The notes below the pieces were generated by a model. That model was not told where the DNA came from. It made no database searches and saw only the letters and a list, made by a program, of their open reading frames with translations. The translations under genes and the position numbers were made by a program. A stretch of DNA of 64,000 nucleotides. It comes from Cyanidioschyzon merolae. Its lineage: Eukaryota. The DNA lies in assembly GCA_000091205.1 (NCBI GenBank), contig AP006500.2. One strand, written 5' to 3'. Positions 1 through 64,000 of this stretch are shown in pieces (positions within the stretch are counted from its first letter, which is position 1; each line of letters starts with the position of its first letter).

Positions 1-1019
1 CATTAGGCGCGGGATTTCCGTGCGGAGTTTCCGAGTAGCCCTATGGACCCGGTACAACTGGATTTCAAACACGCATCCGAATCGAGATGATATGCGACGT
101 ACTCGATATATAGTTCATGAATGATGGATACCACTATACAATTCATAAGTATAAGCCTCCATTTTCTCGTTTCCGTAGTCGTCATACATTTTCAAATCAC
201 AAGCGCTTCAAGTTTGCGCTCTTTCGGTTTCACGGCAACGCCAGTGCTGAATCCTTTTGCGACACTGCACTGACGACGGAGCGGTACGCGACATCGTCCC
301 TGGATGACGTGTTGACAGCCATACGCTGAACGATCCGTGAGCTTCTCACGTTCCATCACCGGATTCATTCGAAACACGAATCCCGCTCGCTTCCTGAGCA
401 CCCGCAAAGCCGCATTCGTTCCCAGAATGATTCCTGTCACGGGGGATACGCCCAGATGCTGCCGTCGATTCTCCTTTCGCGGAAACGGATGCCAGACGCT
501 GACTCCAGTTCTCGCAGCGATGGCGTAGCGTGCGGGACGTGTCACCGACTCGTACGAGGGCAGCGTCGACAGATCCACGATATTCGACTTGTTCCGCAGC
601 CCGAAAACTCATTCCGGTGCTTGTTTCATCATGCGGAACATCGCACTCCACAGATCCCCCATCGAATGGAGCAGCGTGCGCTTTCTTAGATATAGCGGAT
701 AGCGCTCTCGCCCAGATATGCGGATAAGCAATGCGCATCCGATGACCCCTGCTCAGACGCAACCTTCCCACATTACCGAAAAGAAAAATAAAAAACGTCT
801 CCCGCCAGCGCTGGAGCATATCAGCGTACACTGCGGAAGCCGCCAGTGCCGCCTTACGGACGCCGGGGCCGGCGTGCGCGCTCGTTCGCCACCGACCGAC
901 TCGCCGCCGCTTTGTTGAAACATAAAGAAACGCTGCCCGGGACGAGTGTCAGCGGTTGTGTTGCACGATCATCAGTGCTACTGAGACAGTTCGCATATTC
1001 CTCTAGTCTCGCAAGCAGT

Positions 1020-2552
1020 ATGGCAGTCCACAAGGCGTCTGCTCCTGTTGATGCTTCCCTCGAGGAGAAGCTGCGTAACCAGGTCGAGTTTTACTTCTCG
1101 GACTCGAATCTGCCGCGTGACAAGTTCCTTCGCGCACGCGTTGATGCAGATCCCGAAGGCTACGTCGATCTACAGCTCATTGTAACGTTCAAACGAATGA
1201 AGCAGCTGAACGCTACTGCAGAAAAGGTAGCAGCTGCTCTTGCGGGCTCCGAACTCGTCGAAGTGAGTCCGGATGGCCAACGCGTTCGTCGGAAAAAGCC
1301 TCTACCGCTCGATGATACGAGCAAGGAGCGCTCCATCTACGTCAAGGGGTTCAAACCAGGGGAGTCGCCCGCCGCTGAACCACCCATAGAGGACGTGATG
1401 GCCGTTTTTGAACCTTTCGGTAAGGTGCTTTCAGTGCGTATGCGGCGCAGGAAAGTGCACCGGCGACCGGGGCCTGTACCTGCTTCCGGTGACGGGGTTT
1501 GCTCGCCGAACGGCGAATCGTCGACCGCAACCCGACCTGAGAACGAGAGGCCTACCGCCTCAGAAACCGATGAACAAGCCGCAAGGCCGACCACTGCAAC
1601 CTCCCAGACTGCGGGCGACACCGACGCTGAGCAGTGTCAGAAGCTACGAGCGGGTGCATCGTCGGAGCACGAACTCGACGCCGAACGTGCTCTTGAGCCG
1701 TCGGCTGGTGGCCAGTCCCAAGACCTGGTACTCCATGATCATGATCGCGATCAAACGACAGTGATTTTCAAAGGCAGTGTATTCGTGGAGTTTGACTCCG
1801 AGGACGCCGTCGCAAAGGCACTGCAACGTCATGCGGAGCATCCGTTGTTGGTTCCCGGCACGCAAACTCCCTTTACGATTGAGCGCAAAGATCTGTATCT
1901 GAAACGAAAGAATGCCGAGGCGAAAGAAGCACGACGAGCGCGAAAGCTGCAGCGTACAGGTGCGCAGACAAAGACGGATGCGCCGTCAACGAAACCAGCG
2001 ACGAAACGATCCTTGCAGCAGGTTGCAGGCGATACAGAGAGCCCGTCGAGACCAGAGGATGCTGCTTTCGACGATGCCACAAGCCCGGGAACTGCTAGTG
2101 ATCGCGACTCTGCTGCTGGTACAGATACCGATGACGGCACCGATGTCTCGGAGGAGTCAGAGGAAAACGCTTTCGAACCTGGTCTGATTCTACGCATTGA
2201 AGGTCTAGGTCCCGCGGTAGACCGGGATGATCTTCGGCAGGCATTCTCGAAATACGGACAAGTCGGTTGGATCGACCACACCCGAGGCAACGAGGTTGCA
2301 CATGTGCGTTTCCTGGAGCCCGGGGCAGCCGCACAAGCGGCCACCTCTGTGAAGCCATCGTCGGTACTGGGCGGCTCCGACGTGCGCATGCTGGTGCTGG
2401 AAGGCGCTGAAGAGCATGCCTACTGGGAACGGATCCGGGAAGCACAGAGAGCCATTCGAGAGACCGAGAAGCGTAAGCGCAAACGTGAAGAGAAACGTCG
2501 CCTATCGCGAAACAAACGTCGTAGGTTTCGGAAGAGATCGCTGGAAGCATGA
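1020..2552 (+). CDS. La protein (La motif + RRM1 + RRM2, basic C-terminal NLS-like tail)
   Basis: La-motif signature EEKLRNQVEFYFSDSNLPRDKFL...GYVDLQLIVTFKRMKQL. RRM-like VIFKGSVFVEFDSEDAVAKAL. Second RRM LILRIEGLG...AHVRFLEPGAAAQA. C-terminal KRKRKREEKRRLSRNKRRRFRKR. Track ORF 846..2552 begins at GTG; first in-frame ATG is 1020. Confidence 0.8.
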   Translation: MAVHKASAPVDASLEEKLRNQVEFYFSDSNLPRDKFLRARVDADPEGYVDLQLIVTFKRMKQLNATAEKVAAALAGSELVEVSPDGQRVRRKKPLPLDDTSKERSIYVKGFKPGESPAAEPPIEDVMAVFEPFGKVLSVRMRRRKVHRRPGPVPASGDGVCSPNGESSTATRPENERPTASETDEQAARPTTATSQTAGDTDAEQCQKLRAGASSEHELDAERALEPSAGGQSQDLVLHDHDRDQTTVIFKGSVFVEFDSEDAVAKALQRHAEHPLLVPGTQTPFTIERKDLYLKRKNAEAKEARRARKLQRTGAQTKTDAPSTKPATKRSLQQVAGDTESPSRPEDAAFDDATSPGTASDRDSAAGTDTDDGTDVSEESEENAFEPGLILRIEGLGPAVDRDDLRQAFSKYGQVGWIDHTRGNEVAHVRFLEPGAAAQAATSVKPSSVLGGSDVRMLVLEGAEEHAYWERIREAQRAIRETEKRKRKREEKRRLSRNKRRRFRKRSLEA

Positions 2553-3373
2553 CGTGCCTTCGCGTACTGCACAACCGGCGCAACAGTGCCTAGAGCAGAC
2601 TTGTTACCGTTTATATTCGGTGTGATTCCGTTTCGTGGCGGGAGTCTGGATCAGCACTGAAACCTGGGAGGTGTTCCCAGGCGCTTCGAATGATGCTCGT
2701 CTCGTACGCATCTGAACGGTACGCGAACAGTGTGCGCCTCTTCTCGACGAGCAGCTGCCTTTTCGTCGTACAGCCATGATGCGTTTTGCGTAGCGCTTCA
2801 GCGGACTTTTCCTGTGAATGCCTGCGTAAAGTGTCCGCGAAGGATGCGGCAACGATCGACTTTATCGGGGTATGTCAGCGATGAAGGCCGCAGGTTCAAG
2901 GCTGGACGCAAGCCGGGGCCTCTGGTCAGGTCACCGGCAACCTGCCCGCTTGCCTGAGCGTCTAGTTCCGTGGATCCATCACGTAAACGCAGAAAGACGG
3001 GCAACCCTAAGGCAAGCCTTCTTTTCGGCAACGCTCGACACGTGCAGACCCCATGAGCTGCAAGTGGGTGACACAACCGCAGGTCACTGCGACAGCCAAA
3101 CACGGGTGACCAGGTGTCGCGTTCGCCTTGCGTGGTCCCTTTGGACTAGAATGCAGCGTGGAAAGTGCTCGCTTGCACCTATTGCTGCTCAACGGCTGGT
3201 GTTGCTGCACCTGCACCAACACCAGCTGCTGCTGCTGCTGCACTTGTTGGTAGTCTAGGCGACGGACAGCAAGCCGGCGCTTCACGCGATAGCGTTGTTC
3301 ACGTCTTCTTCCAAGCAGAGGTCACTGGCTTTCAGGAAACACCAAAATCGGTCGTATCCGAAACATTTATGCT

Positions 3374-5368
3374 ATGCGAACGACTGAGCTTCCCGAGTCG
3401 GCGGAAAATGAGCCGTTGGAGTGGCTCGAAACCCTCATGTGCCGCACCCTGGGAGAAGCGTTTGCGCTCGCTCACGGGGAAAGTGACCAGGGCCGAGCGC
3501 ACGCTCTGAGCACCGTTCACCAAACGAGTGTGTGGGAGAGTCTTGTACCCATCGCTCTGAAACGCATCACTGACGGTGCTCAGCGCGTTGCCGCCAACGC
3601 CGAAGCCAACACTGGACTCGCCACTAGCAGCGGCAGCGGCAGCAGCAGGACGCTGGCAGCACTCGAGGCACTCTCCACGCTCAAACGACGGCAGCGCCAG
3701 CAGCATCAAGCACAGCACGCGCTGGAAAACGCGGTACAACGGCTATATCTGACGGACTCGTTTGCTAGTCTGGAGACACGGCTAGAGCAGCAAGTACGTG
3801 CGCTCTGCAGACGCCTCCGAGGACTGGACCTCTATACCGATGAGAACGGCGACGGAGTCGTGCTCACCCTAAGCAGTACCACCATGCTCATCGATATCGA
3901 CGCGAGGACCGCTCACACACGTGTACGATACGTCGACGAGCACGGCACCGAAGTAGACGACCCGTATGCGGAGCGAGACATTCGCGAATGTCTGCTTCGT
4001 GGCGACATGGACGGCCTTGCGAATCGGTTGCAGGTTCTCCTGGACTTGGAAGAACTCGCTTCCGAACCGAGTCTCCGGGCGACAATGCACCCACGCACTT
4101 GTCTGATGACATGGAATGATGCACTGGTTGCTAAAACGGCGGATGCTGCAACGCTCTCGCTGAAGGCTTGCGCGCAGTGCAACGTACCGTTGGCCTCTGT
4201 GCGACGCACAGACGGTTTATCGCTAATCTTTGACGTGAAACCGTTGGCGCTTTTCGTTCCGGAATGGCAGAATGCGACGCTGGAGCAGGTGTCATCCACG
4301 TCCGTGGTTCGCAAAGCGCACCTGCGCTTCGAGCCTGTCGTCGTTTCCGTCGATGGTACCGTCACAACGTGTGTACGACCGGTGCTCCTGCTGGAAACGC
4401 CACTGCTGATCACCACATCGATCTGGAGAAGGTGCCATTGCCCTGCGGACGACGGTACACAGAGGGCAAGTGTTGCACCAGCGCCGTTGCAGACGTCGGG
4501 TTGCGGGGTACGGCGCGTATCGCTCTGGCAACTCCTGCTACAACGAAACGAACACCACCGACTTGCTCGGCAGCATGCATCCGACGAGCAGAATGGCCCA
4601 CGAGCAGCAAGGCCTGAAGCCGTCGCTTTTGAGGCTGTGCCTCCTAGTCCAGCGCGATTACCTGCTGCGTCTGGAGCGACACCCACATCGCCACATGGTG
4701 TGCAGTTCGCCTTCGATGAGAGCGAACCCGCGCTTTGGATCCATCGCATACCGCTTGCGGAGGTTGATGACGTCCTGCGGATAGCGCCGCTTCTACGCCA
4801 GCAATGGGTTCTTCTGGATTTAATGGAGAGCCTTCTGCCGTCTTGTGTAGCGTCGATATCGGACAGGCTCAGGGAGGGAGCGCCCTGTCCAGCTTGGCCT
4901 ATGGGATTGCCGGCGAGTGCAGCTACTGCAGCTGCTGCCCCTGCAGTGCGCTCAATGGTAGACGAACGCTGGGCCGATTCCGAGGCATCCTCCGTTCAGA
5001 CAAGGACGCACGATATCCCTTGGAATGGTCGGTGGCGTGCGCGGCAAGAGCACCGGGATGACCGTGCGGTTCTCATCCTGGATGCGGAGCGATGCCCGAG
5101 TGCAGCCTCTTCGGTGTCGTTGTTCCAAGCGGCATGCGAGGCTACCAGTCCAGGCGCTGAACATGCGGATGTTGGCGTGACGTCGCCCTCACCAGCACCG
5201 AGGCGGCTTGAGATTGTTGTTTGCGCTGACGGAGGTCTGCGCGTATTCCAGAACGGTGAAGATGATCCACGCTTAAGCAAACTGGTACAGACTTCGCGCA
5301 ATATTCCGTTATCGATAGCCGTTGCCACCACAGGCGCTGCAATTCGCGCGAATCGGATAGTTTCCTGA
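3374..5368 (+). CDS. hypothetical protein (664 aa), no recognisable domain
   Basis: Longest ORF in the region and starts at ATG. An antisense 278-aa ORF (3913..4749) is judged spurious. No motif recognised, so coding status is inferred from length only. Confidence 0.4.
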   Translation: MRTTELPESAENEPLEWLETLMCRTLGEAFALAHGESDQGRAHALSTVHQTSVWESLVPIALKRITDGAQRVAANAEANTGLATSSGSGSSRTLAALEALSTLKRRQRQQHQAQHALENAVQRLYLTDSFASLETRLEQQVRALCRRLRGLDLYTDENGDGVVLTLSSTTMLIDIDARTAHTRVRYVDEHGTEVDDPYAERDIRECLLRGDMDGLANRLQVLLDLEELASEPSLRATMHPRTCLMTWNDALVAKTADAATLSLKACAQCNVPLASVRRTDGLSLIFDVKPLALFVPEWQNATLEQVSSTSVVRKAHLRFEPVVVSVDGTVTTCVRPVLLLETPLLITTSIWRRCHCPADDGTQRASVAPAPLQTSGCGVRRVSLWQLLLQRNEHHRLARQHASDEQNGPRAARPEAVAFEAVPPSPARLPAASGATPTSPHGVQFAFDESEPALWIHRIPLAEVDDVLRIAPLLRQQWVLLDLMESLLPSCVASISDRLREGAPCPAWPMGLPASAATAAAAPAVRSMVDERWADSEASSVQTRTHDIPWNGRWRARQEHRDDRAVLILDAERCPSAASSVSLFQAACEATSPGAEHADVGVTSPSPAPRRLEIVVCADGGLRVFQNGEDDPRLSKLVQTSRNIPLSIAVATTGAAIRANRIVS

Positions 5369-5774
5369 CAAGCTAGCGGGAGTGCTCTGTGTCTACGTGT
5401 CCCTGGGACTTGGTCGTCGTAACGCCTCGCTGGTGTCGACGGAGCGTTCATCATATCGAGGCTGGAAACGTATACAGCAGCGTCTGTGGAGCGCGTTGGG
5501 AGCCGGAGGCCTCCATCCTGAACCGATACCAGGGTGCTTGGGAATGAGCATGATGCCTCGTTTCCATAAATCGTATGGAGCTTACGAGGAATGATTAGAG
5601 CACGAGCGGCGATTCTGTTTCATGGGAAATGCCGTAGATCTCCCTGGCGTTGCTCCAGCGATAATGGTTGTGCCTGCACGTTTGCGACGAGTCTGCTGTA
5701 GGTGCGGTTTATCTCCATCATGACCGGAACGGTACCGGCTCCACGATGGAGCGTCTCTTCGACTGCGTTAGGAG

Positions 5775-5775
<1 letters not shown>

Positions 5776-5832
<57 letters not shown>
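5776..5832. repeat. (CGT)19 trinucleotide microsatellite
   Basis: Direct reading: cgtcgtcgt... uninterrupted for about 57 nt. Produces a poly-Arg run in track ORF 5668..6054, which is probably not a gene. Confidence 0.9.
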
Positions 5833-5837
<5 letters not shown>

Positions 5838-6018
5838 ACTTCGCTTCCCAGCCCTAGTCCATGATACTCAGAGCAGGTCATTCTGGAGTACCTGTACCAG
5901 CGCGCGCTTCTGGCTCAAAATAAGACGATTTCAGTGCTGCTGTCGTTCGCGGAGCGGGACCCCAGCCCCATTGACGTATGTTCGCGGGGAAGTTCATCTG
6001 GATGCTTGCGAGCTTTGC

Positions 6019-6827
6019 TCAACGTGCACATGTCGCATTTCCTCAATGTCTTGATGCGGTTCCGCGTGGGGCAACCCGCCTTGCCATGTGATGCTTGAGC
6101 GCTTCCAGAAACGTGGCACTCAACGTGCACATGTCGCATTTCCTCCACGTCTTGGTGCGGTTCCGCATGGGGCAACCCGCCTTGCCATGTGATGCTTGAG
6201 CGCTTCCAGAAACGTAGCACTCAACGTGCACATGTCGCGTTTCCTCCACGTCTTGGTGCGGTTCCGCGTGGGGCAACACGCCTTGCCATGTGATGCTTGA
6301 GCGCTTCCAGAAACGTGGCACTCAACGTGCACATGTCGCATTTCCTCCACGTCTTGGTGCGGTTCCGCATGGGGCAACCCGCCTTGCCATGTGATGCTTG
6401 AGCGCTTCCAGAAACGTAGCACTCAACGTGCACTTGTCGCATTTCCTCCACGTCTTGGTGCGGTTCCGCATGGGGCAACCCGCCTTGCCATGTGATGCTT
6501 GAGCGCTTCCAGAAACGTAGCACTCAACGTGCACATGTCGCGTTTCCTCCACGTCTTGGTGCGGTTCCGCGTGGGGCAACCCGCCTTGCCATGTGATGCT
6601 TGAGCGCTTCCAGAAACGTAGCACTCAACGTGCACATGTCGCGTTTCCTCAATGTCTTGGTGCGGTTCCGCGTGGGGCAACACGCCTTGCCATGTGATGC
6701 TTGAGCGCTTCCAGAAACGTGGCACTCAACGTGCACATGTCGCATTTCCTCAATGTCTTGGTGCGGTTCCGCATGGGGCAACCCGCCTTGCCATGTGATG
6801 CTTGAGCGCTTCCAGAAACGTGGCAAC
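6019..6827. repeat. minisatellite, 101-bp unit x 8 tandem copies
   Basis: Unit: caacgtgcacatgtcgcatttcctccacgtcttggtgcggttccgcatggggcaacccgccttgccatgtgatgcttgagcgcttccagaaacgtagcact. It repeats with period 101. Track ORFs on the minus strand at 101-nt offsets with near-identical 100-aa translations are an artefact of the array. Confidence 0.9.
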
Positions 6828-7389
6828 TTGCGAGCGATGAAAGCGACCTCGGGCCGGAAACGTTGCACCCCGTCTCCTCGGCGCGTGAACGCTTCTCGGT
6901 ATCGCGTCCTGAGTGCTGTTGCCTGTGACTTTTGTCCTTGCAGGATCAGCGATCAACGATTTCGCTGTCTGGTACGCGTGCAACCCATGATGCATAAGGG
7001 CGCTGGCTGCGTCCGCCAGGGACTGTACAACGCCAAACCAACCGCTTAATGCATCGTAGTTCCGTTACCGCAGGAACATCAGGACCCGTTCGAGCGAGCT
7101 AGGCTCTGTGGTACGGCAGCGGTACGAAAAGCACCAGCGTATAGCGTTGTGTGTCGGAGCAGAGCCTGATTTTCTAGCGCGCTTACCCGTACACACTGCC
7201 GAGCGACCAAGCGAAAGAGCCGCTTGATGCTTTGGACTGCAGGTACGCGTATTTTATGGTGAGTCATACCGTCGAGCGGACCAGAGACCTCGTCTGCTCG
7301 GATTTGCAGTGCGTTGTCCAGTTTGTTACGCTGCCACACACCAGAACCGGCACGTCTACCAGGAGGATGCTCCTGCCGGCTCTACAACC

Positions 7390-9648
7390 TCAGATACGCT
7401 CACTGGTCGACTGGACGGCCGCTTCGCAGACACTCGTCATCTCTTCCTCTGCTTGATAGAAGCTGTGGCGATCATGTGCACGTTCCTGATCCGGGATACC
7501 CAGAGAAACGGGTCGACGGAAGCGCAGGCGAACGAGCCACTGCGCTGTCGAGGACGTCGTCGCACTCACCGGACGCTCGAGTTGCACGACAACTTTGCCC
7601 CGCTGGCCAAACGTCCGGACGATGCGCCCCGAGACGCATGCTCGAACTGCTTGCCGACGATATGTATCCGCTGGGCATCCAGGCGGCTGCGCTGTGCTGT
7701 CGGTAAGCAACTCCAGCCGCACTCGTAGGCCCAGAATGCGCTCTGGGTGCTGCAAGTCGCGATCGAAGAGGTCTCGTACCAGGCAGCAGGCTCCGTCCTG
7801 GAGAAAGCGCTCTACGCGACCTATCCGTTCTTTGCGTCGGTATACACGGATCTGTCGAGCGACGGATGCGAGCCGCTCGCTTCCAGCGTCCAAGTGCGTC
7901 GTTGTCGGCATTTGCGTCGATAAAACCGCCTCTATAGCCAGAACAAAGCGTAGTCGCAAGTCGGGAGATTCGCCGTCTGGGCCGGCGCGGCGCTCCAGTC
8001 TCGCTTTTCTAGCCGCCGTTGCAGCCTCCCAGTGAGCATCTGATAAAAGCGCGACTTGAAAAGGCGTCAATGGTACTGGTCGCCTGGCGTCCGCCGCACC
8101 CCTCCCTAATTCAAATGGCAAGAAAATGCACCTCTCGAGACGCAGCACCACGAAACGCGTACGTTCTGCGGAGCACGTCGCTGTGCTAGCGTCTGCCTCC
8201 GTGGCACTCGCCAGGCATTCGTATTCACCGGCGGCATCTGCAGCTGCGAGCCAGTGCGTCACCCGGCCGGGAACAGTGGTCAACGCTAGGGTCAACTGCC
8301 ACTGGCGTGAGAGCGACGGTACCTGCCCTGGTGCAGGGTGATGCTCGGCACATGTCGCGATGGAGAACGCGTCTCCTCGCGCTGCCCCTGGATGAGTCAT
8401 GTCGAGTACCCGCTGCACTCGCATCAACAGCTTCTCGACCGGGTAAAACTCGATCAGGTTTGCCGGCGCATACACAAGACCTCGCTCCCAGGCGTCTCGC
8501 GGTGCACGCTGCCTGTGACTGGCAGTTTTGTTGCCACTGGCTTGTTTGCTCTTTTGAGCAAGGCTGCCAGATTTGGTACCAGGTGTGAGACCTAGAGCAG
8601 CCCGGTCGCCGGCAACAATTTCTGAGACCGATGATCGATAGACCTGAATAGAGCGGACGCTACGAGCATCCGCAATAAGGCGTTTCTTGGTGCCCTCGCT
8701 CCTGCTCTTGGTGCTGGCGACGCCCGCGCCCACAAACGCAGCGTGAATGACCTCCCCGATGCGTAGTCGTCCTGTCAGGAGAATACCCGTGAGCACAGTG
8801 CCCTGTCCGGTAACCTCAAAAGCGTGATCCACTGCGAATAGCGCATAGGGTTTCCGCTGGAGCCGGAGGCGCTCCTGCCATAGTCCACTGGCGAGCGCCT
8901 GCTCGGCTGCTGCCTGCACAGCCTGTGCTAGGGCCACAACGCCCCCGATATCGTCGTTATCAGCAGCGGGGAACAAAATGGAATGTTGGTGTTGTTGGTG
9001 TCTTTCGAATGCGGTTCTCCGAGCATCGGTTCCGATCCAGGTAGGAATCGTTGCCAGCGGTGTCGGGAGCCACCACCGGTTCGTGGACACATAGGCCTGC
9101 AACTGTTGGAGACGCTCCTCCAGGACTGCGGGCTGGTCTCGCACCCGATCACATTTGTGGAGCGCAACCACGACGTGTTTGGTGAAAATCGCAGCGAGGG
9201 CAAGACATTCGAGGGTTTGTGCTTGGATACCTGCACTGGCATCGACGACAAGCAGCAGGAGGTCCATGACGCTCGCCCCCAGTAGCACCGTTCGTAGCAG
9301 CGATGCATGTCCGGGGCAGTCAATCCAGGTCAGTTGGAGTCCCTCGTACGAAACATTCTCCAAAGACGCTGCTTCATCGTCCACAAGTTGCACCACAACT
9401 GGGCTCGCTGGCAGTCGGGTACACGAGAACCCCAGGTCGATCGTTCGACCGAGCTCCCGACTCGCGGGGTGCTTATCCAGTGCCGCTGTCGACAGTATCT
9501 CGCTTAGGAAGCGCACCAGCGTGGTTTTTCCGACGTCAACATGTCCCATGACGGCCACGTTGATGTTGAGGAAGCGACGCGTTTGCACTAGAGGTTGCCG
9601 AGCGAGCGACTCGTACCCTGGCCGTGTCGAGCGACCAACTCCAGGCAT
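7390..9648 (-). CDS. EEFSEC: selenocysteine-specific elongation factor (eEFSec/SelB family GTPase)
   Basis: G1 motif GHVDVGKTTL. DCPGHASLLRTVLLGASVMDLLLLVVDASAGIQAQTLECLALAAIF aligns almost residue-for-residue with human eEFSec DCPGHASLIRTIIGGAQIIDLMMLVIDVTKGMQTQSAECLVIGQIA. G4-like HKCD. Track start 9708 is TTG; first ATG is 9648. Confidence 0.85.
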   Translation of the reverse strand: MPGVGRSTRPGYESLARQPLVQTRRFLNINVAVMGHVDVGKTTLVRFLSEILSTAALDKHPASRELGRTIDLGFSCTRLPASPVVVQLVDDEAASLENVSYEGLQLTWIDCPGHASLLRTVLLGASVMDLLLLVVDASAGIQAQTLECLALAAIFTKHVVVALHKCDRVRDQPAVLEERLQQLQAYVSTNRWWLPTPLATIPTWIGTDARRTAFERHQQHQHSILFPAADNDDIGGVVALAQAVQAAAEQALASGLWQERLRLQRKPYALFAVDHAFEVTGQGTVLTGILLTGRLRIGEVIHAAFVGAGVASTKSRSEGTKKRLIADARSVRSIQVYRSSVSEIVAGDRAALGLTPGTKSGSLAQKSKQASGNKTASHRQRAPRDAWERGLVYAPANLIEFYPVEKLLMRVQRVLDMTHPGAARGDAFSIATCAEHHPAPGQVPSLSRQWQLTLALTTVPGRVTHWLAAADAAGEYECLASATEADASTATCSAERTRFVVLRLERCIFLPFELGRGAADARRPVPLTPFQVALLSDAHWEAATAARKARLERRAGPDGESPDLRLRFVLAIEAVLSTQMPTTTHLDAGSERLASVARQIRVYRRKERIGRVERFLQDGACCLVRDLFDRDLQHPERILGLRVRLELLTDSTAQPPGCPADTYRRQAVRACVSGRIVRTFGQRGKVVVQLERPVSATTSSTAQWLVRLRFRRPVSLGIPDQERAHDRHSFYQAEEEMTSVCEAAVQSTSERI

Positions 9649-10257
9649 ATTTTGGAGTACGACGGAGAACGAGCCTTCAACAGGTGACAGTGTCTCTCTG
9701 GTGTTCAAAGAAAACCACAGAGGCTACAGACATGGATCGCTAGGTCAGCAGCAAGTCCAGTTTTCTGCTCTTGTACAGAAGCTCCCGCCCTGTTCCAGCG
9801 ATCGTCGTAAACAGAGACCCCACTTGTTTCGTTTATCTACAGTTGAAACGACTTTTTACGAAGCTCTCTTCCTCGAGCGTAGAGGCGCTCAGGCACCAGG
9901 CTCGCCCCAGTGTGCTCCGCGAGTTGTCCAACAACAAACCCCTGTGGACAACCGTCCGTCTACTTTTACCTGACTCGAGTCGAGTCCCGCAGACATACGC
10001 GAGAGTGTCTAGTGAACGCTTCACAGAACGCAAACGCCGTAAAAACGAGCCCGACGCATCGCCTGGATACGTCGTTCACAGGAGCGCTAAGCGCTCCAAG
10101 AAGCAGTCGGTTTCTTTTCAGCTGGTGCGGGATCGTTCACTCACGGACCAGGAGGCCCCAAAAGTGCGACTTGTGACGACGTCTGGCAGAACGTCTGCAA
10201 TACTGGTCACAACGCACGTCGGTTTTGGCTTGGGGTTTCCCAGTCACGCTGCCAGTC

Positions 10258-11763
10258 ATGGTGCGCTGCGTCCACCTGCGACGACCTCGTTCGTGCATCG
10301 GGTTCGTGGACGCCCAGCTCATCAGGGACCACAGGAAACTGACACGATGTCGTTCGGATACAGGCGGGACAGGTCTGCGGTCGACCTGTTGTACGCGCCG
10401 CTGGTGCTGTGCTCAAGCGCAGCGTCTGCCGCTGCCGGAACGCAGCCCTGGTACGATCCTGCGGGTGGCGTGTGTCGGTGACGTTCACGACCAGTGGTCC
10501 GATGTTGACGCTCATCTTCTAGACACGGTGGTACAACCTGATGTGGTGCTTTTCACGGGTGATTACGGGAACGAGAACGTCGCCTTGGTGCGCAACATTG
10601 CAGCCTACGCGAGGAGGCGCTCTGGAGCAGCAACTTCAGCGCGCTGCGTTGCCAGTGTGTTCGGCAACCACGATGCCTGGTATACGGCTTCTGCACGGAG
10701 ACAAGCAGCAGCAGCAGCAGATGCTGCTGCTGCTGCGGGTTTGACACGTCGCTTCGGGGTTCCGTTGTTGGAAACGAAGGTCGAAGGTGCCGTTCGTGAG
10801 CAACTGGCTCTACTACGGGAGGTGGATGTGGGCTACGGCGTACGTACCGTTCACCTGGCCGAAAGAGATATAGGTGTACCGCTTTCCATTGTTGGGGGTC
10901 GCCCGTTCTCGTGGGGCGGCCCCAACTGGCGTTATCCTCGATTCTACGAGGAATATTTCCAAGTGTCCAGCATGGAGGAATCAGCTGCTCGCATTCGAGC
11001 CTGCCTCCGAGCAGAAGTGGAACGCGTTTGGTCCGCACGGCTTGAGCGCCTCGAGGAAGAGCGATCAGGGCAAGCTACCTCCAACCGACATCCGTCGAAG
11101 CAAGACGCGTTTGCTCCGGTGCCCTGTCTTGGAGTTCACCAGGTGGTCTTCCTCGCGCACAATGGGCCCTGTGGTCTCGGTGATGAGCCGCATGATATCT
11201 GTGGCCGTGACTTTGGCTTCGGCACTGCTGGAGGTACTGGATTCGATACCTCCAGCAAGCTGCAGGGTGACTTTGGGTGCCCGGACTTGGCCGACGTCAT
11301 TCAGTCGCTGAAAACGAAACCTATGATGGCGATCCTGGACGGAGAAGCCTCCGTTTTTATAGATGTGCCGCTTTGCGTCTTCGGGCACATGCACGAGCAG
11401 CTCCAGTGGGATCCACAAGGTTATGGAATCCGCCAAATGGTTGTCGAGAGCCATCATACTGTCTATGTGAATGCGGCTGTGGTGCCGCGCGTTCGTGCTG
11501 CTCGAGAAATTGCGGAGCTCAGCGGGCAAGCCAGCCTGGAGCCTGGCGAACAGCCTTTCCATAATTTCACGGTGATCGATATGGAACAACGTGCTTGTCG
11601 AGAGACAGAGGCAGCAACCTGCCCAGCGAAGGAACCCGATGATGCGCTCTATCGTGTGCGGAAGGTGTTTCAGGTGTGGCTGTCAGAGAAGGCGCCTCAA
11701 ACGGCGAGCTACGTAACCTGTCTGTATGAAAGCTCCACAGAATATGGGCAAGACCCGGAATGA
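10258..11763 (+). CDS. calcineurin-like metallophosphoesterase domain protein
   Basis: MPP motifs GDVHDQ, GDYGNE, GNHDAW and a later GHMHEQ. Track start 10225 is TTG; first ATG is 10258. Contains the (GCA)5/(GCT)5 palindrome in its coding sequence. Confidence 0.7.
   Translation: MVRCVHLRRPRSCIGFVDAQLIRDHRKLTRCRSDTGGTGLRSTCCTRRWCCAQAQRLPLPERSPGTILRVACVGDVHDQWSDVDAHLLDTVVQPDVVLFTGDYGNENVALVRNIAAYARRRSGAATSARCVASVFGNHDAWYTASARRQAAAAADAAAAAGLTRRFGVPLLETKVEGAVREQLALLREVDVGYGVRTVHLAERDIGVPLSIVGGRPFSWGGPNWRYPRFYEEYFQVSSMEESAARIRACLRAEVERVWSARLERLEEERSGQATSNRHPSKQDAFAPVPCLGVHQVVFLAHNGPCGLGDEPHDICGRDFGFGTAGGTGFDTSSKLQGDFGCPDLADVIQSLKTKPMMAILDGEASVFIDVPLCVFGHMHEQLQWDPQGYGIRQMVVESHHTVYVNAAVVPRVRAAREIAELSGQASLEPGEQPFHNFTVIDMEQRACRETEAATCPAKEPDDALYRVRKVFQVWLSEKAPQTASYVTCLYESSTEYGQDPE
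10705..10736. repeat. perfect palindrome (GCA)5-AT-(GCT)5 inside the metallophosphoesterase CDS
   Basis: Direct reading: gcagcagcagcagcagatgctgctgctgctgc. Encodes QAAAAADAAAAAG. Confidence 0.8.
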
Positions 11764-11924
11764 TTCGCGTATTTTTGGTTAAGGTAGATGCAGCGTGATG
11801 AGGAGGCCTCCAAACGGGCCGTGTATGGTGATTCTATTCGCCGAACTTGTATGACAAGCACGACGAATAAACATTGTAAGAATGCAGGCACGTGTAAAGG
11901 AAAACGATGCCTAGACGGATGGAT

Positions 11925-12620
11925 GCATCCGGGAATCCATAAGCGGATAAGTGCATGAATCAATGAATACGAACGATGTATGCATGATTGAATGCATCCA
12001 TCCATACAACCGATGCATCCTGGTGACTCTGGGGTAACGTGGCAACTTGGATGATGATCGAATCCATGAATCAATGAACACGAACGATGTATGCATGATG
12101 GGATGCATCCATCCATACAACCGATGCATCCTGGTGACTCTGGGGTAACCTGGCAACTTGGATGATGATCGAATCCATGAATCAATGAACACGAACGATG
12201 TATGCATGATTGGTTGCATCCATCCATACAACCGATGCATCCTGGTGACTCTGGGGTAACGTGGCAACTTGGATGATGATCGAATCCATGAATCAATGAA
12301 CACGAACGATGTATGCATGATGGGATGCATCCATCCATACAACCGATGCATCCTGGTGACTCTGGGGTAACCTGGCAACTTGGATGATGATCGAATCCAT
12401 GAATCAATGAACACGAACGATGTATGCATGATTGGTTGCATCCATCCATACAACCGATGCATCCTGGTGACTCTGGGGTAACGTGGCAACTTGGATGATG
12501 ATCGAATCCATGAATCAATGAACACGAACGATGTATGCACGATTGGATGCATCCATCCATACAACCGATGCATCCTGGTGACTCTGGGGTAACGTGGCAA
12601 CTTGGATGATGATCGAATGC
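11925..12620. repeat. minisatellite, 111-bp unit x ~6.3 copies, with alternating sub-variants (222-bp higher-order repeat)
   Basis: Unit: gatgcatcctggtgactctggggtaac(g/c)tggcaacttggatgatgatcgaatccatgaatcaatgaacacgaacgatgtatgcatgat(g/t)g(g/t)(a/t)tgcatccatccatacaacc. Copies begin at about 12012, 12123, 12234, 12345, 12456 and 12567. Track ORFs 11709..12600 and 11911..12600 are array artefacts with a 37-aa periodicity. Confidence 0.9.
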
Positions 12621-13260
12621 GAAGGAATGCAGAGGCTTTGCGATATCCTCATGCGAATGAATACATCAGTTTTCCCGTGACTTGCCAGAGATGCAGCTTA
12701 CAAGCTCCTCTTGATAGGTTCAAGAGCTGTCCATGAACATCAGTTTCGACTTCTCGGATGTCGAGTACGGTATCTGGTCGTTGCGTTGCTAGATTGCAAC
12801 TCTACCACTGGTGTTATCGAACTTGTCTAGACTTTTTGGAACTCAAGAAAACACGTTTTCCCTGGTCGCGTAATACCCTTTAACGATGCGTTCAGTTTGG
12901 AACGACACAGGTTGCTGGCATTTTCACCGGAGAACGTTCCTGAGAAACGCTTTCTGTCTTGTTCCGAAGCGTCGCAAAGCTTGACCCCTAAAGTTATGTC
13001 CCAGAAAACCGAACACCCGGCGGGGTCGGGTGCGAGTCTTCCTTTGAGGCGCTTCCGCTGCGCTGCGCGCCTTCTTCGATACCCGTTGTCGTTCGACGCT
13101 GCCGCACCAAAGCGAACAAAAAACTGCTTCTCGAACGAGAGCACGGTCGCGAAAACCAGGCAACAGAAACAACTATTCAGGCTTCAGTGCTGTCCGTTGG
13201 TAAGGTTACGACGTCGCTACAAACGGAACCGGAGCAGCGGTCTTTCTGCTTACCCGGTCT

Positions 13261-13708
13261 GTAAGCAGTCCGTCAGGGCAGATACCACGACGACGTCTAC
13301 AAACAGAGCAACACTAGCCGACGCTCATAGTTTGTGCGCTCCTGTGCAGCGTTCAAGCTCATCGTGCAACAAGTAAGCAGTCCGTCAGGGCAGATACCAC
13401 GACGACGTCTACAAACAGAGCAACAGTAGCCGACGCTCATAGTTTGTGCGCTCCTGTGCAGCGTTCAAGCTCATCGTGCAACAAGTAAGCAGTCCGTCAG
13501 GGCAGATACCACGACGACGTCTACAAACAGAGCAACAGTAGCCGACGCTCATAGTTTGTGCGCTCCTGTGCAGCGTTCAAGCTCATCGTGCAACAAGTAA
13601 GCAGTCCGTCAGGGCAGATACCACGACGACGTCTACAAACAGAGCAACAGTAGCCGACGCTCATAGTTTGTGCGCTCCTGTGCAGCGTTCAAGCTCATCG
13701 TGCAACAA
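13261..13708. repeat. minisatellite, 112-bp unit x 4 copies
   Basis: Unit gtaagcagtccgtcagggcagataccacgacgacgtctacaaacagagcaacagtagccgacgctcatagtttgtgcgctcctgtgcagcgttcaagctcatcgtgcaacaa, starting at 13261, 13373, 13485 and 13597. Confidence 0.9.
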
Positions 13709-13861
13709 GTCGGCTCTCGTTGCACCGCGTCTACTCGGCTGCTGCTGTGCTGAAAGCGTCCAGCGGTTCCAAGCACAGTCGAATAGCCGATCGAGCTAGG
13801 CTTGTTTTCGTTTGACGCTGTGAGCTTTGCGCCTGGTGCTTCCGCAACGATTCGGTGACTG

Positions 13862-16624
13862 ATGAAGACACCAGCTGCATACTGTGGCATTCCACGGGCG
13901 CTCGACGTCTCTGCATATGCTGCTGCACGTCTGAGAGAGTTGTGGCGACTGCAGCACGTCGTTCGAGCAGAGCAATGGCCCAACGTGAGCCGTAATAGAG
14001 CGCGGGCGGGTCGCTCAACGCGTCGTGTGTTCCAGTTATTGCCGTGGCATGCTCGTCGTCGAACGATGTCTTTCAGCACTCATCGTGTTCCGCGACCCTT
14101 CCGACACCTAGCTTGGGTTGAACTTTCGAAACAGCCGGCTGCTAGCCGCCGTTCAAGGCGTTCAAAGCTTACCAAGAAGGAACACTATCGTCGTCGGCGA
14201 TGGACTCGACGCGCCTACCGAAAGAGCGCCTTTCTTGTGAGAGATCGCTCCGAAGTAACGAGTCCATATGGCTGGCTCGAAACCCATGTCTGGCATGCGA
14301 AACGGATGCATATGTTTGAACCGTGCTGGGGCGGTCGACTCGCTTGGGCGCCCTGTGACCGAGGACTCAGAAGTTTCTGGCGCTGCGTATCCCGTGGTCA
14401 GTCTGATAAGCGCTGGAGACTCTGCAACGATATCTGCGCTATATATGATGCATCGTGGTATCGGGTGATTGAAATTCCTGAATACGTCGCACGCCATGTC
14501 CTACCGGGGCTCGTTGGAGAACGCACTTGGGCACGGCTTTGTTGTCAACCGGTCTGGCTTGGCTTGAAACGACTGGAAAATACCGCTATCTGGGATGAGT
14601 CAGGACGGATGATTGCTGCACAGGTGGAGTGGCTCTGGGAACCGCCCTCATTACCGATGTCGTCAGAGTCACGAAGAGAACCGGCTCCAGAGGGTACGCA
14701 ACCCATGGAAATCGAACAAACCGCAAGCAACGAGTCGGGGCACCTTGCTGGCCATTCGAAACGGCGTCTCTGGGCAATGGTACATCCACTCGTAAAAGAC
14801 GCTGTTCTGGAGTTGCTGCAAAGGGGCGTATCACGGATGTTGGCTTCCAGTCGACACGAGGCAGCTCCCGCGGAAGTGCATGCCACAACGCTTGATGAAC
14901 CTCTGGTATCGGGAACGCGCCCAAAGAGGCAGGAGGGAACCAGTGCTTTGCGATGCGCTGCACAAATGGAGCGCTCCCCAGACGCCCAAGAGCACACAAG
15001 TACCTGGTCAAATACCCCGGACACTGTGCAGGAGTTACCTGATGGTCTGGTTCGCTTCGAGTTGTACGGGAAGCGCTCCACAGAAGCGCTTCACCGAGCC
15101 CTGTTGAACGCCAACGCGCAAGGTCGAGACTGGATAGCATTCAGCCAGCTTGCGTCGCGGCTGGTATCTGCCGACAGCGTCAGCGGACAGAGCGTGTTTC
15201 ATCTGCATTGCGCAGATCCTCGACTGTTTTACCCTCCTAGAGTCCGAGTACCTGGACAAAGTCTATCGCAGACGCAAGCCGATTACAACTATGATGCCTT
15301 CGGGACGTATCTGCGCGCGGCGAGCGACTGGAAACGAAACTCCAGCCTGCCGGCCGCTATGCACGCGAGAACGCTCTTTGATACCACCTGGCGCAATGAG
15401 CTGGTGCTGAACGGCGTACGCGCTCTACCAGAAAGGTCATCTACTCGTATCCTCAGGTGGAAGCGGCGCCTAGCACGAGCAGAGGCTGCCTTGCAAGCAA
15501 CGCATAGTCGCCGGCCTGTTGCTGGAACGTGCGCTGCCGTCGTGCCGCGGACGTCATCCACAGCGCCTCCGCTCAAAAAGCGCCGCGTAGAGCCAGCACC
15601 TGCCGGGACGTTGTCGTCAAGCGCAGCTCTGGAAGCATCACGCGTGCTTGCAGGTGAAGCGCTCAGTGGATTGGCTGCTGCGCAGGCCGGTGAGCACTCG
15701 ACTTTGCTGCGCATACCCGTCGTGCTGCTGCATCGTCCAGCACAGGCGAGACGTCGATGGGACTCGGGCTGGGATGTGCTGCTCCCCAAGCGTTGGGCGA
15801 TGCCGTTCTGGAGCTCCCTGTGCTACGCGGGTGCTCGCGGTGTTGGTCTACGAGAGCGACGCTACGTCTATCACGAATCGGGCCGCTGTCATTTCCCAGA
15901 GGACTTTCCGGAGTGTAGGGAAGCGTACACACGCTGGGCTCAGCGCGACATTGAACGCGCTGCTGAGCAATGGAAACGAAGACCTCCGAGCAAAAGAGTG
16001 AATTTTACCCTGTACAGAGTACCGGAGCCTTTTGGTGTCGCCGATTGGCTCACGACGTCACTCTCTTCGGCGGGTAACGCGGCAGGAGCTGCCACCGCTG
16101 CTGTCGCTGGTGAAGAGTTGCATGTGCTTCGTTCGCGACAGGCCTTGATCGCACACGATGCGTACCAAACTGCATCGCATTCCGAGCAGCATCCCGTGTC
16201 CAGAGCTCGTTATCTTGTTCGAGTTCGTTTGCATCCGATCGGGCGAGCACCGCTGGCGACCAACGCTCTGATATGTTTGCCGCATACCGAGGACCTGGGC
16301 CTGGACGCCAGCACTAGTCACGCTCGAGTCGATGCGGTTCGGGAACAGCGCCCAGTGCCGGTCATCGAAGAACCTCGGGGTACGCACAACGACCACCAGT
16401 CAACAAGACAGGTCATCGGGCGACTGACCTGCAGTCAGTATTCGTGGAGCGACGGTTGTGTACGTGCATATGGTTTCGTCGATGTGGATACCCTGAACGT
16501 ATGTGCTGGTTTCGGATCTGCCAGCCAGAGACGCGCTGAACACCCGGTGGTGCTGGTACGCAACGTCACCAGCCGGGTGTATCGTTGGGCTCGACTCGAG
16601 CCGCTCTTCGACGAGGATACATAG
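13862..16624 (+). CDS. POP1: RNase P / RNase MRP protein subunit POP1
   Basis: N-terminal POP1-domain signature: basic RRSRRSKLTKKEHYRRRRWTRR followed by SPYGWLETHVWHAKRMHMFEPCWG (the LETHxWHAKR motif). ATG start at 13862. 920 aa is typical for POP1. Confidence 0.75.
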   Translation: MKTPAAYCGIPRALDVSAYAAARLRELWRLQHVVRAEQWPNVSRNRARAGRSTRRVFQLLPWHARRRTMSFSTHRVPRPFRHLAWVELSKQPAASRRSRRSKLTKKEHYRRRRWTRRAYRKSAFLVRDRSEVTSPYGWLETHVWHAKRMHMFEPCWGGRLAWAPCDRGLRSFWRCVSRGQSDKRWRLCNDICAIYDASWYRVIEIPEYVARHVLPGLVGERTWARLCCQPVWLGLKRLENTAIWDESGRMIAAQVEWLWEPPSLPMSSESRREPAPEGTQPMEIEQTASNESGHLAGHSKRRLWAMVHPLVKDAVLELLQRGVSRMLASSRHEAAPAEVHATTLDEPLVSGTRPKRQEGTSALRCAAQMERSPDAQEHTSTWSNTPDTVQELPDGLVRFELYGKRSTEALHRALLNANAQGRDWIAFSQLASRLVSADSVSGQSVFHLHCADPRLFYPPRVRVPGQSLSQTQADYNYDAFGTYLRAASDWKRNSSLPAAMHARTLFDTTWRNELVLNGVRALPERSSTRILRWKRRLARAEAALQATHSRRPVAGTCAAVVPRTSSTAPPLKKRRVEPAPAGTLSSSAALEASRVLAGEALSGLAAAQAGEHSTLLRIPVVLLHRPAQARRRWDSGWDVLLPKRWAMPFWSSLCYAGARGVGLRERRYVYHESGRCHFPEDFPECREAYTRWAQRDIERAAEQWKRRPPSKRVNFTLYRVPEPFGVADWLTTSLSSAGNAAGAATAAVAGEELHVLRSRQALIAHDAYQTASHSEQHPVSRARYLVRVRLHPIGRAPLATNALICLPHTEDLGLDASTSHARVDAVREQRPVPVIEEPRGTHNDHQSTRQVIGRLTCSQYSWSDGCVRAYGFVDVDTLNVCAGFGSASQRRAEHPVVLVRNVTSRVYRWARLEPLFDEDT

Positions 16625-16824
16625 CGAGAAGTTTCGCATGAACGTTGTCTATCGCAGCTGCGCTGGATGCGAGCAGAGGCAACGAAGCAGTGCACGCTTC
16701 CGTGGCTTTGACCAGTTCTTGAACCGTTCGGTACAACTAGCTCGCAAAAACACTGCACATCGCGTAGCTTCATTTGCGTCATCGCCAGAGCGCCAAAACC
16801 GGTGCTACCACGCCTTGCGCCCTT

Positions 16825-17400
16825 TTACGCCCGGTGCTTTTCATCGCGCTCCTGACCTGCCATACTATCGCTCGTTCGGATGCTGTGCAGGATCACATCG
16901 CGACTGCTCTCTTGGAATTCACCAGCCATGAACATATCATCTATGATTTGATACACGTTCGGAAAGTTGAATATGAGGTCTAGCTCGCAGACGTTCCCAA
17001 AATACCGATCGAGACACTCGACGAGCAAGTGGATCATATCGAGGGCGAGCAGCTCATTAGCCTCTCCGGTCGCCAAAGACTCTGCATCTATACAGAGTAT
17101 GATGTACAGGGCCGCATACCGGCGGTAGACGAGGCGATCTCTGTACTGTCCCGTTGTATGGAGCCGAACAGCGTCCGACACCGTTGGCTGCACGCCGTTT
17201 GTTTTGGAGGAGGCCGCACGCTGGCCCGCTACGGCGTTGTAGTAGTCGACTACATTGGACCAGTTGGGATCTCGCAGCAGCACCAGGTTCATCATGTCTC
17301 GAATGATGCGTTGCTTTTCCGCCTGGGTGAAAGATTCGAACCACTTTGCTACACGGACTTTGCCGTGGCGGCTCATCATTAACAAAAACCGAAACGTCAT
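16825..17400 (-). CDS. clathrin adaptor (AP) complex sigma small subunit (sigma1/sigma2-like)
   Basis: MTFRFLLMMSRHGKVRVAKWF...LVYRRYAALYIILCID...VCELDLIFNFPNVYQIIDDMFMAGEFQESSRDVIL closely parallels AP-2 sigma MIRFILIQNRAGKTRLAKWY...IIYRRYAGLYFCICVD...[35 protein letters not shown]. ATG at 17400. Confidence 0.85.
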   Translation of the reverse strand: MTFRFLLMMSRHGKVRVAKWFESFTQAEKQRIIRDMMNLVLLRDPNWSNVVDYYNAVAGQRAASSKTNGVQPTVSDAVRLHTTGQYRDRLVYRRYAALYIILCIDAESLATGEANELLALDMIHLLVECLDRYFGNVCELDLIFNFPNVYQIIDDMFMAGEFQESSRDVILHSIRTSDSMAGQERDEKHRA

Positions 17401-17889
17401 TTTTTCGGAACGATACTAGGACGCTGCTGCGGGTGCTTGCTCGTCCTGCAGAGGCCTTTTGTGCGGTCCCGCAGAGCAGTCTGTGTCACGTTCGCTTCCA
17501 CAACCTGCAGCCACCCGACGGGAGTGAAGGCCGAGCAGGCGAGCGCGCAAAGCACAGGTGCGTCCAAGAGCACTATTTGGTACGTTCCTCGAAACCGGAT
17601 GTAAACGAACAATCCAGCTTGTGACGCTAACACCTCGAGAGGCCAACGTGTTTCAAACGTGTAGCGAGGCACGTCTCTGCATGCACCCGGAGTTGCGTTC
17701 GGACTGGAGAGCGCCGTATCCGACGCTGCGCGAAAACACTTGTCCACGTGGCTGCTGCGACATGAAGGTGCTTGGACGCAGTGCGTTTGACAACCACAAC
17801 CGCCTAATGGAAGCATCACATAAGATTCTGCATATAGAACAATGATCAGAAACGAATGAATAACTAGCAACGACATAGTGATTTTTTGT

Positions 17890-18470
17890 CGCTCTACGGT
17901 AAACGTTTAAAGGGAGAAGAGCTTTCGGTATTTTCGACAGTTTACCCTATGAGCGGAAGGTCCCGCGAGCCGGACGAGTCTGTCGGGCTCCTGCTTCATG
18001 CTCCATACAGTGCCGAGTGCTGTCGTGAGACCTGAGCAGTTCGTCCGAAACGCAGTTTATTCTGGGACTGGGAGCGGGTAGATTTCATTCGGGCGTCGCC
18101 CGTATTGCAGTAATCGTCTAGTATATCGCTTCGCGCTGCCGCAGGCAGCAGGTCTATCAGCACAACTTGCAGGCTCCCAGAATGATACCGAATGCCGATT
18201 CGGTCTTGAATGAACCATCCCTCGAGCTGACACCCTCTTTGGTATGGCAGAGCCGTTCTGCCTCCGTGCTGCATCTGCTCCATCTGAAAAACAAACGCGC
18301 AAAGGTGGGTGCTCAAAGCAGACTAGGTGCCCAGTGGAACATACGAAACGGCCAGTATATGCCAGAGGAAGTACAATTGATGGAACTTGGAGATAGGGTG
18401 CAGCAGCAAGATGGACGCTTTCTCACTTAACAATATCCATCCCGTATTCTGGGATCCCTAGTCCAGCGAA
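17890..18470. repeat. dispersed repeat family, copy 1 (second copy at ~59803-60390, same orientation, roughly 75% identical)
   Basis: Shared blocks: ctacggtaaacgtt. 30-nt identical core ggaaggtcccgcgagccggacgagtctgtc (17955-17984 vs 59867-59896). ttcatgct. cgtccgaaacgcagttt. gggcgtcgccc hairpin. atatcgcttcgcgctgccgcaggcagcag. caggctcccagaatga. tggcagagccgttctg...gcatctgctcca. Confidence 0.6.
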
Positions 18471-18749
18471 ATCTCCGAATCAAAACATGGAGTGATGCGC
18501 GACTGGCGGCGACGTTGATAAACTAGGCCTCTTCTCAGCGCTCAACGGACGACACATTCCTGGTGAAAGGTTCGTACGAATAGTGCGTGTTTGAGATACC
18601 TGCAGCTCACATACTTGAACGTGCGACAAATATGGTCACAGGTGTGTGCTAGTTAAGGTGTTTCCTTGTGTTTTCTGCGACTCAACGCTAACTTCCGACG
18701 GCTCGTTCACCTAGACGCCTGCGTCAGTGTCGCTCAGCCAGGTAAAGCG

Positions 18750-18790
18750 TGTGTGTCTGTGTCTGTGTGTGTGTGCGCGTGTGTGAGCAC
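18750..18790. repeat. imperfect (GT)n dinucleotide microsatellite
   Basis: Direct reading: gtgtgtgtctgtgtctgtgtgtgtgtgcgcgtgtgtg. Confidence 0.8.
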
Positions 18791-20557
18791 ATGACGCGTG
18801 CACTAGGGCAACTGGACGACACAGCTGCAGCGCCCGACACGCTGAGGCGTCGGCATGCGCGCTACATTCCACAGATAGACTGGAGCGAGTCGCCTTTGGA
18901 AGCGTCGACGGACTCGTCGGCCTCCGAGTCGGATCGTGCAGTGCGCTCTGCAGCATCGGTCGTGTCAGTCGGCAGCAGTTACGGTACCGGTAATGGTGCA
19001 GGGCGCACAGCGCTCACGGATAGCATGGTAAGCGAACTGGTTGAGCAGTGGTCTCTGCGCAGGCCGCTGCAGGCGAGCGTCCAAAACTCGTCACCAGCTC
19101 GTCGGCACTGGAGCGAGGCTCGTCAGGTGGAGGTGTCGTACTTTATAGCGCCCGAGTTGTTTTCAAACCGGGACTTGAACTTGCGACCCGGCACGAGACA
19201 AGTCGGGTGTTGTCTTTCGTGCCTGCAGCGGCATGCTGAGAGTCAGCAAATCAACATACCGTGAATGTATTCGATGATCTTCACGAGTCTTTGCAGTCGC
19301 AGGGCCCGCTCGTTTTCATGTCGTGCATGGTACTTGCTGGCGCTACCATGACTGTGCAGACATCGCACGGTACTTGCGAGAAGGCACAAAGGCAGTAACG
19401 ACTGCGTTGATAGATGGTGGATCGCTGCAAAGTCCAAACCTGGCATTGCTCGCCTATAACAAGCAGCAGGCGAAATCGTCTGTAAGAGGCATGGGCAGAC
19501 GGAGCATTGCGAGGGAATGCGGACATTGGCAAAGCAAAATGAAAGCCAAGTCTATCCATCCTGTGATGCGTTGGATACATACCCAGCTGTTGCTGGAAGC
19601 GACGCTCGGTCTTGTCTTCTCGTAGTGCAGCAACCGCAAACGTGTACGGCCTGTTTGATAGCTGTTAACAAGGGTATGGTGCGCACCCTCTGGACGTTGG
19701 AGCTGGAAACGGCAGCGTATTCTCAAGACGACGACGGAAATGCGAGCCTCGCTCTGAAGGAGCGACCTCAACGGCACTCTTTTAGACTCCGAGTCGATAC
19801 CTCTCTTAAGCGGTCGCATAGAGGCTGCGAGAGAAAATCGCTGGACGTGTTCCCGGAATCCAGTGTTGGAACGGAAACGAGAAGTAGACGCCATCCTGCA
19901 GGTGCGTATCCCTGTGGGCATCGATGACCGTACCGATATGCCTTGGTGGGAGTGCGCGTTCACCGCGCCGCAGCGCACCGTTGGTGCAGTTCCAGTCGAC
20001 CAGAGCGCATGCGTCGCAGCGTGAGACCCCCGTGCACCGAGCTGAGCATCCGGAACCGCAACGTCCGTGATCCGGTATGCAGCATGCCCTGACAAGAACG
20101 CCTGATCCGATCTGCGCTAGTAACGGATGGATGTTTGGAGGACCCGTGCATCATCACGGGTAGCGTTCGACAGCATCGTGCATGCGTTTCGGTTCGCACT
20201 GAAACTGCAATGTAGCTGGGGCAACTGCTCGACGATAGCGACACACACGGGTCGGTAAACGTGCCGCGTGTTTCCCGAGTTTTGTTTATTTTGTATCTGA
20301 AACAGAGCATGGGGCGCTGCACGCTTCATGTGTAAATTCGGATGTAGCTTCTATGGATCTATCTTGATGACGGTCTGGGGATTTCTCCCGTACCATAGCT
20401 TGACGTGGAGCGCAGCAGGCGCCGACTTCTAAGGGGGTTCTGGAGCTTGCGCGGCATCCATCCAGCTGAACACCTATTTACGGCCTAAGATGGAGGAATC
20501 TAGCGGTGCTAGTTTGGGATGCGCAAAGGCTATCGGTTCATGCACCCGAGGCCTCAT

Positions 20558-21941
20558 CTGCGGCTGTGCCAGATTGAAATGCGAAACTGCATTGCTTGCT
20601 CGGTTCTTTTCCGTCGTTTTCTCGCCCAGCCTCACGCGGTGTACATCCGCTACATTCGAAGCGGAGCAACAGCGGCTTACGAATGCACGCGTCGGTTCAG
20701 GATCCGGAGTCGTCTTGTCCGAGTGGCTCCTTGGACGCGTCACCGTTCCATTTCCGCATGCCATCGGAATCGAGATAGCTCGCGATGCCCCTGGAAACCA
20801 ATTCCAAAATTAACCGATACCATTCCCGAGTTCATACAATGAAGCTTCGAGCCTGCTCCTCTCGTTACGTTTTGCATGCTCAAATCACACACGCTCCAAG
20901 TATTCGATTTCTCTGTTTCAAGGTCGCTCGTGGGCGGAGCATGTGGCGCTCCGGCACCGACCACGAAAGAGAATCGGTGTCATCTGCTTGGCAGCTTGTT
21001 GACCAGCGTATACCGCAAATTCAGTCAACCTGTAACGTCAAATGAGAGAGATCGAATGCGTTCGAAAGACAGGTTCTCGCTTTTCTGTGGTCGTCGTCTA
21101 CGCGGGATTCTACAGTACCATGACGCCTCTGACAGCGTATGCTCCAGGATGCTCCAGTCGGTTGCGCTTGCCCGCAAGAGGTTTTCTGAGTCAGACCTGA
21201 CTCATCTACGGGATCGCATCCAGTGGAGCGTGTGGCATCGCTTTGCATGAGGCGAGCGTTGTCGGACGGGAGTCTCTCGACCTGTTCCCTGGTCTGGCGT
21301 CGCCTTCGAGGCCTTGGTGCATCATGGAAAACATCGCGCTCCACGAACCCGCTATCGAGTGGACCAGCGTGCGCTTCCACGCCCAGCAGACAGCGTCCTC
21401 GACGCTGGGAGCGCCCTGAGGAAGCCCCTGATCGTAGAGTACGGCACGAGACGCAGAGACGCGAGGCGGGTATCGAGGATAGCCTGCAGTGCCTGCCACG
21501 AGCGTGTACCGTGCGATGACGCAAGCGTTGACGCGCCACAGGGCAGCCTTCTCATGAAGACGTGTGGTCTGCATATCGTTAGACCTGAACGCAGCCACGT
21601 GTCGTCTCTGCGAAGGGCGTCTCCAGGTTGTCTGGCGAAAGGATGAGAGTGGCAAGCGAAACGTCGATCACAACTTTTGCCAGTGCACGGCATGCGTTGA
21701 CAACAATCGGCAGCTACGACACCGGGATTTGAACACCACCACCTATATCCATCGACTGCTATCGACGGAGCTGGCGGCAAAGGGGAGACCAGCGTGTTTA
21801 CACCCGCAGATTCGAGGAAACACAGGGAAACATTCTTGGGGAAAGAGGCCACAAACGCTGGTGCGCATAGGAATAGGACGAAACGAAAACCTCGGTGCGT
21901 ACGTCTTTATCAGTGGATCTGTTCTATCTGGTACTGGCGTG
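20558..21941. repeat. 1.38-kb direct repeat, copy A (copy B at 38315-39698, about 98-99% identical)
   Basis: Track ORFs are pairwise near-identical at a constant offset of 17757 nt (20876..21250 vs 38633..38992; 21021..21539 vs 38778..39296; 21564.. vs 39321..). Boundaries read at ctgcggctgtgccagattgaaatg and ...tggtactggcgtgaa. Flanks differ. No recognisable protein inside. Confidence 0.85.
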
Positions 21942-22276
21942 AATGCCAGGCCACCGCGCGGCACCTCCATTCCCTACACTGAGGCATACAAGCACGTCGC
22001 TTTGGGCGTGCTGAAGTCCGCTCTTCCCTGTCTCTTGGAAACAATGTTGCTCCGGGGTATTCTGGTTCCATGTATTGATCATCCATCAATAACAAAGCAG
22101 GTTTCCTGGTGATGCGCCTTCCACTACACCAAACCGGACAGTGCTCGCGTACAGTGTGCCACCTGAATGAACGCGAAAAGCTGGACCCCCTAGATATCGT
22201 TGGATGCACGAATCTCGCCCCTGCCTTTGCCAGCAAGTCTCGACCGGAGCCCATAGTGAATGGAAATTTCCGGAGT

Positions 22277-22302
22277 GTTGTTGTTGTTGTTGTTGTTGTT
22301 GT
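22277..22302. repeat. (GTT)8 microsatellite
   Basis: Direct reading: gttgttgttgttgttgttgttgtt. Confidence 0.85.
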
Positions 22303-22745
22303 CTGCTTCCAAGCTGTCCACAGCAACTGCGCATCCGGGTTGATCCAGTTTCCATGTATCCATCGTATGCCATTCAGAGCGTATCCTGGAGGCAGCGCGT
22401 GTCGGTCTCGGTCGTTTCAGTGCAGCGGCGTCCCGCCTCGGGGCGCTGGAGTCCCTTTCGTGCTTCGAGATCGACGCGTCTTATCACATGCATCCGGATG
22501 CAGCTATGGCGCCCACATCTAGAAAACGCAACGTCGTTTCACTCTAGACGCTTCTGAGATCCGCCGCCAGCTCCTGTTCAGAAGACTCCTATCTGACTGA
22601 GGCTCGATGGATGCAGCGACCCGCCGGTTGGCGAACTTCCCACGAGCGCCTGCTGCGATGCTGCTTGCGCCAACACTGCCACTGTTGGCGTACGGCGATG
22701 CACTGCGCTAATCCACGCTTCCTCGGGAGACGAATCATGCAACTT

Positions 22746-24467
22746 TCACGCTTCTTCACAGACGAGACGAAACTTTGCGAATACATAGGGGTAATGTGCC
22801 TGATACCAGTTCCGGAATGTCGAGCGAACGAGTGGAGTGCCCGTCGCCCACGAAGCCCCTTTGAGGACAAAATGCTTATCATCAAAAAAATCCGCCGAAT
22901 ATTCCGGATACAGCGGTGAAGGCTGGAAACGCTCTCGGTCCAGCGGCTCAAAGAGGGACTCGGTCCACTCCCAGCCGTTGCCAACGAGGTCACAGACACC
23001 CCATCGCGAGCAGTTCGGTGATTCATAGGTGCTAATCGGGCCCCAGTGCCGGAAGCCGTAATTCCCGTCAGCCGATGACTCCGAGGACTCGTCGCTATCG
23101 AGGGCGCTGTCGGGATAGGCACCTTCAGCGAGGTGCTGCCACTCGGCCTCGGTAGGCAGCCGCCATGTCGCTGCCGGGTGTCGCTGGTTTCCGAGCGCCC
23201 CAGAGACCCAGTTGGCAAAGGCGCGGGCCTCAGCCAGCGTCACATACACAGGCCAATGGTTTTCGACACAAGCGGGTTCCCCGAGCGCGTGCTCCCCCAG
23301 TCGACCGTCGGGGTGCACCACATAGCATGCGGGCCCGCTTTGCTGCTGTCCAGAGCGGTTCAGGGCACGCCAGAACTGCGGCCACTGTCGCCCAGATCTT
23401 GCACACCACTGCCGATCGCTTTCATTCAGCCAGTAGCGATCCAGTTCACGATAGCCACCGGCCTGAACAAAATACCAGTACTGTAAGTTCGTTACGGGGT
23501 ATCTCTGCACGAGTAGCGAGCGCGGAATCTTGCGCTGTACGCGAGGCAGCTCATTATCCCAGGCAAAACGCAGGTACGGTTCAATCACCTCGTGTGGGTT
23601 GCGTCCCAGAGAGACGATGCCGTCGCTCTCGACACGCTGCGTAGCGCCAAGCGGCGGGTACGACGAGTTCTGGTCCATAGGTAAAGCGTCGGCGCTGGCG
23701 AGACTCTGCATTTGCTGTCGATATTCGGATATCCAGAACGGTCGCATACAGTAGCCGTTCAGCTGATGGAGCATGTACAGGAGGGTTTCGGTGTGCATCC
23801 ACTCGTGTTCCGCGATGGTCATCAGCAGCGTGTAGCACGAGCTTGGCGGCAGCACCTGGTCGTCGACTGACTCGCTCCAGCGCCGTAAACGATAACTCAG
23901 ATCCTGCCGAATATAGTCTCGATAGGCAGCAACCTGAAAGACTGGAGGCCACTCTTCAGCGGTACTCGGCACCTGCGAGTGCCAGTGGCAGCGCGTGGGG
24001 TCGTCTACATCCGGATCCATGCCGCGCTCGAAAAGTTTCGCGAAAGTGCTCAACATCTCGAGTGTGAGCGGGGGTTGTATGGGCAGCGCGTCTTCAGGCA
24101 GCAGTCTTGAGTTGTAGCGGTTCCAGGCGAACGCTGGCAAATGACCCATGTAAAAGAGAAACGGATGCCGCAAGTCGATTGGTTTCAATAGCAGAATCTG
24201 GGTCACAGACGTAGCTGGGAAGGTTCCAAAGACAGCGTCTACCTGCTTCCAAGCTTCTGTTAGTGAAGCTAGAGCCGCCTCAATAGCGCGACGCTCTGAA
24301 AATAGCTTTCCCGTCTCGAGGGCGTGTTCCGAGTCAACGACGGGCAGACGCCCAACGCCCGAGAAAGGATTGAGCGGACGCCAGCCTCGCAACAGTGCTG
24401 GACGTGTCGTAGCGTCAAGCGTCCCGTCCAGTAGCGGCTCGTGAACTGCAGCAGTTGAATTCAGCAT
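22746..24467 (-). CDS. DinB-like + FGE-sulfatase domain protein, EgtB/OvoA-type sulfoxide synthase-like
   Basis: N-terminal DinB-like region (FLFYMGHLPAFAWNRY, metal-binding-like HEWMHTETLLYMLHQL). C-terminal FGE-sulfatase-type signature GNGWEWTESLFEP...FFDDKHFVLKGASWATGTPLVRSTFRNWYQAHYPYVFAKFRLV. Track start 24557 is GTG; first ATG is 24467. Family assignment is from memory of motif patterns and was not searched. Confidence 0.55.
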   Translation of the reverse strand: MLNSTAAVHEPLLDGTLDATTRPALLRGWRPLNPFSGVGRLPVVDSEHALETGKLFSERRAIEAALASLTEAWKQVDAVFGTFPATSVTQILLLKPIDLRHPFLFYMGHLPAFAWNRYNSRLLPEDALPIQPPLTLEMLSTFAKLFERGMDPDVDDPTRCHWHSQVPSTAEEWPPVFQVAAYRDYIRQDLSYRLRRWSESVDDQVLPPSSCYTLLMTIAEHEWMHTETLLYMLHQLNGYCMRPFWISEYRQQMQSLASADALPMDQNSSYPPLGATQRVESDGIVSLGRNPHEVIEPYLRFAWDNELPRVQRKIPRSLLVQRYPVTNLQYWYFVQAGGYRELDRYWLNESDRQWCARSGRQWPQFWRALNRSGQQQSGPACYVVHPDGRLGEHALGEPACVENHWPVYVTLAEARAFANWVSGALGNQRHPAATWRLPTEAEWQHLAEGAYPDSALDSDESSESSADGNYGFRHWGPISTYESPNCSRWGVCDLVGNGWEWTESLFEPLDRERFQPSPLYPEYSADFFDDKHFVLKGASWATGTPLVRSTFRNWYQAHYPYVFAKFRLVCEEA

Positions 24468-25314
24468 GGATAACCAAGAGTGGCCACCTGAAGCCGTGCC
24501 CAGCGATACGCACCGCACAGAATAGCAAAAAAGCTCCTCTGCTGCTTTTGGACGCACGAACGCTCGACTGGAGCAACGGCGGGCGCGCCCCCGTGGCGAT
24601 ATGTGCTCGTCGTGCGCAAGCGCCCGGCGACTACAGGCGACAGAAACGTGTGCGCTTGCGTTTCTAGGGAATGTTGCGCTTCGGGATATCGCTCAAGGAT
24701 GTGATGTGTCGACCAGTAGGATGGAAAGGGAGTGTCGAAGAAGCGCCAGCTTCGCCCGGCCGGAGATTCGCTTTACCGTTATGCATCGCAACACGAGTAC
24801 TCTATACGCTTGAGATCCTTCTTCTCGAATGAGAGGAGAGAGCGCTTCCACCGCTAATCCCAGCACTGCCACCATCCGAGCAGCGAGGTATCTGTGCAGT
24901 TCTCGATGCACCAGAGCGTCTGCCTGCACCCAAAGCGTGATGATCATAGCTCGCACTGAACAGCGCACAATGCACAGAATTCCGCCAAGTGATCCTGAAC
25001 ATGGCATTCGAGCTGCCTTTTCCAAGTCCAAGTGACGGCTTACATGCACGCACACGTAGGGTGACGCGTTTATCCGCCGCTCGCTCTCATGTATTCCAAT
25101 GAGAACACGACCACAGGATGCGCCATTCGGCCAGGGGTGGCTTTTCCATAAAACACCGCCGTCACACACAGTTCTTACCGCGACTCGACGCCTCAGCACC
25201 AACTAAGGCACTGTACCAGCCGAGCCGATAGCCACGAACAGTGAGCGGCAGACGTTTGTACAGCGCCTGCTCTGGGGTAGCGCCGCTCTGCACAGGCCGG
25301 CGAGGAAGCCCCAC

Positions 25315-25770
25315 TCATGCCGCTCCCGCAAGTCGCTCAGCGTAGATACGAGCAGCCTGTGTGTCCAGGTCCTGTCTCCCTTTCCGTGTGATGACGCGAC
25401 CGCCCGCTTCCTCGTCTCTAGCTACGAGTCCAAGCCTCTCCAGTTCTTGAAGACAATATCGGATAATTCCGCGCGACCCTGTGGCAAAATGAGACGGTCG
25501 CGGACCGTTCCTCTTCTTACCCCCGTACTTGCGGCTGTACGCTCCGACACCAAGATTTTGCCGCAAGTAAACCTGGCGCGCAAGAGCCGCCATTCGAACG
25601 TAGAGCCAGTCTCGATCTTGCGGTGGCATCTCACGCAGGGTACCCGTTTTCACGACGTCCATCCATTCCGGTTCGCGAACTTGACCCTGCTGTTTGAGGT
25701 GCGCTGCATAGGATCGAATCAGATGATCAGCTGGCACGTCTTTCAAGGTAATGCCAGACCTGGGCGCCAT
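25315..25770 (-). CDS. RPS19: 40S ribosomal protein S19e
   Basis: MAPRSGITLKDVPADHLIRSYAAHLKQQGQVREPEWMDVVKTGTLREMPPQDRDWLYVRMAALARQVYL...GGKKRNGPRPSHFATGSRGIIRYCLQELERLGLV matches eukaryotic S19e end to end. Track start 25776 is GTG; ATG is 25770. Confidence 0.9.
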   Translation of the reverse strand: MAPRSGITLKDVPADHLIRSYAAHLKQQGQVREPEWMDVVKTGTLREMPPQDRDWLYVRMAALARQVYLRQNLGVGAYSRKYGGKKRNGPRPSHFATGSRGIIRYCLQELERLGLVARDEEAGGRVITRKGRQDLDTQAARIYAERLAGAA

Positions 25771-26507
25771 CACCACTCCACAGTCCGCTCGTTCGTCAGC
25801 GAAGAATACGGCTTGATCGCTGTGCTCGAGTGCGGGCCCTGTCGCATGACGGCGTCGACGGCAAGGTCAATCCTGTACGTTTACGGTATATCATGGACAA
25901 AATAGACACTCTGGTGCGACGCCTCCGAGGCTCGCCATGGCAGGCGTTTCGTGCAGCGCCTGCGCAGCGTCACCCTGCTGTCTGGCAACGACATGGGAAA
26001 TGCTTAGCGCCCAAAAACTCTGGCCTACCCGCCGGGCTTCTCCGGTATGTCGTTCGGCATCGCCAGTCGCAGGCCTGTTGATGCCGTTTCTAAGAGCGGC
26101 GGGATGTGCAGACGCATTGCGGTCCGGTGCGTACCGGCTCAAATGCGCATCGAGCCGACGCTTCCGATTACGGGGCGGGGCACTCGCCTGAACTGCGGCC
26201 ACTGCAGCGTATCTCGCGCCGCCGCGAAGCGCATATAGCAGACCTGGTATCCCTTCGGTCTCTGATTATATTTACGTCAACGTCTGCACGGAATATGACC
26301 CTGGGATACGCCGACTATGATCGCGTCTGTCGGGTAGCCGCGGTCGCTTGTGCTGCTCGAACTACCGGGCAGTTCCTACTGCACCCCTGTCAGTATAAAT
26401 GGAAGAGGTCCTGTAGTATGAGCGGAAACTTTCAATTTTGGGTCACGTATCAATGTCATCAGTACGAGTCTCTGTGAGCTTTTTCCGTGACTGTGTCTTT
26501 TCCTCTT

Positions 26508-26909
26508 TCAAATCTCCGGTTCTATATCCGGCGATCCCTCGACCTCCTCCAGCTCCAGTATCAGCAGGCGAAGGATGCAGGCTTTGACGTTCAAATCCTG
26601 CTTTCGCCACTTGCAGCAGTTGTCGATGCTCTGGATGCCCAGACGCTGGTTGCGATCTACGCTTTGCACGCCATTCTCTTCCTCTAGGTTTACAGCATCG
26701 GTGCGCTCTTCGCAAGGGTGGCACTTGGCTCTGGTCCGCTGTTGCCATACGTCCAGCACACCTTCTCCGGACGCTGTCCTGTGGCTTGTGAACGCTTGCT
26801 CCATCGCTCGATCTATGGCCTTGACGCGAATAGAAAAGTCGTCTCGATGCCGTGCACTGGTTCCGTGCCCAGTGCCGTACCGGCGGATCATGGGGTTCTT
26901 GTTCGCCAT
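26508..26909 (-). CDS. hypothetical small protein (133 aa)
   Basis: ATG-initiated ORF in the 2.2-kb space between divergent RPS19e and RPL21e. No recognised motif. Could be spurious. Confidence 0.25.
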   Translation of the reverse strand: MANKNPMIRRYGTGHGTSARHRDDFSIRVKAIDRAMEQAFTSHRTASGEGVLDVWQQRTRAKCHPCEERTDAVNLEEENGVQSVDRNQRLGIQSIDNCCKWRKQDLNVKACILRLLILELEEVEGSPDIEPEI

Positions 26910-27968
26910 CCGCTATGCAAGTACGCCGTCGGCTGCATACTCAAAGGCACGCCGTTCGATTCAGTGGAGGATTTGCGGAACGCGATGTTGTCCGTGATGA
27001 AACAAATGCCGAAAAGAATATTCAGAATGGAGTACATGTCTGGAAATTTCTAACCGTCTTCGCTCCCTTCATACAAAGCCTTGACGCACGTTCCGCTAGA
27101 AGCAATCATCATGATGACTCGCATCCGAGTCCAGGACCCTTTTCCATGCAAACAGAAGAGACGATATCCTCTGGTGCGCATCTTAGGGGAAGCATCATGC
27201 TGTCGATGACGCCAGTTTCGTCGATAGCCACAAGAAGAACAGGAGGGCTTGTCTTTCGAACGAAATCTATCAATAATTCGACATCCCAAGTTCATGGAAT
27301 GCTTGGCATATGCTGGTGAACAAGTCGTCATCGGACGACAATCGAGTATTTTCTTCGTCAATGTAGCAGCGGGATCTGCTGCGCCCATCAGCTCCCCCGA
27401 AATACAAAGATCGGAAATTTGAAGCATGCATGGTTTCATCATTCTACACGTAAGGAAGTCAGAAGCGTGATGGCTTGTGCGTATGCACAGCGTCATGATA
27501 TGAGTTAGGCTATGAGCTCGAACTCAACGGCGTTATGCAGCATCTTGGACGACATTGACCTAACGAATTCGAGCTGCAAAGCGTCACACAAGGCACCCCT
27601 AAAAGAGAACCGAGCATCCTAGAACTTTGTATGCATCCGTAAGCCCAGAGTGCTACAGGGTGAATGTCGAGTCTGTATACCTGTAAAAAGGTTTCGAGGA
27701 AGAAACGCAAGACAGGAGTCGGGTGAGCGCTTGCGTGTCCCTTTTTCTCATCTGGAACAGATATGGACTTATCGATCCCATGCGGGGAACAGTTTGCTGC
27801 CGGACGCCGCGCCGCCCTGCAATTTGCACCAATCGGAATGTCCATGATTTCCAGGATCGACGCGGATCCGTGACGGCGCTCGCTGCGGCGTCGCTGCGCG
27901 CTGCGTCGTTCTCCGAAGGATGCCTTGCGGGAAGCGCTCTGCTGGTGCGGGACCTGGTGCAAGGGACC

Positions 27969-28457
27969 ATGGTGCGCTCACATGGACTGCGTAGTAACAC
28001 CCGCGACAAGTTCGCGAAACCGTTTCGAGGTCATGGGAAACCTTTGCCCTCCAAGTACTTGACCACCTACAAAGTCGGGGAGTACGTTGACATCGCAGCT
28101 GACTCGTCGATTCACAAGGGCATGCCGCACAAGTTCTACCACGGACGCACTGGGCGCGTGTTCGATGTAACACCGCGATCCATCGGGGTCGAGGTCAATA
28201 AGGAGGTGAACGGGCGGATCCTAGTGAAGCGCATTCACGTACGGGTTGAACACGTGCGACCGTCCCGCTGTCAGGAGGCTTTCAAGGCGCTCGTGCGAGC
28301 CCGGGACGCTGCGCGCAGAGCTGCACGAGCAGCCGGCGAGCCCAAGGTTATACACGAGAAGCGACAGCCTGCTGGCCCGCGACCTGCACGTGTCGTACAA
28401 GTGGGTGCAGGCGGTATCAAGCACCTGGAAGCAAAGCCGTATGAGTTCATCTGCTAG
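27969..28457 (+). CDS. RPL21: 60S ribosomal protein L21e
   Basis: MVRSHGLRSNTRDKFAKPFRGHGKPLPSKYLTTYKVGEYVDIAADSSIHKGMPHKFYHGRTGRVFDVTPRSIGVEVNKEVNGRILVKRIHVRVEHVRPSRC...KPYEFI matches eukaryotic L21e over its full length. Track ORF 27723.. carries a spurious upstream extension; ATG verified at 27969. Confidence 0.9.
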   Translation: MVRSHGLRSNTRDKFAKPFRGHGKPLPSKYLTTYKVGEYVDIAADSSIHKGMPHKFYHGRTGRVFDVTPRSIGVEVNKEVNGRILVKRIHVRVEHVRPSRCQEAFKALVRARDAARRAARAAGEPKVIHEKRQPAGPRPARVVQVGAGGIKHLEAKPYEFIC

Positions 28458-29243
28458 ACGTCGTGCTTGCAACCTGGCACCGCACCGGTGGCCGTGCACA
28501 CCGCTCAAGTCAACTACACTTGTGCGTTTTCTAAAGAGTAAGCGGCAGCTTGAGTATGCGCGAAACGGCAAGTCTGTGCTCGAGAACGAATCGATGACGA
28601 AGCGCAGACCTCATCCAAACGGACTCTTGGTCGTATATTTCGCAGGTAAACGATGATCATCGCATCTTGGTCCAGTATCGTTGTGCATTTCCAAAACGAA
28701 ATAGGTCGTGCCGGGCTCTTCTGCAACAGCTCACGATCCCAAAGTCGTCGTCTGCTTGCGCTAGCATAAAACGATACGCGACGCTTGGAAGACTCGCTCC
28801 CAGTGGGCACTGGAAGCGCTCCACAGGTGCCGCGACAACATCTATCCACCGCTTGCTGTTCTGGGACGCCATACGCACCGGTTACGTACCTCGAGCTTGC
28901 ATTCGTCCGAGAACCTCGATATCTCTCTGTACAACTGGACGCTTGCTCCCTACTTGCATGCAAGCAACCAGTGCTTGTGCAGCACCGCCAGCCGGAGCAT
29001 TCATGCACCCTGCGTATCGACTCGAGGCACTGGGAGCAAGCCTGCCAGCCAGCGAGCAAGCAGTCGAGAGACTGGGATTTTCTCGCATCGCAGATCGACT
29101 CATGGAACAGGTATTCTTCGGATGCGCCAATGCTGGCGACAGGCAGGGAAGCAACCAACCTACTTTCACAGACGCTTTTGGGTTGCACTGAACCAGGACT
29201 AGTCCTCGCATCGAGGACAGAGGTTCCATAGATCCAGCGACAG

Positions 29244-29286
29244 CCGCAGATCATTGGCGCTCCCACCGAGCGCCAATGATCTGCGG
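29244..29286. promoter_or_regulatory. perfect 19-bp inverted repeat (5-nt loop) containing paired CCAAT/ATTGG boxes, ~100 bp upstream of the cytochrome b5 gene
   Basis: ccgcagatcattggcgctc-ccacc-gagcgccaatgatctgcgg. The arms were checked as exact reverse complements. Confidence 0.5.
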
Positions 29287-29388
29287 TATCGACTTGCTGG
29301 CACTTCAGGGTTCAGACACGAAAACTTACGAAACGTCGACTAGTTTCAAAGCCAGGGAACAGTTCATCGACCACTGAAGCTTAGGACT

Positions 29389-29823
29389 ATGTCCGTCTTG
29401 AGTTTCTGGACGGGCTTGATAGCGCTCGTACTGTTGGTGGTTCTCGTGCGACACCAGCAGCGACAGCGTTCCGCGAGACAGCCTGGGATGCGTCCGGAAC
29501 GACGCAACGAGCCTGCCTACGTCGCCAGTACGAAACCGGTGACCCACCAGGCGGCAAATATCGCGGTCAACCGAGCCGAAACACGAACAAAAACGGTGTA
29601 CACCACAGAGGAGGTTAGTAGACACTGCACACGCGAATCGCTTTGGCTCATCATCGACGGACGCGTCTACGACGTTACGAGTTACGTCGATCATCATCCT
29701 GGCGGTGACGCCATCTTCCGCAACGCTGGGCGAGATTCTTCGGCAGGGTTCCATGGAGACCAGCACCCAGAAAAGGTTAACGAAATAATACCCGATTTCT
29801 ATATCGGCGACTTGAAGCAGTGA
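29389..29823 (+). CDS. cytochrome b5 heme-binding domain protein with N-terminal transmembrane anchor
   Basis: N-terminal hydrophobic FWTGLIALVLLVVLV. Cyt-b5 fold motif EEVSRHCTRESLWLIIDGRVYDVTSYVDHHPGGDAIFRNAGRDSSAGFHGDQH (HPGG motif). ATG at 29389. Confidence 0.8.
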   Translation: MSVLSFWTGLIALVLLVVLVRHQQRQRSARQPGMRPERRNEPAYVASTKPVTHQAANIAVNRAETRTKTVYTTEEVSRHCTRESLWLIIDGRVYDVTSYVDHHPGGDAIFRNAGRDSSAGFHGDQHPEKVNEIIPDFYIGDLKQ

Positions 29824-30639
29824 CTTTGGTCCGGTTCAAAAGCACGACTTTAGCCAGTTTTCGTCTGGCTCTGGAGCGCAAGCACTTAGAGGAAACGGCA
29901 TGCGTGACTTGGCAAAGCCGCTCACGGGGGATGCGCTTGCTTTCGAACGAGCCGGGATCATGCACTGGTCGCGTCCTCTGTCGAGTCGACGCCCTGCTTG
30001 TCGCTTTCGTTGAAGCGCTGTGCTTAACACGCGTCCATGAGGAAGTTCTTTCGAAGGTTCGTATTCCAGCCATTCCATCGCTGCGACTGATCAATACATA
30101 TCATGGAAACCGATGCTACTGGTCGTCGGAAATGAAGCGAACGAGAGGAACACAGAGGCGAACCTCGAAGCCGACACAAGCCGTCTCGCAAGAGCGCTCA
30201 ACGTCGTTTATTGTATGGATTCCGTAGAGCATGCAGTCGAGCGGATCAGCGGCAGGGCTGCAGCGAGATAACTTTTTATGGTGTCGGATCGATGCATGGA
30301 ATTCGAAAAAACCGACTCGATGCACAGTTCCGAAAAAACGGCAGTCAGGAAAGTGTGCACGACTCCTAGTCCGATCCGATGGGTTGCAGGGAACCCACAG
30401 ATCAGCGTTGCGGTCGGAGATCATGAGTCGTTCAAGAGATTCGCCGAGTGCCGAGCCTATGGTCGGCACCTGTGGCGTGCACAACGCCATGTCCCTGCTC
30501 TGGTGCTGTGTGCGGAAGGCCGCTTCGAGCCTCATTGGCTACTATCGCATGGAATCGAAAGCAAAACAGCGCAAACGGTGACAAACGGTGTGCGTCACGC
30601 GCCAGCATACAGCGTGTGCGTTCGCGAAAACGTCAGCGC

Positions 30640-32235
30640 TCACAGCGCTCGTTGAATATATCGCTTGGAACCGAGGCGACCTCGTTTCTCTCGCATTCGG
30701 CGGTTCGAAAACCACCAACAGATTTGCTTGCGAGTGAGTCCTGTACTGTTGACTAACTGCTCACGCTCTGCTGCTGATGGATAGATGCTGACGCATTCGT
30801 AATGCTGGATGAGGATAGCTTCAGCGTGTCGCGAGAGTTTGTGGCGCTCGCTACCAACCATGCCCGTCCCAGAGCCCGTGCTCAGCTGCTCCATCAGAAA
30901 CCCCTCACCGTAGCGAGCAAGTACCGTCCTGAAGAACGCACGAGCAGTACGCGATCTGGTTGGCGGGATCGTCAGCTGCTGCTGCTGCGCGAGATCCTTC
31001 TGATCAACAGATTCTGAGATCTGGGATGCTACGCTTGAGCGCTCATCATCCAAGCCGGGAGCTTCCCGCGGAGTGCACAGCTCCACAGCCGACGATGGAA
31101 GCGCTTTCGAAAGCGGCCGCCGGAGGATTCCTTGCTCCGGGTTGCGAGCATTGAATTCCGTTGCATGGATGCCCCCGAGATACCCCGTACGATTTGCAGC
31201 AGATGTGGCTCCAGCGGGTAGACGCTGTACCGCGGACCCATGGAAGCATGCATCCGTAGTGCCAAGCGCTCCCCGATAGACATCGCACACGTCTTCATAC
31301 CAGAACGATTCTCCGTCGTTGGCAGCGTCTCCGAAAGCTTCGACATGCCACGGCAACGGTATCCGTAAACCAAGCGCTGCTCCAGATGCTGCTACCGCGT
31401 TTCGATCGCTTCGGCGTGCAGCATCCGAGGAGTCGGCCGTCTCAACAAAGCGCTGTGTCGATGCACTGAGATGCTCCGTCACGACTGGCATCGAAGACGT
31501 AGAACAATGCCCAGGCGTGCCTGTCCCTGGATCGTTTTCATCGCGAGCACGCGAAACGGCATATGCTCGGCAAGCACGCTCGTGCATCTGGAGAAGACAC
31601 TGGCAGCAGGACTCGAACTTGAGTCGGAAACGAATCAGCTGTTGCAAGGCGGTAACGAGTTCAACCAGTGCACCGGAGACGTGCACAGACGCCAACGGGA
31701 CATGCTCGCTGCATTGCTGGAGTTGCTGGAGCAGTAAACAGGTGGCCTCTCGCGGCTCGCAAGTCGCCAAGGAAGCGAGCGCCCGTAGCATTCGACGAGG
31801 AAGCGTACCCCTGAGCAACCATTCCCGGAGGTTCTCGATGCTTGGCGTTGCCTCTGCGGCTGTTGTCCGATCGAACGACGGGACACTCAGGAGTCCACCG
31901 TTGCAAATAACGTGTTCGACGAGAGCCTCTAGTTTTTCCGCAGCTGCTTGTTGGACTCGCGCTTCACTTGACGCGGGGTGTCTGGAGTCGGCAGTCGAGT
32001 TCACTGCGCTCGGTATCGTGAGCCAGAGCAAGGCCGTCGACGCCGAGGCAGTGTCTGCCGTAGCCTGCGGGTACACGCGACACGTCGCTAGCTGCCAGAG
32101 CGTCTCTAGCCAGTTGCTCGTATCTGACGACTGTGAACGACACTGCATTTCACCGTGCCGACTAGGACGCTGGTTCCGGGTTGTCGCCCGAGAACTCAAG
32201 CGGCCACCTTGCAGAAAGTTTGGCGGAAAAGTCAT
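30640..32235 (-). CDS. TALE-class homeobox transcription factor (C-terminal atypical homeodomain)
   Basis: C-terminal LSRHAEAILIQHYECVSIYPSAAEREQLVNSTGLTRKQICWWFSNRRMREKRGR. Helix-3 WFxNRR consensus with a three-residue loop extension (IYP). ATG at 32235. The antisense ORF 31319..32449 is judged spurious. Confidence 0.65.
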   Translation of the reverse strand: MTFPPNFLQGGRLSSRATTRNQRPSRHGEMQCRSQSSDTSNWLETLWQLATCRVYPQATADTASASTALLWLTIPSAVNSTADSRHPASSEARVQQAAAEKLEALVEHVICNGGLLSVPSFDRTTAAEATPSIENLREWLLRGTLPRRMLRALASLATCEPREATCLLLQQLQQCSEHVPLASVHVSGALVELVTALQQLIRFRLKFESCCQCLLQMHERACRAYAVSRARDENDPGTGTPGHCSTSSMPVVTEHLSASTQRFVETADSSDAARRSDRNAVAASGAALGLRIPLPWHVEAFGDAANDGESFWYEDVCDVYRGALGTTDACFHGSAVQRLPAGATSAANRTGYLGGIHATEFNARNPEQGILRRPLSKALPSSAVELCTPREAPGLDDERSSVASQISESVDQKDLAQQQQLTIPPTRSRTARAFFRTVLARYGEGFLMEQLSTGSGTGMVGSERHKLSRHAEAILIQHYECVSIYPSAAEREQLVNSTGLTRKQICWWFSNRRMREKRGRLGSKRYIQRAL

Positions 32236-32979
32236 TTCCGAGTATTCGTACCTTGGGCCGCTTCCACACGCCTCGTTCAGGTTCTATCAAGTCTTTGGTG
32301 AGATCCTTCTCCTCTACATAGCGTTCGGGCTGTGCGGTTACGAGGTTCGGGGTCGGTCGGTTTTTCGGTTTTGTGTCGAACGCAGCGTTGCGTTGACCGG
32401 GGCGGGTCAGCGGTCGAACGCTTGCTTGACCAACCTGACGTATCGGTGAAGTTGCTCGCGAGTGCGCTCATGTATTTACCAACTTGCTTGCCTCTATTAT
32501 GACAAAATCATAACTTGCTTGCTTGCTTGCACGCTACTCGAGCGCAAACACTATGACAGCGTTTTCGCTGCCTCTACCGCGAACCGCCCCCGCGACTGGC
32601 AGTACGCTTTTGCGTCCACGAACGGACCCAGTCAGTCAGCGAACAAGAACTTCGCCTCGTCATATGCGGGTCTAGGTATCGTTTCGCTTCATGGACCAGC
32701 TGTTCGAGTAGGTCTTTCAGCGAGTCTGGTGCCCACGAGAATCGCCATCCAGATGAACCGCAACAACTGCGGTTCCAAAGTGCGCAGCACCCTCAGCATA
32801 CGCTGAAACCCAGGTACTGCCCGGGCATGGTGTACCTGATGCGGCTCACCAGTGTGTTTCCTGGACTCGGGAGCCCGTCGACGATGCCCACGCCTCCTCG
32901 CGAAAGCGTCAAAAGCGAAAGCGGACATGGACGAGCCGCAACGCCAACACTGTTTACAACGCGAATGCTCGCAGAGCTT

Positions 32980-33942
32980 CTATCGCCGGCCGTGCCATGA
33001 GCGTTTTCGAAAGTTGATAAACCAGTTAGATACTTGTTTCACAGACACACCAGTCTGGGCACTCAACTGAACCTTCACCGCGTCACTTGGGTACGGGTGA
33101 TCCCAGTGCGCTCTGGCCCAGGCTTCGAATACAGCAACGGCATGCTTCGGAAGCGGGGTTCTTCGGCGCGAGCTCGCCCGAGCAGGTTCTTGCGAGAGCG
33201 CTGCTCTCAGCGGAGTCGTTTGATCACCGGATATCGAACGATTCGCATAAGCGTCTCGTCTCAGTATATGTGTGGTCGGAGTCGGTCGTCCCGAGGCAGG
33301 GCACGCACATGTCGATGACGGGCATGCCGTGCTCCGATGCACTCCAGCGGCACGCGGAGATTCCCAGCAAGGAACGCCTTCGTGGAGCACACTGGTGCCC
33401 GCACAGATACGTAGGCGCTCGATCGGCAATGCCCTGGGCAGTGGTGTCGTTTCCGCAGTCCCGAGGCGCCCAGTCGAGCGTCCGTCGAAACCGTTGCGAC
33501 TGGGCTCGACCGCAGAGCTTGAAGCTGCGCCCGCCGAGAAGCATGGACGCAGTCGGCCGCGTTGAATGGAGACAACATCAGCCTCATGGGCGGAGTGTTT
33601 GCATTCGGTGAGGTTCTGGCCTGCAAGTGCCGACTCCCCAGCTTCGTAACAGATCACATCGCGCTGAAAGTCATCCGAGTTTGCTGACCCGGGCGCAGAG
33701 CACAATGCTCGCTCACCAAGAAACAGGAGCGCAGCCTCGACATGAGCGTCGCCGTCATCGTCGAATGCACCACCTGTTCCCGCGTGCTCGACATGGCTCG
33801 GCGCTTGCCAGTCACAGACCTCGCTTTCTCTGGACGAAAAACGCAGACCGGGCTGCGCTGGAGCAGATGTTACAGATCCTGCTACTTGATTCGAATCCCA
33901 TTTCCGCGGTATGTCTTCCGACTTTCTCGTCTTGTAGGTCAT
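32980..33942 (-). CDS. TALE-class homeobox transcription factor (KNOX/BELL-like)
   Basis: LPKHAVAVFEAWARAHWDHPYPSDAVKVQLSAQTGVSVKQVSNWFINFRKRSW. Classic TALE homeodomain with P-Y-P loop extension and WFINxR helix 3. Track start 34035 is GTG; first ATG is 33942. Confidence 0.75.
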   Translation of the reverse strand: MTYKTRKSEDIPRKWDSNQVAGSVTSAPAQPGLRFSSRESEVCDWQAPSHVEHAGTGGAFDDDGDAHVEAALLFLGERALCSAPGSANSDDFQRDVICYEAGESALAGQNLTECKHSAHEADVVSIQRGRLRPCFSAGAASSSAVEPSRNGFDGRSTGRLGTAETTPLPRALPIERLRICAGTSVLHEGVPCWESPRAAGVHRSTACPSSTCACPASGRPTPTTHILRRDAYANRSISGDQTTPLRAALSQEPARASSRRRTPLPKHAVAVFEAWARAHWDHPYPSDAVKVQLSAQTGVSVKQVSNWFINFRKRSWHGRR

Positions 33943-34454
33943 GAGGGTTTCGCTTGACCAGCGCTTGACGGCAGCAGTCAAGTTGACTACTGAGTTGACC
34001 ACTCCGTCTGCGGGTGAGCGCTGTCGACCATGCACTAACCACCACCATCATCATCATCATGATCATAATTGCTCTGGGATGACGTCGTTTTCATGATGAC
34101 CAGTTCACAACCCTTGCCCGAATCCCTTCTCCTGCTCGCAGCGGCTACCAGGGCATACCCCCAGCGGCATCCACACAGCCGCTGCAGCAGGCGCTCCAGC
34201 TGATCCGCGCGACCCGCGTACGGAGGGCGCCAAGCGCGCGTGCATGACGACCGTTCCGCGGGCCACGCTGACGGGCGCGATCGATGCGCCGCGGCGATCG
34301 GACGCGAACGCTATAGGCGAGTGGAATATTCATCCATAATTGTTCTATAATGTTCTAGTTTCTTGATTGGCGAATCACGCCCTGGAGCGCGGACGCTGCA
34401 CTGCGGATGATGCCGCTTGCCGCACCAGCGTGCGCTGCAGGCTCCTATCCGAGG

Positions 34455-34479
34455 TGTGCGTGCGTGCGTGCGTGCGTGC
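34455..34479. repeat. (TGCG)~6 tetranucleotide microsatellite
   Basis: Direct reading: gtgtgcgtgcgtgcgtgcgtgcgtgcc. Confidence 0.8.
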
Positions 34480-35175
34480 CTATATACAGGGACACGTGTC
34501 CCGTAGAGGCATACGTGTCCGAATGGCGATTCTTCGAAGCGTCACGCATGCGGCAATAGCGGGTGCGTTTCGCCTCTGAGAACGTTCCGCTACGTCTCCC
34601 AGCGTACTTGTCAGTGCAGCGTATACCTCGTGCGTCTTCGATATTCAGAACTGCACGCATACGCATGCGTCGTCGTGCGCACAGAACCTGCACGTCGACG
34701 GAAACAAAATGCATAGGATGGAATGCCCTGCTCACGGTCGCTTTGATGGGCTGTCTTCGGGCCACCAGGCGTCATCAGCAGCAGAGCGATCTCATGGTCA
34801 TCGGGCGGGTGCTGTAGGCATGCACTCGAGCAACCAGTACTGACCTGGTACCCGCGATTGCCAGTCTCCCGAGCATCTGCAAGCGCATTATACTACACGT
34901 GTCCTGGTCTGCGATCTGCGCAGGTCGGGCCCCGGGTCCCAGAGCACGAGGTCGTGAGATCAATGCACTCGCTCACGGAAGCTTCAGAAAATGATGGATA
35001 GCGGCTTGAACATGTTTGGGGAAACCGCGCGAAACAGCAAGAGATGCCCGGCGAGCACATATACGCAGAACTGGACGAGAGCATTCCTGATTCGCAAGGG
35101 CATCCCTAGGGGTGCGCGCACACCGTCCCGTACCACGCGCTGGGGCTTGCCGGTCTCGAGGACGCATCCTGCCCG

Positions 35176-37116
35176 CTAGACCTCTGAGCTGGGGTTCGTT
35201 GTCGTTGACGTTGCAGGGCACGCAACTGTACGAGCGGACTCCAATTGTCTTGCAAGCTCTTCTAGCTGCTCATGAAAGATGCCCTTCATATCAGCGATAT
35301 CTTCGCGCAGTTCCTGGACGAGCTCCTCTTTCTCCCCGAGCAGCTCGAGAAGGGCCTGCTCGCGTTCATGCATCCGCCGGATTTCATCGTCCAGACGCTT
35401 CACTTGGGCAGCCTGTGATTCAAGTTTCTCGTTAAGTTGTGCCATCTCGCTCGTCAAGTTCTGAATAATGTCTTCGCGTCGCATAAGTTCCGTTTGGAGA
35501 CTGCGAATCACATTCGCGCGGTGACGCAGGTGCGACTGAACTTCCGTCCACTGCACGAGGTTTGGTAGCGAGCCCGAAAGCAGCAACTCTCCAGCACTTA
35601 CTGAAGAGCCAGGCGTACTGTGCCTTTCGTCCACTGCGTCCTCGGGCGCGGAAACGTTGTCAAGTGTTTCCCCTGCCACCAACGAGGCCGTTGGTGTGTC
35701 GCGAACTGTCTGCACTGCCGACGCTTCACCAGGTTGCATTTGCGATGCTGTCGGAACGGCTTCGCAGAGAGAGGGCGTCGTCATCAGCTGCCTGCGTTCG
35801 ATTTGAAGCCTTCTCCGCAAGCCGCCCAAAGCGTGGGCGGTTTCTCGTGCCTCAGACTCATAAGCACGCTGAAGCCGCAACCAGTCTTCTCGAAAAGTGA
35901 AGAGGGTCCTGCGTAGCTGAGCGCAACACGTGCGGATCTGGCTGAGCACTTTTGCCGCAGCGACGCGCTGTTCGCGTAGCGTCGACCCCAAGGCGACAAA
36001 GTCACGGAGTTTCCATTCGAGCTCGCGTGCACGTGTGTCGAGTCGCGTATGCTCTTCGAGTAATGCCGCTCGGGCTACATTTGCTGCCTCCAGTTCTGCT
36101 CGGATCTGGAGAACCTGCTGTTCGAGCCGCTCTTGGATGGTCGCTTCGCCGGCACTACGCTGACGGAGTTGTTCGTGCAGTACCTGAATTTGTCGCATGA
36201 GTGGTTTCGTCGCCTCGGAGACGCTCCTGGAGAGCTCTTCATTCTGTTGTTCCAACTCAGACACATGCGCACGAGCTTGTGCGACTTCCTCGCGCCACTG
36301 ACGCTCTCGCCGCCCCTGTTCCTGCTGTGTTCGCTCGAGGAGAGCCTTCACATGTTCGAGCTGGGACTGCAGAACTTCGAGCCGATCCCTGTACTCACTC
36401 TTGGCTATTTCAAGCTGTTCCTGCGCTTTCATGGCCAGACGCCTAGTCAGGCTTCGCAGCTCGGCCTCGTGTTCGTCGCGGAGCTCGTGAAGTCTAGTCT
36501 CTAGCGTCTGCAGCTCAGACCGCTGGACGTGTTCCTGCTCGCAATGCTTTCGTTGCTCTTCTGCTTGTTTCAACTGCGCCAGTTGTGCCTGGAGACGAGC
36601 CTGGCATTCCTGAACGCGCTCTTCCTCCTTTCGCAGCTGGAGTGCAGTGCTATTCGCTCGGCTACGCTCCGAGTCGACAAGACGTTCGAGTTCACGTATA
36701 CGTTTTCTCTGGGCTTGTACTTGCTGATCTCGTTCGTAAACGAGCTTGGATAGACGCTGCGCTTCCTGATATAGCTCCTGTGCGTTCTCTGCGGCCTCCA
36801 AAGAAGGGCGTGGACTCGGGAGCCGCCCCGGTCCGACCTGCGAACCGTAGCTGCCCGCTCCAGAGTCACGCTCCTTTGCATCAGTTCGCGGACTGTGGCC
36901 TTCTTCAGCACCGGTCGCAGCAAGAACGTGCGCTCTTGAAGCATCATCGGTCTCGCTGCGCAGCGTTTTCGAGTCGAACGAAGCGCCAGAATCCTGCTCA
37001 TGGGACGCTTCCGGTGAACGTCCACGCACCTCTGCGGTTGCAGACAACGCGGGTTCCGTTATCTCGGGCGCAGCAACGTCTTCCCATTCCTCCTCGTCAG
37101 CAACTGCTCGTCGCAT
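35176..37116 (-). CDS. long coiled-coil protein (golgin/TMF-like), acidic N-terminus
   Basis: About 450 aa of heptad-rich sequence with a strong E/Q/R/L bias (RIRELERLVDSERSRANSTALQLRKEEERVQECQARLQAQLAQLKQAEEQRK...) and a C-terminal coiled coil. Track start 37149 is TTG; first ATG is 37116. Confidence 0.6.
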   Translation of the reverse strand: MRRAVADEEEWEDVAAPEITEPALSATAEVRGRSPEASHEQDSGASFDSKTLRSETDDASRAHVLAATGAEEGHSPRTDAKERDSGAGSYGSQVGPGRLPSPRPSLEAAENAQELYQEAQRLSKLVYERDQQVQAQRKRIRELERLVDSERSRANSTALQLRKEEERVQECQARLQAQLAQLKQAEEQRKHCEQEHVQRSELQTLETRLHELRDEHEAELRSLTRRLAMKAQEQLEIAKSEYRDRLEVLQSQLEHVKALLERTQQEQGRRERQWREEVAQARAHVSELEQQNEELSRSVSEATKPLMRQIQVLHEQLRQRSAGEATIQERLEQQVLQIRAELEAANVARAALLEEHTRLDTRARELEWKLRDFVALGSTLREQRVAAAKVLSQIRTCCAQLRRTLFTFREDWLRLQRAYESEARETAHALGGLRRRLQIERRQLMTTPSLCEAVPTASQMQPGEASAVQTVRDTPTASLVAGETLDNVSAPEDAVDERHSTPGSSVSAGELLLSGSLPNLVQWTEVQSHLRHRANVIRSLQTELMRREDIIQNLTSEMAQLNEKLESQAAQVKRLDDEIRRMHEREQALLELLGEKEELVQELREDIADMKGIFHEQLEELARQLESARTVACPATSTTTNPSSEV

Positions 37117-38314
37117 CCAGCAGGTGGCCCAACGCTGAACTAGAACCAATAAACTCTATTTGCTTCCTCCGCGAAGACGCGAACCTGTAAAGTGCTATGT
37201 GAGGATGCCAGTGCGCACTGGCACTTGCAGACAGCAGCGGCAACAAGCGCTGCTTCTCCTGGTTCAGTTGACTCCCGAACGCGGTGCCATGTGCATAGTA
37301 CAGAGGTATCAAGGTTTGAGCCATCATGGTGAAGCTCAACGGGTCTTTTTAAAATACGACCTGAGCAAATCTTGATCGAAGAAAACTTGCCGAATATACG
37401 CAACCCGCATCAACACCGTATGCGTAGACACTCCGTGGTTACGGGTACACAAAATCAAGTCTCGGAAAAGTCATCGGAGCATTTTGAGGCGGTCTGCTGG
37501 GTACAAGTCGAGGCAGACGCAACCTGCATTGCCGAAGTTTGACACACACGAACCAAGAATGCTCGCAGCAGTTTGTACACATCGCTTTGCAGCGAACCAT
37601 ACCGAAGCAATGGAGCTTCATCTGGAATGATTTCGTCAGCGTCTGTTGCTTCCCGATTCACCAGCAGTGGCTTTGATGCGCTAAGCAGGAAGCCAGTGCA
37701 GAGGACGATTGTGCACCAGGTTGCTTTGGACCCAACAAGAGTCCAGCATGGCCCGCGCAGTACTTGAACTCGTACGCGCGGTTGCGCAAGCATACGATGC
37801 ACTTGTCTGCAACCTGAGGAGACCTGCCAGTGTACCCTGGTCTGCAGAGGCGCGTTCGCATGCATTAGTCTCAATGCGGAAAAGAACGAACGGACACTGT
37901 TCATGGCTCGCTTGTGGACCCGTGGCCACCCAGAGAAACGACGGGGAACGAAGGCAAGCTAAGCGGGTTCCTGAGGGAGAAGCTCTCGATTCGAACGCGA
38001 GGACGTATCAAGAATTTTGGTGATTATGTTCCCGAGCCTTAAAGCGCTCATGAGAATCGTCCTCTCCTCCGAAAAGGATCGGGTTTCCACGAAATGCTTC
38101 CCCGGCAGCGTCACTGAAATCCACGCACCAGCGTCAGCAGCGAACGCGAATAATGCCACACGAACAATCCAGGCATACGGAATCAGGCAACTCGGAAACG
38201 TGTCATTCACGGCCTCGGAGATGTGGTGCTACCAGGAGGCACAAGCACAGGCAGCAACCGGAATCGTTGCAGAAGCAACAATGCCGGTACTTGCAATCAT
38301 TCCAATAGGAGTGG

Positions 38315-39698
38315 CTGCGGCTGTGCCAGATTGAAATGCGAAACTGCATTGCTTGCTCGGTTCTTTTCCGTCGTTTTCTCGCCCAGCCTCATGCGGTGTA
38401 CATCCGCTACATTCGAAGCGGAGCAACAGCGGCTTACGAATGCACGCGTCGGTTCAGGATCCGGAGTCGTCTCGTCCGAGAGGCTCCTTGGACGCGTCAC
38501 CGTTGCATTTCCGCATGCCATCGGAATCGAGATAGCTCGCGATGCCGCTGGAAACCAATTCCAAAATTAACCGATACCATTCCCGAGTTCATACAATGAA
38601 GCTTCGAGCCTGCCCCTCTCGTTACGTTTAGCATGCTCAAATCACACACGCTCCAAGTATTCGATTTCTCTGTTTCAAGGTCGCTCGTGGGCGGAGCATG
38701 TGGCGCTCCGGCACCGACCACGAAAGAGAATCGGTGTCATCTGCTTGGCAGCTTGTTGACCAGCGTATACCGCAAATTCAGTCAACCTGTAACGTCAAAT
38801 GAGAGAGATCGAATGTGTTCGAAAGACAGGTTCTCGCTTTTCTGTGGTCGTCGTCTACGCGGGATTCTACAGTACCATGACGCCTCTGACAGCGTATGCT
38901 CCAGGATGCTCCAGTCGGTTGCGCTTGCCCGCAAGAGGGTTTCTGAGTCAGACCTGACTCATCTACGGGATCGCATCCAGTGGAGCGTGTAGCATCGCTT
39001 TGCATGAGGCGAGCGTTGTCGGACGGGAGTCTCTCGACCTGTTCCCTGGTCTGGCGTCGCCTTCGAGGCCTTGGTGCATCATGGAAAACATCGCGCTCCA
39101 CGAACCCGCTATCGAGTGGACCAGCGTGCGCTTCCACGCCCAGCAGACAGCGTCCTCGACGCTGGGAGCGCCCTGAGGAAGCCCCTGATCGTAGAGTACG
39201 GCACGAGACGCAGAGACGCGAGGCGGGTATCGAGGATAGCCTGCAGTGCCTGCCACGAGCGTGTACCGAGCGATGACGCAAGCGTTGACGCGCCACAGGG
39301 CAGCCTTCTCATGAAGACGTGTGGTCTGCATATCGTTAGACCTGAACGCAGCCACGTGTCGTCTCTGCGAAGGGCGTCTCCAGGTTGTCTGGCGAAAGGA
39401 TGAGAGTGGCAGGCGAAACGTCGATCACAACTTTTGCCAGTGCACGGCATGCGTTGACAACAATCGGCAGCTACGACACCGGGATTTGAACACCACCACC
39501 TATATCCATCGACTGCTATCGACGGAGCTGGCGGCAAAGGGGAGACCAGCGTGTTTACACCCGGAGATTCGAGGAAACACAGGGAAACATTCTTGGGGAA
39601 AGAGGCCACAAACGCTGGTGCGCATAAGAATAGGACGAAACGAAAACCTCGGTGCGTACGTCTTTATCAGTGGATCTGTTCTATCTGGTACTGGCGTG
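38315..39698. repeat. 1.38-kb direct repeat, copy B (see copy A at 20558-21941)
   Basis: See copy A. Constant 17757-nt offset and near-identical ORF translations. Confidence 0.85.
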
Positions 39699-40570
39699 AA
39701 CAGTGAAACAGAAAATGGTTCACAACCATGGACGGTAGATATATCCACTCACCCGCTGACGTCTCCCGGCCTTTTTGACCGACCCTCTGCTATCTGCTCC
39801 AGCTTTTCCTTCTACTCTTCGAGCCTGAGAGGCTGCCCCACAAACTTGTATCTCGTCAGCCCCGGGGGTCTCGTCTTCAGCACCACAAATCTCCTGGTAT
39901 TGATGACAGCGCTGAGGTCCTGGTACACGAATCCGATGCGTTTGCTGCCGCTGATAGAACTCATCAGTGCAAGAATTCCTCGAACTCGCGCACTCTGTTC
40001 CACTATAGTCTCATTGTCGTCCAGCCCAACAAACACCTTTTCCCGCCTATTTCCCTACTTATTCTTTTTCGTCCTCATTTGCCCCGTTTCGCTGGATGAT
40101 TGACGAGGAGCGGATCTTATTCGTTGTTTTCCAGCAGCCAGCGACACAGTGCATCCACGATCCCCGATTTAGGCATCAATACCTATCCCCTTGACTTTTT
40201 ATTTCTTCAACTGAACACACTGGGAACGCGTCTTCTATAACCCGAGAAAAGTCATTTTTAATGAAACGCATCTGGTAACGGAACACTATTGAAGTGAAAG
40301 TCTATACACCGATCGTCTGTCTGGACGGTGGCTCGCCACACCGATCGCACCAACACACGAGTGGCGCTTGCCGCTGCAAAACATACCATTGTTGCTCATT
40401 AGGAGTAGGTTCTAGAGCTTGCACTCCTTGTACGTCGATCATCATCTATACAGGCACAGGTAATACGTTTCCGAGCCAGTGACTTTCCCAGACAGAATCT
40501 GCTTTTGAACTAGCTTGCTGAACGTGTTTGATCGTGCGCTTTGGGAGCAGGTACTTGAGCTTCGACGCTC

Positions 40571-41380
40571 ATGTGGGGAAGTTTACGCCTCTTGTCGCGG
40601 ATCCGCGTCCGCAACGGTTTGCCAGAAGCGTCTACTGGCAGACCGCTGATCAACCTGAGGTGTCGTTCGATGCACAGCAGCCAGCGAGACAACCCTGCAA
40701 CGCAGACAGACGTCGCTGGGACCCAGCGCGCACTCAGTTCCGTTGCTGCTGCGGTAGCGGCGACGGCTGGGTCCGCCAATGCCAACATTCCGCTGCCTGA
40801 CTTGCCGTACGATTATGACGCTTTGGAGCCGGTCATCAGTGCAGAGATCATGCGTTTGCATCACACCAAACACCACCAGGGCTACGTGAAAAACCTGAAC
40901 AACGCACTGAACACGCTACACAGTACAGACCACGTTCCAACGCTCATTTCGCTGCAGCCTTCACTGGTATTCAACGGAGGGGGCCACCTCAATCACTCGA
41001 TCCTTTGGACGAATCTGGCTCCAGTCGGGAAGGGAGGCGGCGAGCTCCCGGATAAAGATTCACCCCTATTGAAAGCCATAGAGAGCGATTTTGGTAGCCT
41101 GAACAATTTCATGAGCTTGATGAACACTGCCGCAGCTGGGATTCAAGGTAGCGGTTGGGCCTGGCTCGCCCTGAATCGGAACCTGCGGCGACTGGACATC
41201 ATCACTCGGTCGAATCAGGATCCCGTCGTAGGGGCCTACACACCGCTCCTCGGTATTGATGTTTGGGAGCACGCCTATTATCTCCAGTACAAGAGCGATC
41301 GCGCAGCATATCTGAAGAACATCTGGCAGGTCATCCATTGGAAAGATGTCATGAAGCGTTACGAAGCTGCGATCGCATGA
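40571..41380 (+). CDS. SOD2: mitochondrial manganese superoxide dismutase (Fe/Mn-SOD family) with ~75-aa N-terminal presequence
   Basis: LPDLPYDYDALEPVISAEIMRLHHTKHHQGYV. FNGGGHLNHSILWTNLAP (MnSOD-type GGGH motif). DVWEHAYYLQYKSDRAAYLKNIWQVIHW. Arg-rich presequence MWGSLRLLSRIRVRNGL. ATG at 40571. Confidence 0.9.
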   Translation: MWGSLRLLSRIRVRNGLPEASTGRPLINLRCRSMHSSQRDNPATQTDVAGTQRALSSVAAAVAATAGSANANIPLPDLPYDYDALEPVISAEIMRLHHTKHHQGYVKNLNNALNTLHSTDHVPTLISLQPSLVFNGGGHLNHSILWTNLAPVGKGGGELPDKDSPLLKAIESDFGSLNNFMSLMNTAAAGIQGSGWAWLALNRNLRRLDIITRSNQDPVVGAYTPLLGIDVWEHAYYLQYKSDRAAYLKNIWQVIHWKDVMKRYEAAIA

Positions 41381-41397
41381 AGGGACCCCTCAGAGGC

Positions 41398-41466
41398 TCA
41401 GTCAGTCAGTCAGTCAGTCAGTCAGTCAGTCAGTCAGTCGGTCGATCGGTCGGTCGGTCGATCGGC
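41398..41466. repeat. (TCAG)10 followed by degenerate (TCGG/TCGA)n, starting 18 nt after the SOD stop codon
   Basis: Direct reading: tcagtcagtcag...tcggtcgatcggtcggtcggtcgatcgg. Confidence 0.9.
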
Positions 41467-42118
41467 CTCGATGCGATTGGGTTCGTGGGAAACCGCCTGC
41501 GCTCCGCATATCGGCAGCGGGATGATCGAGCGGCATTCTTCGGTAGCCGCGGTCGCTTCTGGTAGCCCGTGCATTTCGCCATGAGGGATGCGTCATTCGC
41601 CGTGAAGCGCCGGCTGGGCGACACTCGTCGATAAACGGATCGATTCTAGCCAGCTTTCCAAGAGTTTGCCGCGGAACGCAGACGACGGCATCGATATTCG
41701 TCCTCAATGAAATACCATTGTCTTGATGCCGTCCCCGAAGCGGCACGCTGGTAGACGATACAACGCAGACAACGCTGATATCCGAATAGAGCGTGAGGGT
41801 CTGCGGGTGCAACCCACGCAACCTGGACATCCCAAACCCGCCACTCGTGACGAGTCCTTCACGTGCGCCCGCTCAGCGCATTAGCTGGGAATCATGCGCT
41901 GGTGACAGGGAGATGCCAGACGCGCTCTGTCCGTTGTAGCTGACACCGCCAACGAAAACGAAACCGCCCACAGCACCCGTCATGCGCAAATGTATCGTGC
42001 TGAGGGCGTATGGCGGGCGTTGGGCTGTCCGCGAGACCCGAGTCCGCACTCCATCCGAATTCGTGCCCAGCAGGCACCGATGATCATGGTGTATGAGCGC
42101 GGATCAGCTGGCGTGCAT

Positions 42119-42290
42119 CGGGCAGGTCGATGCGCACCTTGCCCATTCTATCAGTGTCATCTAAGTGCAGAAATGTACTGTTTTATACAAGGTCTGCACA
42201 CCGGGCAGGTCGATGCGCGCCTTACCCTTTTTAGTGTCAATTAAATACATATATGTTCAGGTTTATACGACATCTGCGCATGAAGCCGTA
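42119..42290. repeat. AT-rich two-copy tandem repeat (~83-bp unit) between convergent genes
   Basis: cgggcaggtcgatgcgcaccttgccc...tatacaaggtctgcacac followed by cgggcaggtcgatgcgcgccttaccc...tatacgacatctgcgca. Confidence 0.6.
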
Positions 42291-42632
42291 GCGCCGCAGT
42301 CCTGCAGGCAACCGGCGGCGCGTCAGGCTCCATGCCTGGTATCGCACTGAGGTGGACGTTGCCGGACAGCGCGCGATGTGCACGGTATGATTCGTACCGC
42401 GCAGTGCAACGTTCGGATTTCCTTCAAGCCCGGCAACACACCAGAGCGTGACCGCGACGAGCGCGCTCACTCAACAGGTCAACTGCGGCGTCTGCAGTGC
42501 AACCGCTGCTGCATGCATCATGCAAGCATGTCGGCGTATGAGACGCAGTTCGGACGTAACCCTCGGAACGCCTTGAACCTCCGCACCATCACCGCTGCCT
42601 TGTGGCGTGTTCAGCCGCTGGCGGATGGTCGT

Positions 42633-44498
42633 TTAGGAAGCGACTCGCGGGATATCGGCACCGAGTTGCGCAAACTGTTCCCGCACGCGCTTCAACCGTT
42701 GCGACCACGTCGTCAACAAGATATCGACACGATCAGCATCGAGGTCTGTGTCTCGAATCTGCCGATAGTCGGCCACAGAGACGGGATAGCTCGATTCTGA
42801 GTACCGCGTCGGATTGACGAAGCTGTCGTCCCAGGCGGGAACTCCAGATGTCGCTGAAGAACCAAATTCAGTCTCTGTGCCTGTAGCTGGAGAATCTGTG
42901 GAAAGCAGACCTGTCGTTCGCTGCCGCCACGAGACCAGCAAAACGTCTTGCGTTTGATCAATGCGTCCGATGAGGCGGCCATCCGAAATCAGCTGCACGA
43001 CAGCGTGCTCGACTTGCGCGATGCTATCGCCTTCCCTCGTTACGCCAAGGCGCTTCGCCAAACTTGCCAGTGTGATCGCTCTATACGGGTGGACGGCTCG
43101 CAAGACAGCCCGCTGCCACAGGCGACTCGACAGTGTTTCAGTGAACGGACGCAGAAACGTATCTTCGATCATTGCACGATCCTTTTCGAGACTAGATTCG
43201 AACAGCACCAGATCATCCTTCTCGTAAGCATGAATCATATCACCCAGGGCCCGCATGTGGGGTTCCGAACCGTAGGTCTGCAATTCCGGGGCTGTGAACA
43301 AGTCCACTGTATTTCCCGAAAGCAGGTTCGCTAAAACAAGATACCGTAGAACGGCGAAGCGTTCCGGCGCACCAACCTCCTCATAATGGCGGAATGCCTC
43401 GTAGAACTCCCGTGCGGCCTCCGTGACGCAGCCCTGTGCCAGATACAACTTGCCGCCGCAGGTCCGAATGATCGCTAGGGTGCGCGGGCTCACAAGAACC
43501 CCTTTAAGCACGCTTTTCAAGCGCATGGCCTCTTGATACAGTCGCCAGAGACGAGAAGCGTAGAATCCGTCGTCTGCTGCGATCGGTACGCCCGGTCTAC
43601 CAGGCGGGCTCAGTGCTACGCCCACCGTACGAGGTACTGCGGACGAGTCCGGAGGCATTGTCGCTACAAAGTCGCGGTTCCTTCGACCTATCGATGCGGC
43701 CGGGGACGTATCCTGAGCTGTATGTCGCAACCGGTACTCCATGGCTTGTGGAAACTGGAATGGTACTGATGCGAGCTTGCCCCAAAGAACGAGCTGCAGC
43801 TGCATGTCCAACGCAAACAATTCCAGTAGCTGAGAGCCAGAGAGCGCACCTATCAGCAGCTGCTCGCCCGGTTGTCGTGGAGCGCTCACTTGCCCGCTCA
43901 GCGAGGCTGACTTGGGCTCCAGCGCTGGGTCGGCGCCCAGCCGTATACCAGCGTGGCGGTACAAGCGGCGCAGAAGCGTGCTCAGCCGCCACAAGGCCCC
44001 CGTGTCCAGATACAGCTGCCCAAGGCGCACCACGGTACGAAACCGCAATCGATTATTCAGGGAAACACCAGCTGCGTCGAGAGCGTCTATGGTAGCCTGA
44101 AGCAAACGCTCCAGTACGCTCGCAGGAACGTACGTCTCCGAGGCCAGCGAGTCCAGCAGCTGGCTGATCACGAACTCTACCAGCGTACGCGGGACCGCTG
44201 TGTGGAAGTAGCAGAGGAGACGCTCATGGAGCGCTTGTGCCCTACTATAGTCCTTTCTTTCAAAGACGCTGATAATGACTAACTGGTGAAGAGCACGAAC
44301 GCCCCACTCGCTTTCTCTCTGTGGTTGCTCCAGGGAGAGCAGTCGCTCGTATAAGGCTGCCGCTCCGCTGAGATCCCCGCGTTCCTGCAGGCTCTCCCCG
44401 TCATAGTACAGGTTCTCCAGAAGCACGGCGTACTCTGGTGTCGAGCTGCGCACTTGGCTCCAACTTGACTCTGGCGGTGTACCAGCTGGTGTTCCCAT
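42633..44498 (-). CDS. CSN2: PCI-domain protein, COP9 signalosome subunit 2 (CSN2)-like
   Basis: FYEAFRHYEEVGAPERFAVLRYLVLANLL...AYEKDDLVLFESSLEK...LISDGRLIGRIDQTQDVLLV parallels CSN2 FFEAFKNYDEAG...CLKYLVLANML...AYQNNDITEFEKILK...ILDNTIHGRIDQVNQLLEL. Track start 44603 is GTG; first ATG is 44498. Confidence 0.6.
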   Translation of the reverse strand: MGTPAGTPPESSWSQVRSSTPEYAVLLENLYYDGESLQERGDLSGAAALYERLLSLEQPQRESEWGVRALHQLVIISVFERKDYSRAQALHERLLCYFHTAVPRTLVEFVISQLLDSLASETYVPASVLERLLQATIDALDAAGVSLNNRLRFRTVVRLGQLYLDTGALWRLSTLLRRLYRHAGIRLGADPALEPKSASLSGQVSAPRQPGEQLLIGALSGSQLLELFALDMQLQLVLWGKLASVPFQFPQAMEYRLRHTAQDTSPAASIGRRNRDFVATMPPDSSAVPRTVGVALSPPGRPGVPIAADDGFYASRLWRLYQEAMRLKSVLKGVLVSPRTLAIIRTCGGKLYLAQGCVTEAAREFYEAFRHYEEVGAPERFAVLRYLVLANLLSGNTVDLFTAPELQTYGSEPHMRALGDMIHAYEKDDLVLFESSLEKDRAMIEDTFLRPFTETLSSRLWQRAVLRAVHPYRAITLASLAKRLGVTREGDSIAQVEHAVVQLISDGRLIGRIDQTQDVLLVSWRQRTTGLLSTDSPATGTETEFGSSATSGVPAWDDSFVNPTRYSESSYPVSVADYRQIRDTDLDADRVDILLTTWSQRLKRVREQFAQLGADIPRVAS

Positions 44499-44520
44499 GC
44501 CCAGGAAAAAGCACGGAACA

Positions 44521-44585
44521 CCACCACCACCAGCACCACCACCAGCACCACCACCACCAGCAGCAGCAGTAGTAGTAGTAGTAGT
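44521..44585. repeat. compound triplet repeat (CCA/GCA/GTA)n just upstream of the CSN2-like ATG
   Basis: ccaccaccaccagcaccaccaccagcaccaccaccaccagcagcagcagtagtagtagtag. Would encode poly-T/G/A only if a GTG start at 44603 were used. Confidence 0.85.
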
Positions 44586-45252
44586 GGATGTAACAACAGG
44601 CACAATAGCAAGTGCAACAGTAGGTGCACCTGCAATCGCTCGAAGGTCTAAAGCTGCTTCGCAACCGCCACCGCCCAGAGCCGACGTCCAGCGGAGGCAA
44701 CCCGCGACTACGTCCTATATCCGAACAGCGGCAGTTGTTGTAGAAGTGCTTCCAGCGGCTGCACTGATTTTGCTGGGCTGAACCTTTATTTTCGAGTAAG
44801 GGGGAAACTGGACTGGAGGCTGGTGATAGAACGGAGCAACTTCTGGAGCAGAACGGTGGTCGCTTCTCAGGTTGCTGGCTCGTACCAACGACGACGCGAC
44901 TGGGCGTTTCGGACGCGACTCGTTGATCCCAGACCGTGCGTTAAAAAGCTGTCAAAAGCGCGCCAGTTGCTACTGCTGCTGTTTCGCGCCCACTTCATCT
45001 CTAACACTGTGGCGCTGTACTCCGTGCAAGACGCTCGGTTAGCGAGCAGCAGCGCCCGCTCGGATTCCGCTTGGAGCTGTCTCCGCTCAACTGAGGGCTC
45101 TGGTGCCGAAAAGCACGCCGCGTGTAGCGTCGTAGTCACGTTGTTTCGCGACCTGTGGAACGGCACAGTGGAGTACCCGCATAACCGCCGCACCGTCCTG
45201 TGACTCGATAGTTCATCAGGCAAACAAAACAGACGCTTTGACATTTACGAGC

Positions 45253-46494
45253 ATGAGTCAGCAGCAGTCTCGCGGTAAACAACCGAACGCGCCAAGCGCT
45301 ACCGCGACGACGGCTGATAACGATGACGAAGTCGACCTTTACTCGGGAATCGAGTTCCCGCAAGCGCTCGCCCCAGCGAAACAGAAGGTGCAGCCTCTCC
45401 GAGCCGCTCCGTCGAAAGGTAGCAGCGCTTCAGAGCGTGACAGAGTCGAAGCGCATGCACCTTCGGACAAGCGTGGTGCTGACCGACTCGAACAGGCAGA
45501 GCGCAACGCGAACGAGACCTCCAGAGTTCGTGCAGCGCCCGACCCTAGCATCAGCGATGATCTCCACGACTCAGACGAAGAGGACGACGCCGAAGAAGAG
45601 GATCAAGAATCATCGGACGACGACGTGGATATCATTTTGGGCAGTTCGCAACCCGCGATTGGCGAGCAGGCAGCCAAGTTTGCTGCATCATGGAATGAAG
45701 TCGCGAAGGAAGGGCGTGGTGTTGCCGAGCAGGGCGGCACTGCCGCAGGTCTCGGCATGATGAACGCCGAGGCCTCGCTTCAATCGTCAGCGTTGCTTCA
45801 GAGCATGTTGCCACAACCAACCATGGCAAATGTTGTTCCCGGCAAACAGAGAAGTCTCTACGAAGTTGAGCTAGAGCAGTTGGATGAAAAGCCCTGGCGG
45901 GAGCCCGGCGCTGTACTCTCTGACTACTTTAATTACGGGTTTACAGAGGAGACCTGGAAAATATATTGTCAACACCAGGCTGCAATGCGCCAGGAGACAA
46001 GCGTCCTGCACCGTCAGGTTACAATGAACCAGGCGACGGCATCACGGGAACGCGACAAGCCGACGCGTCCCGGCCAGGCTGGTGCCGGCTCTGCAGCGAT
46101 AAGCGCGGGGAACGCTCGCGAAAGGCCACCGCGACGAGCGGTGGAAGAGGAAAAGCCCAAACGAGACGTCGAGTCTACCGCCAAGAGCACCGGGAAAGGT
46201 CCTGGGACTGCGTGGAAGGTGGCTGGTTCGAGTCCATCCCTGCTGCCGAGTAAGAACGTCTTGGAGCGTCTCGCTCAGGTGCGCCAACAAATCATGAGCC
46301 AGAACACCGGAGCCCAGACTCCAGAATCCAGTTCAAAAACGATGCACCGTCATGAAACAACCAGCTCTGAGGCAAACTCCGGAGAAGCAGATCGCGCTGA
46401 GCCGACTCAAGCCACGGCATCCGATGATCGCACTCGAAAGCGGAAACGGGTGAATGAGGAACCAGCACCGAGCATCGCGGACAGGTCCCGCTGA
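45253..46494 (+). CDS. FIP1: pre-mRNA 3'-end processing factor Fip1
   Basis: Fip1 motif LDEKPWREPGAVLSDYFNYGFTEETWKIYCQHQ. Acidic D/E-rich N-terminal half. Track start 45238 is TTG; first ATG is 45253. Confidence 0.8.
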   Translation: MSQQQSRGKQPNAPSATATTADNDDEVDLYSGIEFPQALAPAKQKVQPLRAAPSKGSSASERDRVEAHAPSDKRGADRLEQAERNANETSRVRAAPDPSISDDLHDSDEEDDAEEEDQESSDDDVDIILGSSQPAIGEQAAKFAASWNEVAKEGRGVAEQGGTAAGLGMMNAEASLQSSALLQSMLPQPTMANVVPGKQRSLYEVELEQLDEKPWREPGAVLSDYFNYGFTEETWKIYCQHQAAMRQETSVLHRQVTMNQATASRERDKPTRPGQAGAGSAAISAGNARERPPRRAVEEEKPKRDVESTAKSTGKGPGTAWKVAGSSPSLLPSKNVLERLAQVRQQIMSQNTGAQTPESSSKTMHRHETTSSEANSGEADRAEPTQATASDDRTRKRKRVNEEPAPSIADRSR

Positions 46495-47283
46495 AAACCT
46501 GGACTCGCTGCGGTGATGCGCTTATGGTCATCATCCTGGCGCGTCTTGTCGTACCGAGAGTGCCTCTGGGGGTTACATGTCCTGCGCTGGGGCGACACAG
46601 CGCATCCAGGTATCGATGGAGCTCGACGGCAACCGAGTAGAGCACCAAACGATGTGCGTCCGTCGCCATGCAACGGAAGCGAGCACCTCTCTTGGATATG
46701 TGTATGTGTGTGCGAATGTGCTTGTGTGTTGTCATTGCGTTTCCTCGACACGACTTTTGGTGCCGCTGACGCTGATGAACGACCGCTTCTCGCTTGGGTC
46801 CACCAATCGTGACCAGGACATATCCAGCGGTCACTTTGGCGTGCACGAGCCCTGCAAGGAAACGCTCATGGTGCACGCAACCGCGTCGGAAGACGAAAAC
46901 GCCTCAAGGTCGATCGCTCGTCTCCTCGTAAAGAACACGGCTTGCTGAACTCTCGCTGATGCGTCCAACGCCGGTTCGGAGAAGGCGGCTAGTCGGAGCC
47001 TACCCGCGACAACCTTCAGCATCGTCTATACCGCAGCACCGTCGCCCGCCGCAACACCACACGCTACACCACGCTCTCGTTCTAGAAACCCTACCATCCC
47101 AGGTACATTCGCATCATTCGATAGAATAAGCGCATGAAGCCGCTAAAGGCAACTGCACGTTGAAAAACGCACCTCAGTGCATTTCCAGCAACCGTTCAGG
47201 ACACCGGTCAAGCCACATTCCCAACCGAACTTGCTTGCGCGAATAGCTTTTGGGTTCCAGTTGCTGTTGGTGGTGTTGATGCA

Positions 47284-49635
47284 ATGCCACGCCTCAGAGG
47301 CAGAGGAAGCTCTCGGTCGGAGGAGACTGCATCACACGAAAGTACGCCAACAGGGAGCACGGCAGCTACACCAGCTAGCGAGGACGGCAGTGGCACGTCA
47401 CGCTCAGCAGCGAACGAGTCGGACGAGTGGAGCGCGAGCGCACTCGGTGCGGCACTTGTTCAGGGACTGCGAGCACTCCTCGAAGACGTGTCCCTAAGCT
47501 TTCAAACCGAGTCAAGTGGTGAGCGACCTAGTCAACGGCGCCGTTCGCGTCGCCAACACCTGCAGTTCCAACGCTATGCATCGAGTCGTCTGGCTCCGAA
47601 CGTCGGGGTGAACCGTGCCGCTATCCAAGCGGATATCGCTTTTCCACAAGCGCTCTGGCAGCTGGATGAGTCAGGACGTGAACGAGAACGCTCGATTGAA
47701 GACATCGAGAGAATGGAAGCTGTTTTGACGTACTTGAGCTACTGGCTAGGCGAGCGCAACGGAAGTCGCGTGGTGTACGGCTCGCAGCAGCGTTTCCGGA
47801 GCCCGTTGCATGAAACGGACGCTGCTCTGCGCCCAGTTTGGGCGATTCGCCTCGGCTCGGTTCCTGACGCCTTGAGAGCGCGTGAATGTACCGCAGAGGC
47901 GGTCCCAATGCCGGGTCTAGCAACCAAGAGTCGTCTGTGGACCGAGCCGCCGCAGCTGCTCGCGGAATGTCATCGCGAGCGTCTGGAACAGTTCCTGCAT
48001 CTCTTGCTGCCGCCGACAACTGAGTCGAACCTGCCACTGGATGCTCAATATTTTTCATCTTTCTGGTATCGATTTTTATTTCTAGAGAAGGAGCTCCTGC
48101 GCTCTGTGGACGTTCGTCAGCCAACGGCACCTCCGGTGCATTACTCACAGCCGCTCAGCGACGGTGATCCGCGAGCTGCCTCTGAGGCCGCTGGGATCAG
48201 TGCAGCTACCTCTACCGACACTTGTTCAAGTTTTCAGCAGCCTTGGTCGCGACTTTATCCAGGTGCATGTAGTACACGAGCGCCCGGAGCTGCAAGTCGA
48301 TCCCTACCCTGTGGATTCCATGACGCTGCGATGGCGTCTCTGCAGGAGCACTATGTTCCGCAGTTTCCGCTGCGCAAACTCGATGTCTACTCAGCGAGAG
48401 CGTACGGGTGTCGCTTTTTTGATGAAGGAAGACTACTCGTAACGAGTTGCCAGGATCGACGCCTCCGCTTGTACGACACCAGTGCTCTGGATGTGTTCGA
48501 GTGGTGCGGCGGTTCACCGGAGCACTCGCTTTTGGAGCGATGGGAGCGACCTCCTTCGGAGCAGGATTGTCGCGCTCGCTTGCCGGTAAGCGAGGTGATC
48601 GCTCGGGACCTTCGCTGGACCGTAACCGACGTAGACTGGTCTCGACAAGCGGACGGCACCAGTTGGCTCGCGTACGCTTCGATCACGCCACGTGTTTATC
48701 TGGTTCGGTTGGATGCAGTAGAGGCGCAGCAGGCGCTGAGTTTTGCGGCACCTGCGAATCTCGTCCTTGACCAGAGCAGCAGCGAAACCGGTGCAGCAGC
48801 CGGCTGGACTAACTTGCTTGATGCAGAGAACTCCTACGGCCTTGGGATATGGAGTGTTCGTTTTCGACCTGATGGATCGGAACTGGTGGCGGGTGCCAGC
48901 CACACGGGTCATGTTTTCGGTGATCTCGTCGTTTATCGCCTGGAGCGGCAAGCGCCGGTGGCATCACTGCGAGCTCACCAGGATGACGTGAACAGCGTGG
49001 CGGTAGCGGGGGCAAACCTCATCCTCAGTGCTGCGGATGACGCCTATATTCACGTATGGGATCGTCGAGACCTTCGCCGGCCTTGCGGCTCCTTTGTGGG
49101 CCACACCGAGGGTATCACACACGTGTCGTGGCGTGGAGAAGAGGTCGCTCCGCAACTCCGATGCGCAACGGACCTGCTTGACCAGCGCTATGTGGTGAGC
49201 ATCGGCAAAGACCAGCGATGCAAGCTATGGGATATTCGTTTGCTGCGAGAAGCGAGTCAGGTCGAGCGGCCGCGTCCAACGCATTACGACTACCGTTGGA
49301 ACGATATGGTGAATCCGCCACTCGATAATCGAAGAACCCTTCGCGGGGATAACTCGCTTTACACATTCATTGGTATGCGGGTTTTGAGTACCCTGATTCG
49401 AGCCTACTTTTCGCCTCTGTCTACAACGAGTGGGCGATACATTTACACCGGAAGCCAAGATGGGCGCATTTGTCTCTTTGATACGGTGAGCGGCATGCCG
49501 CTCACGGCACTGCGTGGACACGAAGCCGCAGTTCGAGAAATGAGTTGGAGTCCGCGCCTGCCCGGAGTACTTGTCAGCGCTGGTTGGGATGGTCAGGCGC
49601 TCATCTGGCGACCGGCTGGTGTTGAAGATCACTGA
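47284..49635 (+). CDS. WD40-repeat protein, DCAF11/WDR23-like CUL4 substrate receptor
   Basis: WD repeats (GHTGHVFGDLVVY...VWDRRDL; GHTEGITHVSWRGEE). C-terminal IYTGSQDGRICLFDTVSGMPLTALRGHEAAVREMSWSPRLPGVLVSAGWDGQALIW parallels DCAF11 SGSHDGCIYVYDLVSG...VRDVSWHPFEEKIVSSSWDGNLRLW. ATG at 47284. Confidence 0.65.
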   Translation: MPRLRGRGSSRSEETASHESTPTGSTAATPASEDGSGTSRSAANESDEWSASALGAALVQGLRALLEDVSLSFQTESSGERPSQRRRSRRQHLQFQRYASSRLAPNVGVNRAAIQADIAFPQALWQLDESGRERERSIEDIERMEAVLTYLSYWLGERNGSRVVYGSQQRFRSPLHETDAALRPVWAIRLGSVPDALRARECTAEAVPMPGLATKSRLWTEPPQLLAECHRERLEQFLHLLLPPTTESNLPLDAQYFSSFWYRFLFLEKELLRSVDVRQPTAPPVHYSQPLSDGDPRAASEAAGISAATSTDTCSSFQQPWSRLYPGACSTRAPGAASRSLPCGFHDAAMASLQEHYVPQFPLRKLDVYSARAYGCRFFDEGRLLVTSCQDRRLRLYDTSALDVFEWCGGSPEHSLLERWERPPSEQDCRARLPVSEVIARDLRWTVTDVDWSRQADGTSWLAYASITPRVYLVRLDAVEAQQALSFAAPANLVLDQSSSETGAAAGWTNLLDAENSYGLGIWSVRFRPDGSELVAGASHTGHVFGDLVVYRLERQAPVASLRAHQDDVNSVAVAGANLILSAADDAYIHVWDRRDLRRPCGSFVGHTEGITHVSWRGEEVAPQLRCATDLLDQRYVVSIGKDQRCKLWDIRLLREASQVERPRPTHYDYRWNDMVNPPLDNRRTLRGDNSLYTFIGMRVLSTLIRAYFSPLSTTSGRYIYTGSQDGRICLFDTVSGMPLTALRGHEAAVREMSWSPRLPGVLVSAGWDGQALIWRPAGVEDH

Positions 49636-50938
49636 AATGCACTCGAGTGGCGAAGCATGTTGCTGGCATGCGTTTGCCTCGATATCCGTGGTGCAAGACG
49701 GTCAAGCTCATGGGAAACGTTTCCGCGCTATGGACAGCTTCTAGTTCGAGGAGAAGCACAGGCAGCTGGGAGCGGCTTACCTGCAACGCGTGCAGCCTTG
49801 GGTCGCTGCGACCCCTCGAATGCGTTTCTCGGTCGGTGATCGTGAAGCGCAGCGACACGACTTGCATTCGTTTGCTTCATGTTCTAGTGTATATAAATTT
49901 CCAGATGCGGTACGTGTCATCTACGGAGGCTTTCTTCGTTGCCGAGCGCGAGCATTCCCTGGATACGCCCAAGCTGCCGGCAACGGCGAGACTGTCCGAG
50001 GAGGCGTAGATGGTGTCACCAGCGATCAACGCTTCCCGTCGGCAGTTTGGTCTGCCCAGCGAACGCTCTGGGCACGAGGCCTCCCACAGGTGTGTGCTGC
50101 GACATTGGATGCACAGCGACCGCTGCTGTCAAAGTCGCCCTCCGAAGACATACCGCCATTACAATGCCTCGAAGCCGGTGCGAACCGGCTAGCGGCGCAA
50201 ACGTTGGTGCTTCCCAATATGCGGTGCCGCCTGCAGGAACGCAGCAGGATCCTGAAGGATCGACTGGTGAGAAATATCGGTTAGGTTGAGTTCCTGCACG
50301 ATCGATCGGGCGATATCGCGTACCAGGGGCATGATTTTCTTGCACGTCCCGCTGGTACCTCGGTGTATGCGCTGCAACTGTCCGACACTGACATGCAGAC
50401 CGGAATTGTAGGCGCTATGTTGCGTAGAGTCTCCTCCAAAGTTTGCATCCACTGCACGGGCTTTGTTTGATATCGCATCAGATGACATCATAAAGGATAT
50501 GCGCCAGTGAAGGCCAAGAGCGCTGAGCGGTGCCGCAGTTCATCAGGGCGCGAGGTGTGTCGACGCAAGCGCCTGCAGCTCGGTGCCCGCTGGAGATTCA
50601 TTTGGAAGCATTTGCTCGTTTGTTCAATTGACTCCGCATTTTCGGATCCCGAAGACACGACTGACGTGCGAACTCCGTGGACCGCTTCGGGCTGTTGGCG
50701 TCGTAACACTGCTCGGCCATGGCAACCGTGCAAGGCACCCGCCTGCATGGCTGTGCACATCGACCTCATGGTGTATGCAGAGCGACGGACAACGTGCTCG
50801 TTCACTTATCCGCAAGAAGCTGGCGAATGCTCCCTCAAGTAGCGTAAAATAAGGCGCAACCACTCGTATCGTCGGGGAATGCGGCGACTTTTGAACCTGA
50901 ATGCGCACCAGCAGGCATCACAATGAAACGCCCGCGTT

Positions 50939-51976
50939 TCACGACGCGACCCCTTCCAGTGATGCAGTGGAAACCGTGCGGGAGCTGGCCTGGGCTTTGA
51001 AGTACTCAAAAGCCGTCATGGTTATGGCGGTGTTCGGTACGATCCATAGAACTCGCGGACCCAGACCTCGGAGCAGCGCTTGGTAACCCTGTTCTCGAAC
51101 GAGTGCGCTCGCCATTCGCCAGAGACTGAGGCGTTCTCCTGCGGCCAACCGCGTCGTCTGCAACCGGGTCTTCAGGACGTCGAGCGGTGTGGTACAGGCA
51201 GCGGCGACTGCTCCGCTCGCCGCAGCGCTCGCAAGGATGCTCCACGATGGCAGTGACTCGGATTTCGTGAGAAATCGCGACCACCACCGCTTTAGCCGTT
51301 CATAGGTTACAAAGTAAAGCATCGCGTATGGGCCGAACACACCGATGGTGAGCAGGTACCCGCGAAAAAGGGCACGTGCACCTTCCTCTGTCCAGAGACG
51401 GCGCGCTAATGTTCGTAAAGTCGCATCCGCATCACAAGTCGCTACTTGAGCGCGTTGTTTCATCACTTCCATTGGTGTCCAGAAAACAGCGCTCACAGTC
51501 TCTGCCGCCAGCCCCGAGCAGAGGTGATTCCAGGGGCTGCTGGCGGATAGATCTATGAGCGGTCGTCGATGCGGCGATGTGCGACTCGCTGCCTCGAACT
51601 CGGCAAGTGCGAACTTGGTTTTTTCGTATACTGTAAGGTAAGTTGCCACTGCTGGTGCCTGCACCAGCACGCTAATTGTGTAGCCGCGGTAGAGCGAACG
51701 AACAAAAGCCCCAAAGCGGCCCAGGCGACGGTGGTACCGGGCACACGACTCGGTGCCCGCTCGCTGCAACGTCTCCCAGATCGAGAGCGGCTTACTGGAG
51801 ACCATCACGCGCGCCCGAATGGTATCCAGAGGTTGCACAGCGGTTCGCGCCAGAACGCCAGCTACGGCTGACCAACTGCACAGGTCGGTAATAGCCGGTT
51901 CGTGCGCTGTCGAGGGCGGCGACATCCTCGCTGCTGAGGAATCGGGTAACGTCACCGGTTCCCCAGACGCTGACAT
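50939..51976 (-). CDS. mitochondrial carrier family (SLC25) protein
   Basis: Three carrier-repeat signatures: PLDTIRARVMV, PMEVMKQRAQV, PLDVLKTRLQT. Track start 52168 is GTG; first ATG 51976 gives a 345-aa protein, the typical size. Confidence 0.85.
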   Translation of the reverse strand: MSASGEPVTLPDSSAARMSPPSTAHEPAITDLCSWSAVAGVLARTAVQPLDTIRARVMVSSKPLSIWETLQRAGTESCARYHRRLGRFGAFVRSLYRGYTISVLVQAPAVATYLTVYEKTKFALAEFEAASRTSPHRRPLIDLSASSPWNHLCSGLAAETVSAVFWTPMEVMKQRAQVATCDADATLRTLARRLWTEEGARALFRGYLLTIGVFGPYAMLYFVTYERLKRWWSRFLTKSESLPSWSILASAAASGAVAAACTTPLDVLKTRLQTTRLAAGERLSLWRMASALVREQGYQALLRGLGPRVLWIVPNTAITMTAFEYFKAQASSRTVSTASLEGVAS

Positions 51977-52942
51977 GGCCAGTCCCTGTGCTTCGGCTTG
52001 CCGTTTGGAAGCGAGGTAATCATCCAGGCGTATTTGCCCAGAGCAGCGAGCGCGTCCTCGCTCTGGCAGTACACGCGCTTGAGGTACACGGGTGAAAGCG
52101 CGCACGGTCGAGGTTTTCGTTTTGGGGTGCGGTAACGCCACGAACCACCGCCGCAAGCAGCCACACACTGTCGCTTAGTCGCGAGGGCTGGTCAGTGGAA
52201 CCATACAGGTATCTAGATCAAACCACCGACAAATCCCTCGAGTCTTCTCACGTAGCCTCTGTACCTCGCACAGCGCTTTCGATAGCAGCACAGCGGGGCA
52301 TGCTTGCTTCCCCACGGTCCAGATTCGGGAGTGGGTACACGCCCTCGGCTGGCGTGCGCGTGCCGTGCATCCCCATGCGGCGACCGATACCCTGCTGTCC
52401 TTCTTGTACTAAAGTGTATCGTTTAATACAGATCCGATGAGCTGCATTTCCCTGGCGATGCAGCAGCGGGCGCTCGCGGAGACGCGGGAACCCTGCGACA
52501 CTGGGCGACGAGGGCGCTGCTTGGAATGACGGAAGCGAGCTCAGCTTCCTTATAGATCACTTTGGGTTCGACCAGCTCGGAAAAGGCTTGTTATCAGAGG
52601 GATCGAAACTTGATGAATCCAAAGAGCTCCTGAGTGCTGACCCCGTTCGCGCCAGCGGACGTGCATGCGTGTCAGCATGCATTGGAATCGGTCGACGTAC
52701 CTCACACGGACGTACACGCTACGGTTTGCGTCTCTTTCCGTTGTCTGTAACACGAGAGTCTCTGGGATATTTTTGTGACTCCTTTATTTGCCTATCTTAT
52801 TGTCGACTTTCAATGTGAAGATCTCTTCTTTCCCTGAAGCTCCGTTGTCCATCGGCGAATGATATTGATAGCAGTGTTCAAGTTGCGACTTGCTGCGTTC
52901 TGCAGTTGGCGACGCATTAGCTGCACAGACCAAAGATGCGAT

Positions 52943-53553
52943 CTAGGCTTCGCTTGCCATGTTCACCTTCGTGGTATACAGGCTCGGTGCGCACCCTTCG
53001 CACCGGTGACTCATGACTGTGATCAGATGGTCTCGGACGACCACAAAAACTCGTGACGCTCCAGAGGCTGTAGGGCGGCGTGAGAACGCGTGCTTCATCG
53101 CTCGGTCCGTGCCCTTGACGGTTGAAGAAGGCTCCACGCGATAGTGTCCTCCTCTTCTGCGCACACTACCGCACTCTGTGATCAGGGGTTTCTTCTGAGA
53201 GATCCCTCTGGCGAGTACGCTGTCGCTGCATGCGCAAGCGCGTGCAGTTTTCCGAACAAAACAGCACGGATGGGACGCGATGTTGTCGGTGATGATGCGC
53301 ATTCGGGAAGGGAAATCCAGGTTGGAGATGATATCGAGATATTTCGAAACGTTTACGCCCTGTTCGTGCAACGCGATGACGCAGGTCCGGACCCGGGATC
53401 CACTCTCATGGGAACAGGCAAGATGAGTGCATCAGGGAGCACGGATCCTCTGACTGGTATCATGCTACCATGGAAATCCGTTTTGTCGATGGCCTTGCAG
53501 AGAGGCGGATATGCCCTCCGAATGGCGCGACTCAATTGACGAGAGACGTTCAA
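52943..53553 (-). pseudogene. possible degenerate Tc1/mariner-superfamily (ITm) DDE transposase relic
   Basis: Two frameshifted minus-strand ORFs. ...RMRIITDNIASHP resembles the second-D block (I/L)xDNAxxH, with PLITE 37 residues downstream (DD37E-like spacing). A possible first-D block DKTDF lies ~85 aa upstream. Low-GC, gene-free surroundings. Confidence 0.3.
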
Positions 53554-55083
53554 TGAACTTGAGGCGTGAACTTGTGATCAGGTCTTCAAAGGACTACGTC
53601 GAGTTCTCTTCTTCGTCAATCTCGCGGGACGCTTCGTTGCGTCTGGGTGTTGCCATGAAGCAGAACGATCGAAAAATTGAAGTGTGCGTCACTTGCGCAT
53701 GCTGCAGGTAACGCTATGGGAAGAGCGGAGCCTTGTACCTTTCATTCGGATGAGGGCGCCGGGTATTTTACGGGAACCCTGTTGGAAGGCGTCAGGAATC
53801 ATACGCCGATTCGGGTGCCATCACGAATGCCAGCGGCACAGAACCAAATGATCCACTTCGAAAAGACGACTGAGCCCTCTAAAACACGTATGAATCCTTC
53901 ATCATTTATGACTGCACTTGGAATGTCGAAGATGTACCTCTAAAACGATTCCGAAACATCGAAAGGCATGAGCAGCTTGAGCAGATCGGTGTTCCAGTGT
54001 ATCGTCTGACACGGGTATTGCACATGCATCATGAACGCAAGCGAGTACGTGGGCGAGTGCAGCTATGTTCGTGTTCTGCGCGACTTTGAGACTCGTATTT
54101 GTGCCACCGCAAGGTTGTCGCACTGGTCGGGGCTCACCCTCGAGTCCAAGTCCCTGTGCAGTGGTGATGATCGCGACGCGACGTGTTCATGAATCGACCT
54201 TCACGACACAATGCTGCTGCAACCGAGAACAGTGATCCTCGCACGCGTTGCGTACATTGCGTGTTTACTACAGACAGCTTGGCTACGACGCTCGACTTGC
54301 TAACGCATCATCTTTTTTCATGATGCTATGTTCGCGAAGATTGTGTTTCGAAACAGTCCCTTGTGTAGCACTGCGGCTCGCAAGTCGCCCGCTTCTGACG
54401 CTTGGGTCGGTTTTGAGCAGCGAGCTCAAAACGGAAACGCCATTCGATGCTTACGGAATCCGGACGATGTGTCTCACACCTACCAATGGAGCAGACAAAT
54501 ATCAGACACATCCAATGCAGCGAATGAACACTAGTTACTTCCACAAGGCACGTTGCACAAGCAAGACTACTTGGGCTGGGAATTTCCAACCCATGTGACC
54601 CAAGCCCGAAATACGTCAGCGCTCGATAGCACCGTTGCAGCGACCAGCTTCGTAGGGAGAACGCTGCACCACCGGCTGCTTCAGACAACGTACCCTGCCG
54701 ATGAGGCAGGGTTCGATACCCGCTACCTATGCCGGCAGCACCACTGGCGCCACCACTACCGCGTTGCTCATGCTGCGCGTGCCCAGCGCGGTGTTCTCTC
54801 TGGATGGCGTCGGAGGCAGCGACAGCGTACCCAAATGACGTCTACATCAGGTCTGCGTCCTGCGCATATTGTTCGCGTGCGCTCTGGTTAGCTTCAGCGG
54901 TACCTGGTAAGCAGTGCTTGTCTCCGCAGCACCAGTTCCGGCGAGGACAAGAGCAGCGGTCCATAGCGCCTGCCAGAGGCAGTAGGCCTTGGCGCATCGC
55001 AACCGGCTCATGGAACGTCCAATGGCAACTGCGCACGTACCCAAAAACACATCCACAAACACAGACATACATAGCGCGTCGAT

Positions 55084-57033
55084 TTACAGTGCGCTTGTGT
55101 TCAGCGAGGAAATATAATCCTTCAAGCCGACTAGACCACTAGTATGACGCAGTTTTCGAAACGCAGCATTCTCTATCGCTCTAACCTCTTCACGCGGTAA
55201 ACGCACCAGCGCACCTACTTCATCAATTGTCTTGGCAATGCCCGAGTCCAGACCGTATCGCAAACGCACAACCCTCATTTCCACATGATTCAGCAACTGG
55301 AGGGAACGCTCGAGATCTTCACGAAGCATGCTCAGCTCAATTTGCTCCTCAGGCGAAGCGCTTTCATGCACGATCGAATCCGCAAGGGTTGTGCGGTCTC
55401 GTTCCGAGCCAGACTGGTTGTTCCCAAACCGAACCGAGGATTCCAGCGAGATGGTCTGCACTGCAAGCGAACGCAATTCACGCAAGCGCTTCCGGGATAT
55501 TCCCAACCGTTCACAGATATCCGCTTCGGTTGGTTCGCAGCCCCGTTCGATGCTCAGGTCGCGCGCGGCTTTGCGAACGGCGAGTATGCGATCATGCATA
55601 TGAACAGGAAGCCGAACGATACGACCTTGGTCCGCAAGCGCGCGCATGACGCTCTGTTTCACCCACCAGGTCGCGTAGGTGCTGAAACGACATCCGCGTC
55701 GGTCGTCGAACTTTTCTGCCGCCCGAATGAGGCCGAGCGAGCCCTCCTGGATGAGATCCTCCAGGGGCAGACCTTTGCGCATGTATCGCTTGGCAATGGA
55801 CACCACGAGTCGGAGGTTCGCTGCTACCATACGGTCCTTCGCTCGCCGTGCTTCGGCAAGGTTCCTGCGAAAGCGCTCTGGGTCGACACCGAGATGCTCT
55901 GCGAGTTCATCATCCGTTGGTGCTCGATCCAGTGCCCCGTGGAGCTCGATTCGCTTGCGCTCCCAATGCAAAAGCCGTGAAATCTGACGTGAAAGCGATA
56001 CTTCCTCCTCAGGGGTGAGCATATCCACACGTCCGATCATGCGCAAGTACCAGCGCAGGGTACTGCTCTCGCTGGAACGCGCACGAGGGGTTTCGGGATA
56101 TGTCTCCCACGCCAGCGGCTCATTGTCGGAAGGATCATCTTCACTGTAGTCGAGTTCCCGAATGCTCGGTCCGTCATCATCCGCTGCACGTTCGCTGTCC
56201 TGGATGCGTTCCCACCGGGCATTCACTACGGCGGATGGATTCGTAGAGAGGGATCGACGTGATCCTTGTGGCAACTTGTGAACTGCATCATTCAGAGATG
56301 TTGGGCTGAGTCGTTGGTCGGCATTGGACAACTGACGTTGCCGAGCTGGCCGGACACTCTTACTTGAACGTGTTTTCGCGCTCGGAGAGGTAGTTTCACG
56401 CATATGAGCTTGCCCAGGCCCGCCAGGGTGCTTCGCCTCCCAGTTTGGTACCGGCAGGCGATTATCCACGGAAACGAAAGTTTCCTCCAAAGGGGTTTGG
56501 AGCGGCGAATCAGGTACTGCCGACGTAGACTGGCCAACACGAAGCGTTGCAGCTCTCGCCTGACGACGACGCGAGCTGCCGGTTCGCTCGGGCGTACGCT
56601 GCGCACCGGAACTCGCATCCGGAGTCGTACCGCTGTCCACTGACTTGGGCACATGTTCACGCTGCTCGTCGCGTGCCACGGGACCTAGCGGTGCTGGGGC
56701 ACAAACACTGTTCGCCTCCGGCTCAAGTTTTCTAGCTCCATCAACAAAACCATGCTTTTCGAGAGCGTACTCAGCGCCTAGGTCTCGTGATCTGTTCGTG
56801 TTCGCGCAGCAGCGACAGCTGCGCAAGAGGCGCGGCTCGGCCACAACTAGCCTCACACCGCGACCAGGGCAAGTCTTGCCGTGCTGCAACCGCTGCCCGG
56901 CACGCGGCAGATCCAGTTGCTTTAGCGGGCGCACCCTCCATAGACCGAGCGTCGCCGTGACGAAACCTACACCGTCGCTGCTTAGCCTGCAGCAGCGCGC
57001 CTCAGCGCTCGCGGTACGTCCCTGCGTGAACAT
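55084..57033 (-). CDS. nuclear-encoded plastid RNA polymerase sigma factor (sigma-70 family) with long N-terminal extension
   Basis: All sigma-70 regions present: region 1.2/2 (RWYLRMIGRVDMLTPEEEVSL...AANLRLVVSIAKRYMRKGLPLEDLIQEGSLGLIRAAEKFDDRRGCRFSTYATWWVKQSV), region 3 (RIVRLPVHMHDRILAVRKA), region 4 (EMRVVRLRYGLDSGIAKTIDEVGALVRLPREEVRAIENAAFRKLR). Track start 57045 is GTG; first ATG is 57033. Confidence 0.9.
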   Translation of the reverse strand: MFTQGRTASAEARCCRLSSDGVGFVTATLGLWRVRPLKQLDLPRAGQRLQHGKTCPGRGVRLVVAEPRLLRSCRCCANTNRSRDLGAEYALEKHGFVDGARKLEPEANSVCAPAPLGPVARDEQREHVPKSVDSGTTPDASSGAQRTPERTGSSRRRQARAATLRVGQSTSAVPDSPLQTPLEETFVSVDNRLPVPNWEAKHPGGPGQAHMRETTSPSAKTRSSKSVRPARQRQLSNADQRLSPTSLNDAVHKLPQGSRRSLSTNPSAVVNARWERIQDSERAADDDGPSIRELDYSEDDPSDNEPLAWETYPETPRARSSESSTLRWYLRMIGRVDMLTPEEEVSLSRQISRLLHWERKRIELHGALDRAPTDDELAEHLGVDPERFRRNLAEARRAKDRMVAANLRLVVSIAKRYMRKGLPLEDLIQEGSLGLIRAAEKFDDRRGCRFSTYATWWVKQSVMRALADQGRIVRLPVHMHDRILAVRKAARDLSIERGCEPTEADICERLGISRKRLRELRSLAVQTISLESSVRFGNNQSGSERDRTTLADSIVHESASPEEQIELSMLREDLERSLQLLNHVEMRVVRLRYGLDSGIAKTIDEVGALVRLPREEVRAIENAAFRKLRHTSGLVGLKDYISSLNTSAL

Positions 57034-57359
57034 TGCCCAAGCCACGTCTGTCTCGATGCCCTCCCAAATTCAAGAAATAGGAGTCCAGCTCGAAGAACCA
57101 AGCTTCACCAAGTAGCCTTTTTGAGCAGAGCACGTCCCTGGTTCGACAAATGGGAGTACCACGAACGACAACCGCCTTTCAAAAGAAAAACGCTGTCACT
57201 GGCCGTATACAGTCGTGGCGGCGAATGCGCGTAGACAAAACGCCTCCAACTGACGCGCAGACGCTTCCGAGGCTTTCTCGACCGGCCACCCACGACTGCT
57301 TCCAATTGTTTCTAATATAGTTCCACTTTGGGATGTTGTCCAACAATGTTTTCTCATGT

Positions 57360-58578
57360 CTACGCTGGAGGTCTCTTCTCCAGCACCGCACATCTCCGGA
57401 TATTGATTGCGGCGTTAAAGTCTCGGTTCACAAACTCCATCCGTTTCTTGCCATCGTTGGTTGTACTTACGAATGCGAGTAGCCCTCGAACTTTCGCCCT
57501 CCTTTCCATTTGCTCCTCCGTCAGCGGTCCGAACTTTTTTATATCCTCAGGGCTCCGCTGGCACTTTTCCATATCGACCCGCTGGAGTGTACACCTCAGC
57601 CCGTGGTGTGTATACGATGTTCGGAACTCATCTACAGGTATCGTAACGAAACGCCTTGCGCACTGCTTGTACGTTCTTGTCGTTGGAGCTGGCGTACACC
57701 CTTTTCGGGTCTTCCAGCGCCCTGCTCCGCGTGCTACTACGAGCCTCTGACTTTTATCCTCTTTGAAGGCGCTCATTGGAAAAATTCGCAGATGCACGCT
57801 GCCTCCCACCGTATAGATGAATACGTAGACGAGCCCAAAAGGGCTTTGTGTACTCTTTCCACAGCGCCTCACAATGAGCAACACGAATTTCCATGAATTT
57901 CAGAAACGCTTTAAAGTCCGCTCCGCGGCAAGTCACCTCGCTCAAAGCTTCCCGGTGATCCTTCATTCCATCGTTCTACGTCTCAATTTTCTTCCTTGCA
58001 TTCATGATTCCCGATTCTCGATAGTATCTCGCTCTCGAGAACCTCAACAGACGCACGTCTTTCTGACGCAAGTTGCCGTCGGTATCATCTCCCCCACGCT
58101 TGGGTACAGCGACGGTTATAATATTCGTGTTCCCGGGGTCCGCGCCACCGACAAAGCAATTCTCATGCACTTTCCGCGTCGCAGGACCCGCCTCCTTCTT
58201 TTTTTCATGCTTCGTCGCGCCAACCGTAAAGTCGTTAGCTTGCACTTTCTGTGTCGCAGGATCCTTCTCCTTCTCATCTTCATGCTTCGTCAGCGGCGGA
58301 ACTGGACGATCCACCTTCAACCGCCGATAGTGTACACACAGGGCTACTCCATCGGTTTCGATCAACCCAGTGAACAACTTTTGCTTGCTTATTTTGAGAC
58401 GTTTGAAAACGAAGATATTCTTCCAGTGCATCTCCCTGTTCTCACCTGTGAACTCTGCCCTCCTTACATCGAACTCGGGACTGATCTCCTTCATGATGCC
58501 ATGAAGGACTCTGGAGCCGGTAGTAACAAAATGTGACTTGATGGTGCACATTGGAACGACGTTGGAGCGCTTCCCCAT
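57360..58578 (-). pseudogene. TnpB/Fanzor-like nuclease core (RuvC-I through RuvC-III), interrupted by one frameshift/stop between 57884 and 57976
   Basis: Segment 58578-57976 starts with ATG (MGKRSNVVP...). If joined across the frameshift the two parts give ~400 aa, the TnpB/Fanzor2 size range. The catalytic triad residues D (GADPG), E (DEFRTS) and D (NRDFNAAINI) all appear intact. Confidence 0.55.
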
Positions 58579-59425
58579 TAGGGCCGCCTTCCGTCTCTCC
58601 CACTCTTCATTTTTTCGTCACTCAGCTTTATTTCCGCCTTGCGTTCTGGCGCTCGGTCCAGAAACGCGAAATAGCACAGAATGAGGCGATAGTATCTTTC
58701 ATTATCTTTTTTCAGCTCTGATATCTTTTCTCTTGAATTCGCCAGCCCCGAGACTGCACGGTGCTCTTGTATAACAGCACGGATTACAGAAGCTTCATTC
58801 GTGCTCCTGCGTGATTTCTTCTCGTCGACGAATTCGATCTAATCTTCATGCTTGCGATCGTTCGTGATACCGTTGATAATCGCCCATATTCCTTTGCGAG
58901 ACAGGCCCGGGTAAATTGCAAACACGGCGCATATCATAAAACGTTCGAGGTTCATCCTCAAATGCTTCTTCAGGTTCGTGAGGTACTTCATCGCCCCGTA
59001 TGTGTAAGTATCCCGGTCACCCCTGTATCGAGTACCCTCGAAGCGGAATTCCGCGAAGTTTTCGTGGAGGACGTGCACTAGCTCATTTTCCGTCCGCGTT
59101 TCCCCTGTGCCAAGCATCAGGTGACGAATAAAGGTCTTGTCGAAAACTCGTCCGGAATCTCGACTGTTTCCGTATGCGCCACGTCTTCGTACATCTCCCT
59201 CGCCATATGCATGACTCCTAAAGAAGCCTTTATAACACTCATGGGGTACGAATCGACACGGTTCCTGATAGCGTCTCGCAACTTTTCCTTGTAGGGATCC
59301 TTGATATGTTTACGAAGACAGGCGTTTACCACCATCTCGTCGTACTTTCGTCTTTCGTACAGCATGTAAAGTCGGGTCTCCTGCCTTAGCTTCTTCGTCT
59401 TCTCCTGCTCCACTTGGCTCGGCAC
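57360..59425 (-). mobile_element. TnpB/Fanzor-like (OMEGA-family RuvC nuclease) element, fragmented by frameshifts
   Basis: Four consecutive minus-strand ORFs in frames 1, 2, 0, 2: 59425-59117, 59117-58839 (TGATG stop/start overlap), 58578-57976, 57884-57360. Third segment: [16 protein letters not shown]...[17 protein letters not shown] (RuvC-I), then [17 protein letters not shown]. Fourth segment: VTIPVDEFRTSYTHHG (RuvC-II, DExxTS) with partial Zn-finger cysteines, then EFVNRDFNAAINIRRC (RuvC-III, RDxNAAxNI). The whole block is AT-richer than its surroundings. Confidence 0.65.
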
Positions 59426-59802
59426 TCTGTTTCGCTTTCTCTGGCAGCCGGCGAGGTTGTACCACCGGTATCATCCACTTGCTTCTCCATACGTTTCCAT
59501 TTTTGAAAAAGAACGCGCTTTGATCGCTTCTGCTATGTAGCGCGAAAAATCAATCGAATACACCCCCCCTGAGGATTGAAACACAATGGAACTGAGAAGC
59601 TATACTTGCGGCCACTTTCACACAAATACACCCTGTACGATAGAACAACACGCGAAAGATCAGAATCGCGTTTCCCTTCAACGGCGACATGCGCGTCATG
59701 TCTCGTGACTGCCGGATCTCCCGGGTGCGCGTATCGAGCGCACTATGTACCAACAAGAACATAGACTAACGATAAACTACCAACGATACAAAAATTCCTT
59801 TC

Positions 59803-60390
59803 CCCTCTACGATAAACGTTGAACGTGGGAAACCGCTTCCGTACTGTCGAAAGTTAGCCTTCTTGACGGAAGGTCCCGCGAGCCGGACGAGTCTGTCACG
59901 TTTGTGTTTCATGCTGCACTCAGTGGCAGGTACTTCAGTGGCAGGTACTTCAGTGAAATCTGAGCCACTCGTCCGCAACGCAGTTTCCTCTGAGACTAGG
60001 GGCAGTTAAGCTGTGTCTGGGCGTCGCCCATGTTGCAACTATCTCCGAGCATATCGCTTGGCGCTGCTGCAGGCAGTAGGGCTGTCTGCCCAGTTTTCAG
60101 GCTCCCAGAATGACAATTAGCTCTGATTCCGTGTCAGGTGTAGTATTCGTCGGGCCGACACCATCGGGAGTATGGCAAAGCCGTTCTGGCTACGTGCAGC
60201 ATCTGCTCCAGCGGTGTAGGCGCTGCAGCGGGTGCTCAGCGCAGGCACTCGGCACACGGTAGAACGTTCGAAACGATCAGTATACCCGAGATGAAGAGTA
60301 AGTAATGGAACTTGAAGGTAGGATGCATGATGATGGGCGCTTCCCCGAAAGCCATTATCTATGCCGCAATCTGAGATCCATGGTTCATGT
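59803..60390. repeat. dispersed repeat family, copy 2 (see copy 1 at 17890-18470), abutting the 5' side of the TnpB/Fanzor-like element
   Basis: See copy 1. Includes the local duplication cagtggcaggtacttcagtggcaggtacttcagtg. Confidence 0.6.
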
Positions 60391-61678
60391 AAACGTTTTG
60401 ATATCGAAAAAAAAATCGCTACCGCCATTGTCATCCCCGCGGATCCATCAACTGGTGATCGCCTCGTCCATGATCTGTTTCATTGCACAGGTCGCTCGAT
60501 GGACAAGCGTTCCTCAACTGCGCGCTTGAGATGAGCGATCGGGAAAGCATCCATCGATCTAGGTCCTGCCTCCAAGTTCCGTGGTGCATACGTCTCCTCC
60601 GAGTGTACTCGTTATCTCTTATGTTCTGTGGTATGCGTCGAGGCTGTTGTGAGCGTTTGCGATAGCGCGTGTAGCGTCGATGCGCACGCAGCCCCGAGGT
60701 CATGTCCACGAAGCGGTTTGTGTGCACGGCCGCCGATGTATTGCTAGTGAAACATGTCGATACAGTGGATCGGGAGTGCTCTGGATGCACTGGTGCTGTC
60801 GGCAGCTGGGGAATGGACACTTGTTTCTTCTCGGATATGGCAGCGTCGTGATGCCTGCAGACCAATTTCCTAGACGAGAATCGGGATTCATAGCATAGAC
60901 GCTTGAACGCTGCGCCCTATCAAACCGCTGGTAGCGGAGCCTGTGGCAGCGCGCAACCCTATACGCCCGCTCGTGCCGCGGAGCATGGCGCAGGCTTCAT
61001 GGTATTCGCGCATGCGTTCAAAAAAGGGTCCCGGAGTGCATCGCTGCCCGTTCCACTGAGGTCGCAGGCTCACCGATACCGCCTCATCGATCCTGGGGCC
61101 GTTCATATCAGTGGATGGAGGTGCTGCGTGATGAAACTACGCAGAGAGGTTTTACCTGGATTCAGACTGCAGCAGGAAGCACGCCTTCGTTCAGTCTCGA
61201 GAGTGCTTGCCTCAGCAGCAGCGCAGTGTCATTTGCCATGAAAACCTACGCAGGTGTCCCAGCGGTCCAGCGTCGCGAGAGGCTACGGATAGCAGCTCCC
61301 CCCGGATCGATGCAGATGCAATTGCGGCTAGGCGAAACCGATATCTGTGCCCGGCACGAATCGTGAATGTGGATACGTATACGGATGCATCCATAAGTGC
61401 GTCCATCGCTCGCCAAGGTCGATGCAGCGTCCGTTATTGCGCAAAAAACGACGATTCCGTGGACCTTCAGCGAAAAGGCGAGCTGCGCTCCACATTCCAT
61501 CTCCCCTGTGCTGCAGGCTCCTGTTCGGCGCAACGCATCTATAGACACGATGCAGCGCTCGTGGTAGCCTGTGGCGAAAATTCGATCGAGTTGTCTCTCA
61601 GAGACCACATGAATGGCCACTAGATGAACGCCAGGGGGTGCCTCGGGGCTCGCGCTCGCGACCCCGAATCCCTTTGGA

Positions 61679-62908
61679 TCACGATTTGAAGCGCCGCTCA
61701 AAAGCCTGCAACGTGTTCAAGAGCAGCATCGCAATCGTCATCGGTCCGACACCGCCAGGTACCGGTGTGATCAGGGCAGCGCGCTCTTTCGCGGTATCGA
61801 ACTCGACGTCTCCGACGAGACGATAGCCGCGGGGCGCAGACTCATCTGGTACTGAATTGATACCCACGTCAATGACAACCGCCCCGGGCTTAATCCAGCT
61901 ACCCTTGACAAAGTTCGCGCGGCCAATCGCTGCCACGACGATATCCGCCCGTCCGACCTGCTCTGCAATGTCCGCCGTCCGGCTGTGACAGACGGTAACC
62001 GTGGCATTCCGCTGCAGCAACAGGAGCGCCATCGGTAAACCGACGACATTGCTTCGGCCGAGCACAACGGCATGCTTGCCCTCTATCTTCACACTGGCCC
62101 GGTCGAGTAGTTCCAGGCAGCCGCGCGGCGTGCACGCGATCGCCAGCGGTGGATACAGCGGACTCTTCAAACACAGACGCCCGATGTTCAACGGATGGAA
62201 GCCATCCACATCCTTCTCCAGAGATATCTCTTGCAGAACACGCTCACTTTTGATATGCTCTGGTAACGGCAGCTGAATTAGAATGCCGTCTATACTGTCA
62301 TCCGCGTTCAGCCGACGAACCAAGGAAGTGAGCTCCTCTTCTGAGACGCTCTCCTCCAGCGCAAATAACAGCGAGTGAATCCCAACCTCCTCACAGGCTT
62401 TTCGTTTGTTCCGCACGTAGGTCTGAGAGTCCGTTCTTGAACCAACAATAATAACGGCAAGGCCGGGAACCCTACCGTATTGGTTGCTCAGTTCCCGTAC
62501 CCTGCCTCCTATTTCGTTCTTTACCTGGTTCGCTATCGCTTTCCCGTCCAGTAGTCGCGACGCTGCGCTATGGTTCTGCATAGCAACTGGTGGACCCAAA
62601 GACTGTACCGGGTGTTTCAACGTCCCTGTGTCTGAGAAACTTCCCAACTGGAGGCGAAGCGCAACCCGCTGCTCTGCAGGAAGCCTCGCGTGCTCTGCTG
62701 CTGCTGCTGCGAAGCGATAGCGTCGACGCCGCGAGCACTGTGCCGAGGCCACCCGCGACCCCGGTGTGCGCTGCCGTCCACTGCAGCGTTGCCCAAACCA
62801 GGAGCCTTGTGGGGTGAAGCCCGGTGCCAGGTACCGTGTTCCACTAGGACTATGTTGAAGGACAACGGGTGCAGTTGTGCGTAAGCCTACACGAGGGGCG
62901 TTTCCCAT
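61679..62908 (-). CDS. bifunctional methylenetetrahydrofolate dehydrogenase/cyclohydrolase (FolD/MTHFD) with ~100-aa N-terminal extension
   Basis: LLDGKAIANQVKNEIGGRVREL...PGLAVIIVGSRTDSQTYVRNKRKACEEVGIHS...IDGILIQLPLPEHI...DVDGFHPLNIGRL...GRSNVVGLPMALLLLQRNATVTVCHSRT...PVPGGVGPMTIAMLLLNTL. ATG at 62908. Confidence 0.85.
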   Translation of the reverse strand: MGNAPRVGLRTTAPVVLQHSPSGTRYLAPGFTPQGSWFGQRCSGRQRTPGSRVASAQCSRRRRYRFAAAAAEHARLPAEQRVALRLQLGSFSDTGTLKHPVQSLGPPVAMQNHSAASRLLDGKAIANQVKNEIGGRVRELSNQYGRVPGLAVIIVGSRTDSQTYVRNKRKACEEVGIHSLLFALEESVSEEELTSLVRRLNADDSIDGILIQLPLPEHIKSERVLQEISLEKDVDGFHPLNIGRLCLKSPLYPPLAIACTPRGCLELLDRASVKIEGKHAVVLGRSNVVGLPMALLLLQRNATVTVCHSRTADIAEQVGRADIVVAAIGRANFVKGSWIKPGAVVIDVGINSVPDESAPRGYRLVGDVEFDTAKERAALITPVPGGVGPMTIAMLLLNTLQAFERRFKS

Positions 62909-63188
62909 GAAAACGCTCGGACTCTAGAGGCGTCTCTCTCGATCGGCCTCTGCCGACCTCTCTGGTACACTGGAGGGCATCCCGTCGGCGGGGCAGGCGC
63001 GCCGGTCTCTAGACGCCAATGCGCCGACATGTCGAGATGCGCGCTGCTGGCGATGCCGCTAGGGCGACATTCCAGCACACTGAAGGCTTCTGCTAGCTGT
63101 TTGTTCACTTTATGGACAGTTAGATCGACTTCTTGGCATATCGAAAGCGCTATATAATACGTACGGAGGCGAATAGACTGTGTGGAGT

Positions 63189-63695
63189 ATGGTATATTTC
63201 GAACATGCGTTGATGTGCGGGAAAACTGCAGTACTCGGTGAGCGCAGGTTGCAGGCGTTTGTTTTCAGTGCAGCGGCGGGGCGCCTCGCTGCTGGGGGCC
63301 ACGTGCCACGTTGCCGGGGACGTCCTTCACGAGGGATGCAACGCTTCTATCAGCGAGCGACGAAAGGGGCTCTTGGGTTTCGTGAACCTGTGCGGAGCGA
63401 GCTGGCACTCGATGGTGGTGGTGGTGGCGGCCAATCACTAGAGGCCCTCGGAACGTTGCCGACTGATGCCGAGTCTCAGCAGTACCTCGCGGACATCGAA
63501 CGGTTACGGGCTCTTGATCCCGAGACCTGCCCTACCTGCAAAAACGCAGGTATGATTCAGTGCCCGGCCTGCAATGGTTCGGGTTTGCGGCCGGCGAAGC
63601 CGGATGAGGTGTATCGTTTCTTCTGCGAGACGTGCCTGGGAAAGAAGCTGGTGCGCTGTCCCGACTGTCCAGGGCGGTGCCTCAGCTGCGGTTGA
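63189..63695 (+). CDS. DnaJ-type zinc-finger domain protein (BSD2/ZnJ-like, probably organelle-targeted)
   Basis: C-terminal four CxxCxGxG-like motifs: CPTCKNAG, CPACNGSG, CETCLGKK, CPDCPGRC. N-terminal region is rich in R/A/G. Track start 63180 is GTG; first ATG is 63189. Confidence 0.6.
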   Translation: MVYFEHALMCGKTAVLGERRLQAFVFSAAAGRLAAGGHVPRCRGRPSRGMQRFYQRATKGALGFREPVRSELALDGGGGGGQSLEALGTLPTDAESQQYLADIERLRALDPETCPTCKNAGMIQCPACNGSGLRPAKPDEVYRFFCETCLGKKLVRCPDCPGRCLSCG

Positions 63696-64000
63696 TTCTA
63701 TGGGAAATGACAACGCGCGTGGTGCAGGCTGCATAAGTTTTGTCTGGTGGGTGCACGCGCTGCTCTGTGCTGGGTTCCAGAGGAACCCTCATGATAACTG
63801 AGGCGCGTTCTTGTCCGCGGCCTCTGCGTGACAACGCGAAGCGCTTCCACCCGCCCGAAAGAGGCAGCACCAGAGGCGAGGCATTCGCGGCGCTAATTTT
63901 CCCTCTATGGCAGGGACACGAGGAGCTTTCACATGAACGCAATGAAATGTCGCACGATGAAACATGCAGCGTCGCTCGACCTGTGTCCGGTATGTTGCAA

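Follow-up and report, generated by a model that had tools for sequence, protein, structure and literature searches.

The window, the whole 64,000-nt stretch of DNA analysed here, is assigned to chromosome 18 of Cyanidioschyzon merolae 10D, eleven of its proteins having exact matches among 10D proteins (BAM82399 and BAM82401-82408). It carries two long direct repeats, copies A and B, with a block of host genes between them:

20558..21943, plus strand: copy A of the 1386-bp repeat (alignment, edges and full-length match to the family HMM)
38315..39700, plus strand: copy B of the 1386-bp repeat (alignment, edges and full-length match to the family HMM)
21944..38314, 16371 bp, no strand: enclosed host-gene block, outside the element (Pfam; exact matches BAM82401-82407)

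A direct repeat pair and the genes between its copies

A and B differ by 14 mismatches and no indels over 1386 bp (98.99% identity, +/+ orientation, offset 17757 nt), a similarity far beyond chance; shuffled and unrelated window segments gave zero long matches, even under the most permissive scoring. An earlier note on this DNA had described near-identical, same-orientation repeats with different flanks, and this is confirmed; the pair is real, but its true length is 2 bp greater than had been noted. Agreement between the two copies runs at 49-50 matches per 50 inside the repeat; at either edge a few bases suffice to bring it down to 7-19 per 50, as for random sequence, and comparison of the flanks found them mutually unrelated. 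Copy A lies between a small conserved gene (18830-19264), to which BAM82400 is best assigned, and the 3' end of a FGE-sulfatase-like gene; copy B lies in the divergent intergenic region between a TMF-like gene (minus strand) and a Mn-SOD gene (plus strand). Neither copy holds an annotated CDS, and protein accessions run consecutively on both sides.

By Pfam, the enclosed block encodes an FGE-sulfatase/EgtB-like protein, RPS19e, RPL21e, cytochrome b5, a homeobox and a BEL1-related homeobox protein (two TALE genes) and a TMF-type coiled-coil protein. The two adjacent TALE genes prompted the idea of a mating-type locus with switching repeats, which was rejected, since the mating-type region lies elsewhere and gene order is kept without repeats in sister genera. 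The 'K' in CMK locus tags, which under the genome-project naming convention we take to stand for chromosome 11, places the candidate mating-type region there, and with the window on chromosome 18 the enclosed block is not that region. The candidate region of Cz. merolae has been put between CMK076C and CMK078C, and homothallic switching is described as not observed (PMC13353863).

The repeat and its reality are direct observations. Each of the four flank/repeat junctions recurs among numerous independent contigs from JGI, ENA and Logan that are 99.0-99.6% identical to the window (both copy B junctions in L001-L005), and two long contigs (L002+L011 and L005+L012) span both copies and the whole block. 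The possibility, raised in the earlier note, that the second copy was introduced by assembly has in its favour only the general point that assembly may create near-identical repeats by error, and it is countered by 14 differing sites, by four distinct flanks, by the recurrence of all four junctions in tens of independent metagenome assemblies from other samples and by a source genome that was finished telomere to telomere (PMC1955436); its probability is negligible and we reject it. Repeat edges are the exact stopping point of many contigs, and there are at least nine stand-alone contigs whose entire sequence is the 1386 bp. When contigs were scanned with a 25-mer from the right end, A-type and B-type flanks alone appeared, all contigs with the repeat's internal ORF bear A or B flanks, and among the contigs scanned for flank types only two copies of the young (A/B) type were found.

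An old dispersed family and its probable class

More distant relatives of A and B lie within the same window:

26437..27764, minus strand: family copy C, 58-59% identical to A, occupying most of the RPS19e/RPL21e divergent intergenic region
52725..54018, minus strand: family copy D, 55-58% identical to A, upstream of a mitochondrial-carrier gene
about 4..869, plus strand: family copy E, 54-59% identical to A, its left part beyond the window start, with homology stopping just before a La-domain (La/RRM) gene

A sixth copy, F (~1250 bp), is present at another locus (contig L069). Family membership is observed directly: in sensitive DNA searches C, D, E and F matched over ~1.3 kb at 50-59% pairwise identity, with no matches among shuffled or unrelated controls, and C, D and E are ~54-60% identical to A. 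Homology between C and D starts no more than ~5 bp from the left edge of A/B and stops ~55 bp inside the right edge, and the full-length window copies (A, B, C and D) measure 1294-1386 bp each. Conservation across the family is even, at ~50-65%, with no strongly conserved core, and all old pairs have diverged to a similar degree, as after one old burst; the family, A and B included, makes up 9.8% of the 64-kb window. Judged by sequence, A and B arose by recent duplication of a single member of this old dispersed family. Both options of the earlier note, a recent dispersed duplication and a multi-copy element, therefore hold in part, the family being old and dispersed and the duplicate young, with no more than two copies of its type found.

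Single copies gave no Pfam match in six frames, every copy seen lacks an intact ORF, 3-base (codon) periodicity is absent from the repeat, and tblastx between copies scored alike in all frames, with no frame preference. The minus-strand 172-aa ORF has 23 protein variants inside one species-level cluster; the repeat ORF has no protein relatives outside its own cluster, and exact look-ups of the window's own 172-aa proteins found no record. Synonymous changes make up 8 of the 16 variable sites in the frame of this ORF, a mild excess that we treat as chance because eight frames were tested. A protein-coding gene was accordingly rejected on the Pfam, relative, frame and periodicity results, the 8:8 ratio of synonymous to non-synonymous changes being too weak. 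A structured RNA was also rejected: searches of the repeat gave no Rfam match at gathering or E<=1 thresholds and no tRNA, and folding z-scores of +0.85 and +1.70 place its stability not above that of shuffles.

Combining copies gave a different picture. Matches to PF13358 (DDE_3) and NF033545 (IS630) were obtained only with consensus sequences that we built from few (five or six) copies, and never with single copies. A four-copy consensus matched PF13358 at E=7e-4 (19.9 bits) and NF033545 at E=6e-4 (19.3 bits), in the same frame. With six copies, the match to PF13358 reached E=5e-6 and 26.9 bits (28.4 bits for a frame-corrected composite, against a curated cutoff of 28.6), and that to NCBIfam NF033545 reached E=1e-8 and 35 bits over profile positions 48-238 of 299, against a curated cutoff of 100. 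Such rising scores with added family members are expected of true homology, and the matches, which lie below the curated cutoffs, are strongly suggestive of a DDE_3/IS630-type transposase core in the family consensus, with the motif series AIDETG ... IMDNIAFHKS ... YSP..NP. The best conserved family block in copy A, at 21313-21376, reads CIMENIALHEP (from ancestral IMDNIAFHK). Frame 1 of the consensus also matched PF07282 (zinc ribbon and RuvC-III, Cas12f1-like TNB, TnpB/Fanzor) at E=0.002 and 18.7 bits, against a cutoff of 26.3, with no NCBIfam match; PDB searches with the consensus peptide and a five-sequence profile returned nothing useful. The candidate parts of the element in copy A are as follows:

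21080..21400 (approximate), plus strand: relic of the DDE_3/IS630 catalytic core (consensus matches to PF13358 and NF033545)
20561..20578, plus strand: left degenerate TIR, CGGCTGTGCCAGATTGAA, element positions 4-21, 14/18 match to the right TIR
21922..21939, plus strand: right degenerate TIR, TTCTATCTGGTACTGGCG, positions 5-22 from the right end, 14/18 match to the left TIR

The two TIRs of A are complementary at 14 of 18 symmetric positions, a weak match that 23 of 2000 shuffles equalled (p about 0.01), and a repeat search found no long inverted repeat in the element. The earlier statement that the repeat has no recognisable protein or TIR stands for a single copy, but probably not at the level of the family, with its probable consensus transposase relic and putative degenerate inverted repeats. 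Neither a TA nor any other clean target-site duplication (TSD) was found at A or B, where the flanks read ...CAT before and TGC... after copy A, and ...TGG before and CAG... after copy B; the dinucleotide adjoining the inferred TIRs is TG on both sides, and old copies C, D and F have a TA close to their left end, where the alignment is uncertain. The inferred TIRs start 3-4 nt inside the A/B identity block, and the copied segment thus seems slightly larger than TIR-to-TIR, unlike the product of a clean transposase reaction.

With decayed, non-autonomous IS630/Tc1-mariner (ITm) elements the family shares a unit of ~1.3-1.4 kb (copies of 1294-1386 bp, and F, fall within the about 1.1-2.4 kb of that class), a probable DDE_3/IS630 core in the consensus, putative short degenerate inverted ends, intergenic dispersal and even divergence. 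It differs from them in having no TA duplication at A/B, no intact ORF in any copy seen, scores just or well below the cutoffs, and 3-4 nt copied beyond each inferred TIR. An LTR retrotransposon would likewise have a pair of long, nearly identical sequences in direct orientation, separated by a few to tens of kb, but here, as the earlier note had it, there is no LTR structure: the repeat ends CTGCGG... / ...GCGTGAA lack TG..CA and a TSD of 4-6 bp, and between the copies lie host genes in ancestral order, not gag/pol. No element of this class was reported from the C. merolae genome (PMC1955436). A Helitron, with 5'-TC and 3'-CTRR termini and insertion between A and T, was rejected: the base before copy B is G, the base after it is C, and the 3' end reads TGAA; in all, no LTR, Helitron or MITE-type ends were found at the repeat. 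The 'WSV repeat' known from C. merolae (253 copies averaging 3.2 kb, ~5% of the genome, with a truncated WSV486-like ORF (WSSV); PMC1955436) resembles the A/B family in being interspersed in this genome without annotation as protein-coding. On the published description the two would differ, the length not fitting (units of 1.3-1.4 kb here) and a probable IS630-type relic standing against a WSV486-like ORF there. Local family density is five copies per 64 kb, compared with an average of one WSV repeat per 65 kb.

Sister lineages and the probable origin of the pair

Gene order is shared with Cyanidiococcus yangmingshanensis (L021) and with a third lineage (L022), neither of which has a flanking repeat or, on the orthologous loci, a match to the family HMM; that the repeat is missing from the corresponding intergenic intervals of both sister lineages is thus directly observed. 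With the order the same in both, that of the enclosed block is ancestral. The counterparts in Cyanidiococcus of the three intergenic regions that contain A, C and B are shorter by 1.4-2.5 kb, while the interval of the third lineage corresponding to copy C is only ~0.6 kb shorter; the family supplies 4100 of the 8103 bp (half) of the region's extra length compared with Cyanidiococcus. Element position 1250 is C in A and G in B, a paralog-specific variant common to 10D and flank-anchored metagenome contigs, and we propose from this pattern that the A/B duplication predates the split of 10D from the natural populations sampled in metagenomes. As to the parent copy of the pair, the bases beyond the right edge score equally against the old copies and give no direction.

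A and B are probably two copies of a decayed, non-coding IS630/Tc1-mariner (DDE_3) transposon, an old family member that was copied once more. The family would have dispersed in the Cyanidioschyzon lineage, into intergenic DNA, once that lineage had split from Cyanidiococcus, and the family copies would then have decayed to about 55-60% identity. One already dead member would subsequently have been copied again, in the same orientation, to a site 17.8 kb away, giving the A/B pair, now 1.0% different. We infer that this last step was trans-mobilisation or a DNA-level copy, no target-site duplication being visible; it would predate the divergence of 10D and the sampled natural populations, and those populations would have only two copies of the young type.

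An alternative interpretation is gene conversion, in which old, diverged copies sat at both sites and one was overwritten by the other, leaving 99% identity confined to the element. It is consistent with A/B identity ending near the family-unit ends, with the expansion of both sites' intergenic regions relative to sister genera, with the lack of a target-site duplication and with haplotypes that look mosaic across 25 full repeat copies. We consider it unlikely, however, because other family pairs are only 50-59% identical, a level far too low to start homologous recombination, and because a conversion tract should end within homology and have diverged fringes, whereas here 99% identity gives way to random similarity at both edges and no diverged family sequence was detected outside them; moreover, the mosaic haplotypes come from short-read contigs that are unable to phase two copies.

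It is highly improbable that the pair is instead a maintained boundary or regulatory element, or an ncRNA gene, bracketing the block under selection. Copies B, C and D (three of the five in the window) do each point to a gene that starts 640-870 bp downstream, and the mild synonymous excess in one frame could be read in the same direction, but the repeat is missing at the same positions in two sister lineages with the same gene order, family conservation is even and without a strongly conserved core, Rfam matches and excess folding stability are both lacking, and the 172-aa ORF has 23 protein variants in one species-level cluster. The pair is without demonstrable function, and its consequences are passive: it lengthens two intergenic regions, may act as a substrate for homologous recombination, unequal or intrachromosomal, and tangles short-read assemblies.

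Possible recombination between A and B

A and B form a direct pair on the same chromosome, of at least 1 kb and at least 97% identity, the definition used for a low-copy repeat pair. With the low-copy repeats behind non-allelic homologous recombination (NAHR) in human genomic disorders, and with yeast delta elements, they share direct orientation, one chromosome, a length >1 kb, 99% identity and a unique block between them; they differ in having no verified recombinant, essential ribosomal-protein genes in the block and a free-living haploid phase.

Some contigs do have a recombinant form. A B-left flank, the repeat and an A-right flank are joined in L025, L043, L049 and L051, and the reciprocal A-left flank, repeat and B-right flank in L061, L064 and L065; these contigs come from several independent samples, two of the recombinant joins (Logan contigs of 6.3 and 2.8 kb) cross both repeat edges, and direct-repeat pop-out works in 10D with other repeats (PMC13353863). 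Such contigs would fit natural populations in which A x B recombination has produced deletions of the 17.8-kb block as well as excised circles or tandem duplications of it, a reading that we regard as very unlikely. Equally unlikely is the fuller version, in which clonal or natural Cyanidioschyzon have a circular or tandem 17.8-kb block with the homeobox and BEL1-related TALE regulators and both ribosomal-protein genes, a reciprocal deletion chromosome is sheltered in diploids and the recombinant-type contigs are genuine. Parental joins (3 AA and 5 BB) and recombinant joins (4 BA and 3-4 AB) stand at ~1:1, as expected of random path choice by an assembler at a collapsed two-copy repeat; A and B are identical in both two-copy contigs, a sign of a collapsed node; L061 also jumps to unrelated sequence at a second repeat family; the deletion chromosome would be without RPS19e and RPL21e; and the finished 10D reference has the parental order. 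A lead towards a circle or tandem, taken from L025, was abandoned when reciprocal deletion-type joins turned up at similar frequency. Because both reciprocal types occur at a frequency similar to that of the parental joins, we read the recombinant joins as assembler ambiguity, which fits these contigs better than real excision.

Loss of the block should be lethal in haploids, since it contains RPS19e and RPL21e, and deletions would be counter-selected. The earlier proposal that the pair is a substrate for deletion by homologous recombination is reasonable as a mechanism, given pop-out in 10D (PMC13353863), but haploids with a deletion should not survive, and assembler ambiguity is the best account of the contigs observed. 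The A/B finding is ordinary repeat biology, with no special device around the enclosed genes.

In practice, 1.4 kb of 99% identical sequence beside commonly studied genes sets a homology trap in an organism that is engineered by homologous recombination, and short-read contigs across the locus are unreliable for linkage. The genome of 10D, a model organism noted for extreme genome simplicity, has been reported to contain 0.7% transposons, with only eight class II elements. One decayed, probably IS630/Tc1-mariner-like family occupies 9.8% of the 64-kb window and half of the extra length relative to Cyanidiococcus, in support of the idea that Cyanidioschyzon intergenic regions are longer because of old transposon relics that annotation based on proteins does not see.

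A young repeat pair in two fixed contexts

The earlier note had claimed two near-identical repeats in the same orientation with differing flanks, and exact self-comparison at an offset of 17757 nt bore out both points: copies A and B align over 1386 bases with 14 mismatches and no indels (98.99% identity), and just past either end, within a few bases, agreement drops from 49-50 matches per 50 bases to 7-19, as in random sequence.

20558-21943 (+): copy A, young type
38315-39700 (+): copy B, young type
21944-38314: enclosed block of host genes

The block holds the genes ascribed to it (FGE-sulfatase/EgtB-like, RPS19e, RPL21e, cytochrome b5, two TALE homeobox genes and a TMF-type coiled-coil gene). 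Eleven window-encoded proteins match Cyanidioschyzon merolae 10D proteins exactly (BAM82399 and BAM82401-82408), and since the accession numbers are consecutive across both repeat-bearing intervals, it appears that neither copy carries an annotated coding gene; the leftover accession, BAM82400, is compatible with a small gene (18830-19264) that has orthologs in two sister lineages. A (TTG/CAA)n microsatellite (~22240-22302) lies immediately right of copy A, and a polymorphic length is suggested by several Logan contigs of different runs, which break off at 22302 or 22296. In many metagenome contigs the ORF at 37455-38210 (-) runs to 251 aa, but in the 10D window a stop codon shortens it to 149 aa; it has no Pfam match and is probably not a real gene.

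That the pair might be an assembly artefact, one option of the earlier note, did not survive comparison with about 60 contigs from JGI, ENA and Logan assemblies, recruited by exact-protein look-ups; these are 99.0-99.6% identical to the window and therefore represent other populations of the same species. Each of the four junctions (A-left/repeat, repeat/A-right, B-left/repeat and repeat/B-right) was seen many times, many contigs have an end precisely at 20558/38315 or 21943/39700 or one k-mer inside the repeat edge, and at least nine contigs in independent metagenome and Logan assemblies (L047, L048, L055 and six similar) consist of nothing but the repeat, with a length of exactly 1386 bp. 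The repeat is therefore a true natural sequence with the same boundaries in two contexts, rather than an artefact of a single assembly. A scan of the contigs found only A-type and B-type flanks next to the right-end 25-mer, and all contigs with the internal ORF are flanked by A or B sequence; thus, the young type has two copies in the sampled populations.

An old family and its probable transposase relic

In a permissive DNA comparison, copy A also aligned with three further window sites over 0.7-1.2 kb at 58-60% identity, whereas shuffled, reversed and unrelated window segments gave no long matches; a profile search added a sixth member at an unrelated locus.

26437-27764 (-): old copy C, permissive DNA alignment to A
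52725-54018 (-): old copy D, permissive DNA alignment to A
~4-869 (+): old copy E, permissive DNA alignment to A, left part lost at the window start
L069 4628-5873: copy F, between SRP54 and Yip1 genes

Divergence is similar for every pair of old copies (50-59% identity), as would be expected after a single old amplification burst. Homology between C and D begins within ~5 bp of the A/B left edge and stops ~55 bp inside the right edge, which argues that the A/B pair copies a discrete family unit and not an arbitrary segment. Of the earlier options of a recent duplication or a multi-copy element, both hold in part: A and B are a young pair and belong to an old dispersed family, but the young type itself has only two copies.

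The absence of a recognisable protein, as first noted, holds for a single copy, which has no Pfam domain in any frame, no Rfam family, no tRNA, folding no more stable than that of shuffles, and no protein relatives beyond its own 90% cluster. Family tblastx scores are alike in all frames, 3-base periodicity is lacking and conservation is uniform with no strongly conserved core; the family is non-coding today. The family consensus, however, points to a transposase. One translated frame of the four-copy consensus matched Pfam DDE_3 (E=7e-4) and the NCBIfam IS630 transposase (E=6e-4), and the six-copy consensus matched DDE_3 at E=5e-6 (26.9 bits; 28.4 bits for a frame-corrected composite, against a cutoff of 28.6) and IS630 at E=1e-8 (35 bits, profile positions 48-238 of 299), so that the consensus seems to recover the ancestral gene. 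It contains AIDETG, IMDNIAFHKS and YSP..NP, which we take to be the hallmark DE.., DN...H and SPDLNPIE motifs of the Tc1/mariner and IS630 families, and the DN...H motif coincides with the stretch that the family conserves best (21313-21376). The claim that terminal inverted repeats are missing also needs amending, as copy A has degenerate inverted repeats placed symmetrically near its ends (14/18 matches; 23/2000 shuffles were as good).

We consider it likely, from these sequence comparisons, that the repeat is a decayed IS630/Tc1-mariner-type transposon. Because A and B have no TA target-site duplication, which defines IS630/Tc1-mariner, we file the family short of proven membership, as one that works like and very probably derives from that group. 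The ordinary explanation is thus a young two-copy pair from an old decayed class II transposon family; no earlier report of a DDE/IS630 assignment for this genome was found in the literature searched.

The old element may also have carried a TnpB/Fanzor-like gene beside the DDE transposase: positions ~1000-1190 of the six-copy consensus (copy A 21560-21750, +) translate in frame 1 as CHLCEG...CIxCVDN...RDLNAAIYI and weakly match Pfam Cas12f1-like_TNB, the TnpB zinc ribbon (E=0.002, 18.7 bits). The family HMM has a further weak match at 57330-57427.

Separately, 57100-60900 is low in GC (0.50 vs ~0.57), its GC skew is strongly negative, and its minus strand carries several broken ORFs in a row. 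At 57360-57884 (-) lies an ORF whose C-terminal end reads ...FVNRDFNAAINIRR, presumably the TnpB/Fanzor RuvC-III motif, and an upstream fragment of 16 residues was read. Pfam gave only a weak Cas12f1-like_TNB match there (E=0.014), and NCBIfam and PDB gave nothing; the region may be the remnant of a Fanzor/TnpB-type class II element. Adjoining old copy D, a nuclear gene at 55084-57045 (-) encodes a full bacterial-type sigma-70 factor (regions 1.2, 2, 3 and 4), presumably a sigma factor of the plastid RNA polymerase.

Age of the duplicate and possible recombination between its copies

Copies A and B differ by 1.0% in 10D, much like the flanking DNA between 10D and the metagenome populations (0.4-1.0%). 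Element position 1250, phasable because it lies within one k-mer of unique flanks, is C in A and G in B in both 10D and the metagenome contigs, which indicates that the duplication predates the split of these populations. At other sites, 25 full-length copies show mosaic haplotypes, and in the two contigs containing both copies these are identical to each other; since short-read contigs cannot phase a 1.4-kb repeat, we do not accept these patterns as evidence of gene conversion. That A and B end near the unit ends would favour whole-element mobilisation as the last copy step; the absent target-site duplication and the 3-4 shared bases that extend outside the inferred inverted repeats do not fit a clean transposase reaction.

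Deletion of the block by homologous recombination, raised in the earlier note, is plausible, as pop-out between direct repeats serves marker removal in 10D according to PMC13353863. Contig L025 runs from B-left flank through the repeat to A-right flank, the join that either an excised circle or a tandem duplication would produce, as do three more contigs (L043, L049 and L051, two of them from Logan), and the reciprocal deletion-type A-left/B-right join occurs in 3-4 contigs (including L061, L064 and L065). With ~8 parental crossings (3 A-to-A, 5 B-to-B) vs 7-8 recombinant (4 B-to-A, 3-4 A-to-B), the ratio is close to the 1:1 expected from random assembler paths through a collapsed repeat node, and we therefore regard the recombinant joins as assembly chimeras. 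Real A x B recombinants behind these contigs are very unlikely: two Logan contigs (2.8 and 6.3 kb) do cross both repeat edges unbranched, unexpectedly if the four junctions were equally covered, but within a second repeat family one deletion-type contig, L061, also changes to unrelated sequence, and block loss would take RPS19e and RPL21e. A modest new point is that short-read contigs across the locus are chimeric about half the time.

The second dispersed family, unrelated to the first, lies at 17838-18465 and 59752-60387 (~630 bp, 68% identity, direct orientation). Exactly within this element, L061 leaves window-like sequence and continues into an ARMT1-like gene; the switch is either a further assembly chimera or a rearrangement.

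Sister lineages, TALE genes and intergenic expansion

Gene order from POP1/AP-sigma to Fip1 is identical in Cyanidiococcus yangmingshanensis (L021) and a third cyanidiophyte lineage (L022), and these loci have neither a flanking repeat nor a family HMM match.

Lengths of the element-bearing intervals in three lineages
Interval holding A: C. merolae 3481 bp; L021 1439 bp; L022 1591 bp
Interval holding C: C. merolae 2198 bp; L021 694 bp; L022 1626 bp
Interval holding B: C. merolae 3454 bp; L021 912 bp; L022 957 bp

The adjacent TALE genes of the block (30640-32235 and 32980-33942, both -), a 'homeobox protein' and a 'BEL1-related' protein in 10D, form a tandem pair present in all three lineages. 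They evolve fast, the 531-aa protein being only 34-37% identical between genera, whereas Cyanidiococcus RPS19e shares a 90% cluster with its C. merolae counterpart. The pair led us to consider the block as a mating-type locus. By convention, CMK locus tags denote chromosome 11. According to PMC13353863, haploid-diploid transitions are controlled in other algae by the class to which these two proteins belong, but the species has its candidate mating-type region elsewhere, between CMK076C and CMK078C, and homothallic switching was not observed; we reject the mating-type reading on these grounds, and it is also opposed by the sister genera, which keep the TALE pair without the repeats.

Along the syntenic stretch, C. 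merolae exceeds Cyanidiococcus by 8103 bp, of which 4100 bp are elements A, B and C, and the five window copies total 6260 bp, or 9.8% of the window. Both figures fit the attribution, in PMC13353863, of the larger Cyanidioschyzon genome to longer intergenic regions, whereas the window share contrasts with an early genome estimate of 0.7% transposons (PMC1955436). That the family adds to intergenic expansion in Cyanidioschyzon is a second modest new point. Tandem arrays are also found at 5917-6923, 11843-12697 and 13149-13820 (units of 101, 111 and 112 bp), with internal copies 95-100% identical and GC down to 0.47 at ~12-13 kb.

Follow-up and report, generated by a model that had tools for sequence, protein, structure and literature searches.

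The DNA window that was analysed, a stretch of 64,000 nucleotides, comes from chromosome 18 of Cyanidioschyzon merolae 10D, in agreement with an earlier note made from the letters alone, which had called the genome red-alga-like. The minus strand carries two neighbouring open reading frames, 30640-32235 (531 aa) and 32980-33942 (320 aa), whose products are identical to the C. merolae 10D proteins BAM82405 (CMR152C) and BAM82406 (CMR153C), respectively. Both strings by which they had been recognized are present, IYPS...WWFSNRRMR in the former and HPYPS...NWFINFRKR in the latter. The most likely reading of the locus is two intronless genes, each transcribed on its own and each encoding a sequence-specific DNA-binding protein, with the following features:

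32980-33942, minus strand: CMR153C coding sequence, KNOX-Red1 TALE homeodomain transcription factor (320 aa plus stop; BAM82406/XP_005538442)
32983-33168, minus strand: CMR153C homeodomain of the 63-aa TALE type, RRRTPLPKHAVAVFEAWARAHWDHPYPSD...NWFINFRKRSWHGRR (translation, Pfam, gapless alignments)
32236-32979, no strand: intergenic spacer between CMR152C and CMR153C, 744 bp (sequence)
30640-32235, minus strand: CMR152C coding sequence, atypical homeodomain protein (531 aa plus stop; BAM82405/XP_005538441, 'homeobox protein')
32212-32235, minus strand: CMR152C N-terminal motif MTFPPNFL, an instance of MT[F/Y]P[K/R/P]
31531-31983, minus strand: CMR152C all-helical N-terminal domain, aa 85-235, conserved in the family
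30850-30948, minus strand: conserved pre-homeodomain motif of CMR152C, ARAFFRTVLARYGEGFLMEQLSTGSGTGMVGS (translation, six-member comparison)
30682-30849, minus strand: CMR152C homeodomain with a one-residue loop extension, ERHKLSRHAEAILIQHYECVSIYPS...WWFSNRRMREKR (translation, Pfam, alignments, AlphaFold)

The start of CMR153C was taken as the ATG at 33942, within a mechanical reading frame that extends to a GTG at 34035; this start (MTYK...) is backed by the orthologue N-termini MTYS, MTYN and MTFPKALL. Within the spacer, one patch is AT-rich, and there is a run rich in GCAA near 32480-32545.

Joo et al. 2018 list three TALE genes in C. merolae: CMR153C (KNOX-Red1, given as KN-B/ELK in their Table S2), CMH049C (KNOX-Red2) and CMR176C (PBX-Red, BELL-related). 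The KN-B region of CMR153C was assigned from their own alignment (EPSRNGFDGRST...) and a footnote records secondary loss of ELK; in our searches, KNOX1, KNOX2, ELK and KN-B gave no Pfam match in this protein. CMR153C is a listed member of the KNOX-Red1 class (Joo et al. 2018), which is orthologous to Galdieria partita KNOX-Red1 and has Chlamydomonas GSM1 and the KNOX proteins of plants among its relatives. It shares with this class the 63-aa TALE domain, the KNOX/MEIS-type residues N47, I50 and K54 and the helix 1 sequence LPKHA, but beyond the homeodomain it has diverged strongly (35% identity to Cyanidiococcus). In G. partita, diploidisation requires KNOX-Red1 (PMC9565259), and the gene shows haploid-biased expression in C. 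merolae, Cyanidiococcus and Galdieria. The entry for CMR152C in Joo et al. 2018 has neither a TALE mark nor a class. Of six C. merolae genes, Mukherjee et al. 2009 counted four as TALE-clustering, and by elimination CMR152C would be one of the four. The literature is split on whether CMR152C is TALE. A tblastn search across the window found neither CMR176C nor any third homeobox, cross-matches being limited to the two homeodomains.

CMR152C belongs to a family with six known members (CMR152C, P0031, P0032, P0042, P0044 and P0045), seen only in Cyanidioschyzon, Cyanidiococcus, Cyanidium and two further assemblies. A search of Galdieria did not find it, and when metagenomes were scanned with family patterns, all matching contigs were C. 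merolae-like. The family is small and fast-evolving and was found only in Cyanidiophyceae, Galdieria excepted. Wherever the upstream flank is known, the family gene follows immediately downstream of KNOX-Red1 and in the same orientation. In three loci (L001, L002 and L003) these two genes on one strand are followed by cytochrome b5 on the other, and the spacer between them measures 278 bp in Cyanidium, 652-731 bp in Cyanidiococcus and 744 bp in C. merolae. The upstream flanks of two further loci (L004 and L005) contain no KNOX homeodomain, but these flanks, 199 and 641 bp long, are too short to inform. Since collinearity in these genomes extends to at least ten flanking genes, the conserved adjacency of KNOX-Red1 and the family gene amounts to no more than background synteny. 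The synteny comparison called for by the earlier note yielded a kept gene order, though one embedded in general collinearity.

Both genes end in a homeodomain with the three-helix fold, as judged from translations, Pfam, AlphaFold and Foldseek. Helix 3 is intact in both translations (W48, F49, N51, R53), so that the loss of this helix in one gene, considered in the note, did not occur. Both proteins also match the Pfam models Homeodomain and Homeobox_KN above gathering scores. In CMR153C, the distance from Leu8 to Trp48 is 43 steps, the TALE value. Its domain aligns without gaps to PKNOX1 (E 9e-15), MEIS, TGIF and PBX homeodomains and covers positions 1-40 of the 40 in Homeobox_KN with 62-67 bits. 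In case of CMR152C, the same distance is 41 steps compared with a canonical 40, short of the three-residue TALE extension. Alignments to solved structures gave one residue more than DUX4 HD2 and two fewer than Exd/PBX, and the net difference from the CMR153C domain is minus two residues. Pfam Homeodomain is matched at positions 3-57 over 56 residues, Homeobox_KN at positions 10-40 only. The AlphaFold model of CMR152C places the homeodomain helices at 469-481, 488-498 and 502-517 (pLDDT 84-90), and these boundaries indicate a helix 1-2 loop of 6 residues (canonical 5, TALE 8). The one-residue extension, giving a 61-aa domain, is kept in all six family members. When the full CMR152C model was compared with the PDB using Foldseek, canonical and TALE structures matched equally, with TM scores reaching 0.91 for Antp and 0.88 for Exd. 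CMR153C is a true TALE protein and CMR152C is structurally not TALE. The description of the locus as two TALE homeobox genes accordingly holds for CMR153C with its three extra loop residues and fails for CMR152C with its single one, and the two do not share a TALE subclass as a simple paralogue pair would.

We then compared the CMR152C homeodomain with both kinds of domain. Its profile scores lie midway between those of this genome's true TALE domains and those of its true non-TALE ones. Scored as isolated domains against Homeodomain/Homeobox_KN, the TALE domains of CMH049C, CMR176C and CMR153C reached 29.5/60.2, 29.6/70.5 and 30.7/66.6 bits and the non-TALE domains of CMJ215C and CMT550C 54.8/20.0 and 55.9/22.2 bits, with CMR152C at 49.3/42.9 bits and its Cyanidium relative at 47.9/45.5 bits. 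Against a profile of the family homeodomain, TALE domains of red algae reached 25-42 bits, compared with 15-19 bits for the non-TALE domains of C. merolae; profile scores do not separate KNOX-Red1 from KNOX-Red2 as the putative source of CMR152C. In a library of 1.84 billion proteins, 8 of the 14 best single-domain matches outside the family were 63-aa TALE domains (for example RRKLPRRAREILAEWFEKNIVSPYPSD...WFTNRRKRD), and the 116 full-length domain matches included 45 canonical domains, 41 TALE domains and 25 with one extra residue. Helix 1 of CMR152C (LSRHAEAIL) resembles that of CMR153C (LPKHAVAVF), the stretch STGLxRKQ is common to both, and P0044 and P0045 retain PYPT. The best sequence matches of CMR152C among solved structures are the non-TALE DUX4 domains. 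The phylogenetic placement that the note had proposed was attempted by neighbour joining (loop-masked, 200 bootstraps). The tree recovered the family as monophyletic (92.5% bootstrap) but did not place it: it groups most closely with non-TALE domains, at 15% support, in a test weakened by hmmalign trimming helix 1 in many TALE sequences. We consequently describe CMR152C as a conserved 61-aa intermediate with KNOX-group marks.

Outside the homeodomain, a short motif, MT[F/Y]P[K/R/P], opens CMR152C family proteins (MTFPPNFL, MTFPRAHL, MTYPKTYL, MTFPKLQL, MFPKAHL). It also occurs in Cyanidium KNOX-Red1 (MTFPKALL) and Galdieria KNOX-Red2 (MTFPKYFYL, MTFPKYIYL), and the KNOX-Red2 N-termini of C. 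merolae and Cyanidiococcus show degenerate forms (MYPP, MYPR). The motif was absent from PBX-Red and from the non-TALE proteins in which it was looked for. It is only 5 residues long. It matched six-frame translations of 131 kb 6 times, with 5 of the 6 matches at starts of KNOX-group or CMR152C-family genes. CMR152C further carries a confidently predicted N-terminal helical-bundle domain which, judging by the model, would be suited to protein contacts. Its pre-homeodomain motif has six residues invariant across the six members (Y442, G443, L451, G458, M459 and G461). An ELK-like reading of this motif ('VLARYGEGFLMEQL' compared with 'LLRKYSGYL' and 'FVAAMEQL') was rejected, since its ELK profile scores of -2 to 2.5 bits were reached by shuffled sequences in 9 to 94 of 200 trials, which is not significant. 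A resemblance of 'LIRFRLKFES' to the MEIS-B sequence 'VLRFHLLELEK' was also set aside, with no match from Pfam (KNOX1, KNOX2, Meis_PKNOX_N) or from KN-B-containing profiles. None of the six members matched KNOX1, KNOX2, ELK, Meis_PKNOX_N, PBC or POX in Pfam at E <=10. No KN-A/KN-B (MEINOX) region was found in CMR152C using hhalign against the N-termini of KNOX-Red2 and KNOX-Red1 (E 0.18 and 0.52), a weak negative because the alignments are thin, and no PBL (PBC-B-like) domain against the N-termini of PBX-Red (E 0.46). In the hhalign comparison of the family with KNOX-Red1, the homeodomain alone aligned (probability 93%) and nothing outside it did.

Two homeodomain classes come close to CMR152C. 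The KNOX-Red2 proteins compared (CMH049C, Galdieria EME32194, Calliarthron g2262 and g10787) have a helix 3 pattern, [Y/F/W]F[G/S]N[R/K]RMR.KR, that is matched by WF[G/S]NRRMR.K of the CMR152C family, and share with it KLS..A..IL in helix 1 as well as the N-terminal motif. However, they possess the full three-residue loop, KN-A/KN-B and a C-terminal KN-C2, all of which the family lacks; family proteins end right after the homeodomain, and KNOX-Red2 has its own orthologues in the same genomes. Canonical paired-like homeodomains such as DUX4 HD2 have YP after the loop, S/Q50-N51-R52-R53 and a near-equal length in common with CMR152C, whereas CMR152C differs by one additional loop residue, a KNOX/MEIS-like helix 1, passing of Homeobox_KN and the KNOX-group N-terminal motif.

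In Archaeplastida, KNOX and BELL TALE proteins form a heterodimeric haploid-to-diploid switch. In fungi, HD1/HD2 homeodomain pairs (alpha2/a1 in yeast) are linked at mating loci, usually divergent and allelic between mating types. The first reading of the locus, a linked pair of KNOX-class and BELL-class TALE partners, is favoured by the YPS motif and Homeobox_KN match of both homeodomains and by the GenBank name of CMR153C, 'similar to BEL1-related homeotic protein'. We consider it highly improbable and already refuted by the gene identities: CMR153C is KNOX-Red1 rather than BELL, CMR152C has neither the three-residue loop nor detectable PBL, KN-A or KN-B homology, and with the BELL-related partner CMR176C outside the window, CMR152C and CMR153C are not a KNOX/BELL module. 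It is also unlikely that CMR152C instead partners KNOX-Red1 or the BELL-related protein, the tandem pair being a co-inherited heterodimer module for the haploid-diploid switch. Such a module would resemble the fungal pairs in placing a TALE gene beside one with a non-TALE-length domain in an organism whose sexual cycle is haploid-diploid, and would fit an adjacency kept in three genera, higher expression of both orthologues in Cyanidiococcus haploids and a bundle apparently suited to protein contacts. Yet these haploid biases are about 14-fold apart in size (log2FC toward haploid -4.76 for KNOX-Red1 and -0.97 for the CMR152C orthologue), so the two orthologues are not tightly co-regulated, and the genes are tandem whereas fungal pairs are usually divergent at the mating-type locus. 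Nor does the locus coincide with the candidate mating-type region of C. merolae, CMK076C-CMK078C, which lies on another chromosome (PMC13353863). Further, Galdieria has a KNOX/BELL-dependent transition without any family member, and the synteny is not specific to this pair.

A different possibility, which we regard as doubtful but considerably harder to dismiss, is that CMR152C is simply a non-TALE gene whose homeodomain gained one inserted residue. Its TALE-like residues would then be convergent or ancestral, and its position next to KNOX-Red1 a matter of chance, retained solely through the general collinearity that these compact genomes show. The unmarked entry in Joo et al. 2018, an end-to-end alignment with Homeodomain as the top Pfam model, DUX4 HD2 as best solved-structure match with a single insertion, the NRRMR sequence typical of canonical domains, the existence of one-extra-residue domains elsewhere, the weak tree position beside non-TALE domains and the collinear flanks all speak for it. 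Against it, CMR152C passes the Homeobox_KN gathering score, which both true non-TALE domains of this genome miss, and the family profile scores red-algal TALE domains 10-25 bits above C. merolae non-TALE ones. The N-terminal motif is common specifically to KNOX-group proteins, and the family is limited to one lineage and always lies beside KNOX-Red1 where the context is known.

Weighing these points, we incline slightly towards CMR152C being an old KNOX-group duplicate with a shortened loop and a new helical N-terminal domain. Old tandem duplication, the second possibility raised in the note, is plausible and gains some support from the TALE-leaning domain, the N-terminal motif and the adjacency to KNOX-Red1. 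On this view a TALE gene of the KNOX group, in the simplest case KNOX-Red1 with a tandem copy, would have been duplicated after the split from Galdieria. Two of the three extra loop residues would then have been lost, the DNA-contact positions N47/I50/K54 changed to W or Y47, S or G50 and M54, and the KNOX dimerisation region exchanged for a different helical-bundle domain. The TALE loop generally counts as a character that was fixed even before the last eukaryotic common ancestor, and its loss here would be a rare reversal. Homeodomain specificity is set by positions 47, 50 and 54 (PMC6219170). With these positions changed and the bundle new, CMR152C most likely recognizes DNA sites different from those of KNOX-Red1 and uses the bundle for protein contacts. 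A bolder version, in which the KNOX-derived family, having lost most of the TALE loop, serves as a third, lineage-specific part of the Cyanidiophyceae KNOX/BELL switch in a linked module beside KNOX-Red1, is speculative and we give it little credence.

KNOX/BELL partners control the change from haploid to diploid in plants and algae, and the Cyanidiophyceae are now a genetic model for it. Stating the locus as KNOX-Red1 with a neighbour of unrelated class prevents its false annotation as a linked KNOX/BELL pair. If CMR152C does derive from a TALE gene, it would be an example of the loss of the loop that defines the superclass.

The homeodomains at this locus of Cyanidioschyzon merolae are encoded by two adjoining open reading frames (ORFs):

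30640-32235, minus strand: CMR152C ORF, 531 aa, ending in a homeodomain
32980-33942, minus strand: CMR153C ORF, 320 aa counted from the ATG; the mechanical ORF reaches a GTG at 34035

Both translations matched C. merolae 10D proteins exactly, CMR152C being BAM82405/XP_005538441 ('homeobox protein') and CMR153C BAM82406/XP_005538442 ('similar to BEL1-related homeotic protein'). One 1,253,087-bp record carries both genes, and the locus tags are those of Table S2 in Joo et al. 2018 (PMC6219170). Each protein passed the gathering scores of the Pfam Homeodomain and Homeobox_KN profiles. The homeodomain strings quoted in the earlier note were present at the ends of both translations, and helix 3, the intactness of which the note had named as a test, is intact in both. 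A 376-aa plus-strand ORF (31319-32449), antisense to the 5' half of CMR152C, is supported by openness in GC-rich DNA alone and was taken as a mechanical ORF. A short ATG/GTG-rich run (atgatcatgatgatgatgatggtggtgg, 34040-34066), ca. 100 bp upstream of the CMR153C start codon, gives rise to a spurious Met/Val-rich ORF at 33812-34066. Elsewhere in the window, GC falls to 0.499 at 58001-60000 (window mean ca. 0.565), where GC skew (-0.144) and AT skew (-0.126) are also at their most negative.

By loop length, CMR153C is a TALE domain whereas CMR152C is not. The distance from Leu8 to Trp48 was 43 steps in CMR153C, the TALE value, and 41 in CMR152C, compared with 40 in canonical homeodomains. No gap was needed to align CMR153C with PKNOX1 (E 9e-15), MEIS, TGIF and PBX/Exd, and every top solved-structure match was a TALE protein. 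In case of CMR152C, the best solved-structure matches were to DUX4 HD2 (canonical), with one additional residue in the query. CMR152C was two residues shorter than Exd/PBX, and BLASTP and hhalign located a net two-residue difference from CMR153C in the region from helix 1 to the loop. In the AlphaFold model of CMR152C (helices 469-481, 488-498 and 502-517; homeodomain pLDDT 84-90), the loop comprises six residues, compared with five canonically and eight in TALE domains. All six members of the CMR152C family share this one-residue extension. The proposal of two TALE genes in tandem thus stands for CMR153C only.

Joo et al. list six C. merolae homeobox genes, of which CMR153C (KNOX-Red1, KN-B/ELK), CMH049C (KNOX-Red2) and CMR176C (PBX-Red, BELL-related) are TALE-marked and CMR152C, CMJ215C and CMT550C are not (PMC6219170). 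On the ELK of CMR153C, a footnote to Table S3 of that paper makes the published annotation inconsistent with itself. Mukherjee et al. 2009 divided six C. merolae genes into one KNOX, one BEL, two uncharacterised TALE-clustering and two other genes; by elimination, we infer that CMR152C was counted as TALE-clustering. The literature is split on its class, with Mukherjee et al. set against the three TALE genes of Joo et al. Hirooka et al. 2022 assigned BELL to CMR176C and KNOX1 to CMR153C, and deletion of their Galdieria partita orthologues blocked self-diploidisation (PMC9565259). With CMR176C as the tblastn query, nothing in the window matched apart from cross-hits to the two homeodomains, which places the BELL-related gene outside it. 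The candidate mating-type region is on another chromosome, between CMK076C and CMK078C (PMC13353863). This locus is therefore not the mating-type region, nor does it hold a linked KNOX/BELL pair of the kind the earlier note had envisaged.

Two Cyanidiococcus-type contigs and Cyanidium share the gene order Fip1, PCI, Mn-SOD, TMF, KNOX-Red1, CMR152C-family gene, cytochrome b5, L21e, S19e and FGE-sulfatase, with the family gene on the same strand as KNOX-Red1; the window shows this order reversed. The collinear block (22746-46494, at least ten genes) represents strong microsynteny across three Cyanidiophyceae genera, in all of which the tandem is kept (spacers of 278-744 bp). By gene number, the Cyanidiococcus orthologues are side by side (g551, g552), and in Cyanidium one unlisted number, g2408, fills the expected slot (PMC13353863 supplementary tables). 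Cytochrome b5 is convergent downstream of the family gene also in two short contigs (L004 and L005), whose upstream flanks are too short to reveal any KNOX gene. Since ten or more surrounding genes are conserved at least as well, the adjacency alone is no argument for a functional module. In the window, the spacer has at 32480-32545 an AT-rich patch (ttatgattttgtcataatag) enclosed in a GCAA-rich run (gcaagcaagcaagcaag ... ggcaagcaag). The run lies upstream of CMR152C, ca. 250-300 bp from its start, and could be a promoter element.

In Cyanidiococcus yangmingshanensis, expression was ca. 2 in diploids and 45-90 in haploids for the KNOX-Red1 orthologue (log2FC -4.76), ca. 9.7 and ca. 23 for the CMR152C orthologue (log2FC -0.97), and 22-28 and 48-52 for the BELL-related gene (log2FC -0.71; PMC13353863 supplement). 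KNOX-Red1 was called haploid-enriched in C. merolae also (PMC13353863). Of the suggested co-regulation of the pair, the common haploid leaning is borne out, but the unlike fold changes show that the two orthologues are not tightly co-regulated. CMR152C may have a partner role in switching the life cycle, but this is unsupported and we give it little chance.

Beyond the C. merolae cluster, a word-indexed search matched just two proteins, one from Cyanidiococcus yangmingshanensis (37% identity) and one metagenomic relative (34%). When 1.84 billion representatives were searched exhaustively with a profile, Cyanidium caldarium KAK4536636 with its EukProt twin and two further members from read-archive assemblies were added, beyond which scores were at generic homeodomain level. 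This search yielded no family member from Galdieria, whose proteomes were included in the collection and whose three homeobox genes are all TALE (Joo et al., PMC6219170). Family patterns scanned against metagenomes hit C. merolae-like contigs only. Among the relatives, several gene models seem to be cut short or to start at the wrong place: for P0045, the reading frame is open from MTFPKLQL at L005:219 (219-1787), giving 522 aa and not 381; P0032 has an in-frame MAFPRNYS upstream (L001, upstream of 10001); and in Cyanidium P0042, MFPKAHL stands at residue 17, behind a doubtful 16-residue leader.

Pfam scores of isolated homeodomains (bits; Homeodomain, Homeobox_KN)
CMJ215C, non-TALE: 54.8, 20.0
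CMT550C, non-TALE: 55.9, 22.2
CMH049C, TALE: 29.5, 60.2
CMR176C, TALE: 29.6, 70.5
CMR153C, TALE: 30.7, 66.6
CMR152C, family: 49.3, 42.9
Cyanidium relative, CMR152C family: 47.9, 45.5

In these scores CMR152C is a true intermediate, and it passed the Homeobox_KN gathering score, which CMJ215C and CMT550C failed. We lean slightly towards the view that an old duplication of a KNOX-group gene gave rise to CMR152C once Galdieria had split off but before Cyanidium and Cyanidioschyzon separated, and that the loop was shortened later. Even with the gap, red-algal TALE domains reached 25-42 bits against the family homeodomain profile, compared with 15-19 bits for C. merolae non-TALE domains, and among the 14 best single-domain matches outside the family, eight were 63-aa TALE domains whose helices are strikingly similar, e.g. 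RRKLPRRAREILAEWFEKNIVSPYPSD...STGLSAKQIHHWFTNRRKRD. In helix 1, K-L-S-R-H-A-x-x-I-L is similar to LPKHAVAVF of KNOX-Red1, helix 3 (WF[G/S]NRRMR.K) resembles the KNOX-Red2 signature of Calliarthron and Galdieria sequences, and two members keep PYPT. Family N-termini (MTFPPNFL, MTFPRAHL, MTYPKTYL, MTFPKLQL or MFPKAHL) are like those of Cyanidium KNOX-Red1 (MTFPKALL) and Galdieria KNOX-Red2 (MTFPKYFYL/MTFPKYIYL), whereas KNOX-Red2 starts with MYPP or MYPR in C. merolae and Cyanidiococcus, and CMR153C and its close orthologues with MTYK, MTYS or MTYN. Nothing resembling the motif was found in PBX-Red and non-TALE proteins, and five of six occurrences of MT[FY]P[KRP] in six-frame translations of 131 kb were starts of CMR152C-family/KNOX-group genes. 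The closest homeodomains outside the family in the public library belong to the TALE proteins P0080, P0107, P0172, P0103, P0134, P0151 and P0163, the P0080 group having the pattern RRKLPR.AREIL..WF......PYPSD.ER..L...TGL..KQIHHWFTNRRKRD.

A serious rival, which we consider less likely, is a plain non-TALE origin, with CMR152C beside KNOX-Red1 by chance. Several results spoke against TALE descent or were neutral. Outside the homeodomain, profile comparison detected no homology of the family to KNOX-Red1, KNOX-Red2 or PBX-Red, and the KN-A/KN-B- or BELL-type domains that the earlier note proposed to look for were not detected in CMR152C by this comparison. Foldseek matched CMR152C equally well to Antp and Exd, and the 116 full-length domain matches comprised 45 canonical and 41 TALE domains and 25 with one extra residue. 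Loop-masked neighbour-joining, in which the alignment lost helix 1 of many TALEs, recovered the family as monophyletic (92.5% bootstrap) but left it unplaced (15%). A resemblance of the pre-homeodomain motif to ELK was rejected after failing a shuffle test.

Annotations and catalogue entries already exist for both CMR152C and CMR153C, and KNOX-Red1 has been well covered in discussion. Our full-text literature search found CMR152C in the main text of no paper, and the searched literature contained neither the family delineation, the conserved one-residue loop and the intermediate profile behaviour, nor the KNOX-group N-terminal motif and conserved tandem position. The claim of two TALE genes as a possible KNOX/BELL module was half wrong, and the corrected picture is modest. 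Most probably, the locus holds two independent transcription-factor genes. The role of CMR153C, shown by knockout in Galdieria, would extend to C. merolae by orthology. CMR152C is probably a lineage-specific DNA-binding protein whose conserved helical bundle probably makes protein contacts. Homeodomain specificity is set by positions 47, 50 and 54 (PMC6219170), which are W47/S50/M54 in CMR152C, Y47/G50/M54 in its Cyanidium relative and N47/I50/K54 in KNOX-Red1. Because these residues are unlike those of KNOX-Red1, CMR152C is predicted from sequence to read DNA sites other than those of its neighbour.

Follow-up and report, generated by a model that had tools for sequence, protein, structure and literature searches.

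The genome of the alga Cyanidioschyzon merolae is very compact, nearly intron-free and repeat-poor. We asked what fills the spacer between a broken TnpB/Fanzor-like nuclease frame and a chloroplast sigma-factor gene in a 64,000-nt stretch of this genome (contig AP006500.2; hereafter the window), and whether the spacer could have encoded an omega-RNA, the guide RNA of such nucleases, as an original prediction made from the sequence had proposed for positions 57050-57400.

A decayed Fanzor1 element between two host genes

The proteins of both genes flanking the nuclease relic exactly match C. merolae strain 10D entries, BAM82413 for the sigma factor and BAM82414 for FolD, the second flanking long gene, and GC content falls from ~0.57 to ~0.50 across 57-60 kb between them. 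The minus-strand TnpB/Fanzor-like frame is split into four pieces, which match an intact 752-aa paralog (P0001) in colinear order over 59425-57339 (frames -1/-3/-2/-3). Because this intact paralog is colinear across all four frame segments, the nuclease is a pseudogene and not an intron-containing gene; introns in place of the frameshifts were ruled out, as the alignment has no gaps at the shifts. The frameshifted state of the nuclease had been recognized in the original prediction, and so had the limits of the spacer, from the TAG at 57362-57360 that ends the nuclease frame to the sigma-factor ATG at 57033. The locus is organized as follows:

55084..57033, minus strand: chloroplast RNA polymerase sigma factor gene, with its ATG at 57033 and a protein exactly equal to BAM82413
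57034..57157, minus strand: host flank outside the element (sigma-factor leader or promoter region), without paralog similarity
57339..59425, minus strand: pseudogene of the Fanzor1 (CMe-1) nuclease, interrupted by 3 frameshifts and 4 in-frame stops when compared with the intact paralog; codons of the RuvC motif still readable
59426..59741, minus strand: 5′ region of the Fanzor module, with small Watson-Crick hairpins at its start; homology to most paralogs begins at ~59741
59742..60419, minus strand: TE-N2_CMe-like 5′ module of the composite CMe-1A element, recurring with and without the Fanzor module (PMC3627910)

A search with the reconstructed protein returned 51 protein clusters, mostly 54-79% identical, and a scan of metagenome contigs yielded more than 434 related encoding stretches. 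The paralog copies studied here were taken from these metagenomes, which represent close relatives rather than the 10D genome, and share 77-84% DNA identity with the window copy. RuvC D...E...D motifs, including NRDFNAAINI, were assigned by motif position in both the family consensus and the window relic. Over 484 columns, a profile of the family matched P0050 (probability 99.8%, E=1.4e-28), and P0050, together with P0051, passes Pfam PF07282 (Cas12f1-like TNB domain, TnpB/Cas12f), providing an indirect but strong argument, by way of P0050, that the CMe-1 nuclease is homologous to the TnpB superfamily. At the position of the C4 zinc ribbon, the cysteines are partly replaced (THHELGC...KC in the family versus CHDC...C in P0050). 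Neither the window fragments nor the intact paralogs matched Pfam, the family profile matched no PDB sequence, and an AlphaFold model built from 30 close paralogs had a pLDDT of 32.5.

CMe-1A, a Fanzor1-encoding element of C. merolae, was described by Bao and Jurka in 2013 (PMC3627910); that description gives ~150 copies of ~3 kb with ~80% identity to the consensus, lacking TIRs and with TSDs left undetermined, 5′ 635 bp common to TE-N2_CMe and a Fanzor1 still encoded in some copies. The window element shares with it the host alga, multi-copy occurrence, ~80% identity, ~3 kb length, lack of TIRs, a TE-N2_CMe 5′ part of ~635-680 bp and an intact Fanzor1 in some copies of the family; the window copy itself is a pseudogene. 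We traced the full element from 60419 to 57158 on the minus strand (3.26 kb), with the Fanzor module running from 59741 to about 57158, and found no terminal inverted repeat longer than 14-16 nt in it. By its sequence, the segment 57158-57362 belongs to a decayed CMe-1A Fanzor1 copy of C. merolae, of which it forms the 3′ end. The accessible part of the 2013 description (PMC3627910) mentions no right-end structure, guide RNA, exact termini or C-terminal ORF extension.

At neither candidate left boundary (60419 or 59741) did the flanks show a consistent TSD or TAM motif. A possible GGTA duplication was seen at the window copy and was not repeated at other copies. In strains that are ~99% identical, the pseudogene is present at every orthologous locus, leaving no empty site for comparison. 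The window also holds a diverged solo copy of the TE-N2-like module (17838-18371) and, at about 39.7-40.0 kb, a second Fanzor relic that is too decayed and truncated to inform structure.

Right boundary and coding extension

BLAST against 83 loci carried homology past the local TAG at 57362-57360, with the longest alignments ending at 57158-57173. An alignment of element tails from 46 independent copies (~80% identity) extended DNA homology to ~200 nt beyond the local stop, past the terminal hairpin of which the flanks are unrelated, and a profile of the tail matched the window once only, at 57302-57170. The positional reasoning that had placed a transposon right end here is thus borne out, as conservation of the tail among paralogs breaks off sharply near 57158, but the end had been drawn too wide: 57158-57400 lies within the multi-copy Fanzor1 element, whereas 57050-57157 has no paralog conservation. 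Because paralog homology stops near 57158, the latter segment, one third of the interval first proposed, is on this alignment host DNA upstream of the sigma gene.

The same alignment revises the reading frame of the family:

57231..57233, minus strand: position of the family's canonical stop, TAG in paralogs and TAC in the window copy
57234..57359, minus strand: relic of the C-terminal coding extension, read in the family as ...GQPLKVELYEKKLEAVVGGRSKKTGRRLHVSWRRFV followed by a stop; it overlaps the predicted helices P1-P3
57360..57362, minus strand: premature TAG closing the last open frame segment of the window copy

The view that the spacer carries no coding ORF therefore holds for the window copy and fails for the family, in which 57362-57231 (~130 nt) is, judged by its frame, the relic of a C-terminal coding extension. 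The coding frame is kept in the 46 copies, most of which read on as ...RPPESTRENFVGQPLKVELYEKKLEAVVGGRSKKTGRRLHVSWRRFV and then stop, and several predicted paralog proteins end exactly where the extension does (...WRRFV). Divergence at the three codon positions is 0.122/0.091/0.165 in the extension and 0.094/0.073/0.185 in the bulk of the ORF (0.211 at four-fold degenerate sites). Downstream of the canonical stop, codon periodicity is absent and divergence is about 0.13-0.17 per codon phase, only modestly under the value at four-fold degenerate sites (0.21). With the canonical stop at 57233-57231, the non-coding right end is therefore only ~73 nt long (57230-57158).

Conserved, strand-specific pairing potential in the tail

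To find recurrent helices, we folded each copy and mapped the predicted pairs to alignment columns, which gave the following elements:

57158..57206, minus strand: terminal stem-loop of about 20 bp (~50 nt), G·U-rich, with loop UUUU at 57184-57181; its base is the element boundary
57210..57218, minus strand: P1 3′ arm, sense CCACGACUG, in the non-coding tail
57219..57222, minus strand: 3′ side of P1b, an extension of P1 that pairs with 57285-57288 after a 1-nt bulge
57237..57267, minus strand: hairpin P3, a 9-bp stem that includes several G·U pairs (57267-57259 against 57245-57237), intact in the window copy, with 83% of cells paired
57268..57285, minus strand: hairpin P2 (arms 57285-80 and 57273-68), CCGGUC...GACUGG in the family, with two mismatches in the window copy
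57290..57298, minus strand: P1 5′ arm, sense CAGUCGUGG, in the coding-extension relic (family codons EAVVGG)
57365..57383, minus strand: hairpin H0 (arms 57383-78 and 57370-65), CUGGAG-N7-CUCCAG, inside the ORF end, with 93% of cells paired

The 9-nt complementary pair singled out in the original prediction exists as a perfect inverted repeat (CAGTCGTGG at 57210-57218 and CCACGACTG at 57290-57298), about 5 nt from where it had been placed. Perfect inverted repeats of at least 9 nt occurred in 157 of 1,000 dinucleotide-type shuffles of 57050-57400 (16%), so the repeat is not evidence by itself; it gains meaning only because paralogs keep the same stem, which we recognize as P1, the family's long-range closing helix. 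A ggccg...cggcc pair said to enclose the 9-mers does not, as ggccg (57201-05) and cggcc (57283-87) stand in crossing rather than nested order and therefore cannot extend the stem.

Folding of the minus-strand sequence gave a predicted multi-stem structure whose terminal stem-loop adjoins the variable flank, as expected of an omega-RNA at this position. P1 was present in the minimum-free-energy structure of all eight paralog tails folded, with z-scores of -2.0 to -6.9 for P1-P3, and the terminal hairpin also appeared in paralog folds. For the whole tail, z-scores were -1.95 for the window sense strand, -0.93 for its antisense strand and -3.8 for a better-preserved copy (L021). H0 may form the 5′ part of the scaffold in this model. 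We did not adopt a further long-range helix (57357-57365 with 57229-57237), which is perfect in the window copy, since in the family it is reduced to a nearly invariant match of 6 bp in crossing order with P1. Owing to the decay of many copies, RNAalifold found practically no consensus among 48 tails. An Rfam scan of 54-62 kb at E<=1 returned a chance CRISPR-DR match only.

The terminal hairpin is strongly strand-asymmetric, with a mean duplex energy of -19.8 kcal/mol in sense versus -12.0 kcal/mol in antisense and the sense strand better in 28 of 29 copies, an asymmetry that arises because the stem is rich in G·U pairs; conserved G·U pairs are also numerous in P1b, where one U·G pair is conserved in 43 of 46 copies, and in P3. 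The inner part of the hairpin occurs in two versions, CGUUUUUC-UUUU-GAAAGGCG and UUCGA-CUU-UCGAA, the latter with an outer GGCGUC/GGCGUU stem, and both are stable. When arms were swapped between copies, cognate arms paired better than swapped ones (p=0.004 overall); the effect was found in the inner arms (8/20000), and the outer arms gave no sign of co-evolution (p=0.33).

This hairpin could have a different role. It, and perhaps the hairpins at the 5′ start of the Fanzor module, might serve as DNA-level transposon-end signals rather than as part of a guide RNA, recognized in single-stranded DNA by an unknown transposase, much as in IS200/IS605, IS91 or Helitron2. Several features fit: CMe-1A has neither TIRs nor detectable TSDs (PMC3627910; our inspection of the flanks), the Fanzor module has hairpins close to each of its ends, the base of the terminal hairpin coincides with the element boundary, both alternative inner versions keep a stable stem, and Fanzor1 genes are known within hairpin-ended Helitron2 elements. 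However, the element contains no transposase gene, the Fanzor gene being its only long frame, and the Helitron signature (5′-TC, 3′-CTRR and a Rep/Hel frame) is absent, with 3′ ends reading ...GGTAC, ...GGTGA and ...GGGTG at the hairpin base. That the stem relies so heavily on G·U pairs points to RNA, since the G·T pairs that DNA would form are weak, and the conserved long-range P1, 60-140 nt inside the end, would be left unexplained. We therefore consider an exclusive role in DNA unlikely, while noting that such a role could coexist with one in RNA, as it does in IS200/IS605.

A plainer account holds that the tail is the 3′ end of a dead gene and nothing else, with 57231-57362 kept as former C-terminal coding sequence, the remainder inherited as the 3′ UTR of young copies, and the stems fortuitous. 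Codon periodicity and the frame conserved to the canonical stop speak for it, as do the frequency of chance 9-nt repeats (the 16% of shuffles above) and the weakness of covariation. Comparison with paralog 3′ ends did yield compensatory changes, though few: covariation over the whole structure is weak, with only 10-13 double-change cells, and the percentage of cells paired is barely higher than in column shuffles (85.2 vs 84.5). The covariation score was 0.117 versus 0.104 in column shuffles, a value reached by 0 of 500 shuffles; with P2 and one further helix added, 14 of 500 reached it. Because much of P1-P3 lies in former coding sequence, their conservation is confounded, and the sequence conservation of the P1 5′ arm, P2 and P3 could come from protein constraint. 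Among strains ~99% identical to 10D, the tail of the window copy is no better conserved than its neighbours, which is also the pattern that a dead copy would show.

Against this account, the pairings persist in the 46 ~80%-identical copies, where 83-85% of stem cells are paired versus 36-60% with slid partners. The z-scores are negative throughout, the sense asymmetry of the hairpin is nearly universal, the two inner-arm versions both preserve the hairpin in the swap test, and homology stops exactly at the hairpin base. At the central P1 pair 57294/57214, 33 copies have A-U, 4 have G·U and 2 have U-A, and the window copy has C-G (permutation p=0.002, with phylogeny ignored); as aligned, the A-U to C-G exchange in the window copy is a compensatory change, in the very stem that had first drawn attention to the region. 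Taken with these observations, fortuitous stems seem quite improbable. That the region is instead a promoter or 5′ leader structure regulating the sigma-factor gene, as might be suggested by its location on the strand of that gene, 125-330 nt before the ATG, is very hard to credit, given that its structured part is a repeat found at hundreds of unrelated loci and that the unique part, 57034-57157, has no notable structure or repeat.

A probable omega-RNA scaffold and its known counterparts

We therefore favour the guide-RNA reading and regard the tail as probably an omega-RNA scaffold at the level of the CMe-1A family. At this locus the tail is a relic, because the local nuclease is dead, and for it to act an intact paralog would have to be supplied in trans. 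On the sense strand, a structured tail runs from 57298 (or 57383) to 57158 and so reaches the right end; a conserved scaffold is followed by a variable flank in 46 independent copies; and the predicted fold is a stable multi-stem structure with a stem-loop next to the presumptive guide. By analogy with TnpB and Fanzor systems, we infer that the tail RNA of CMe-1A would be transcribed, bound by the nuclease and used as a guide.

In the working that we propose, live copies would carry a nuclease ORF ~130 nt longer than that of the window copy, reaching the 57231 position, with ~73 nt of non-coding right end behind it. Of the sense transcript, the final ~140-225 nt (from 57298 or 57383 to 57158) would fold as the scaffold, with long-range P1 closing the inner hairpins P2 and P3 and with the long G·U-rich terminal stem-loop, its base at the transposon boundary, at the end. 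The omega (reRNA) guide RNA would derive from this end of the nuclease transcript and extend ~15-20 nt into the flank, with the flank acting as the guide; loaded into the Fanzor nuclease, it would direct cleavage of matching DNA. For the window copy, the ~20 nt adjoining the element (~57136-57157) would be the guide if such a read-through omega-RNA were made.

A bolder extension, which we hold as a doubtful speculation, is that CMe-1 elements are the eukaryotic, transposase-less, hairpin-ended counterpart of TnpB-only IS200/IS605 elements, with a guide RNA that derives from the mRNA 3′ end, overlaps the C-terminal coding extension and ends in a long G·U-rich stem-loop, and that they spread to hundreds of copies by RNA-guided homing rather than by a conventional transposase. 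If so, dead copies could still give guides in trans, and the guide of the window copy would be aimed at the leader of the chloroplast sigma-factor gene.

Since the transposon family and the rule that the guide RNA lies at the right end were already known, our findings mostly confirm expectation. They add the exact right-end coordinates of CMe-1A, a family ORF about 40 codons longer than in the window copy, and, for a Fanzor1 lineage that lacks TIRs, a scaffold model that can be tested, made up of P1-P3 and the terminal stem-loop. Should the model be validated, C. merolae, which is genetically tractable and has hundreds of copies, would be a convenient host in which to study the in vivo role of a Fanzor and its guide RNA in a eukaryotic transposon.

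Among known elements, Helitron2 and IS200/IS605 ends resemble those of CMe-1A in having subterminal hairpins and no TIRs, and Fanzor1 is known as Helitron2 cargo; unlike Helitron2 and other HUH elements, CMe-1A has no TC/CTRR termini and no Rep/Hel or Y1 gene, and its hairpin relies on G·U pairs. The omega-RNA of IS200/IS605 and IS607 TnpB elements (ISDra2, ISXfa1) overlaps the tnpB 3′ end and the right end and takes its guide from the flank, an arrangement that the CMe-1A tail would share; these elements are likewise without TIRs and TSDs, and TnpB-only non-autonomous copies are common among them. CMe-1A differs in being a eukaryotic nuclear element with no TnpA and with no conserved TAM-like motif next to the left ends inspected. 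Its IS200/IS605-like features are the hairpins near both ends of the Fanzor module, accompanied by no fixed flanking motif and no TnpA in the element.

A final comparison is with characterized Fanzor1 systems, against which the CMe-1A tail is known here from sequence and predicted folds. Fanzor1 guide RNAs are multi-stem, with a right-end scaffold of 75-120 nt, a guide of 14-20 nt and a stem-loop adjoining the guide (PMC10432273; 10.1101/2023.08.09.552727), and the reRNAs of insect-virus Fanzor1 and IS607 TnpB have ~120-150-nt scaffolds with three stems and a stem-loop by the guide, reaching ~17-20 nt into the flank (10.1101/2023.08.09.552727). In SpuFz1 (Saito et al. 2023, PMC10432273) and SfAV Fanzor1 (Yoon et al. 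2023, 10.1101/2023.08.09.552727), TIRs form part of the scaffold, whereas CMe-1A has none; its putative scaffold, unlike theirs, shares ~65-130 nt with coding sequence and is closed off by a G·U-rich hairpin of unusual length (~50 nt). In both of these systems the omega-RNA lies at the 3′ end of the nuclease ORF or downstream of it, on the sense strand, and runs to the right end, as the CMe-1A tail does; in position, strand, size and architecture the CMe-1A tail is like them.

Modules around the Fanzor insertion and its age

The decayed Fanzor copy lies directly downstream of a module resembling TE-N2_CMe, to which its 5′ end is fused, and the window holds a diverged solo copy of that module as well as a second, far more decayed Fanzor relic:

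59742-60419, minus strand: TE-N2_CMe-like module of ~680 bp, fused 5′ of the Fanzor module
17838-18371: diverged TE-N2_CMe-like module standing alone, 68.6% identical across 551 nt and 40 kb from the fused copy
~39727-40012, minus strand: second Fanzor 3′ relic (tblastn with residues 693-752 of the intact paralog P0001, E = 1e-11)

The second relic matches the conserved 3′ tail only up to the 5′ arm of P3, beyond which similarity is lost. At other loci, at least three further recurrent modules, including an inverted TE-N2, were found 5′ of the same Fanzor module. Within the fused TE-N2-like module, the 15-nt unit TCAGTGGCAGGTACT is repeated exactly in tandem (two copies, 59920-59949). The same insertion is present at the FolD–pseudogene–sigma factor locus in contigs from sequenced JGI samples (L084-L086; ~99.2-99.6% identity), and is therefore older than the divergence of these strains.

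Both ends of the element here and at other loci

The Fanzor module has small Watson–Crick hairpins at its 5′ end (59741-59670, minus strand). One reads GTGCGC-N7-GCGCAC in the window copy versus GCGCUC-N3-GAGCGC in paralogs, and a second alternates between two forms, CCUGG-GAGAU-CAGG and CCUCC-AUAUCUG-GGAGG; strand asymmetry was absent from these 5′-end hairpins. At some metagenome loci, another Fanzor module is preceded, at a distance of 700-1100 nt, by a partial solo right end that spans P3 through the terminal hairpin:

L020, 370-466
L008, 923-1021
L070, 1875-1958

At another locus (L046, ~2515-2554) a Fanzor right end is followed 39 nt later by the start of a TE-N2 module, and L002 carries two head-to-head Fanzor copies (986-5887). 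These arrangements may hint at insertion beside pre-existing right ends.

Variation within the nuclease frame

A 75-nt tandem duplication in the nuclease frame (58141-58290; 76% identity between copies) encodes KHE(D/K)EKE..ATQKV..N.F, and its copy number varies between paralogs, which partly accounts for protein lengths of 582-752 aa. The family also uses or tolerates three alternative stop positions (57231-57362; columns 33, 57 and 168 of A3, the alignment of 46 independent tail copies): a TAG after RPPE (8 of 46 copies), a TAA after NF.G (3 of 46) and the canonical TAG after WRRFV. The family's C-terminal coding extension is basic (GGRSKKTGRRLHVSWRRFV) and might serve as a nuclear localization or RNA-binding tail. 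Zinc-ribbon cysteines of TnpB and Fanzor proteins are typically arranged as CxxC...CxxC. At the position equivalent to ~57640-57560 (minus strand), the family consensus is THHELGC...KC, whereas the distant homolog P0050 has CHDC; by this comparison, the zinc-ribbon cysteines appear to be partly replaced in the CMe-1A Fanzor family.

Follow-up and report, generated by a model that had tools for sequence, protein, structure and literature searches.

Structure of the locus

The locus is carried on chromosome 18 of the red alga Cyanidioschyzon merolae 10D, and four proteins encoded in the window, that is, the whole stretch of 64,000 nucleotides that was analyzed, are exact matches to GenBank entries of this strain. 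The genes on the two sides of the locus encode a plastid sigma factor (BAM82413.1), which is probably SIG3 (CMR165C), and, as the next gene, MTHFD (BAM82414.1). Because these protein accessions are consecutive, the reference genome appears to contain no annotated CDS between the two genes. Four minus-strand ORFs are found there, at 59425-59117, 59117-58839, 58578-57976 and 57884-57360. The original prediction had regarded them as a fragmented TnpB/Fanzor-like element, and the ORFs and the motifs quoted from them are present as it described, including two further motifs at 58362-58333 and 58038-58009 (minus strand).

We compared the window with the consensus of the repeat family CMe-1A (3,169 bp), which was taken from Additional file 2 of Bao & Jurka 2013 (PMC3627910). 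In the blastn and MAFFT global alignments, consensus positions 1-3169 corresponded to window positions 60406-57173; the identity over the 3,151 aligned bases was 86.0%, and 15 small indels were present. The extent of 57360-59425 given at first was too small. The element also includes a leader of 916 nt, the first 16 codons and, past the stop at 57360, a C-terminal coding segment of about 130 nt. Its parts are as follows.

57173-60406 (3,234 bp), minus strand: full-length but dead copy of CMe-1A, defined by blastn and MAFFT global alignment to the published consensus
59491-60406, minus strand: 5' non-coding leader (consensus 1-905, 916 nt in the window), 82-83% identical to the consensus
57233-59490, minus strand: disrupted Fanzor1 (CMe-1) coding region, with the ATG at 59490 kept and the consensus stop position near 57233
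58141-58290, minus strand: two 75-nt tandem units (25 aa each, 76% identical), directly upstream of the RuvC-I Asp
57173-57193, minus strand: stem-loop GCGTTTTTCTTTTGAAAGGCG of the 3' terminus, where the right end of the element is sharply defined

The GC content was 50.7% in the element and 56.8% in the remaining window, and the mobile origin that had been deduced from the AT-richer composition was correct. The right end of the element at 57173 is separated from the sigma-factor ATG at 57033, which has the same orientation, by a spacer of 139 bp; the distance had been put at about 330 bp. Two further pieces of the CMe-1A family are present in the window, at 17832-18463 and 39764-40012, and the former is a solo copy of the repeat TE-N2_CMe.

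Assignment to the CMe-1A family

CMe-1A of C. merolae was published in 2013 together with its Fanzor1 protein, copy number and age (Bao & Jurka, Mob DNA 4:12, PMC3627910), and about 150 copies were reported, the identity to the consensus being about 80% for each of them. The divergence of the window copy is within this range. When the CMe-1 protein was searched against the window by tblastn, most of the protein was matched at 72-84% identity (E about 0). The frameshifted N-terminal part was matched at 59-69%, so that the four frame segments span 59-84% overall.

The window copy and CMe-1A are alike in that they come from the same organism, that both ends of the full-length consensus are present, and that neither has terminal inverted repeats. 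No terminal inverted repeats pair the element ends 57173 and 60406, and no target-site duplication was found between the 5' flank ...GCGATTTTTTTTT and the 3' flank GTTGTCG.... The two absences match the description of the family, a repeat of unassigned transposon class in which there is no transposase gene, no terminal inverted repeat and no recognizable target-site duplication. The window copy differs from the consensus only as one particular dead copy, which bears nine lesions and has one 25-aa repeat unit more.

We consider it almost certain that window positions 57173-60406 (minus strand) are an old, inactive, full-length CMe-1A insertion, the single gene of which encodes Fanzor1, a eukaryotic homologue of TnpB. 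The suggestion of a decaying Fanzor copy is thus borne out by the end-to-end alignment with CMe-1A. The locus is an ordinary transposon pseudogene of a family known since 2013, and it is neither a new gene nor a split one.

Lesions in the coding region

The consensus ORF (906-3110) encodes 734 aa, and the window copy is 87.5% identical to it at the nucleotide level. The disabling lesions found by comparison with the consensus are listed below.

59441, minus strand: frameshift 1, 1-nt deletion at consensus 956 (consensus alignment)
59147, minus strand: frameshift 2, 1-nt deletion at consensus 1251 (consensus alignment)
58839-58841, minus strand: nonsense substitution GAG to TAG, E218* (consensus comparison)
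58616, minus strand: frameshift 3, 1-nt deletion at consensus 1783 (consensus alignment)
57976-57978, minus strand: nonsense substitution TGG to TAG, W485* (consensus comparison)
57776, minus strand: frameshift 4, 5-nt deletion at consensus 2561 (consensus alignment)
57312-57362, minus strand: three nonsense substitutions in the C-terminal tail, L692* at 57362, R694* at 57356 and E708* at 57314 (consensus comparison)

The nine lesions therefore comprise four frameshifting deletions (-1, -1, -1 and -5 nt) and five nonsense substitutions, and the window copy has no intact nuclease ORF. The TGATG overlap of two ORFs, which is present at 59117-59121 as had been noted, arises because of the 1-nt deletion (59147) located 30 nt upstream. 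The segment 57884-57976, which had been taken for a 90-nt out-of-frame gap, is homologous coding sequence that continues in the same frame after the TAG at 57978-57976; the frame changes only near 57776. A copy in this state would be expected to yield no functional protein and to decay neutrally.

Homology to Fanzor1 and the catalytic motifs

Against the whole PDB, the profile of the CMe-1 family had a sole match, SpuFz1, the Fanzor1 of Spizellomyces punctatus (PDB 8GKH; E=1.9e-9, about 390 residues). In this profile alignment, the RuvC motifs D, E and D are aligned in the order D...E...D. All three are readable in the window copy but are spread over different reading frames.

58123-58146, minus strand: RuvC-I GADPGNTN (catalytic Asp), aligned with VIDPNKRD of SpuFz1
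57615-57635, minus strand: RuvC-II VDEFRTS with the catalytic Glu; a degenerate zinc-ribbon region, THHGLRC...EKCQ, comes next (profile alignment)
57408-57428, minus strand: RuvC-III NRDFNAA (catalytic Asp; profile alignment)

As for RuvC-I, the motif TDGVALCV had been assigned to it, but this motif, which is conserved, is located upstream of it, and the catalytic Asp lies in GADPG.

The raw ORFs fell narrowly below the cut-off of PF07282 (Cas12f1-like TNB / OrfB_Zn_ribbon), so that the profile-HMM check proposed in the original prediction failed on the ORFs themselves and succeeded with the family profile. The value for the ORF 57360-57884 was 16 bits against a cut-off of 26.3 bits (E=0.014). 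Pfam gave no match on four close relatives (P0001, P0002, P0008 and P0013), and phmmer of the stitched window protein against the PDB sequences gave no relevant match. The stitched protein has 43 close relatives and two distant ones that carry PF07282; the latter (P0044 and P0045) exceed the threshold with 30 and 29.3 bits. The structure prediction that had also been proposed was made with AlphaFold2 on the near-intact relative P0001 (12-sequence alignment). The model was unusable, with a mean pLDDT of 35 and a pTM of 0.24, and it speaks neither for nor against the homology.

Like CMe-1, SpuFz1 is the single-gene cargo of a eukaryotic transposon. The overall identity of the two is low, about 20-25%, and the CMe-1 lineage lacks the CCCC zinc finger that is part of the NUC domain of SpuFz1. 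For SpuFz1, both the omega-RNA and the cleavage have been demonstrated (Saito et al. 2023, PMC10432273). Bacterial TnpB of IS200/IS605 and IS607 elements, for example ISDra2 TnpB, has the same split RuvC fold, the same motif order and the same carriage on mobile elements, and by analogy it may also share with CMe-1 the presumed role of an RNA-guided nuclease that favors retention of the element. There are also differences. CMe-1A is eukaryotic and nuclear, and no companion TnpA (Y1 HUH or serine recombinase) was found, the element and the consensus each having only one long ORF. The CMe-1 protein has a long helix-rich N-terminal region with a lysine/arginine-rich N-terminus and no zinc ribbon, and it stays below the threshold of the TnpB-type models of Pfam.

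5' leader, internal repeat and 3' end

The leader (916 nt) contains no substantial ORF. Its outer part, about 59745-60406, is a module in common with TE-N2_CMe (consensus 1-~647), a 635-bp repeat of C. merolae without coding capacity; the identity of the 5' 635 bp of CMe-1A with TE-N2_CMe has been described (Bao & Jurka 2013, PMC3627910). In most of the remaining family copies, the sequence diverges upstream of consensus position 648, and most Fanzor-bearing copies in metagenomes have other leaders in place of the TE-N2_CMe module. The 5' leaders also differ between subfamilies. Within the window leader, a perfect 15-nt tandem duplication (59920-59949) accounts for a 14-nt insertion relative to the consensus. 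The expansion of the 75-nt repeat, a 63-nt insertion relative to the consensus, is in-frame, and other family copies have from about one to five or six units.

At the right end, similarity among 47 non-redundant family 3' ends stops after ...GAAAGGCG. The terminal hairpin forms in most copies, with 78% of cells paired compared with 34-49% when the partners were slid. Neither this hairpin, specified by hand, nor the AGAC/GTCT helix showed covariation above that of shuffles. RNAalifold on the last 200 nt of 34 non-redundant 3' tails gave -0.57 kcal/mol, with no consensus structure and no helix near the end, and single-sequence folds of the last 95 nt had z values that averaged -0.3 relative to mononucleotide shuffles. 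Rfam gave nothing significant, the only match being one to CRISPR-DR9 at chance level (E=0.45). A 3' hairpin of the Helitron or IS200/IS605 type was also considered and is unsupported, since the element has no Rep/helicase or TnpA gene.

Environmental relatives and alternative interpretations

Across the locus, the identity to the window is 99.3-99.4% in two metagenome contigs, L002 and L003. Inside the element, 23 differences from the window were counted, and none of the 23 falls at a lesion; the fragmented gene calls are the same as those of the window (98, 92, 200, 70 and 138 aa). No empty orthologous site that would define target-site duplications was found, as the environmental contigs that have the same sigma gene (99.4% identical) all hold the insertion. 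The insertion and its lesions are common to closely related environmental populations. In the comparison with L002, the density of differences was 7.1 per kb in the element, 8.7 in intergenic DNA, 3.6 in the sigma CDS and 6.5 in the MTHFD CDS. The element is thus close to intergenic DNA and about twice the sigma CDS, but the value for the MTHFD CDS is high too.

These values bear on whether the dead copy has been co-opted, its 3' part supplying the promoter or 5'-UTR of the sigma factor (SIG3), or a non-coding RNA. Such a role is compatible with an inactive CMe-1A insertion, and it is suggested by the short distance to the sigma ATG in the same orientation and by the age of the insertion, which environmental relatives have in common. 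C. merolae has short intergenic regions, which also counts for it. However, the element shows no sign of constraint, since its density of differences from L002 is near that of intergenic DNA, and it has no significant match in Rfam. We regard co-option as unlikely.

It is even less probable that the locus is a working gene of the Fanzor type, with short introns, programmed ribosomal frameshifting or RNA editing restoring its frame. The readable D, E and D motifs and the kept ATG at 59490 agree with such a gene, as does the distribution of the differences from the consensus, which amount to 10.5%, 10.7% and 16.3% at the first, second and third codon positions and show past purifying selection. 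Divergence that took place in the source lineage prior to insertion, however, is expected to produce such a third-position excess. Furthermore, homology to the consensus is unbroken codon by codon over every frame change, and no segment resembles an intron. Because this homology is continuous through all frame changes and stops, there is nothing to splice out. Every frame change is a deletion of 1 or 5 nt and every stop is a single-base substitution, the five nonsense codons being independent, which excludes the gene with short non-3n introns that had been offered as an alternative. At least nine separate recoding events would be needed, and apparently no CDS is annotated here, to judge from the consecutive accessions of the flanking genes.

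Least credible of all is the reading that the gene is intact and that its fragmentation is an artifact of sequencing or assembly. Single-base deletions, which are the most frequent errors of sequencing, account for three of the four frameshifts, but the same lesions and gene calls occur in independent metagenome assemblies from several samples (L002 and L003). In addition, only four of the nine lesions are indels, and the other five are substitutions.

Discussion

The results are best explained by an old CMe-1A insertion that no longer encodes an active protein. While it was active, the CMe-1 protein presumably worked like the characterized Fanzor1 enzymes, judging from its homology to SpuFz1 (Saito et al. 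2023). On this analogy, transcription of the right end of the element would produce an omega-RNA, and the omega-RNA would guide the RuvC nuclease to cut DNA matching the sequence that flanks the right end, which would help the element to persist.

The zinc finger deserves separate consideration. A CCCC zinc finger is listed among the conserved features of Fanzor proteins (Bao & Jurka 2013, PMC3627910), and in the alignment of that study CMe-1 has H, C, gap and C at the Cys columns. In our profile alignment, the CMe-1 lineage has the residues H, L, L and T where SpuFz1 has its four cysteines, so the lineage has no C4 finger between RuvC-II and RuvC-III; the distant relatives P0044 and P0045 keep CxxC...CxxxC. 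We read the missing CCCC, on the basis of these sequence comparisons, as a derived loss within the clade, and membership in Fanzor1 by descent would stand. Because the CCCC zinc finger is absent from the lineage, the nuclease competence even of intact CMe-1 members is not assured.

The 2013 study treated neither single copies of the family nor the absent zinc-finger cysteines, and the terminal hairpin at the 3' end and the alternative leaders at the 5' end are not discussed there either. Four side points could interest the Fanzor specialist, namely the lineage-wide loss of CCCC, the sharp right end that bears a hairpin, the existence of alternative 5' leaders and the variability of the 25-aa repeat.

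As a discovery, the locus carries little weight, for it is one of many dead members of a family published in 2013. Its practical meaning is that the region should be annotated or masked as a pseudogene of CMe-1A in place of four hypothetical ORFs, with the boundaries of the element now placed at 57173-60406. The short distance of the plastid sigma-factor start codon from the element is relevant to dissection of the promoter.

With regard to the family as a whole, copies are present at 71 metagenome loci, and a near-complete ORF was found at only one of them (L001/L008), where the copy is near-intact. Cyanidioschyzon is an alga living at about 45 C and pH 2. We speculate, leaving aside the window copy, which is dead, that the CMe-1 lineage may be a Fanzor1 that naturally lacks the zinc finger and has remained active in some populations of Cyanidioschyzon, with the 3' hairpin as the guide-adjacent part of its omega-RNA, though we hold this to be unlikely. 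If it were true, the lineage would provide an RNA-guided nuclease from an alga of such hot and acidic conditions, and also a test of whether the zinc ribbon is dispensable.

Identity of the element

The original prediction placed a decaying Fanzor copy, or alternatively a gene with short non-3n introns, at 57360-59425. The four minus-strand open reading frames (ORFs) and the motifs that it described were present, as judged from the ORF coordinates and a three-frame translation. The ORFs are as follows:

59425-59117, minus strand, ORF
59117-58839, minus strand, ORF
58578-57976, minus strand, ORF
57884-57360, minus strand, ORF

In the translation of this strand, GADPGNTN represents RuvC-I, VDEFRTS represents RuvC-II, and NRDFNAA represents RuvC-III. 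The TGATG overlap was found at 59117-59121, and the element was AT-richer than its background, as had been noted (GC content of 50.7% vs 56.8% in the remainder of the window).

The frames were stitched into a conceptual protein of 704 aa, which was used as the search query. Forty-three close relatives were obtained (53-80% identity), every one from JGI metagenomes, together with two more remote ones (P0044 and P0045; 23-24% identity) in which the Cas12f1-like TNB domain, PF07282, is present.

Fanzor1 and Fanzor2 were defined by Bao & Jurka in 2013, and the C. merolae Fanzor1 family CMe-1A was included in that study (PMC3627910). About 150 copies of CMe-1A were reported, with an identity to the consensus of about 80% each; the consensus is 3,169 bp long, encodes a single protein of 734 aa (CMe-1), has no terminal inverted repeats, and has its first 635 bp (5') in common with the short repeat TE-N2_CMe (PMC3627910). 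We used the consensus DNA and protein sequences given in the supplementary files of that paper (PMC3627910). In blastn and global alignment, window 60406-57173 on the minus strand corresponded to consensus positions 1-3169 with 86% identity, and both ends of the consensus were reached. The element, 3,234 bp in length, is therefore one full-length copy of the published repeat family. That is, the feature is already known as CMe-1A of Bao & Jurka 2013 (PMC3627910). The predicted element is real, but the interval originally assigned to it was too small, because the aligned element occupies 57173-60406.

Lesions of the copy

We called lesions by following the consensus ORF (906-3110) through the aligned window sequence. 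The following lesions were obtained relative to the consensus, each premature stop having arisen from a sense codon by one substitution:

59441, minus strand, frameshift by 1-nt deletion
59147, minus strand, frameshift by 1-nt deletion
58841, minus strand, premature stop, GAG to TAG
58616, minus strand, frameshift by 1-nt deletion
57978, minus strand, premature stop, TGG to TAG
57776, minus strand, frameshift by 5-nt deletion
57362, minus strand, premature stop, TTG to TAG
57356, minus strand, premature stop, CGA to TGA
57314, minus strand, premature stop, GAG to TAG

The start ATG is still intact at 59490. An in-frame insertion of 63 nt relative to the consensus adds one unit to the tandem repeat at 58141-58290, whose units are 75 nt (25 aa) long.

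The alignment with CMe-1A, the four frameshifts and the five premature stops support the reading of a decaying Fanzor copy. The alternative, that the frame changes mark short non-3n introns, was rejected: homology to the consensus continues unbroken through every lesion site, and thus there is nothing intron-like to be removed. The TGATG overlap results from the 1-nt deletion at 59147. What had been taken as a 90-nt out-of-frame gap is homologous coding sequence following the change of TGG to TAG, and its frame is unchanged up to the 5-nt deletion.

The differences from the consensus at codon positions 1, 2 and 3 were 10.5%, 10.7% and 16.3%, respectively. The excess at the third position shows that part of the divergence was gained while selection still acted on the source lineage; what remains is consistent with neutral decay. 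The copy is a non-functional, dead insertion of a Fanzor1-bearing repeat.

Two metagenome contigs with the same sigma gene, L002 and L003, were 99.3-99.4% identical to the window over aligned stretches of 8 kb and 4.8 kb, respectively. The insertion was likewise present in both, with identical fragmented gene calls, and the 23 differences within the element all fell outside the lesions. A sequencing artefact was ruled out as the source of the lesions by these independent contigs. The lesions are thus real, and they are older than the split of the window and environmental populations. The density of differences per kb was 7.1 in the element, 8.7 in intergenic sequence, 3.6 in the sigma CDS and 6.5 in the methylene-THF dehydrogenase (MTHFD) CDS. 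That is, the value for the element was near the intergenic level and about twice that of the sigma CDS, the MTHFD CDS being high too, and these densities revealed no visible constraint on the element.

The leader of the copy also carries a perfect 15-nt tandem duplication (TCAGTGGCAGGTACT twice) at 59920-59949, corresponding to 14 nt that are absent from the consensus.

Fanzor1 membership and the zinc finger

The original prediction had proposed profile searches and structure prediction as checks. In Pfam, PF07282 scored 16 bits on the raw window ORFs, under the cut-off of 26.3 bits, and the close relatives gave no match. AlphaFold2, run on the relative P0001 with a shallow alignment of 12 sequences, gave a mean pLDDT of only 35.

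A family profile was built from twelve family proteins and searched against all PDB chains. Its sole match was Spizellomyces punctatus Fanzor1 (SpuFz1, 8GKH; E=1.9e-9, about 390 residues). SpuFz1 aligns with the profile at the catalytic motifs of RuvC-I (Asp), RuvC-II (Glu) and RuvC-III (Asp), whereas the CMe-1 lineage has H, L, L and T in place of the four zinc-finger Cys residues of SpuFz1. In the alignment of Bao & Jurka, CMe-1 has H, C, a gap and C at the Cys columns (PMC3627910). The CCCC finger is conserved between SpuFz1 and ISDra2 TnpB, according to Saito et al. 2023 (PMC10432273), and CxxC...CxxxC is retained in P0044 and P0045. The positions concerned in the window are:

57591-57611 and 57459-57482, positions of the missing CCCC zinc finger (same lack in P0001-P0043)

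The CCCC finger of Fanzor1 and TnpB, one of the features listed for the family, is thus absent from the whole CMe-1 lineage (P0001-P0043). We read this absence as a derived loss inside the clade, with Fanzor1 membership by descent still standing. Intact CMe-1 proteins are putative nucleases.

The family in metagenomes

Scanning of metagenome contigs with P0001, a near-intact relative, gave 71 loci, onto which the consensus was mapped. In most copies the match starts only at about consensus position 648-690. The 5' leaders upstream of about 648 fall into at least three conserved types, among which the TE-N2 type is in the minority. Leader variants were seen at L019, L022, L025, L028, L030, L033, L039, L041, L045, L048, L067 and other loci; the published consensus and the window copy alike carry the TE-N2-type leader. 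In one copy (L027/L028), the TE-N2 module runs straight into the final 930 bp, resembling a derivative with an internal deletion.

A near-complete ORF (722 aa from the first ATG) was found at one locus only (L001/L008). At L019, an 801-aa ATG-initiated ORF from 4143 begins in the Fanzor C-terminal part (MERMSKVRGLLALV...NRDFNAAINIRKC) and exits the element downstream; this could reflect read-through by chance or a chimeric gene call.

The 25-aa repeat (KHE..KKEA.PATQ.VQ.ND..V.A) directly precedes the RuvC-I aspartate and resembles a minisatellite within the coding region. Family copies carry between about one unit and five or six, with two in the window copy, one in the published consensus, and variation at L010, L016, L027, L040 and other loci.

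Two further remnants were observed in the window:

17832-18463, minus strand, solo TE-N2_CMe-type module without the Fanzor coding part, 79% identity to consensus 22-645
39764-40012, minus strand, older relic of the CMe-1 protein family, an 84-aa C-terminal fragment with 54% identity to CMe-1 residues 640-723

In the latter, RuvC-III NRD is changed to YQD and there is an internal stop; it lies within an unusually long interval of about 5.5 kb between ORF ends at 37149 and 42633.

Element ends and mobility

The right end is sharp: in 47 non-redundant copies, similarity ends after ...GAAAGGCG. Most copies can fold their last 20-24 nt into a stem-loop, and in hand-specified hairpins 78% of cells pair vs 34-49% in slid controls. 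Covariation for these hairpins was not above that of shuffles, RNAalifold gave no consensus structure for the last 200 nt, and Rfam gave no significant match. Any omega-RNA at this end is therefore putative. No transposase gene, terminal inverted repeats or target-site duplication was found in the element or at its ends.

Several independent copies have in common a T-rich run (GATTTTTTTTC-like) just before consensus position 1, at window 60407-60420 and in the 5' flanks of L025, L044, L060 and L061. A published consensus that lacks about 12 nt at the 5' end would account for the run, as would a preference of insertion for such sites. After the ...GGCG end, many copies continue with TTGATGGTG-, TTGTTGGTG- or GTGGTGGTG-like sequence (L018, L019, L044, L050, L061, L066, L001, L023, L041 and L074). 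Such sequence may belong to a subfamily-specific extension or point to a preferred target site.

By homology with SpuFz1 and TnpB, an intact protein would bind an RNA whose template is the right end of the element, and the RNA-bound protein would cut DNA that matches the flank of this end. Such cutting would favour retention or spread of the element.

Neighbouring genes

Four proteins of the window are identical in sequence to GenBank entries of C. merolae strain 10D. The genes on either side of the element are:

55084-57033 (ATG at 57033), same orientation as the element and downstream of it, sigma factor BAM82413.1, "sigma subunit for chloroplast RNA polymerase", 649 aa
61679-62908, next gene upstream of the element, MTHFD, BAM82414.1

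Since these accessions are consecutive, the 4.6-kb interval between them presumably contains no annotated protein-coding gene. The sole sigma-factor gene given in the literature for chromosome R is CMR165C, that is, SIG3 (PMC3372377), and the neighbour BAM82413.1 is therefore most likely SIG3. Between the right end of the element and the sigma ATG there is only a spacer at 57034-57172, and the sigma-gene promoter must lie inside this spacer or inside the element. The ending of the element 139 bp upstream of the ATG may be of relevance to the sigma gene.

Follow-up and report, generated by a model that had tools for sequence, protein, structure and literature searches.

The dispersed repeat found in a 64,000-nucleotide stretch of DNA (hereafter the window) very probably represents old, decaying insertions of a mobile element family already known from this alga, TE-N2_CMe / CMe-1A. 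The window is part of chromosome 18 of Cyanidioschyzon merolae 10D, and six of its ORFs translate to sequences identical to C. merolae 10D entries (BAM82395 to BAM82414). By alignment, copy B of the repeat is the terminal ~635-bp module of a dead full-length CMe-1A, and copy A a solo TE-N2-like element. The repeat family has already been catalogued, and nothing was found against this identity. The features discussed below are as follows, with the strands of the three module copies given in Repbase orientation.

13862–16624: POP1 gene (BAM82398; Pfam POP1_N, POPLD and POP1_C), 1.2 kb from copy A
~16825–17379, minus strand: AP-sigma gene, between POP1 and copy A
17832–18485, minus strand: copy A, a solo TE-N2_CMe-like element consisting of the 635-bp terminal module of CMe-1A and lacking the Fanzor part
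57173–60406, minus strand: full-length degenerate copy of CMe-1A (consensus 3169 bp), with the consensus aligned end to end
57234–59440, minus strand: frameshifted Fanzor1 (TnpB-like) pseudogene, with RuvC-I GADPGNTN, RuvC-II VDEFRTS and RuvC-III NRDFNAAINI
58141–58290: 75-nt tandem duplication inside the Fanzor pseudogene, from the repeat search
59757–60415, minus strand: copy B, the same 635-bp module, here the Fanzor-upstream end of the full-length CMe-1A (59757–60411 by nhmmer)
59868–59897, also 17955–17984, plus strand: 30-nt core, the reverse complement of CMe-1A consensus GCAGACTCGTCCGGCTCGCGGGACCTTCC
60477–60698, plus strand: third, partial copy of the module (nhmmer model positions 420–640, 127 bits, E 4.6e-38)

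A first-pass annotation, made from the letters alone, had described a ~590-bp unit present twice, with a 30-nt identical core, a series of shared blocks and roughly 75% identity. The core (GGAAGGTCCCGCGAGCCGGACGAGTCTGTC) does occur exactly twice in the window, both times on the plus strand, and a match was found in 0/100 shuffles. The other shared blocks (GGGCGTCGCCC, ATATCGCTT.GCGCTGC.GCAGGCAG.AG and CAGGCTCCCAGAATGA) were all recovered, and both MAFFT and blastn confirmed that the two copies are collinear and in the same orientation, as had been claimed. The homology extends further than was thought, over ~17832–18485 and ~59757–60415, and the identity is lower, at 70.9% when gaps are excluded and 67.9% when they are included. 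The longest identical run between A and B is 31 nt (P ~0.003 under uniform divergence). Both copies are real, but a count of two is too low, as there is a third, inverted fragment at 60477–60698 and the family is multi-copy. Self-comparison of the window found no further similarity between the neighbourhoods of copies A and B. No coding potential was apparent in the unit: the indels between A and B are not multiples of three, and the ORF at 60117–60434 is present in one copy only.

CMe-1A has been described as a family of ~150 copies that are ~80% identical to a consensus of 3169 bp, with no terminal inverted repeats (TIRs), target-site duplications that were not determinable, and an unknown classification (Bao and Jurka, 2013, Mob DNA 4:12, PMC3627910). 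Its 5' 635 bp are 95% identical to the whole of TE-N2_CMe, a non-autonomous element in Repbase with ~70 copies (PMC3627910). We took the CMe-1A consensus and the CMe-1 protein from the supplement of that paper. In blastn, consensus positions 22–645 align to copy A (18463–17832) at 79.1%, and the whole consensus aligns to the second locus, with positions 1–2195 on 60406–58216 at 83.5% and positions 2122–3169 on 58214–57173 at 87.8%. These two alignments overlap at consensus positions 2122–2195 because of the 75-nt tandem duplication. The family alignment suggests that this copy may reach a few bases further, to ~57167, and a sharp family boundary is visible at its end. The window copies share sequence, organism and ~80% identity to consensus with TE-N2_CMe / CMe-1A, and there is no essential difference, the window copies being individual degenerate members. 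The earlier supposition that the repeat is a non-autonomous or terminal transposon sequence is therefore borne out by alignment to the CMe-1A consensus.

The same elements may have been met before under another description. An earlier analysis of the genome counted 253 interspersed 3.2-kb repeats with a truncated WSV486-like ORF (Nozaki et al., 2007, BMC Biol 5:28), and white spot syndrome virus (WSSV) has been listed with a Fanzor1 (PMC3627910), which ties those repeats to CMe-1A. The two are alike in their 3.2-kb size, interspersion, truncated ORF and link to WSSV, and the count of 253 fits the ~150 plus ~70 copies, the equivalence being drawn from the published descriptions.

The window copies are decayed. 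Copy A was delimited by nhmmer at 17844–18485 and at 17831–18469, and its A-run end, at 18482–18485, is degenerate. Its flanks (16500–17800 and 18500–20500) are repeated in none of the loci, and its orthologues in other strains are 98.3–98.9% identical. In copy B, consensus position 1 aligns to 60406 and is followed by an A-run at 60407–60415, which is a T-run on the element's own strand; the copy is found in metagenome strains at 97.4–99.8% identity. The segment at 60477–60698 is a further truncated copy of the module, keeping only the ~200 nt that adjoin the constant end (the end that all copies share, described below). It is inverted relative to copy B, the two lying tail-to-tail with a gap of ~60 nt, and the consensus HMM places it at 60499–60697. 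It must be old because blastn finds just 71% identity to the consensus, over 104 nt; it is present in every orthologous strain contig.

Between 59440 and 57234, the 734-aa CMe-1 protein aligns by tblastn in four pieces that lie in different frames (aa 18–135, 117–294, 294–553 and 554–734; 59–84% identity), so the Fanzor gene in the window is a pseudogene. A motif used to recognise Fanzor1/TnpB proteins, D-X(125,275)-[TS][TS]-X-X-[zinc finger]-X(5,50)-RD, which corresponds to RuvC I, II and III, is present both in the translated ORF fragments of the window and in the consensus protein, with fewer zinc-finger cysteines. The Pfam family Cas12f1-like_TNB (PF07282) gave a weak match (E 0.014, 16 bits, under the cut-off of 26.3), and phmmer of the Fanzor ORF against PDB sequences returned nothing relevant. 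The probable assignment to Fanzor1 rests on these motifs and on the phylogeny of Bao and Jurka. Neither the 21-mer from the core nor the Fanzor protein had a match in IMG/VR, which was searched for a viral origin.

Related copies are plentiful outside the reference genome. The 21-mer core matched 54 contigs from hot-spring metagenomes, which carry at least 27 distinct diverged copies from the same species complex, several contigs holding two or three copies of the module. Iterated nhmmer searches of the window and these loci gave 92 matches, with 20 distinct full-length clusters that are 67–76% identical to copies A and B. In the family alignment the copies have sharp common boundaries, with a 3' end of ...ATCCATGGTCAATGnAAACGTTTTGTCATCG followed by an A-run; read in the orientation antisense to Fanzor, the 3' end of the element is ...AATGTAAACGTTTTGTCATCG(A)n. 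The region beside copy B (57160–59700) is repeated in at least 15 loci, and in at least 10 paralogous metagenome loci (L016, L026, L031, L039, L048, L050, L051, L055, L059 and L060) the module runs straight into the Fanzor region and is arranged as in the window, the composite of module and Fanzor measuring 3.25 kb. The first-pass annotation had wondered whether the repeat was the other end of the TnpB-bearing element, and this contiguity, together with the consensus, bears it out. One copy was rightly placed beside the TnpB-like element, although copy B turns out to be a terminal part of that element and not merely its neighbour. No presence/absence polymorphism, and hence no empty site, was seen among the allelic contigs fetched.

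High conservation of the core among loci fetched with the core is an ascertainment artefact, because that is how the loci were obtained. Core conservation was therefore assessed in 8 by-catch copies that do not have the exact 21-mer and so were not chosen by the core. In these, identity of the 30-nt core to the consensus was 0.78, compared with 0.72 overall; the core window ranked 89 of 620, and the top window (0.82) overlaps the core. The core region is conserved somewhat above average and is not invariant.

When the copies are placed on consensus coordinates in the '+' orientation of the module, which is antisense to Fanzor, a marked asymmetry appears. All copies that are not cut by contig ends reach the constant A-run end, at 3106–3169. 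The opposite end scatters, at 1–4 (full length), 2085, 2485–2534 (TE-N2-like), 2584–2598, 2634, 2822, 2908 and 2957. In a minority of copies there are direct duplications of 10–19 bp, adjoining the variable end on one side and following the A-rich tail on the other. Six metagenome copies serve as examples:

L052: TCGACATA[T/C]GCTG
L032: ATCGATACGTGTA
L038: AT[T/C]ACCTCGGGT
L033: T[G/A]GGATGCTGCG
L062 (truncated, nested within another copy's tail): ATCG[G/C]AAAGAGAAT
L031 (full-length): ~16/19

Three copies had duplication scores of 9 or more, compared with 0.32 expected from mismatched-flank controls, and two scored 10 or more, compared with 0.08. The counts of duplications and tails include a few allelic duplicates, so that independent events are fewer than the raw counts. 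The first-pass annotation had pointed to target-site duplications at copy boundaries as something to look for; they are seen in some metagenome copies, and in the window no convincing one was found at copy A and none was seen at the full-length CMe-1A. Most copies are too old to display duplications. The 2013 study found none, whereas here some of the copies from related strains, a minority, have them.

The A-rich tail is 4–11 nt long, variable, often interrupted, and lies inside the duplication. Of 28 copies, 9 have TCG immediately after the tail, where the background frequency is 0.0235 (P ~1e-8), and the excess survives the removal of allelic duplicates. In informative cases the pre-insertion site was CA^TCG, which resembles the end of the element, GTCATCG. 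The constant A-run end, the duplications and the preference for TCG go beyond the earlier literature.

Target-primed reverse transcription of the LINE type classically leaves constant 3' ends, truncated 5' ends, A-rich tails and duplications of variable length. The reading we prefer, at a little below even probability, is that the family spread by such reverse transcription of an RNA antisense to Fanzor, provided in trans by non-LTR elements of the host. On this reading, the strand antisense to Fanzor would give an RNA that ends in ...GTCATCG and an A-rich tail; the alga's non-LTR elements would supply reverse transcription in trans; copying would proceed from the A-run end and stop at variable points; and insertion at staggered target cuts would produce the duplications of 10–19 bp. 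Copying from the A-run end to variable stops follows from the fact that every copy, however truncated, keeps the constant end, and for the same reason the module may be the cis-acting end needed by the mobilising machinery. The fuller claim, that the Fanzor1 unit as such spreads by retroposition of an antisense A-tailed transcript through LINE machinery that prefers CA^TCG, is more doubtful, and we offer it as a possibility.

C. merolae has been reported to contain 26 elements related to non-LTR reverse transcriptases, 3 of them intact, and 8 TnpB-like 'class II' elements (Nozaki et al., 2007, BMC Biol 5:28). A motif search for a partner reverse transcriptase in the window and in 69 loci, with ~600 kb of loci covered, found nothing. 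One difficulty for retroposition is that its RNA would run antisense to the Fanzor ORF. Intact Fanzor ORFs are reported for some copies of CMe-1A (PMC3627910), which suggests that Fanzor matters for the spread, and a 2026 review states that no retrotransposon with a Fanzor is known. The CMe family has in common with SINEs and other LINE-dependent retroposons an A-rich 3' tail, variable target-site duplications, 5' truncation and subfamily structure. It differs from them in that no Pol III-type, tRNA, 7SL or 5S head and no match in Rfam was found, and inspection of the consensus by eye did not reveal A and B boxes of an internal Pol III promoter in the right order. The CMe unit is also long for a SINE (635 bp to 3.2 kb), and its long form carries a nuclease gene in antisense.

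The asymmetry could also come from DNA. In Chlamydomonas reinhardtii, the Fanzor1 elements CRe-1, 2 and 3 have been proposed to spread in a Helitron2 mode (PMC3627910), and a Helitron2-like rolling-circle or one-ended process that starts at the constant end and stops prematurely would spread the same family; we consider this possible, if on balance unlikely. CRe-1, 2 and 3 show the same syndrome, with a Fanzor1 cargo, one end constant and over-represented and the other truncated, variable duplications of 7–19 bp at truncated copies, and non-autonomous partners of ~650 bp. The comparison is one of features, sequence similarity between CMe and CRe not being expected. Further points for a Helitron2-like process are a GC-rich 8-bp hairpin ~25 nt from the Fanzor-3' end of CMe-1A (z −1.9), targets (CA^TCG) that resemble the element's own end (GTCATCG), as is usual for HUH-type enzymes, and the fact that all other known Fanzors are found in DNA transposons. 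The two termini of CMe-1A also share an imperfect inverted match of ~11/15, seen by eye and centred on the palindromic motif AAACGT(C)TTT; the repeat search found no formal TIR.

The details of the insertions fit this process less well. In CRe a run of TTTT lies outside the duplication, whereas in CMe there is no T-run before the duplication at the truncated end, the flanks upstream of the duplications and of the full-length ends are not T-rich, and the T/A-run lies inside the duplication with a length that varies like that of a poly(A) tail. CMe also differs from CRe in lacking clear ATIRs and a hairpin at the constant end, where no significant terminal hairpin was found (z 0.2 to −1.6), and in the direction of the Fanzor gene, which in CMe reads away from the constant end. 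No Helitron or RepHel-type transposase has been reported for C. merolae, its reported class II elements being just the 8 TnpB-like ones (Nozaki et al., 2007, BMC Biol 5:28).

Two readings that would do without transposition were also weighed. The first-pass annotation had raised the alternative that the repeats are genes of a structured RNA, noting a loose likeness to CR-I, and paralogous genes for a large ncRNA such as nuclear RNase P or an RNase P/MRP-like RNA would indeed be of interest here, as no nuclear RNase P RNA had been found in C. merolae despite the presence of Rpp21 (PMC1636426). The MRP RNA is intron-encoded elsewhere. The core motif GGAAGGUC fits the GNAANNUC form of CR-I, a two-sequence RNAalifold model pairs GGAAGGUC with a 3' GGAC-G-CUUUC stretch, and POP1 lies 1.2 kb upstream of copy A. 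This reading is nevertheless highly improbable. The Rfam scan that had been suggested gave no match to RNase P/MRP or any other family over the whole window at gathering thresholds, and only noise over the element at E <=10. There are dozens of copies, 60–85% identical, with 5' truncations and target-site duplications, and the sequence is that of a published transposon consensus. RNAalifold on 20 copies reached just −19.9 kcal/mol, with a covariation term of −0.32. When the structure from copies A and B was projected onto the 20-copy alignment, with column shuffles and partners slid by 1–3 columns as controls, 80.8% of cells could pair, compared with 80.2% in shuffles, and changes on both sides numbered 32, within the 24–36 of the slid registers. 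Mutations thus disrupt helices at the rate given by chance, and selection is not maintaining an RNA structure in these copies. RNase P/MRP RNA is out by the Rfam scans, the multi-copy truncated family and the missing covariation, and the position of POP1 next to copy A is a coincidence. Local segmental duplication, which could have made both copies since they lie in the same orientation 42 kb apart on one chromosome, is scarcely credible: the flanks are unrelated, those of copy A being unique, and many dispersed copies exist elsewhere, in a family with sharp common boundaries.

Other RNA classes were tried as candidates. Telomerase RNA was rejected, since the unit does not contain the template CCCCCCAUU and the candidates in the literature map to other chromosomes. 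For box C/D snoRNA, the UGAUGA/CUGA motifs of copy B are not kept in copy A. A Fanzor omega RNA would not be expected where the module lies, 5' of the ORF and thus on the other side of the element.

A related thought is that the module serves in the Fanzor-sense direction, as a promoter, a 5' leader or an omega RNA-like component, and not only as a mobilisation signal. In every full-length copy it precedes the Fanzor ORF, and the elements have been reported to be transcribed (Nozaki et al., 2007, BMC Biol 5:28). We regard such a role as improbable, given that Fanzor omega RNAs originate elsewhere, at the ORF's 3' end and the right end of the element, and run into the flank (PMC13565253), and that the module has been mobilised alone ~70 times (PMC3627910). 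It has no conserved RNA structure, and truncated copies keep the end distal to Fanzor and not the part adjoining the ORF.

The finding is thus a catalogued repeat; it is neither a new RNA gene nor the missing RNase P RNA of C. merolae. Its residual value lies in clues to mechanism, and only if these lead to proof of RNA-based movement of a Fanzor-bearing element. The constant A-run end, the duplications of variable length and the preference for TCG are handles on how an unclassified Fanzor1 family moves. If the proposal of retroposition is true, it would contradict the current view, in which excising DNA transposons are the sole carriers of Fanzor nucleases, and CMe-1A would be the first case of a Fanzor in a retroposon-like element.

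Two protein-coding genes lie on the copy A side of the window, copy A being the solo copy of the 635-bp module that begins the Fanzor1 element CMe-1A:

846-2552 (+), La-domain/xRRM protein gene
13862-16624 (+), POP1, a protein subunit of RNase P/MRP, 1.2 kb upstream of copy A

The neighbourhood of POP1 hinted at an RNase P RNA, but the adjacency is coincidence.

Other repeated and degenerate sequences are also present in the window:

5917-6923, 11843-12697 and 13149-13820, three minisatellite-like tandem arrays
20558-21943 and 38315-39700, two copies of a 1386-bp repeat in direct orientation
39764-40012 (-), Fanzor-like gene remnant matching the C-terminal 84 aa of CMe-1, the Fanzor protein of CMe-1A
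41390-41457, (TCAG)n microsatellite, decaying into (TCGG)n

The arrays have periods of 101, 111 and 112 nt, with ~5-8 copies at 95-100% identity, and long minus-strand ORFs overlap the 111-nt array at the very least. The copies of the 1386-bp segment are 99% identical and separated by 17.7 kb, and a third, 100-nt piece (584-683) is 71% related to them; comparison of the segment with CMe-1A and its protein gave no match to either. The remnant comes immediately after the second copy. It shares 54% identity with the CMe-1 C-terminus (E 3e-19), and is a piece of a different, distant Fanzor-like gene. Comparable short pieces of the Fanzor 3′ region are held by several hot-spring metagenome loci.

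Copy B, the module within the full-length CMe-1A copy, contains a 15-nt tandem duplication at 59919-59948 (CTCAGTGGCAGGTA...), which is missing from an otherwise identical copy on metagenome contig Ga0207433_10019645 (L001/L053). Its presence or absence is a length polymorphism between strains. Many metagenome contigs end inside the module or at its edge (loci L001, L005, L010-L013, L015, L017, L018 and L022), evidence that the module repeat fragments Cyanidioschyzon population assemblies made from short reads.

Towards the opposite, Fanzor-3′ end of CMe-1A, and ~25 nt from it, is a further feature:

57190-57225 (-), consensus ~3110-3145, GC-rich 8-bp hairpin (TGCCGCCA...TGGCGGCA)

A guide (omega) RNA scaffold or a right-end signal would be expected at this position. 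Locus L031 seems to have a compensated version, TCGCC/GGCGA.

At the module end, TCG directly follows the A-rich tail in 9 of 28 copies, far above chance given a background of 2.35%:

L024, L025, L032, L042, L045, L062 and window 60416, sites where TCG follows the tail

The reconstructed insertion targets are CA^TCG, which resembles GTCATCG, the element's own end. Together, the TCG excess and these targets point to an integration step with sequence preference.
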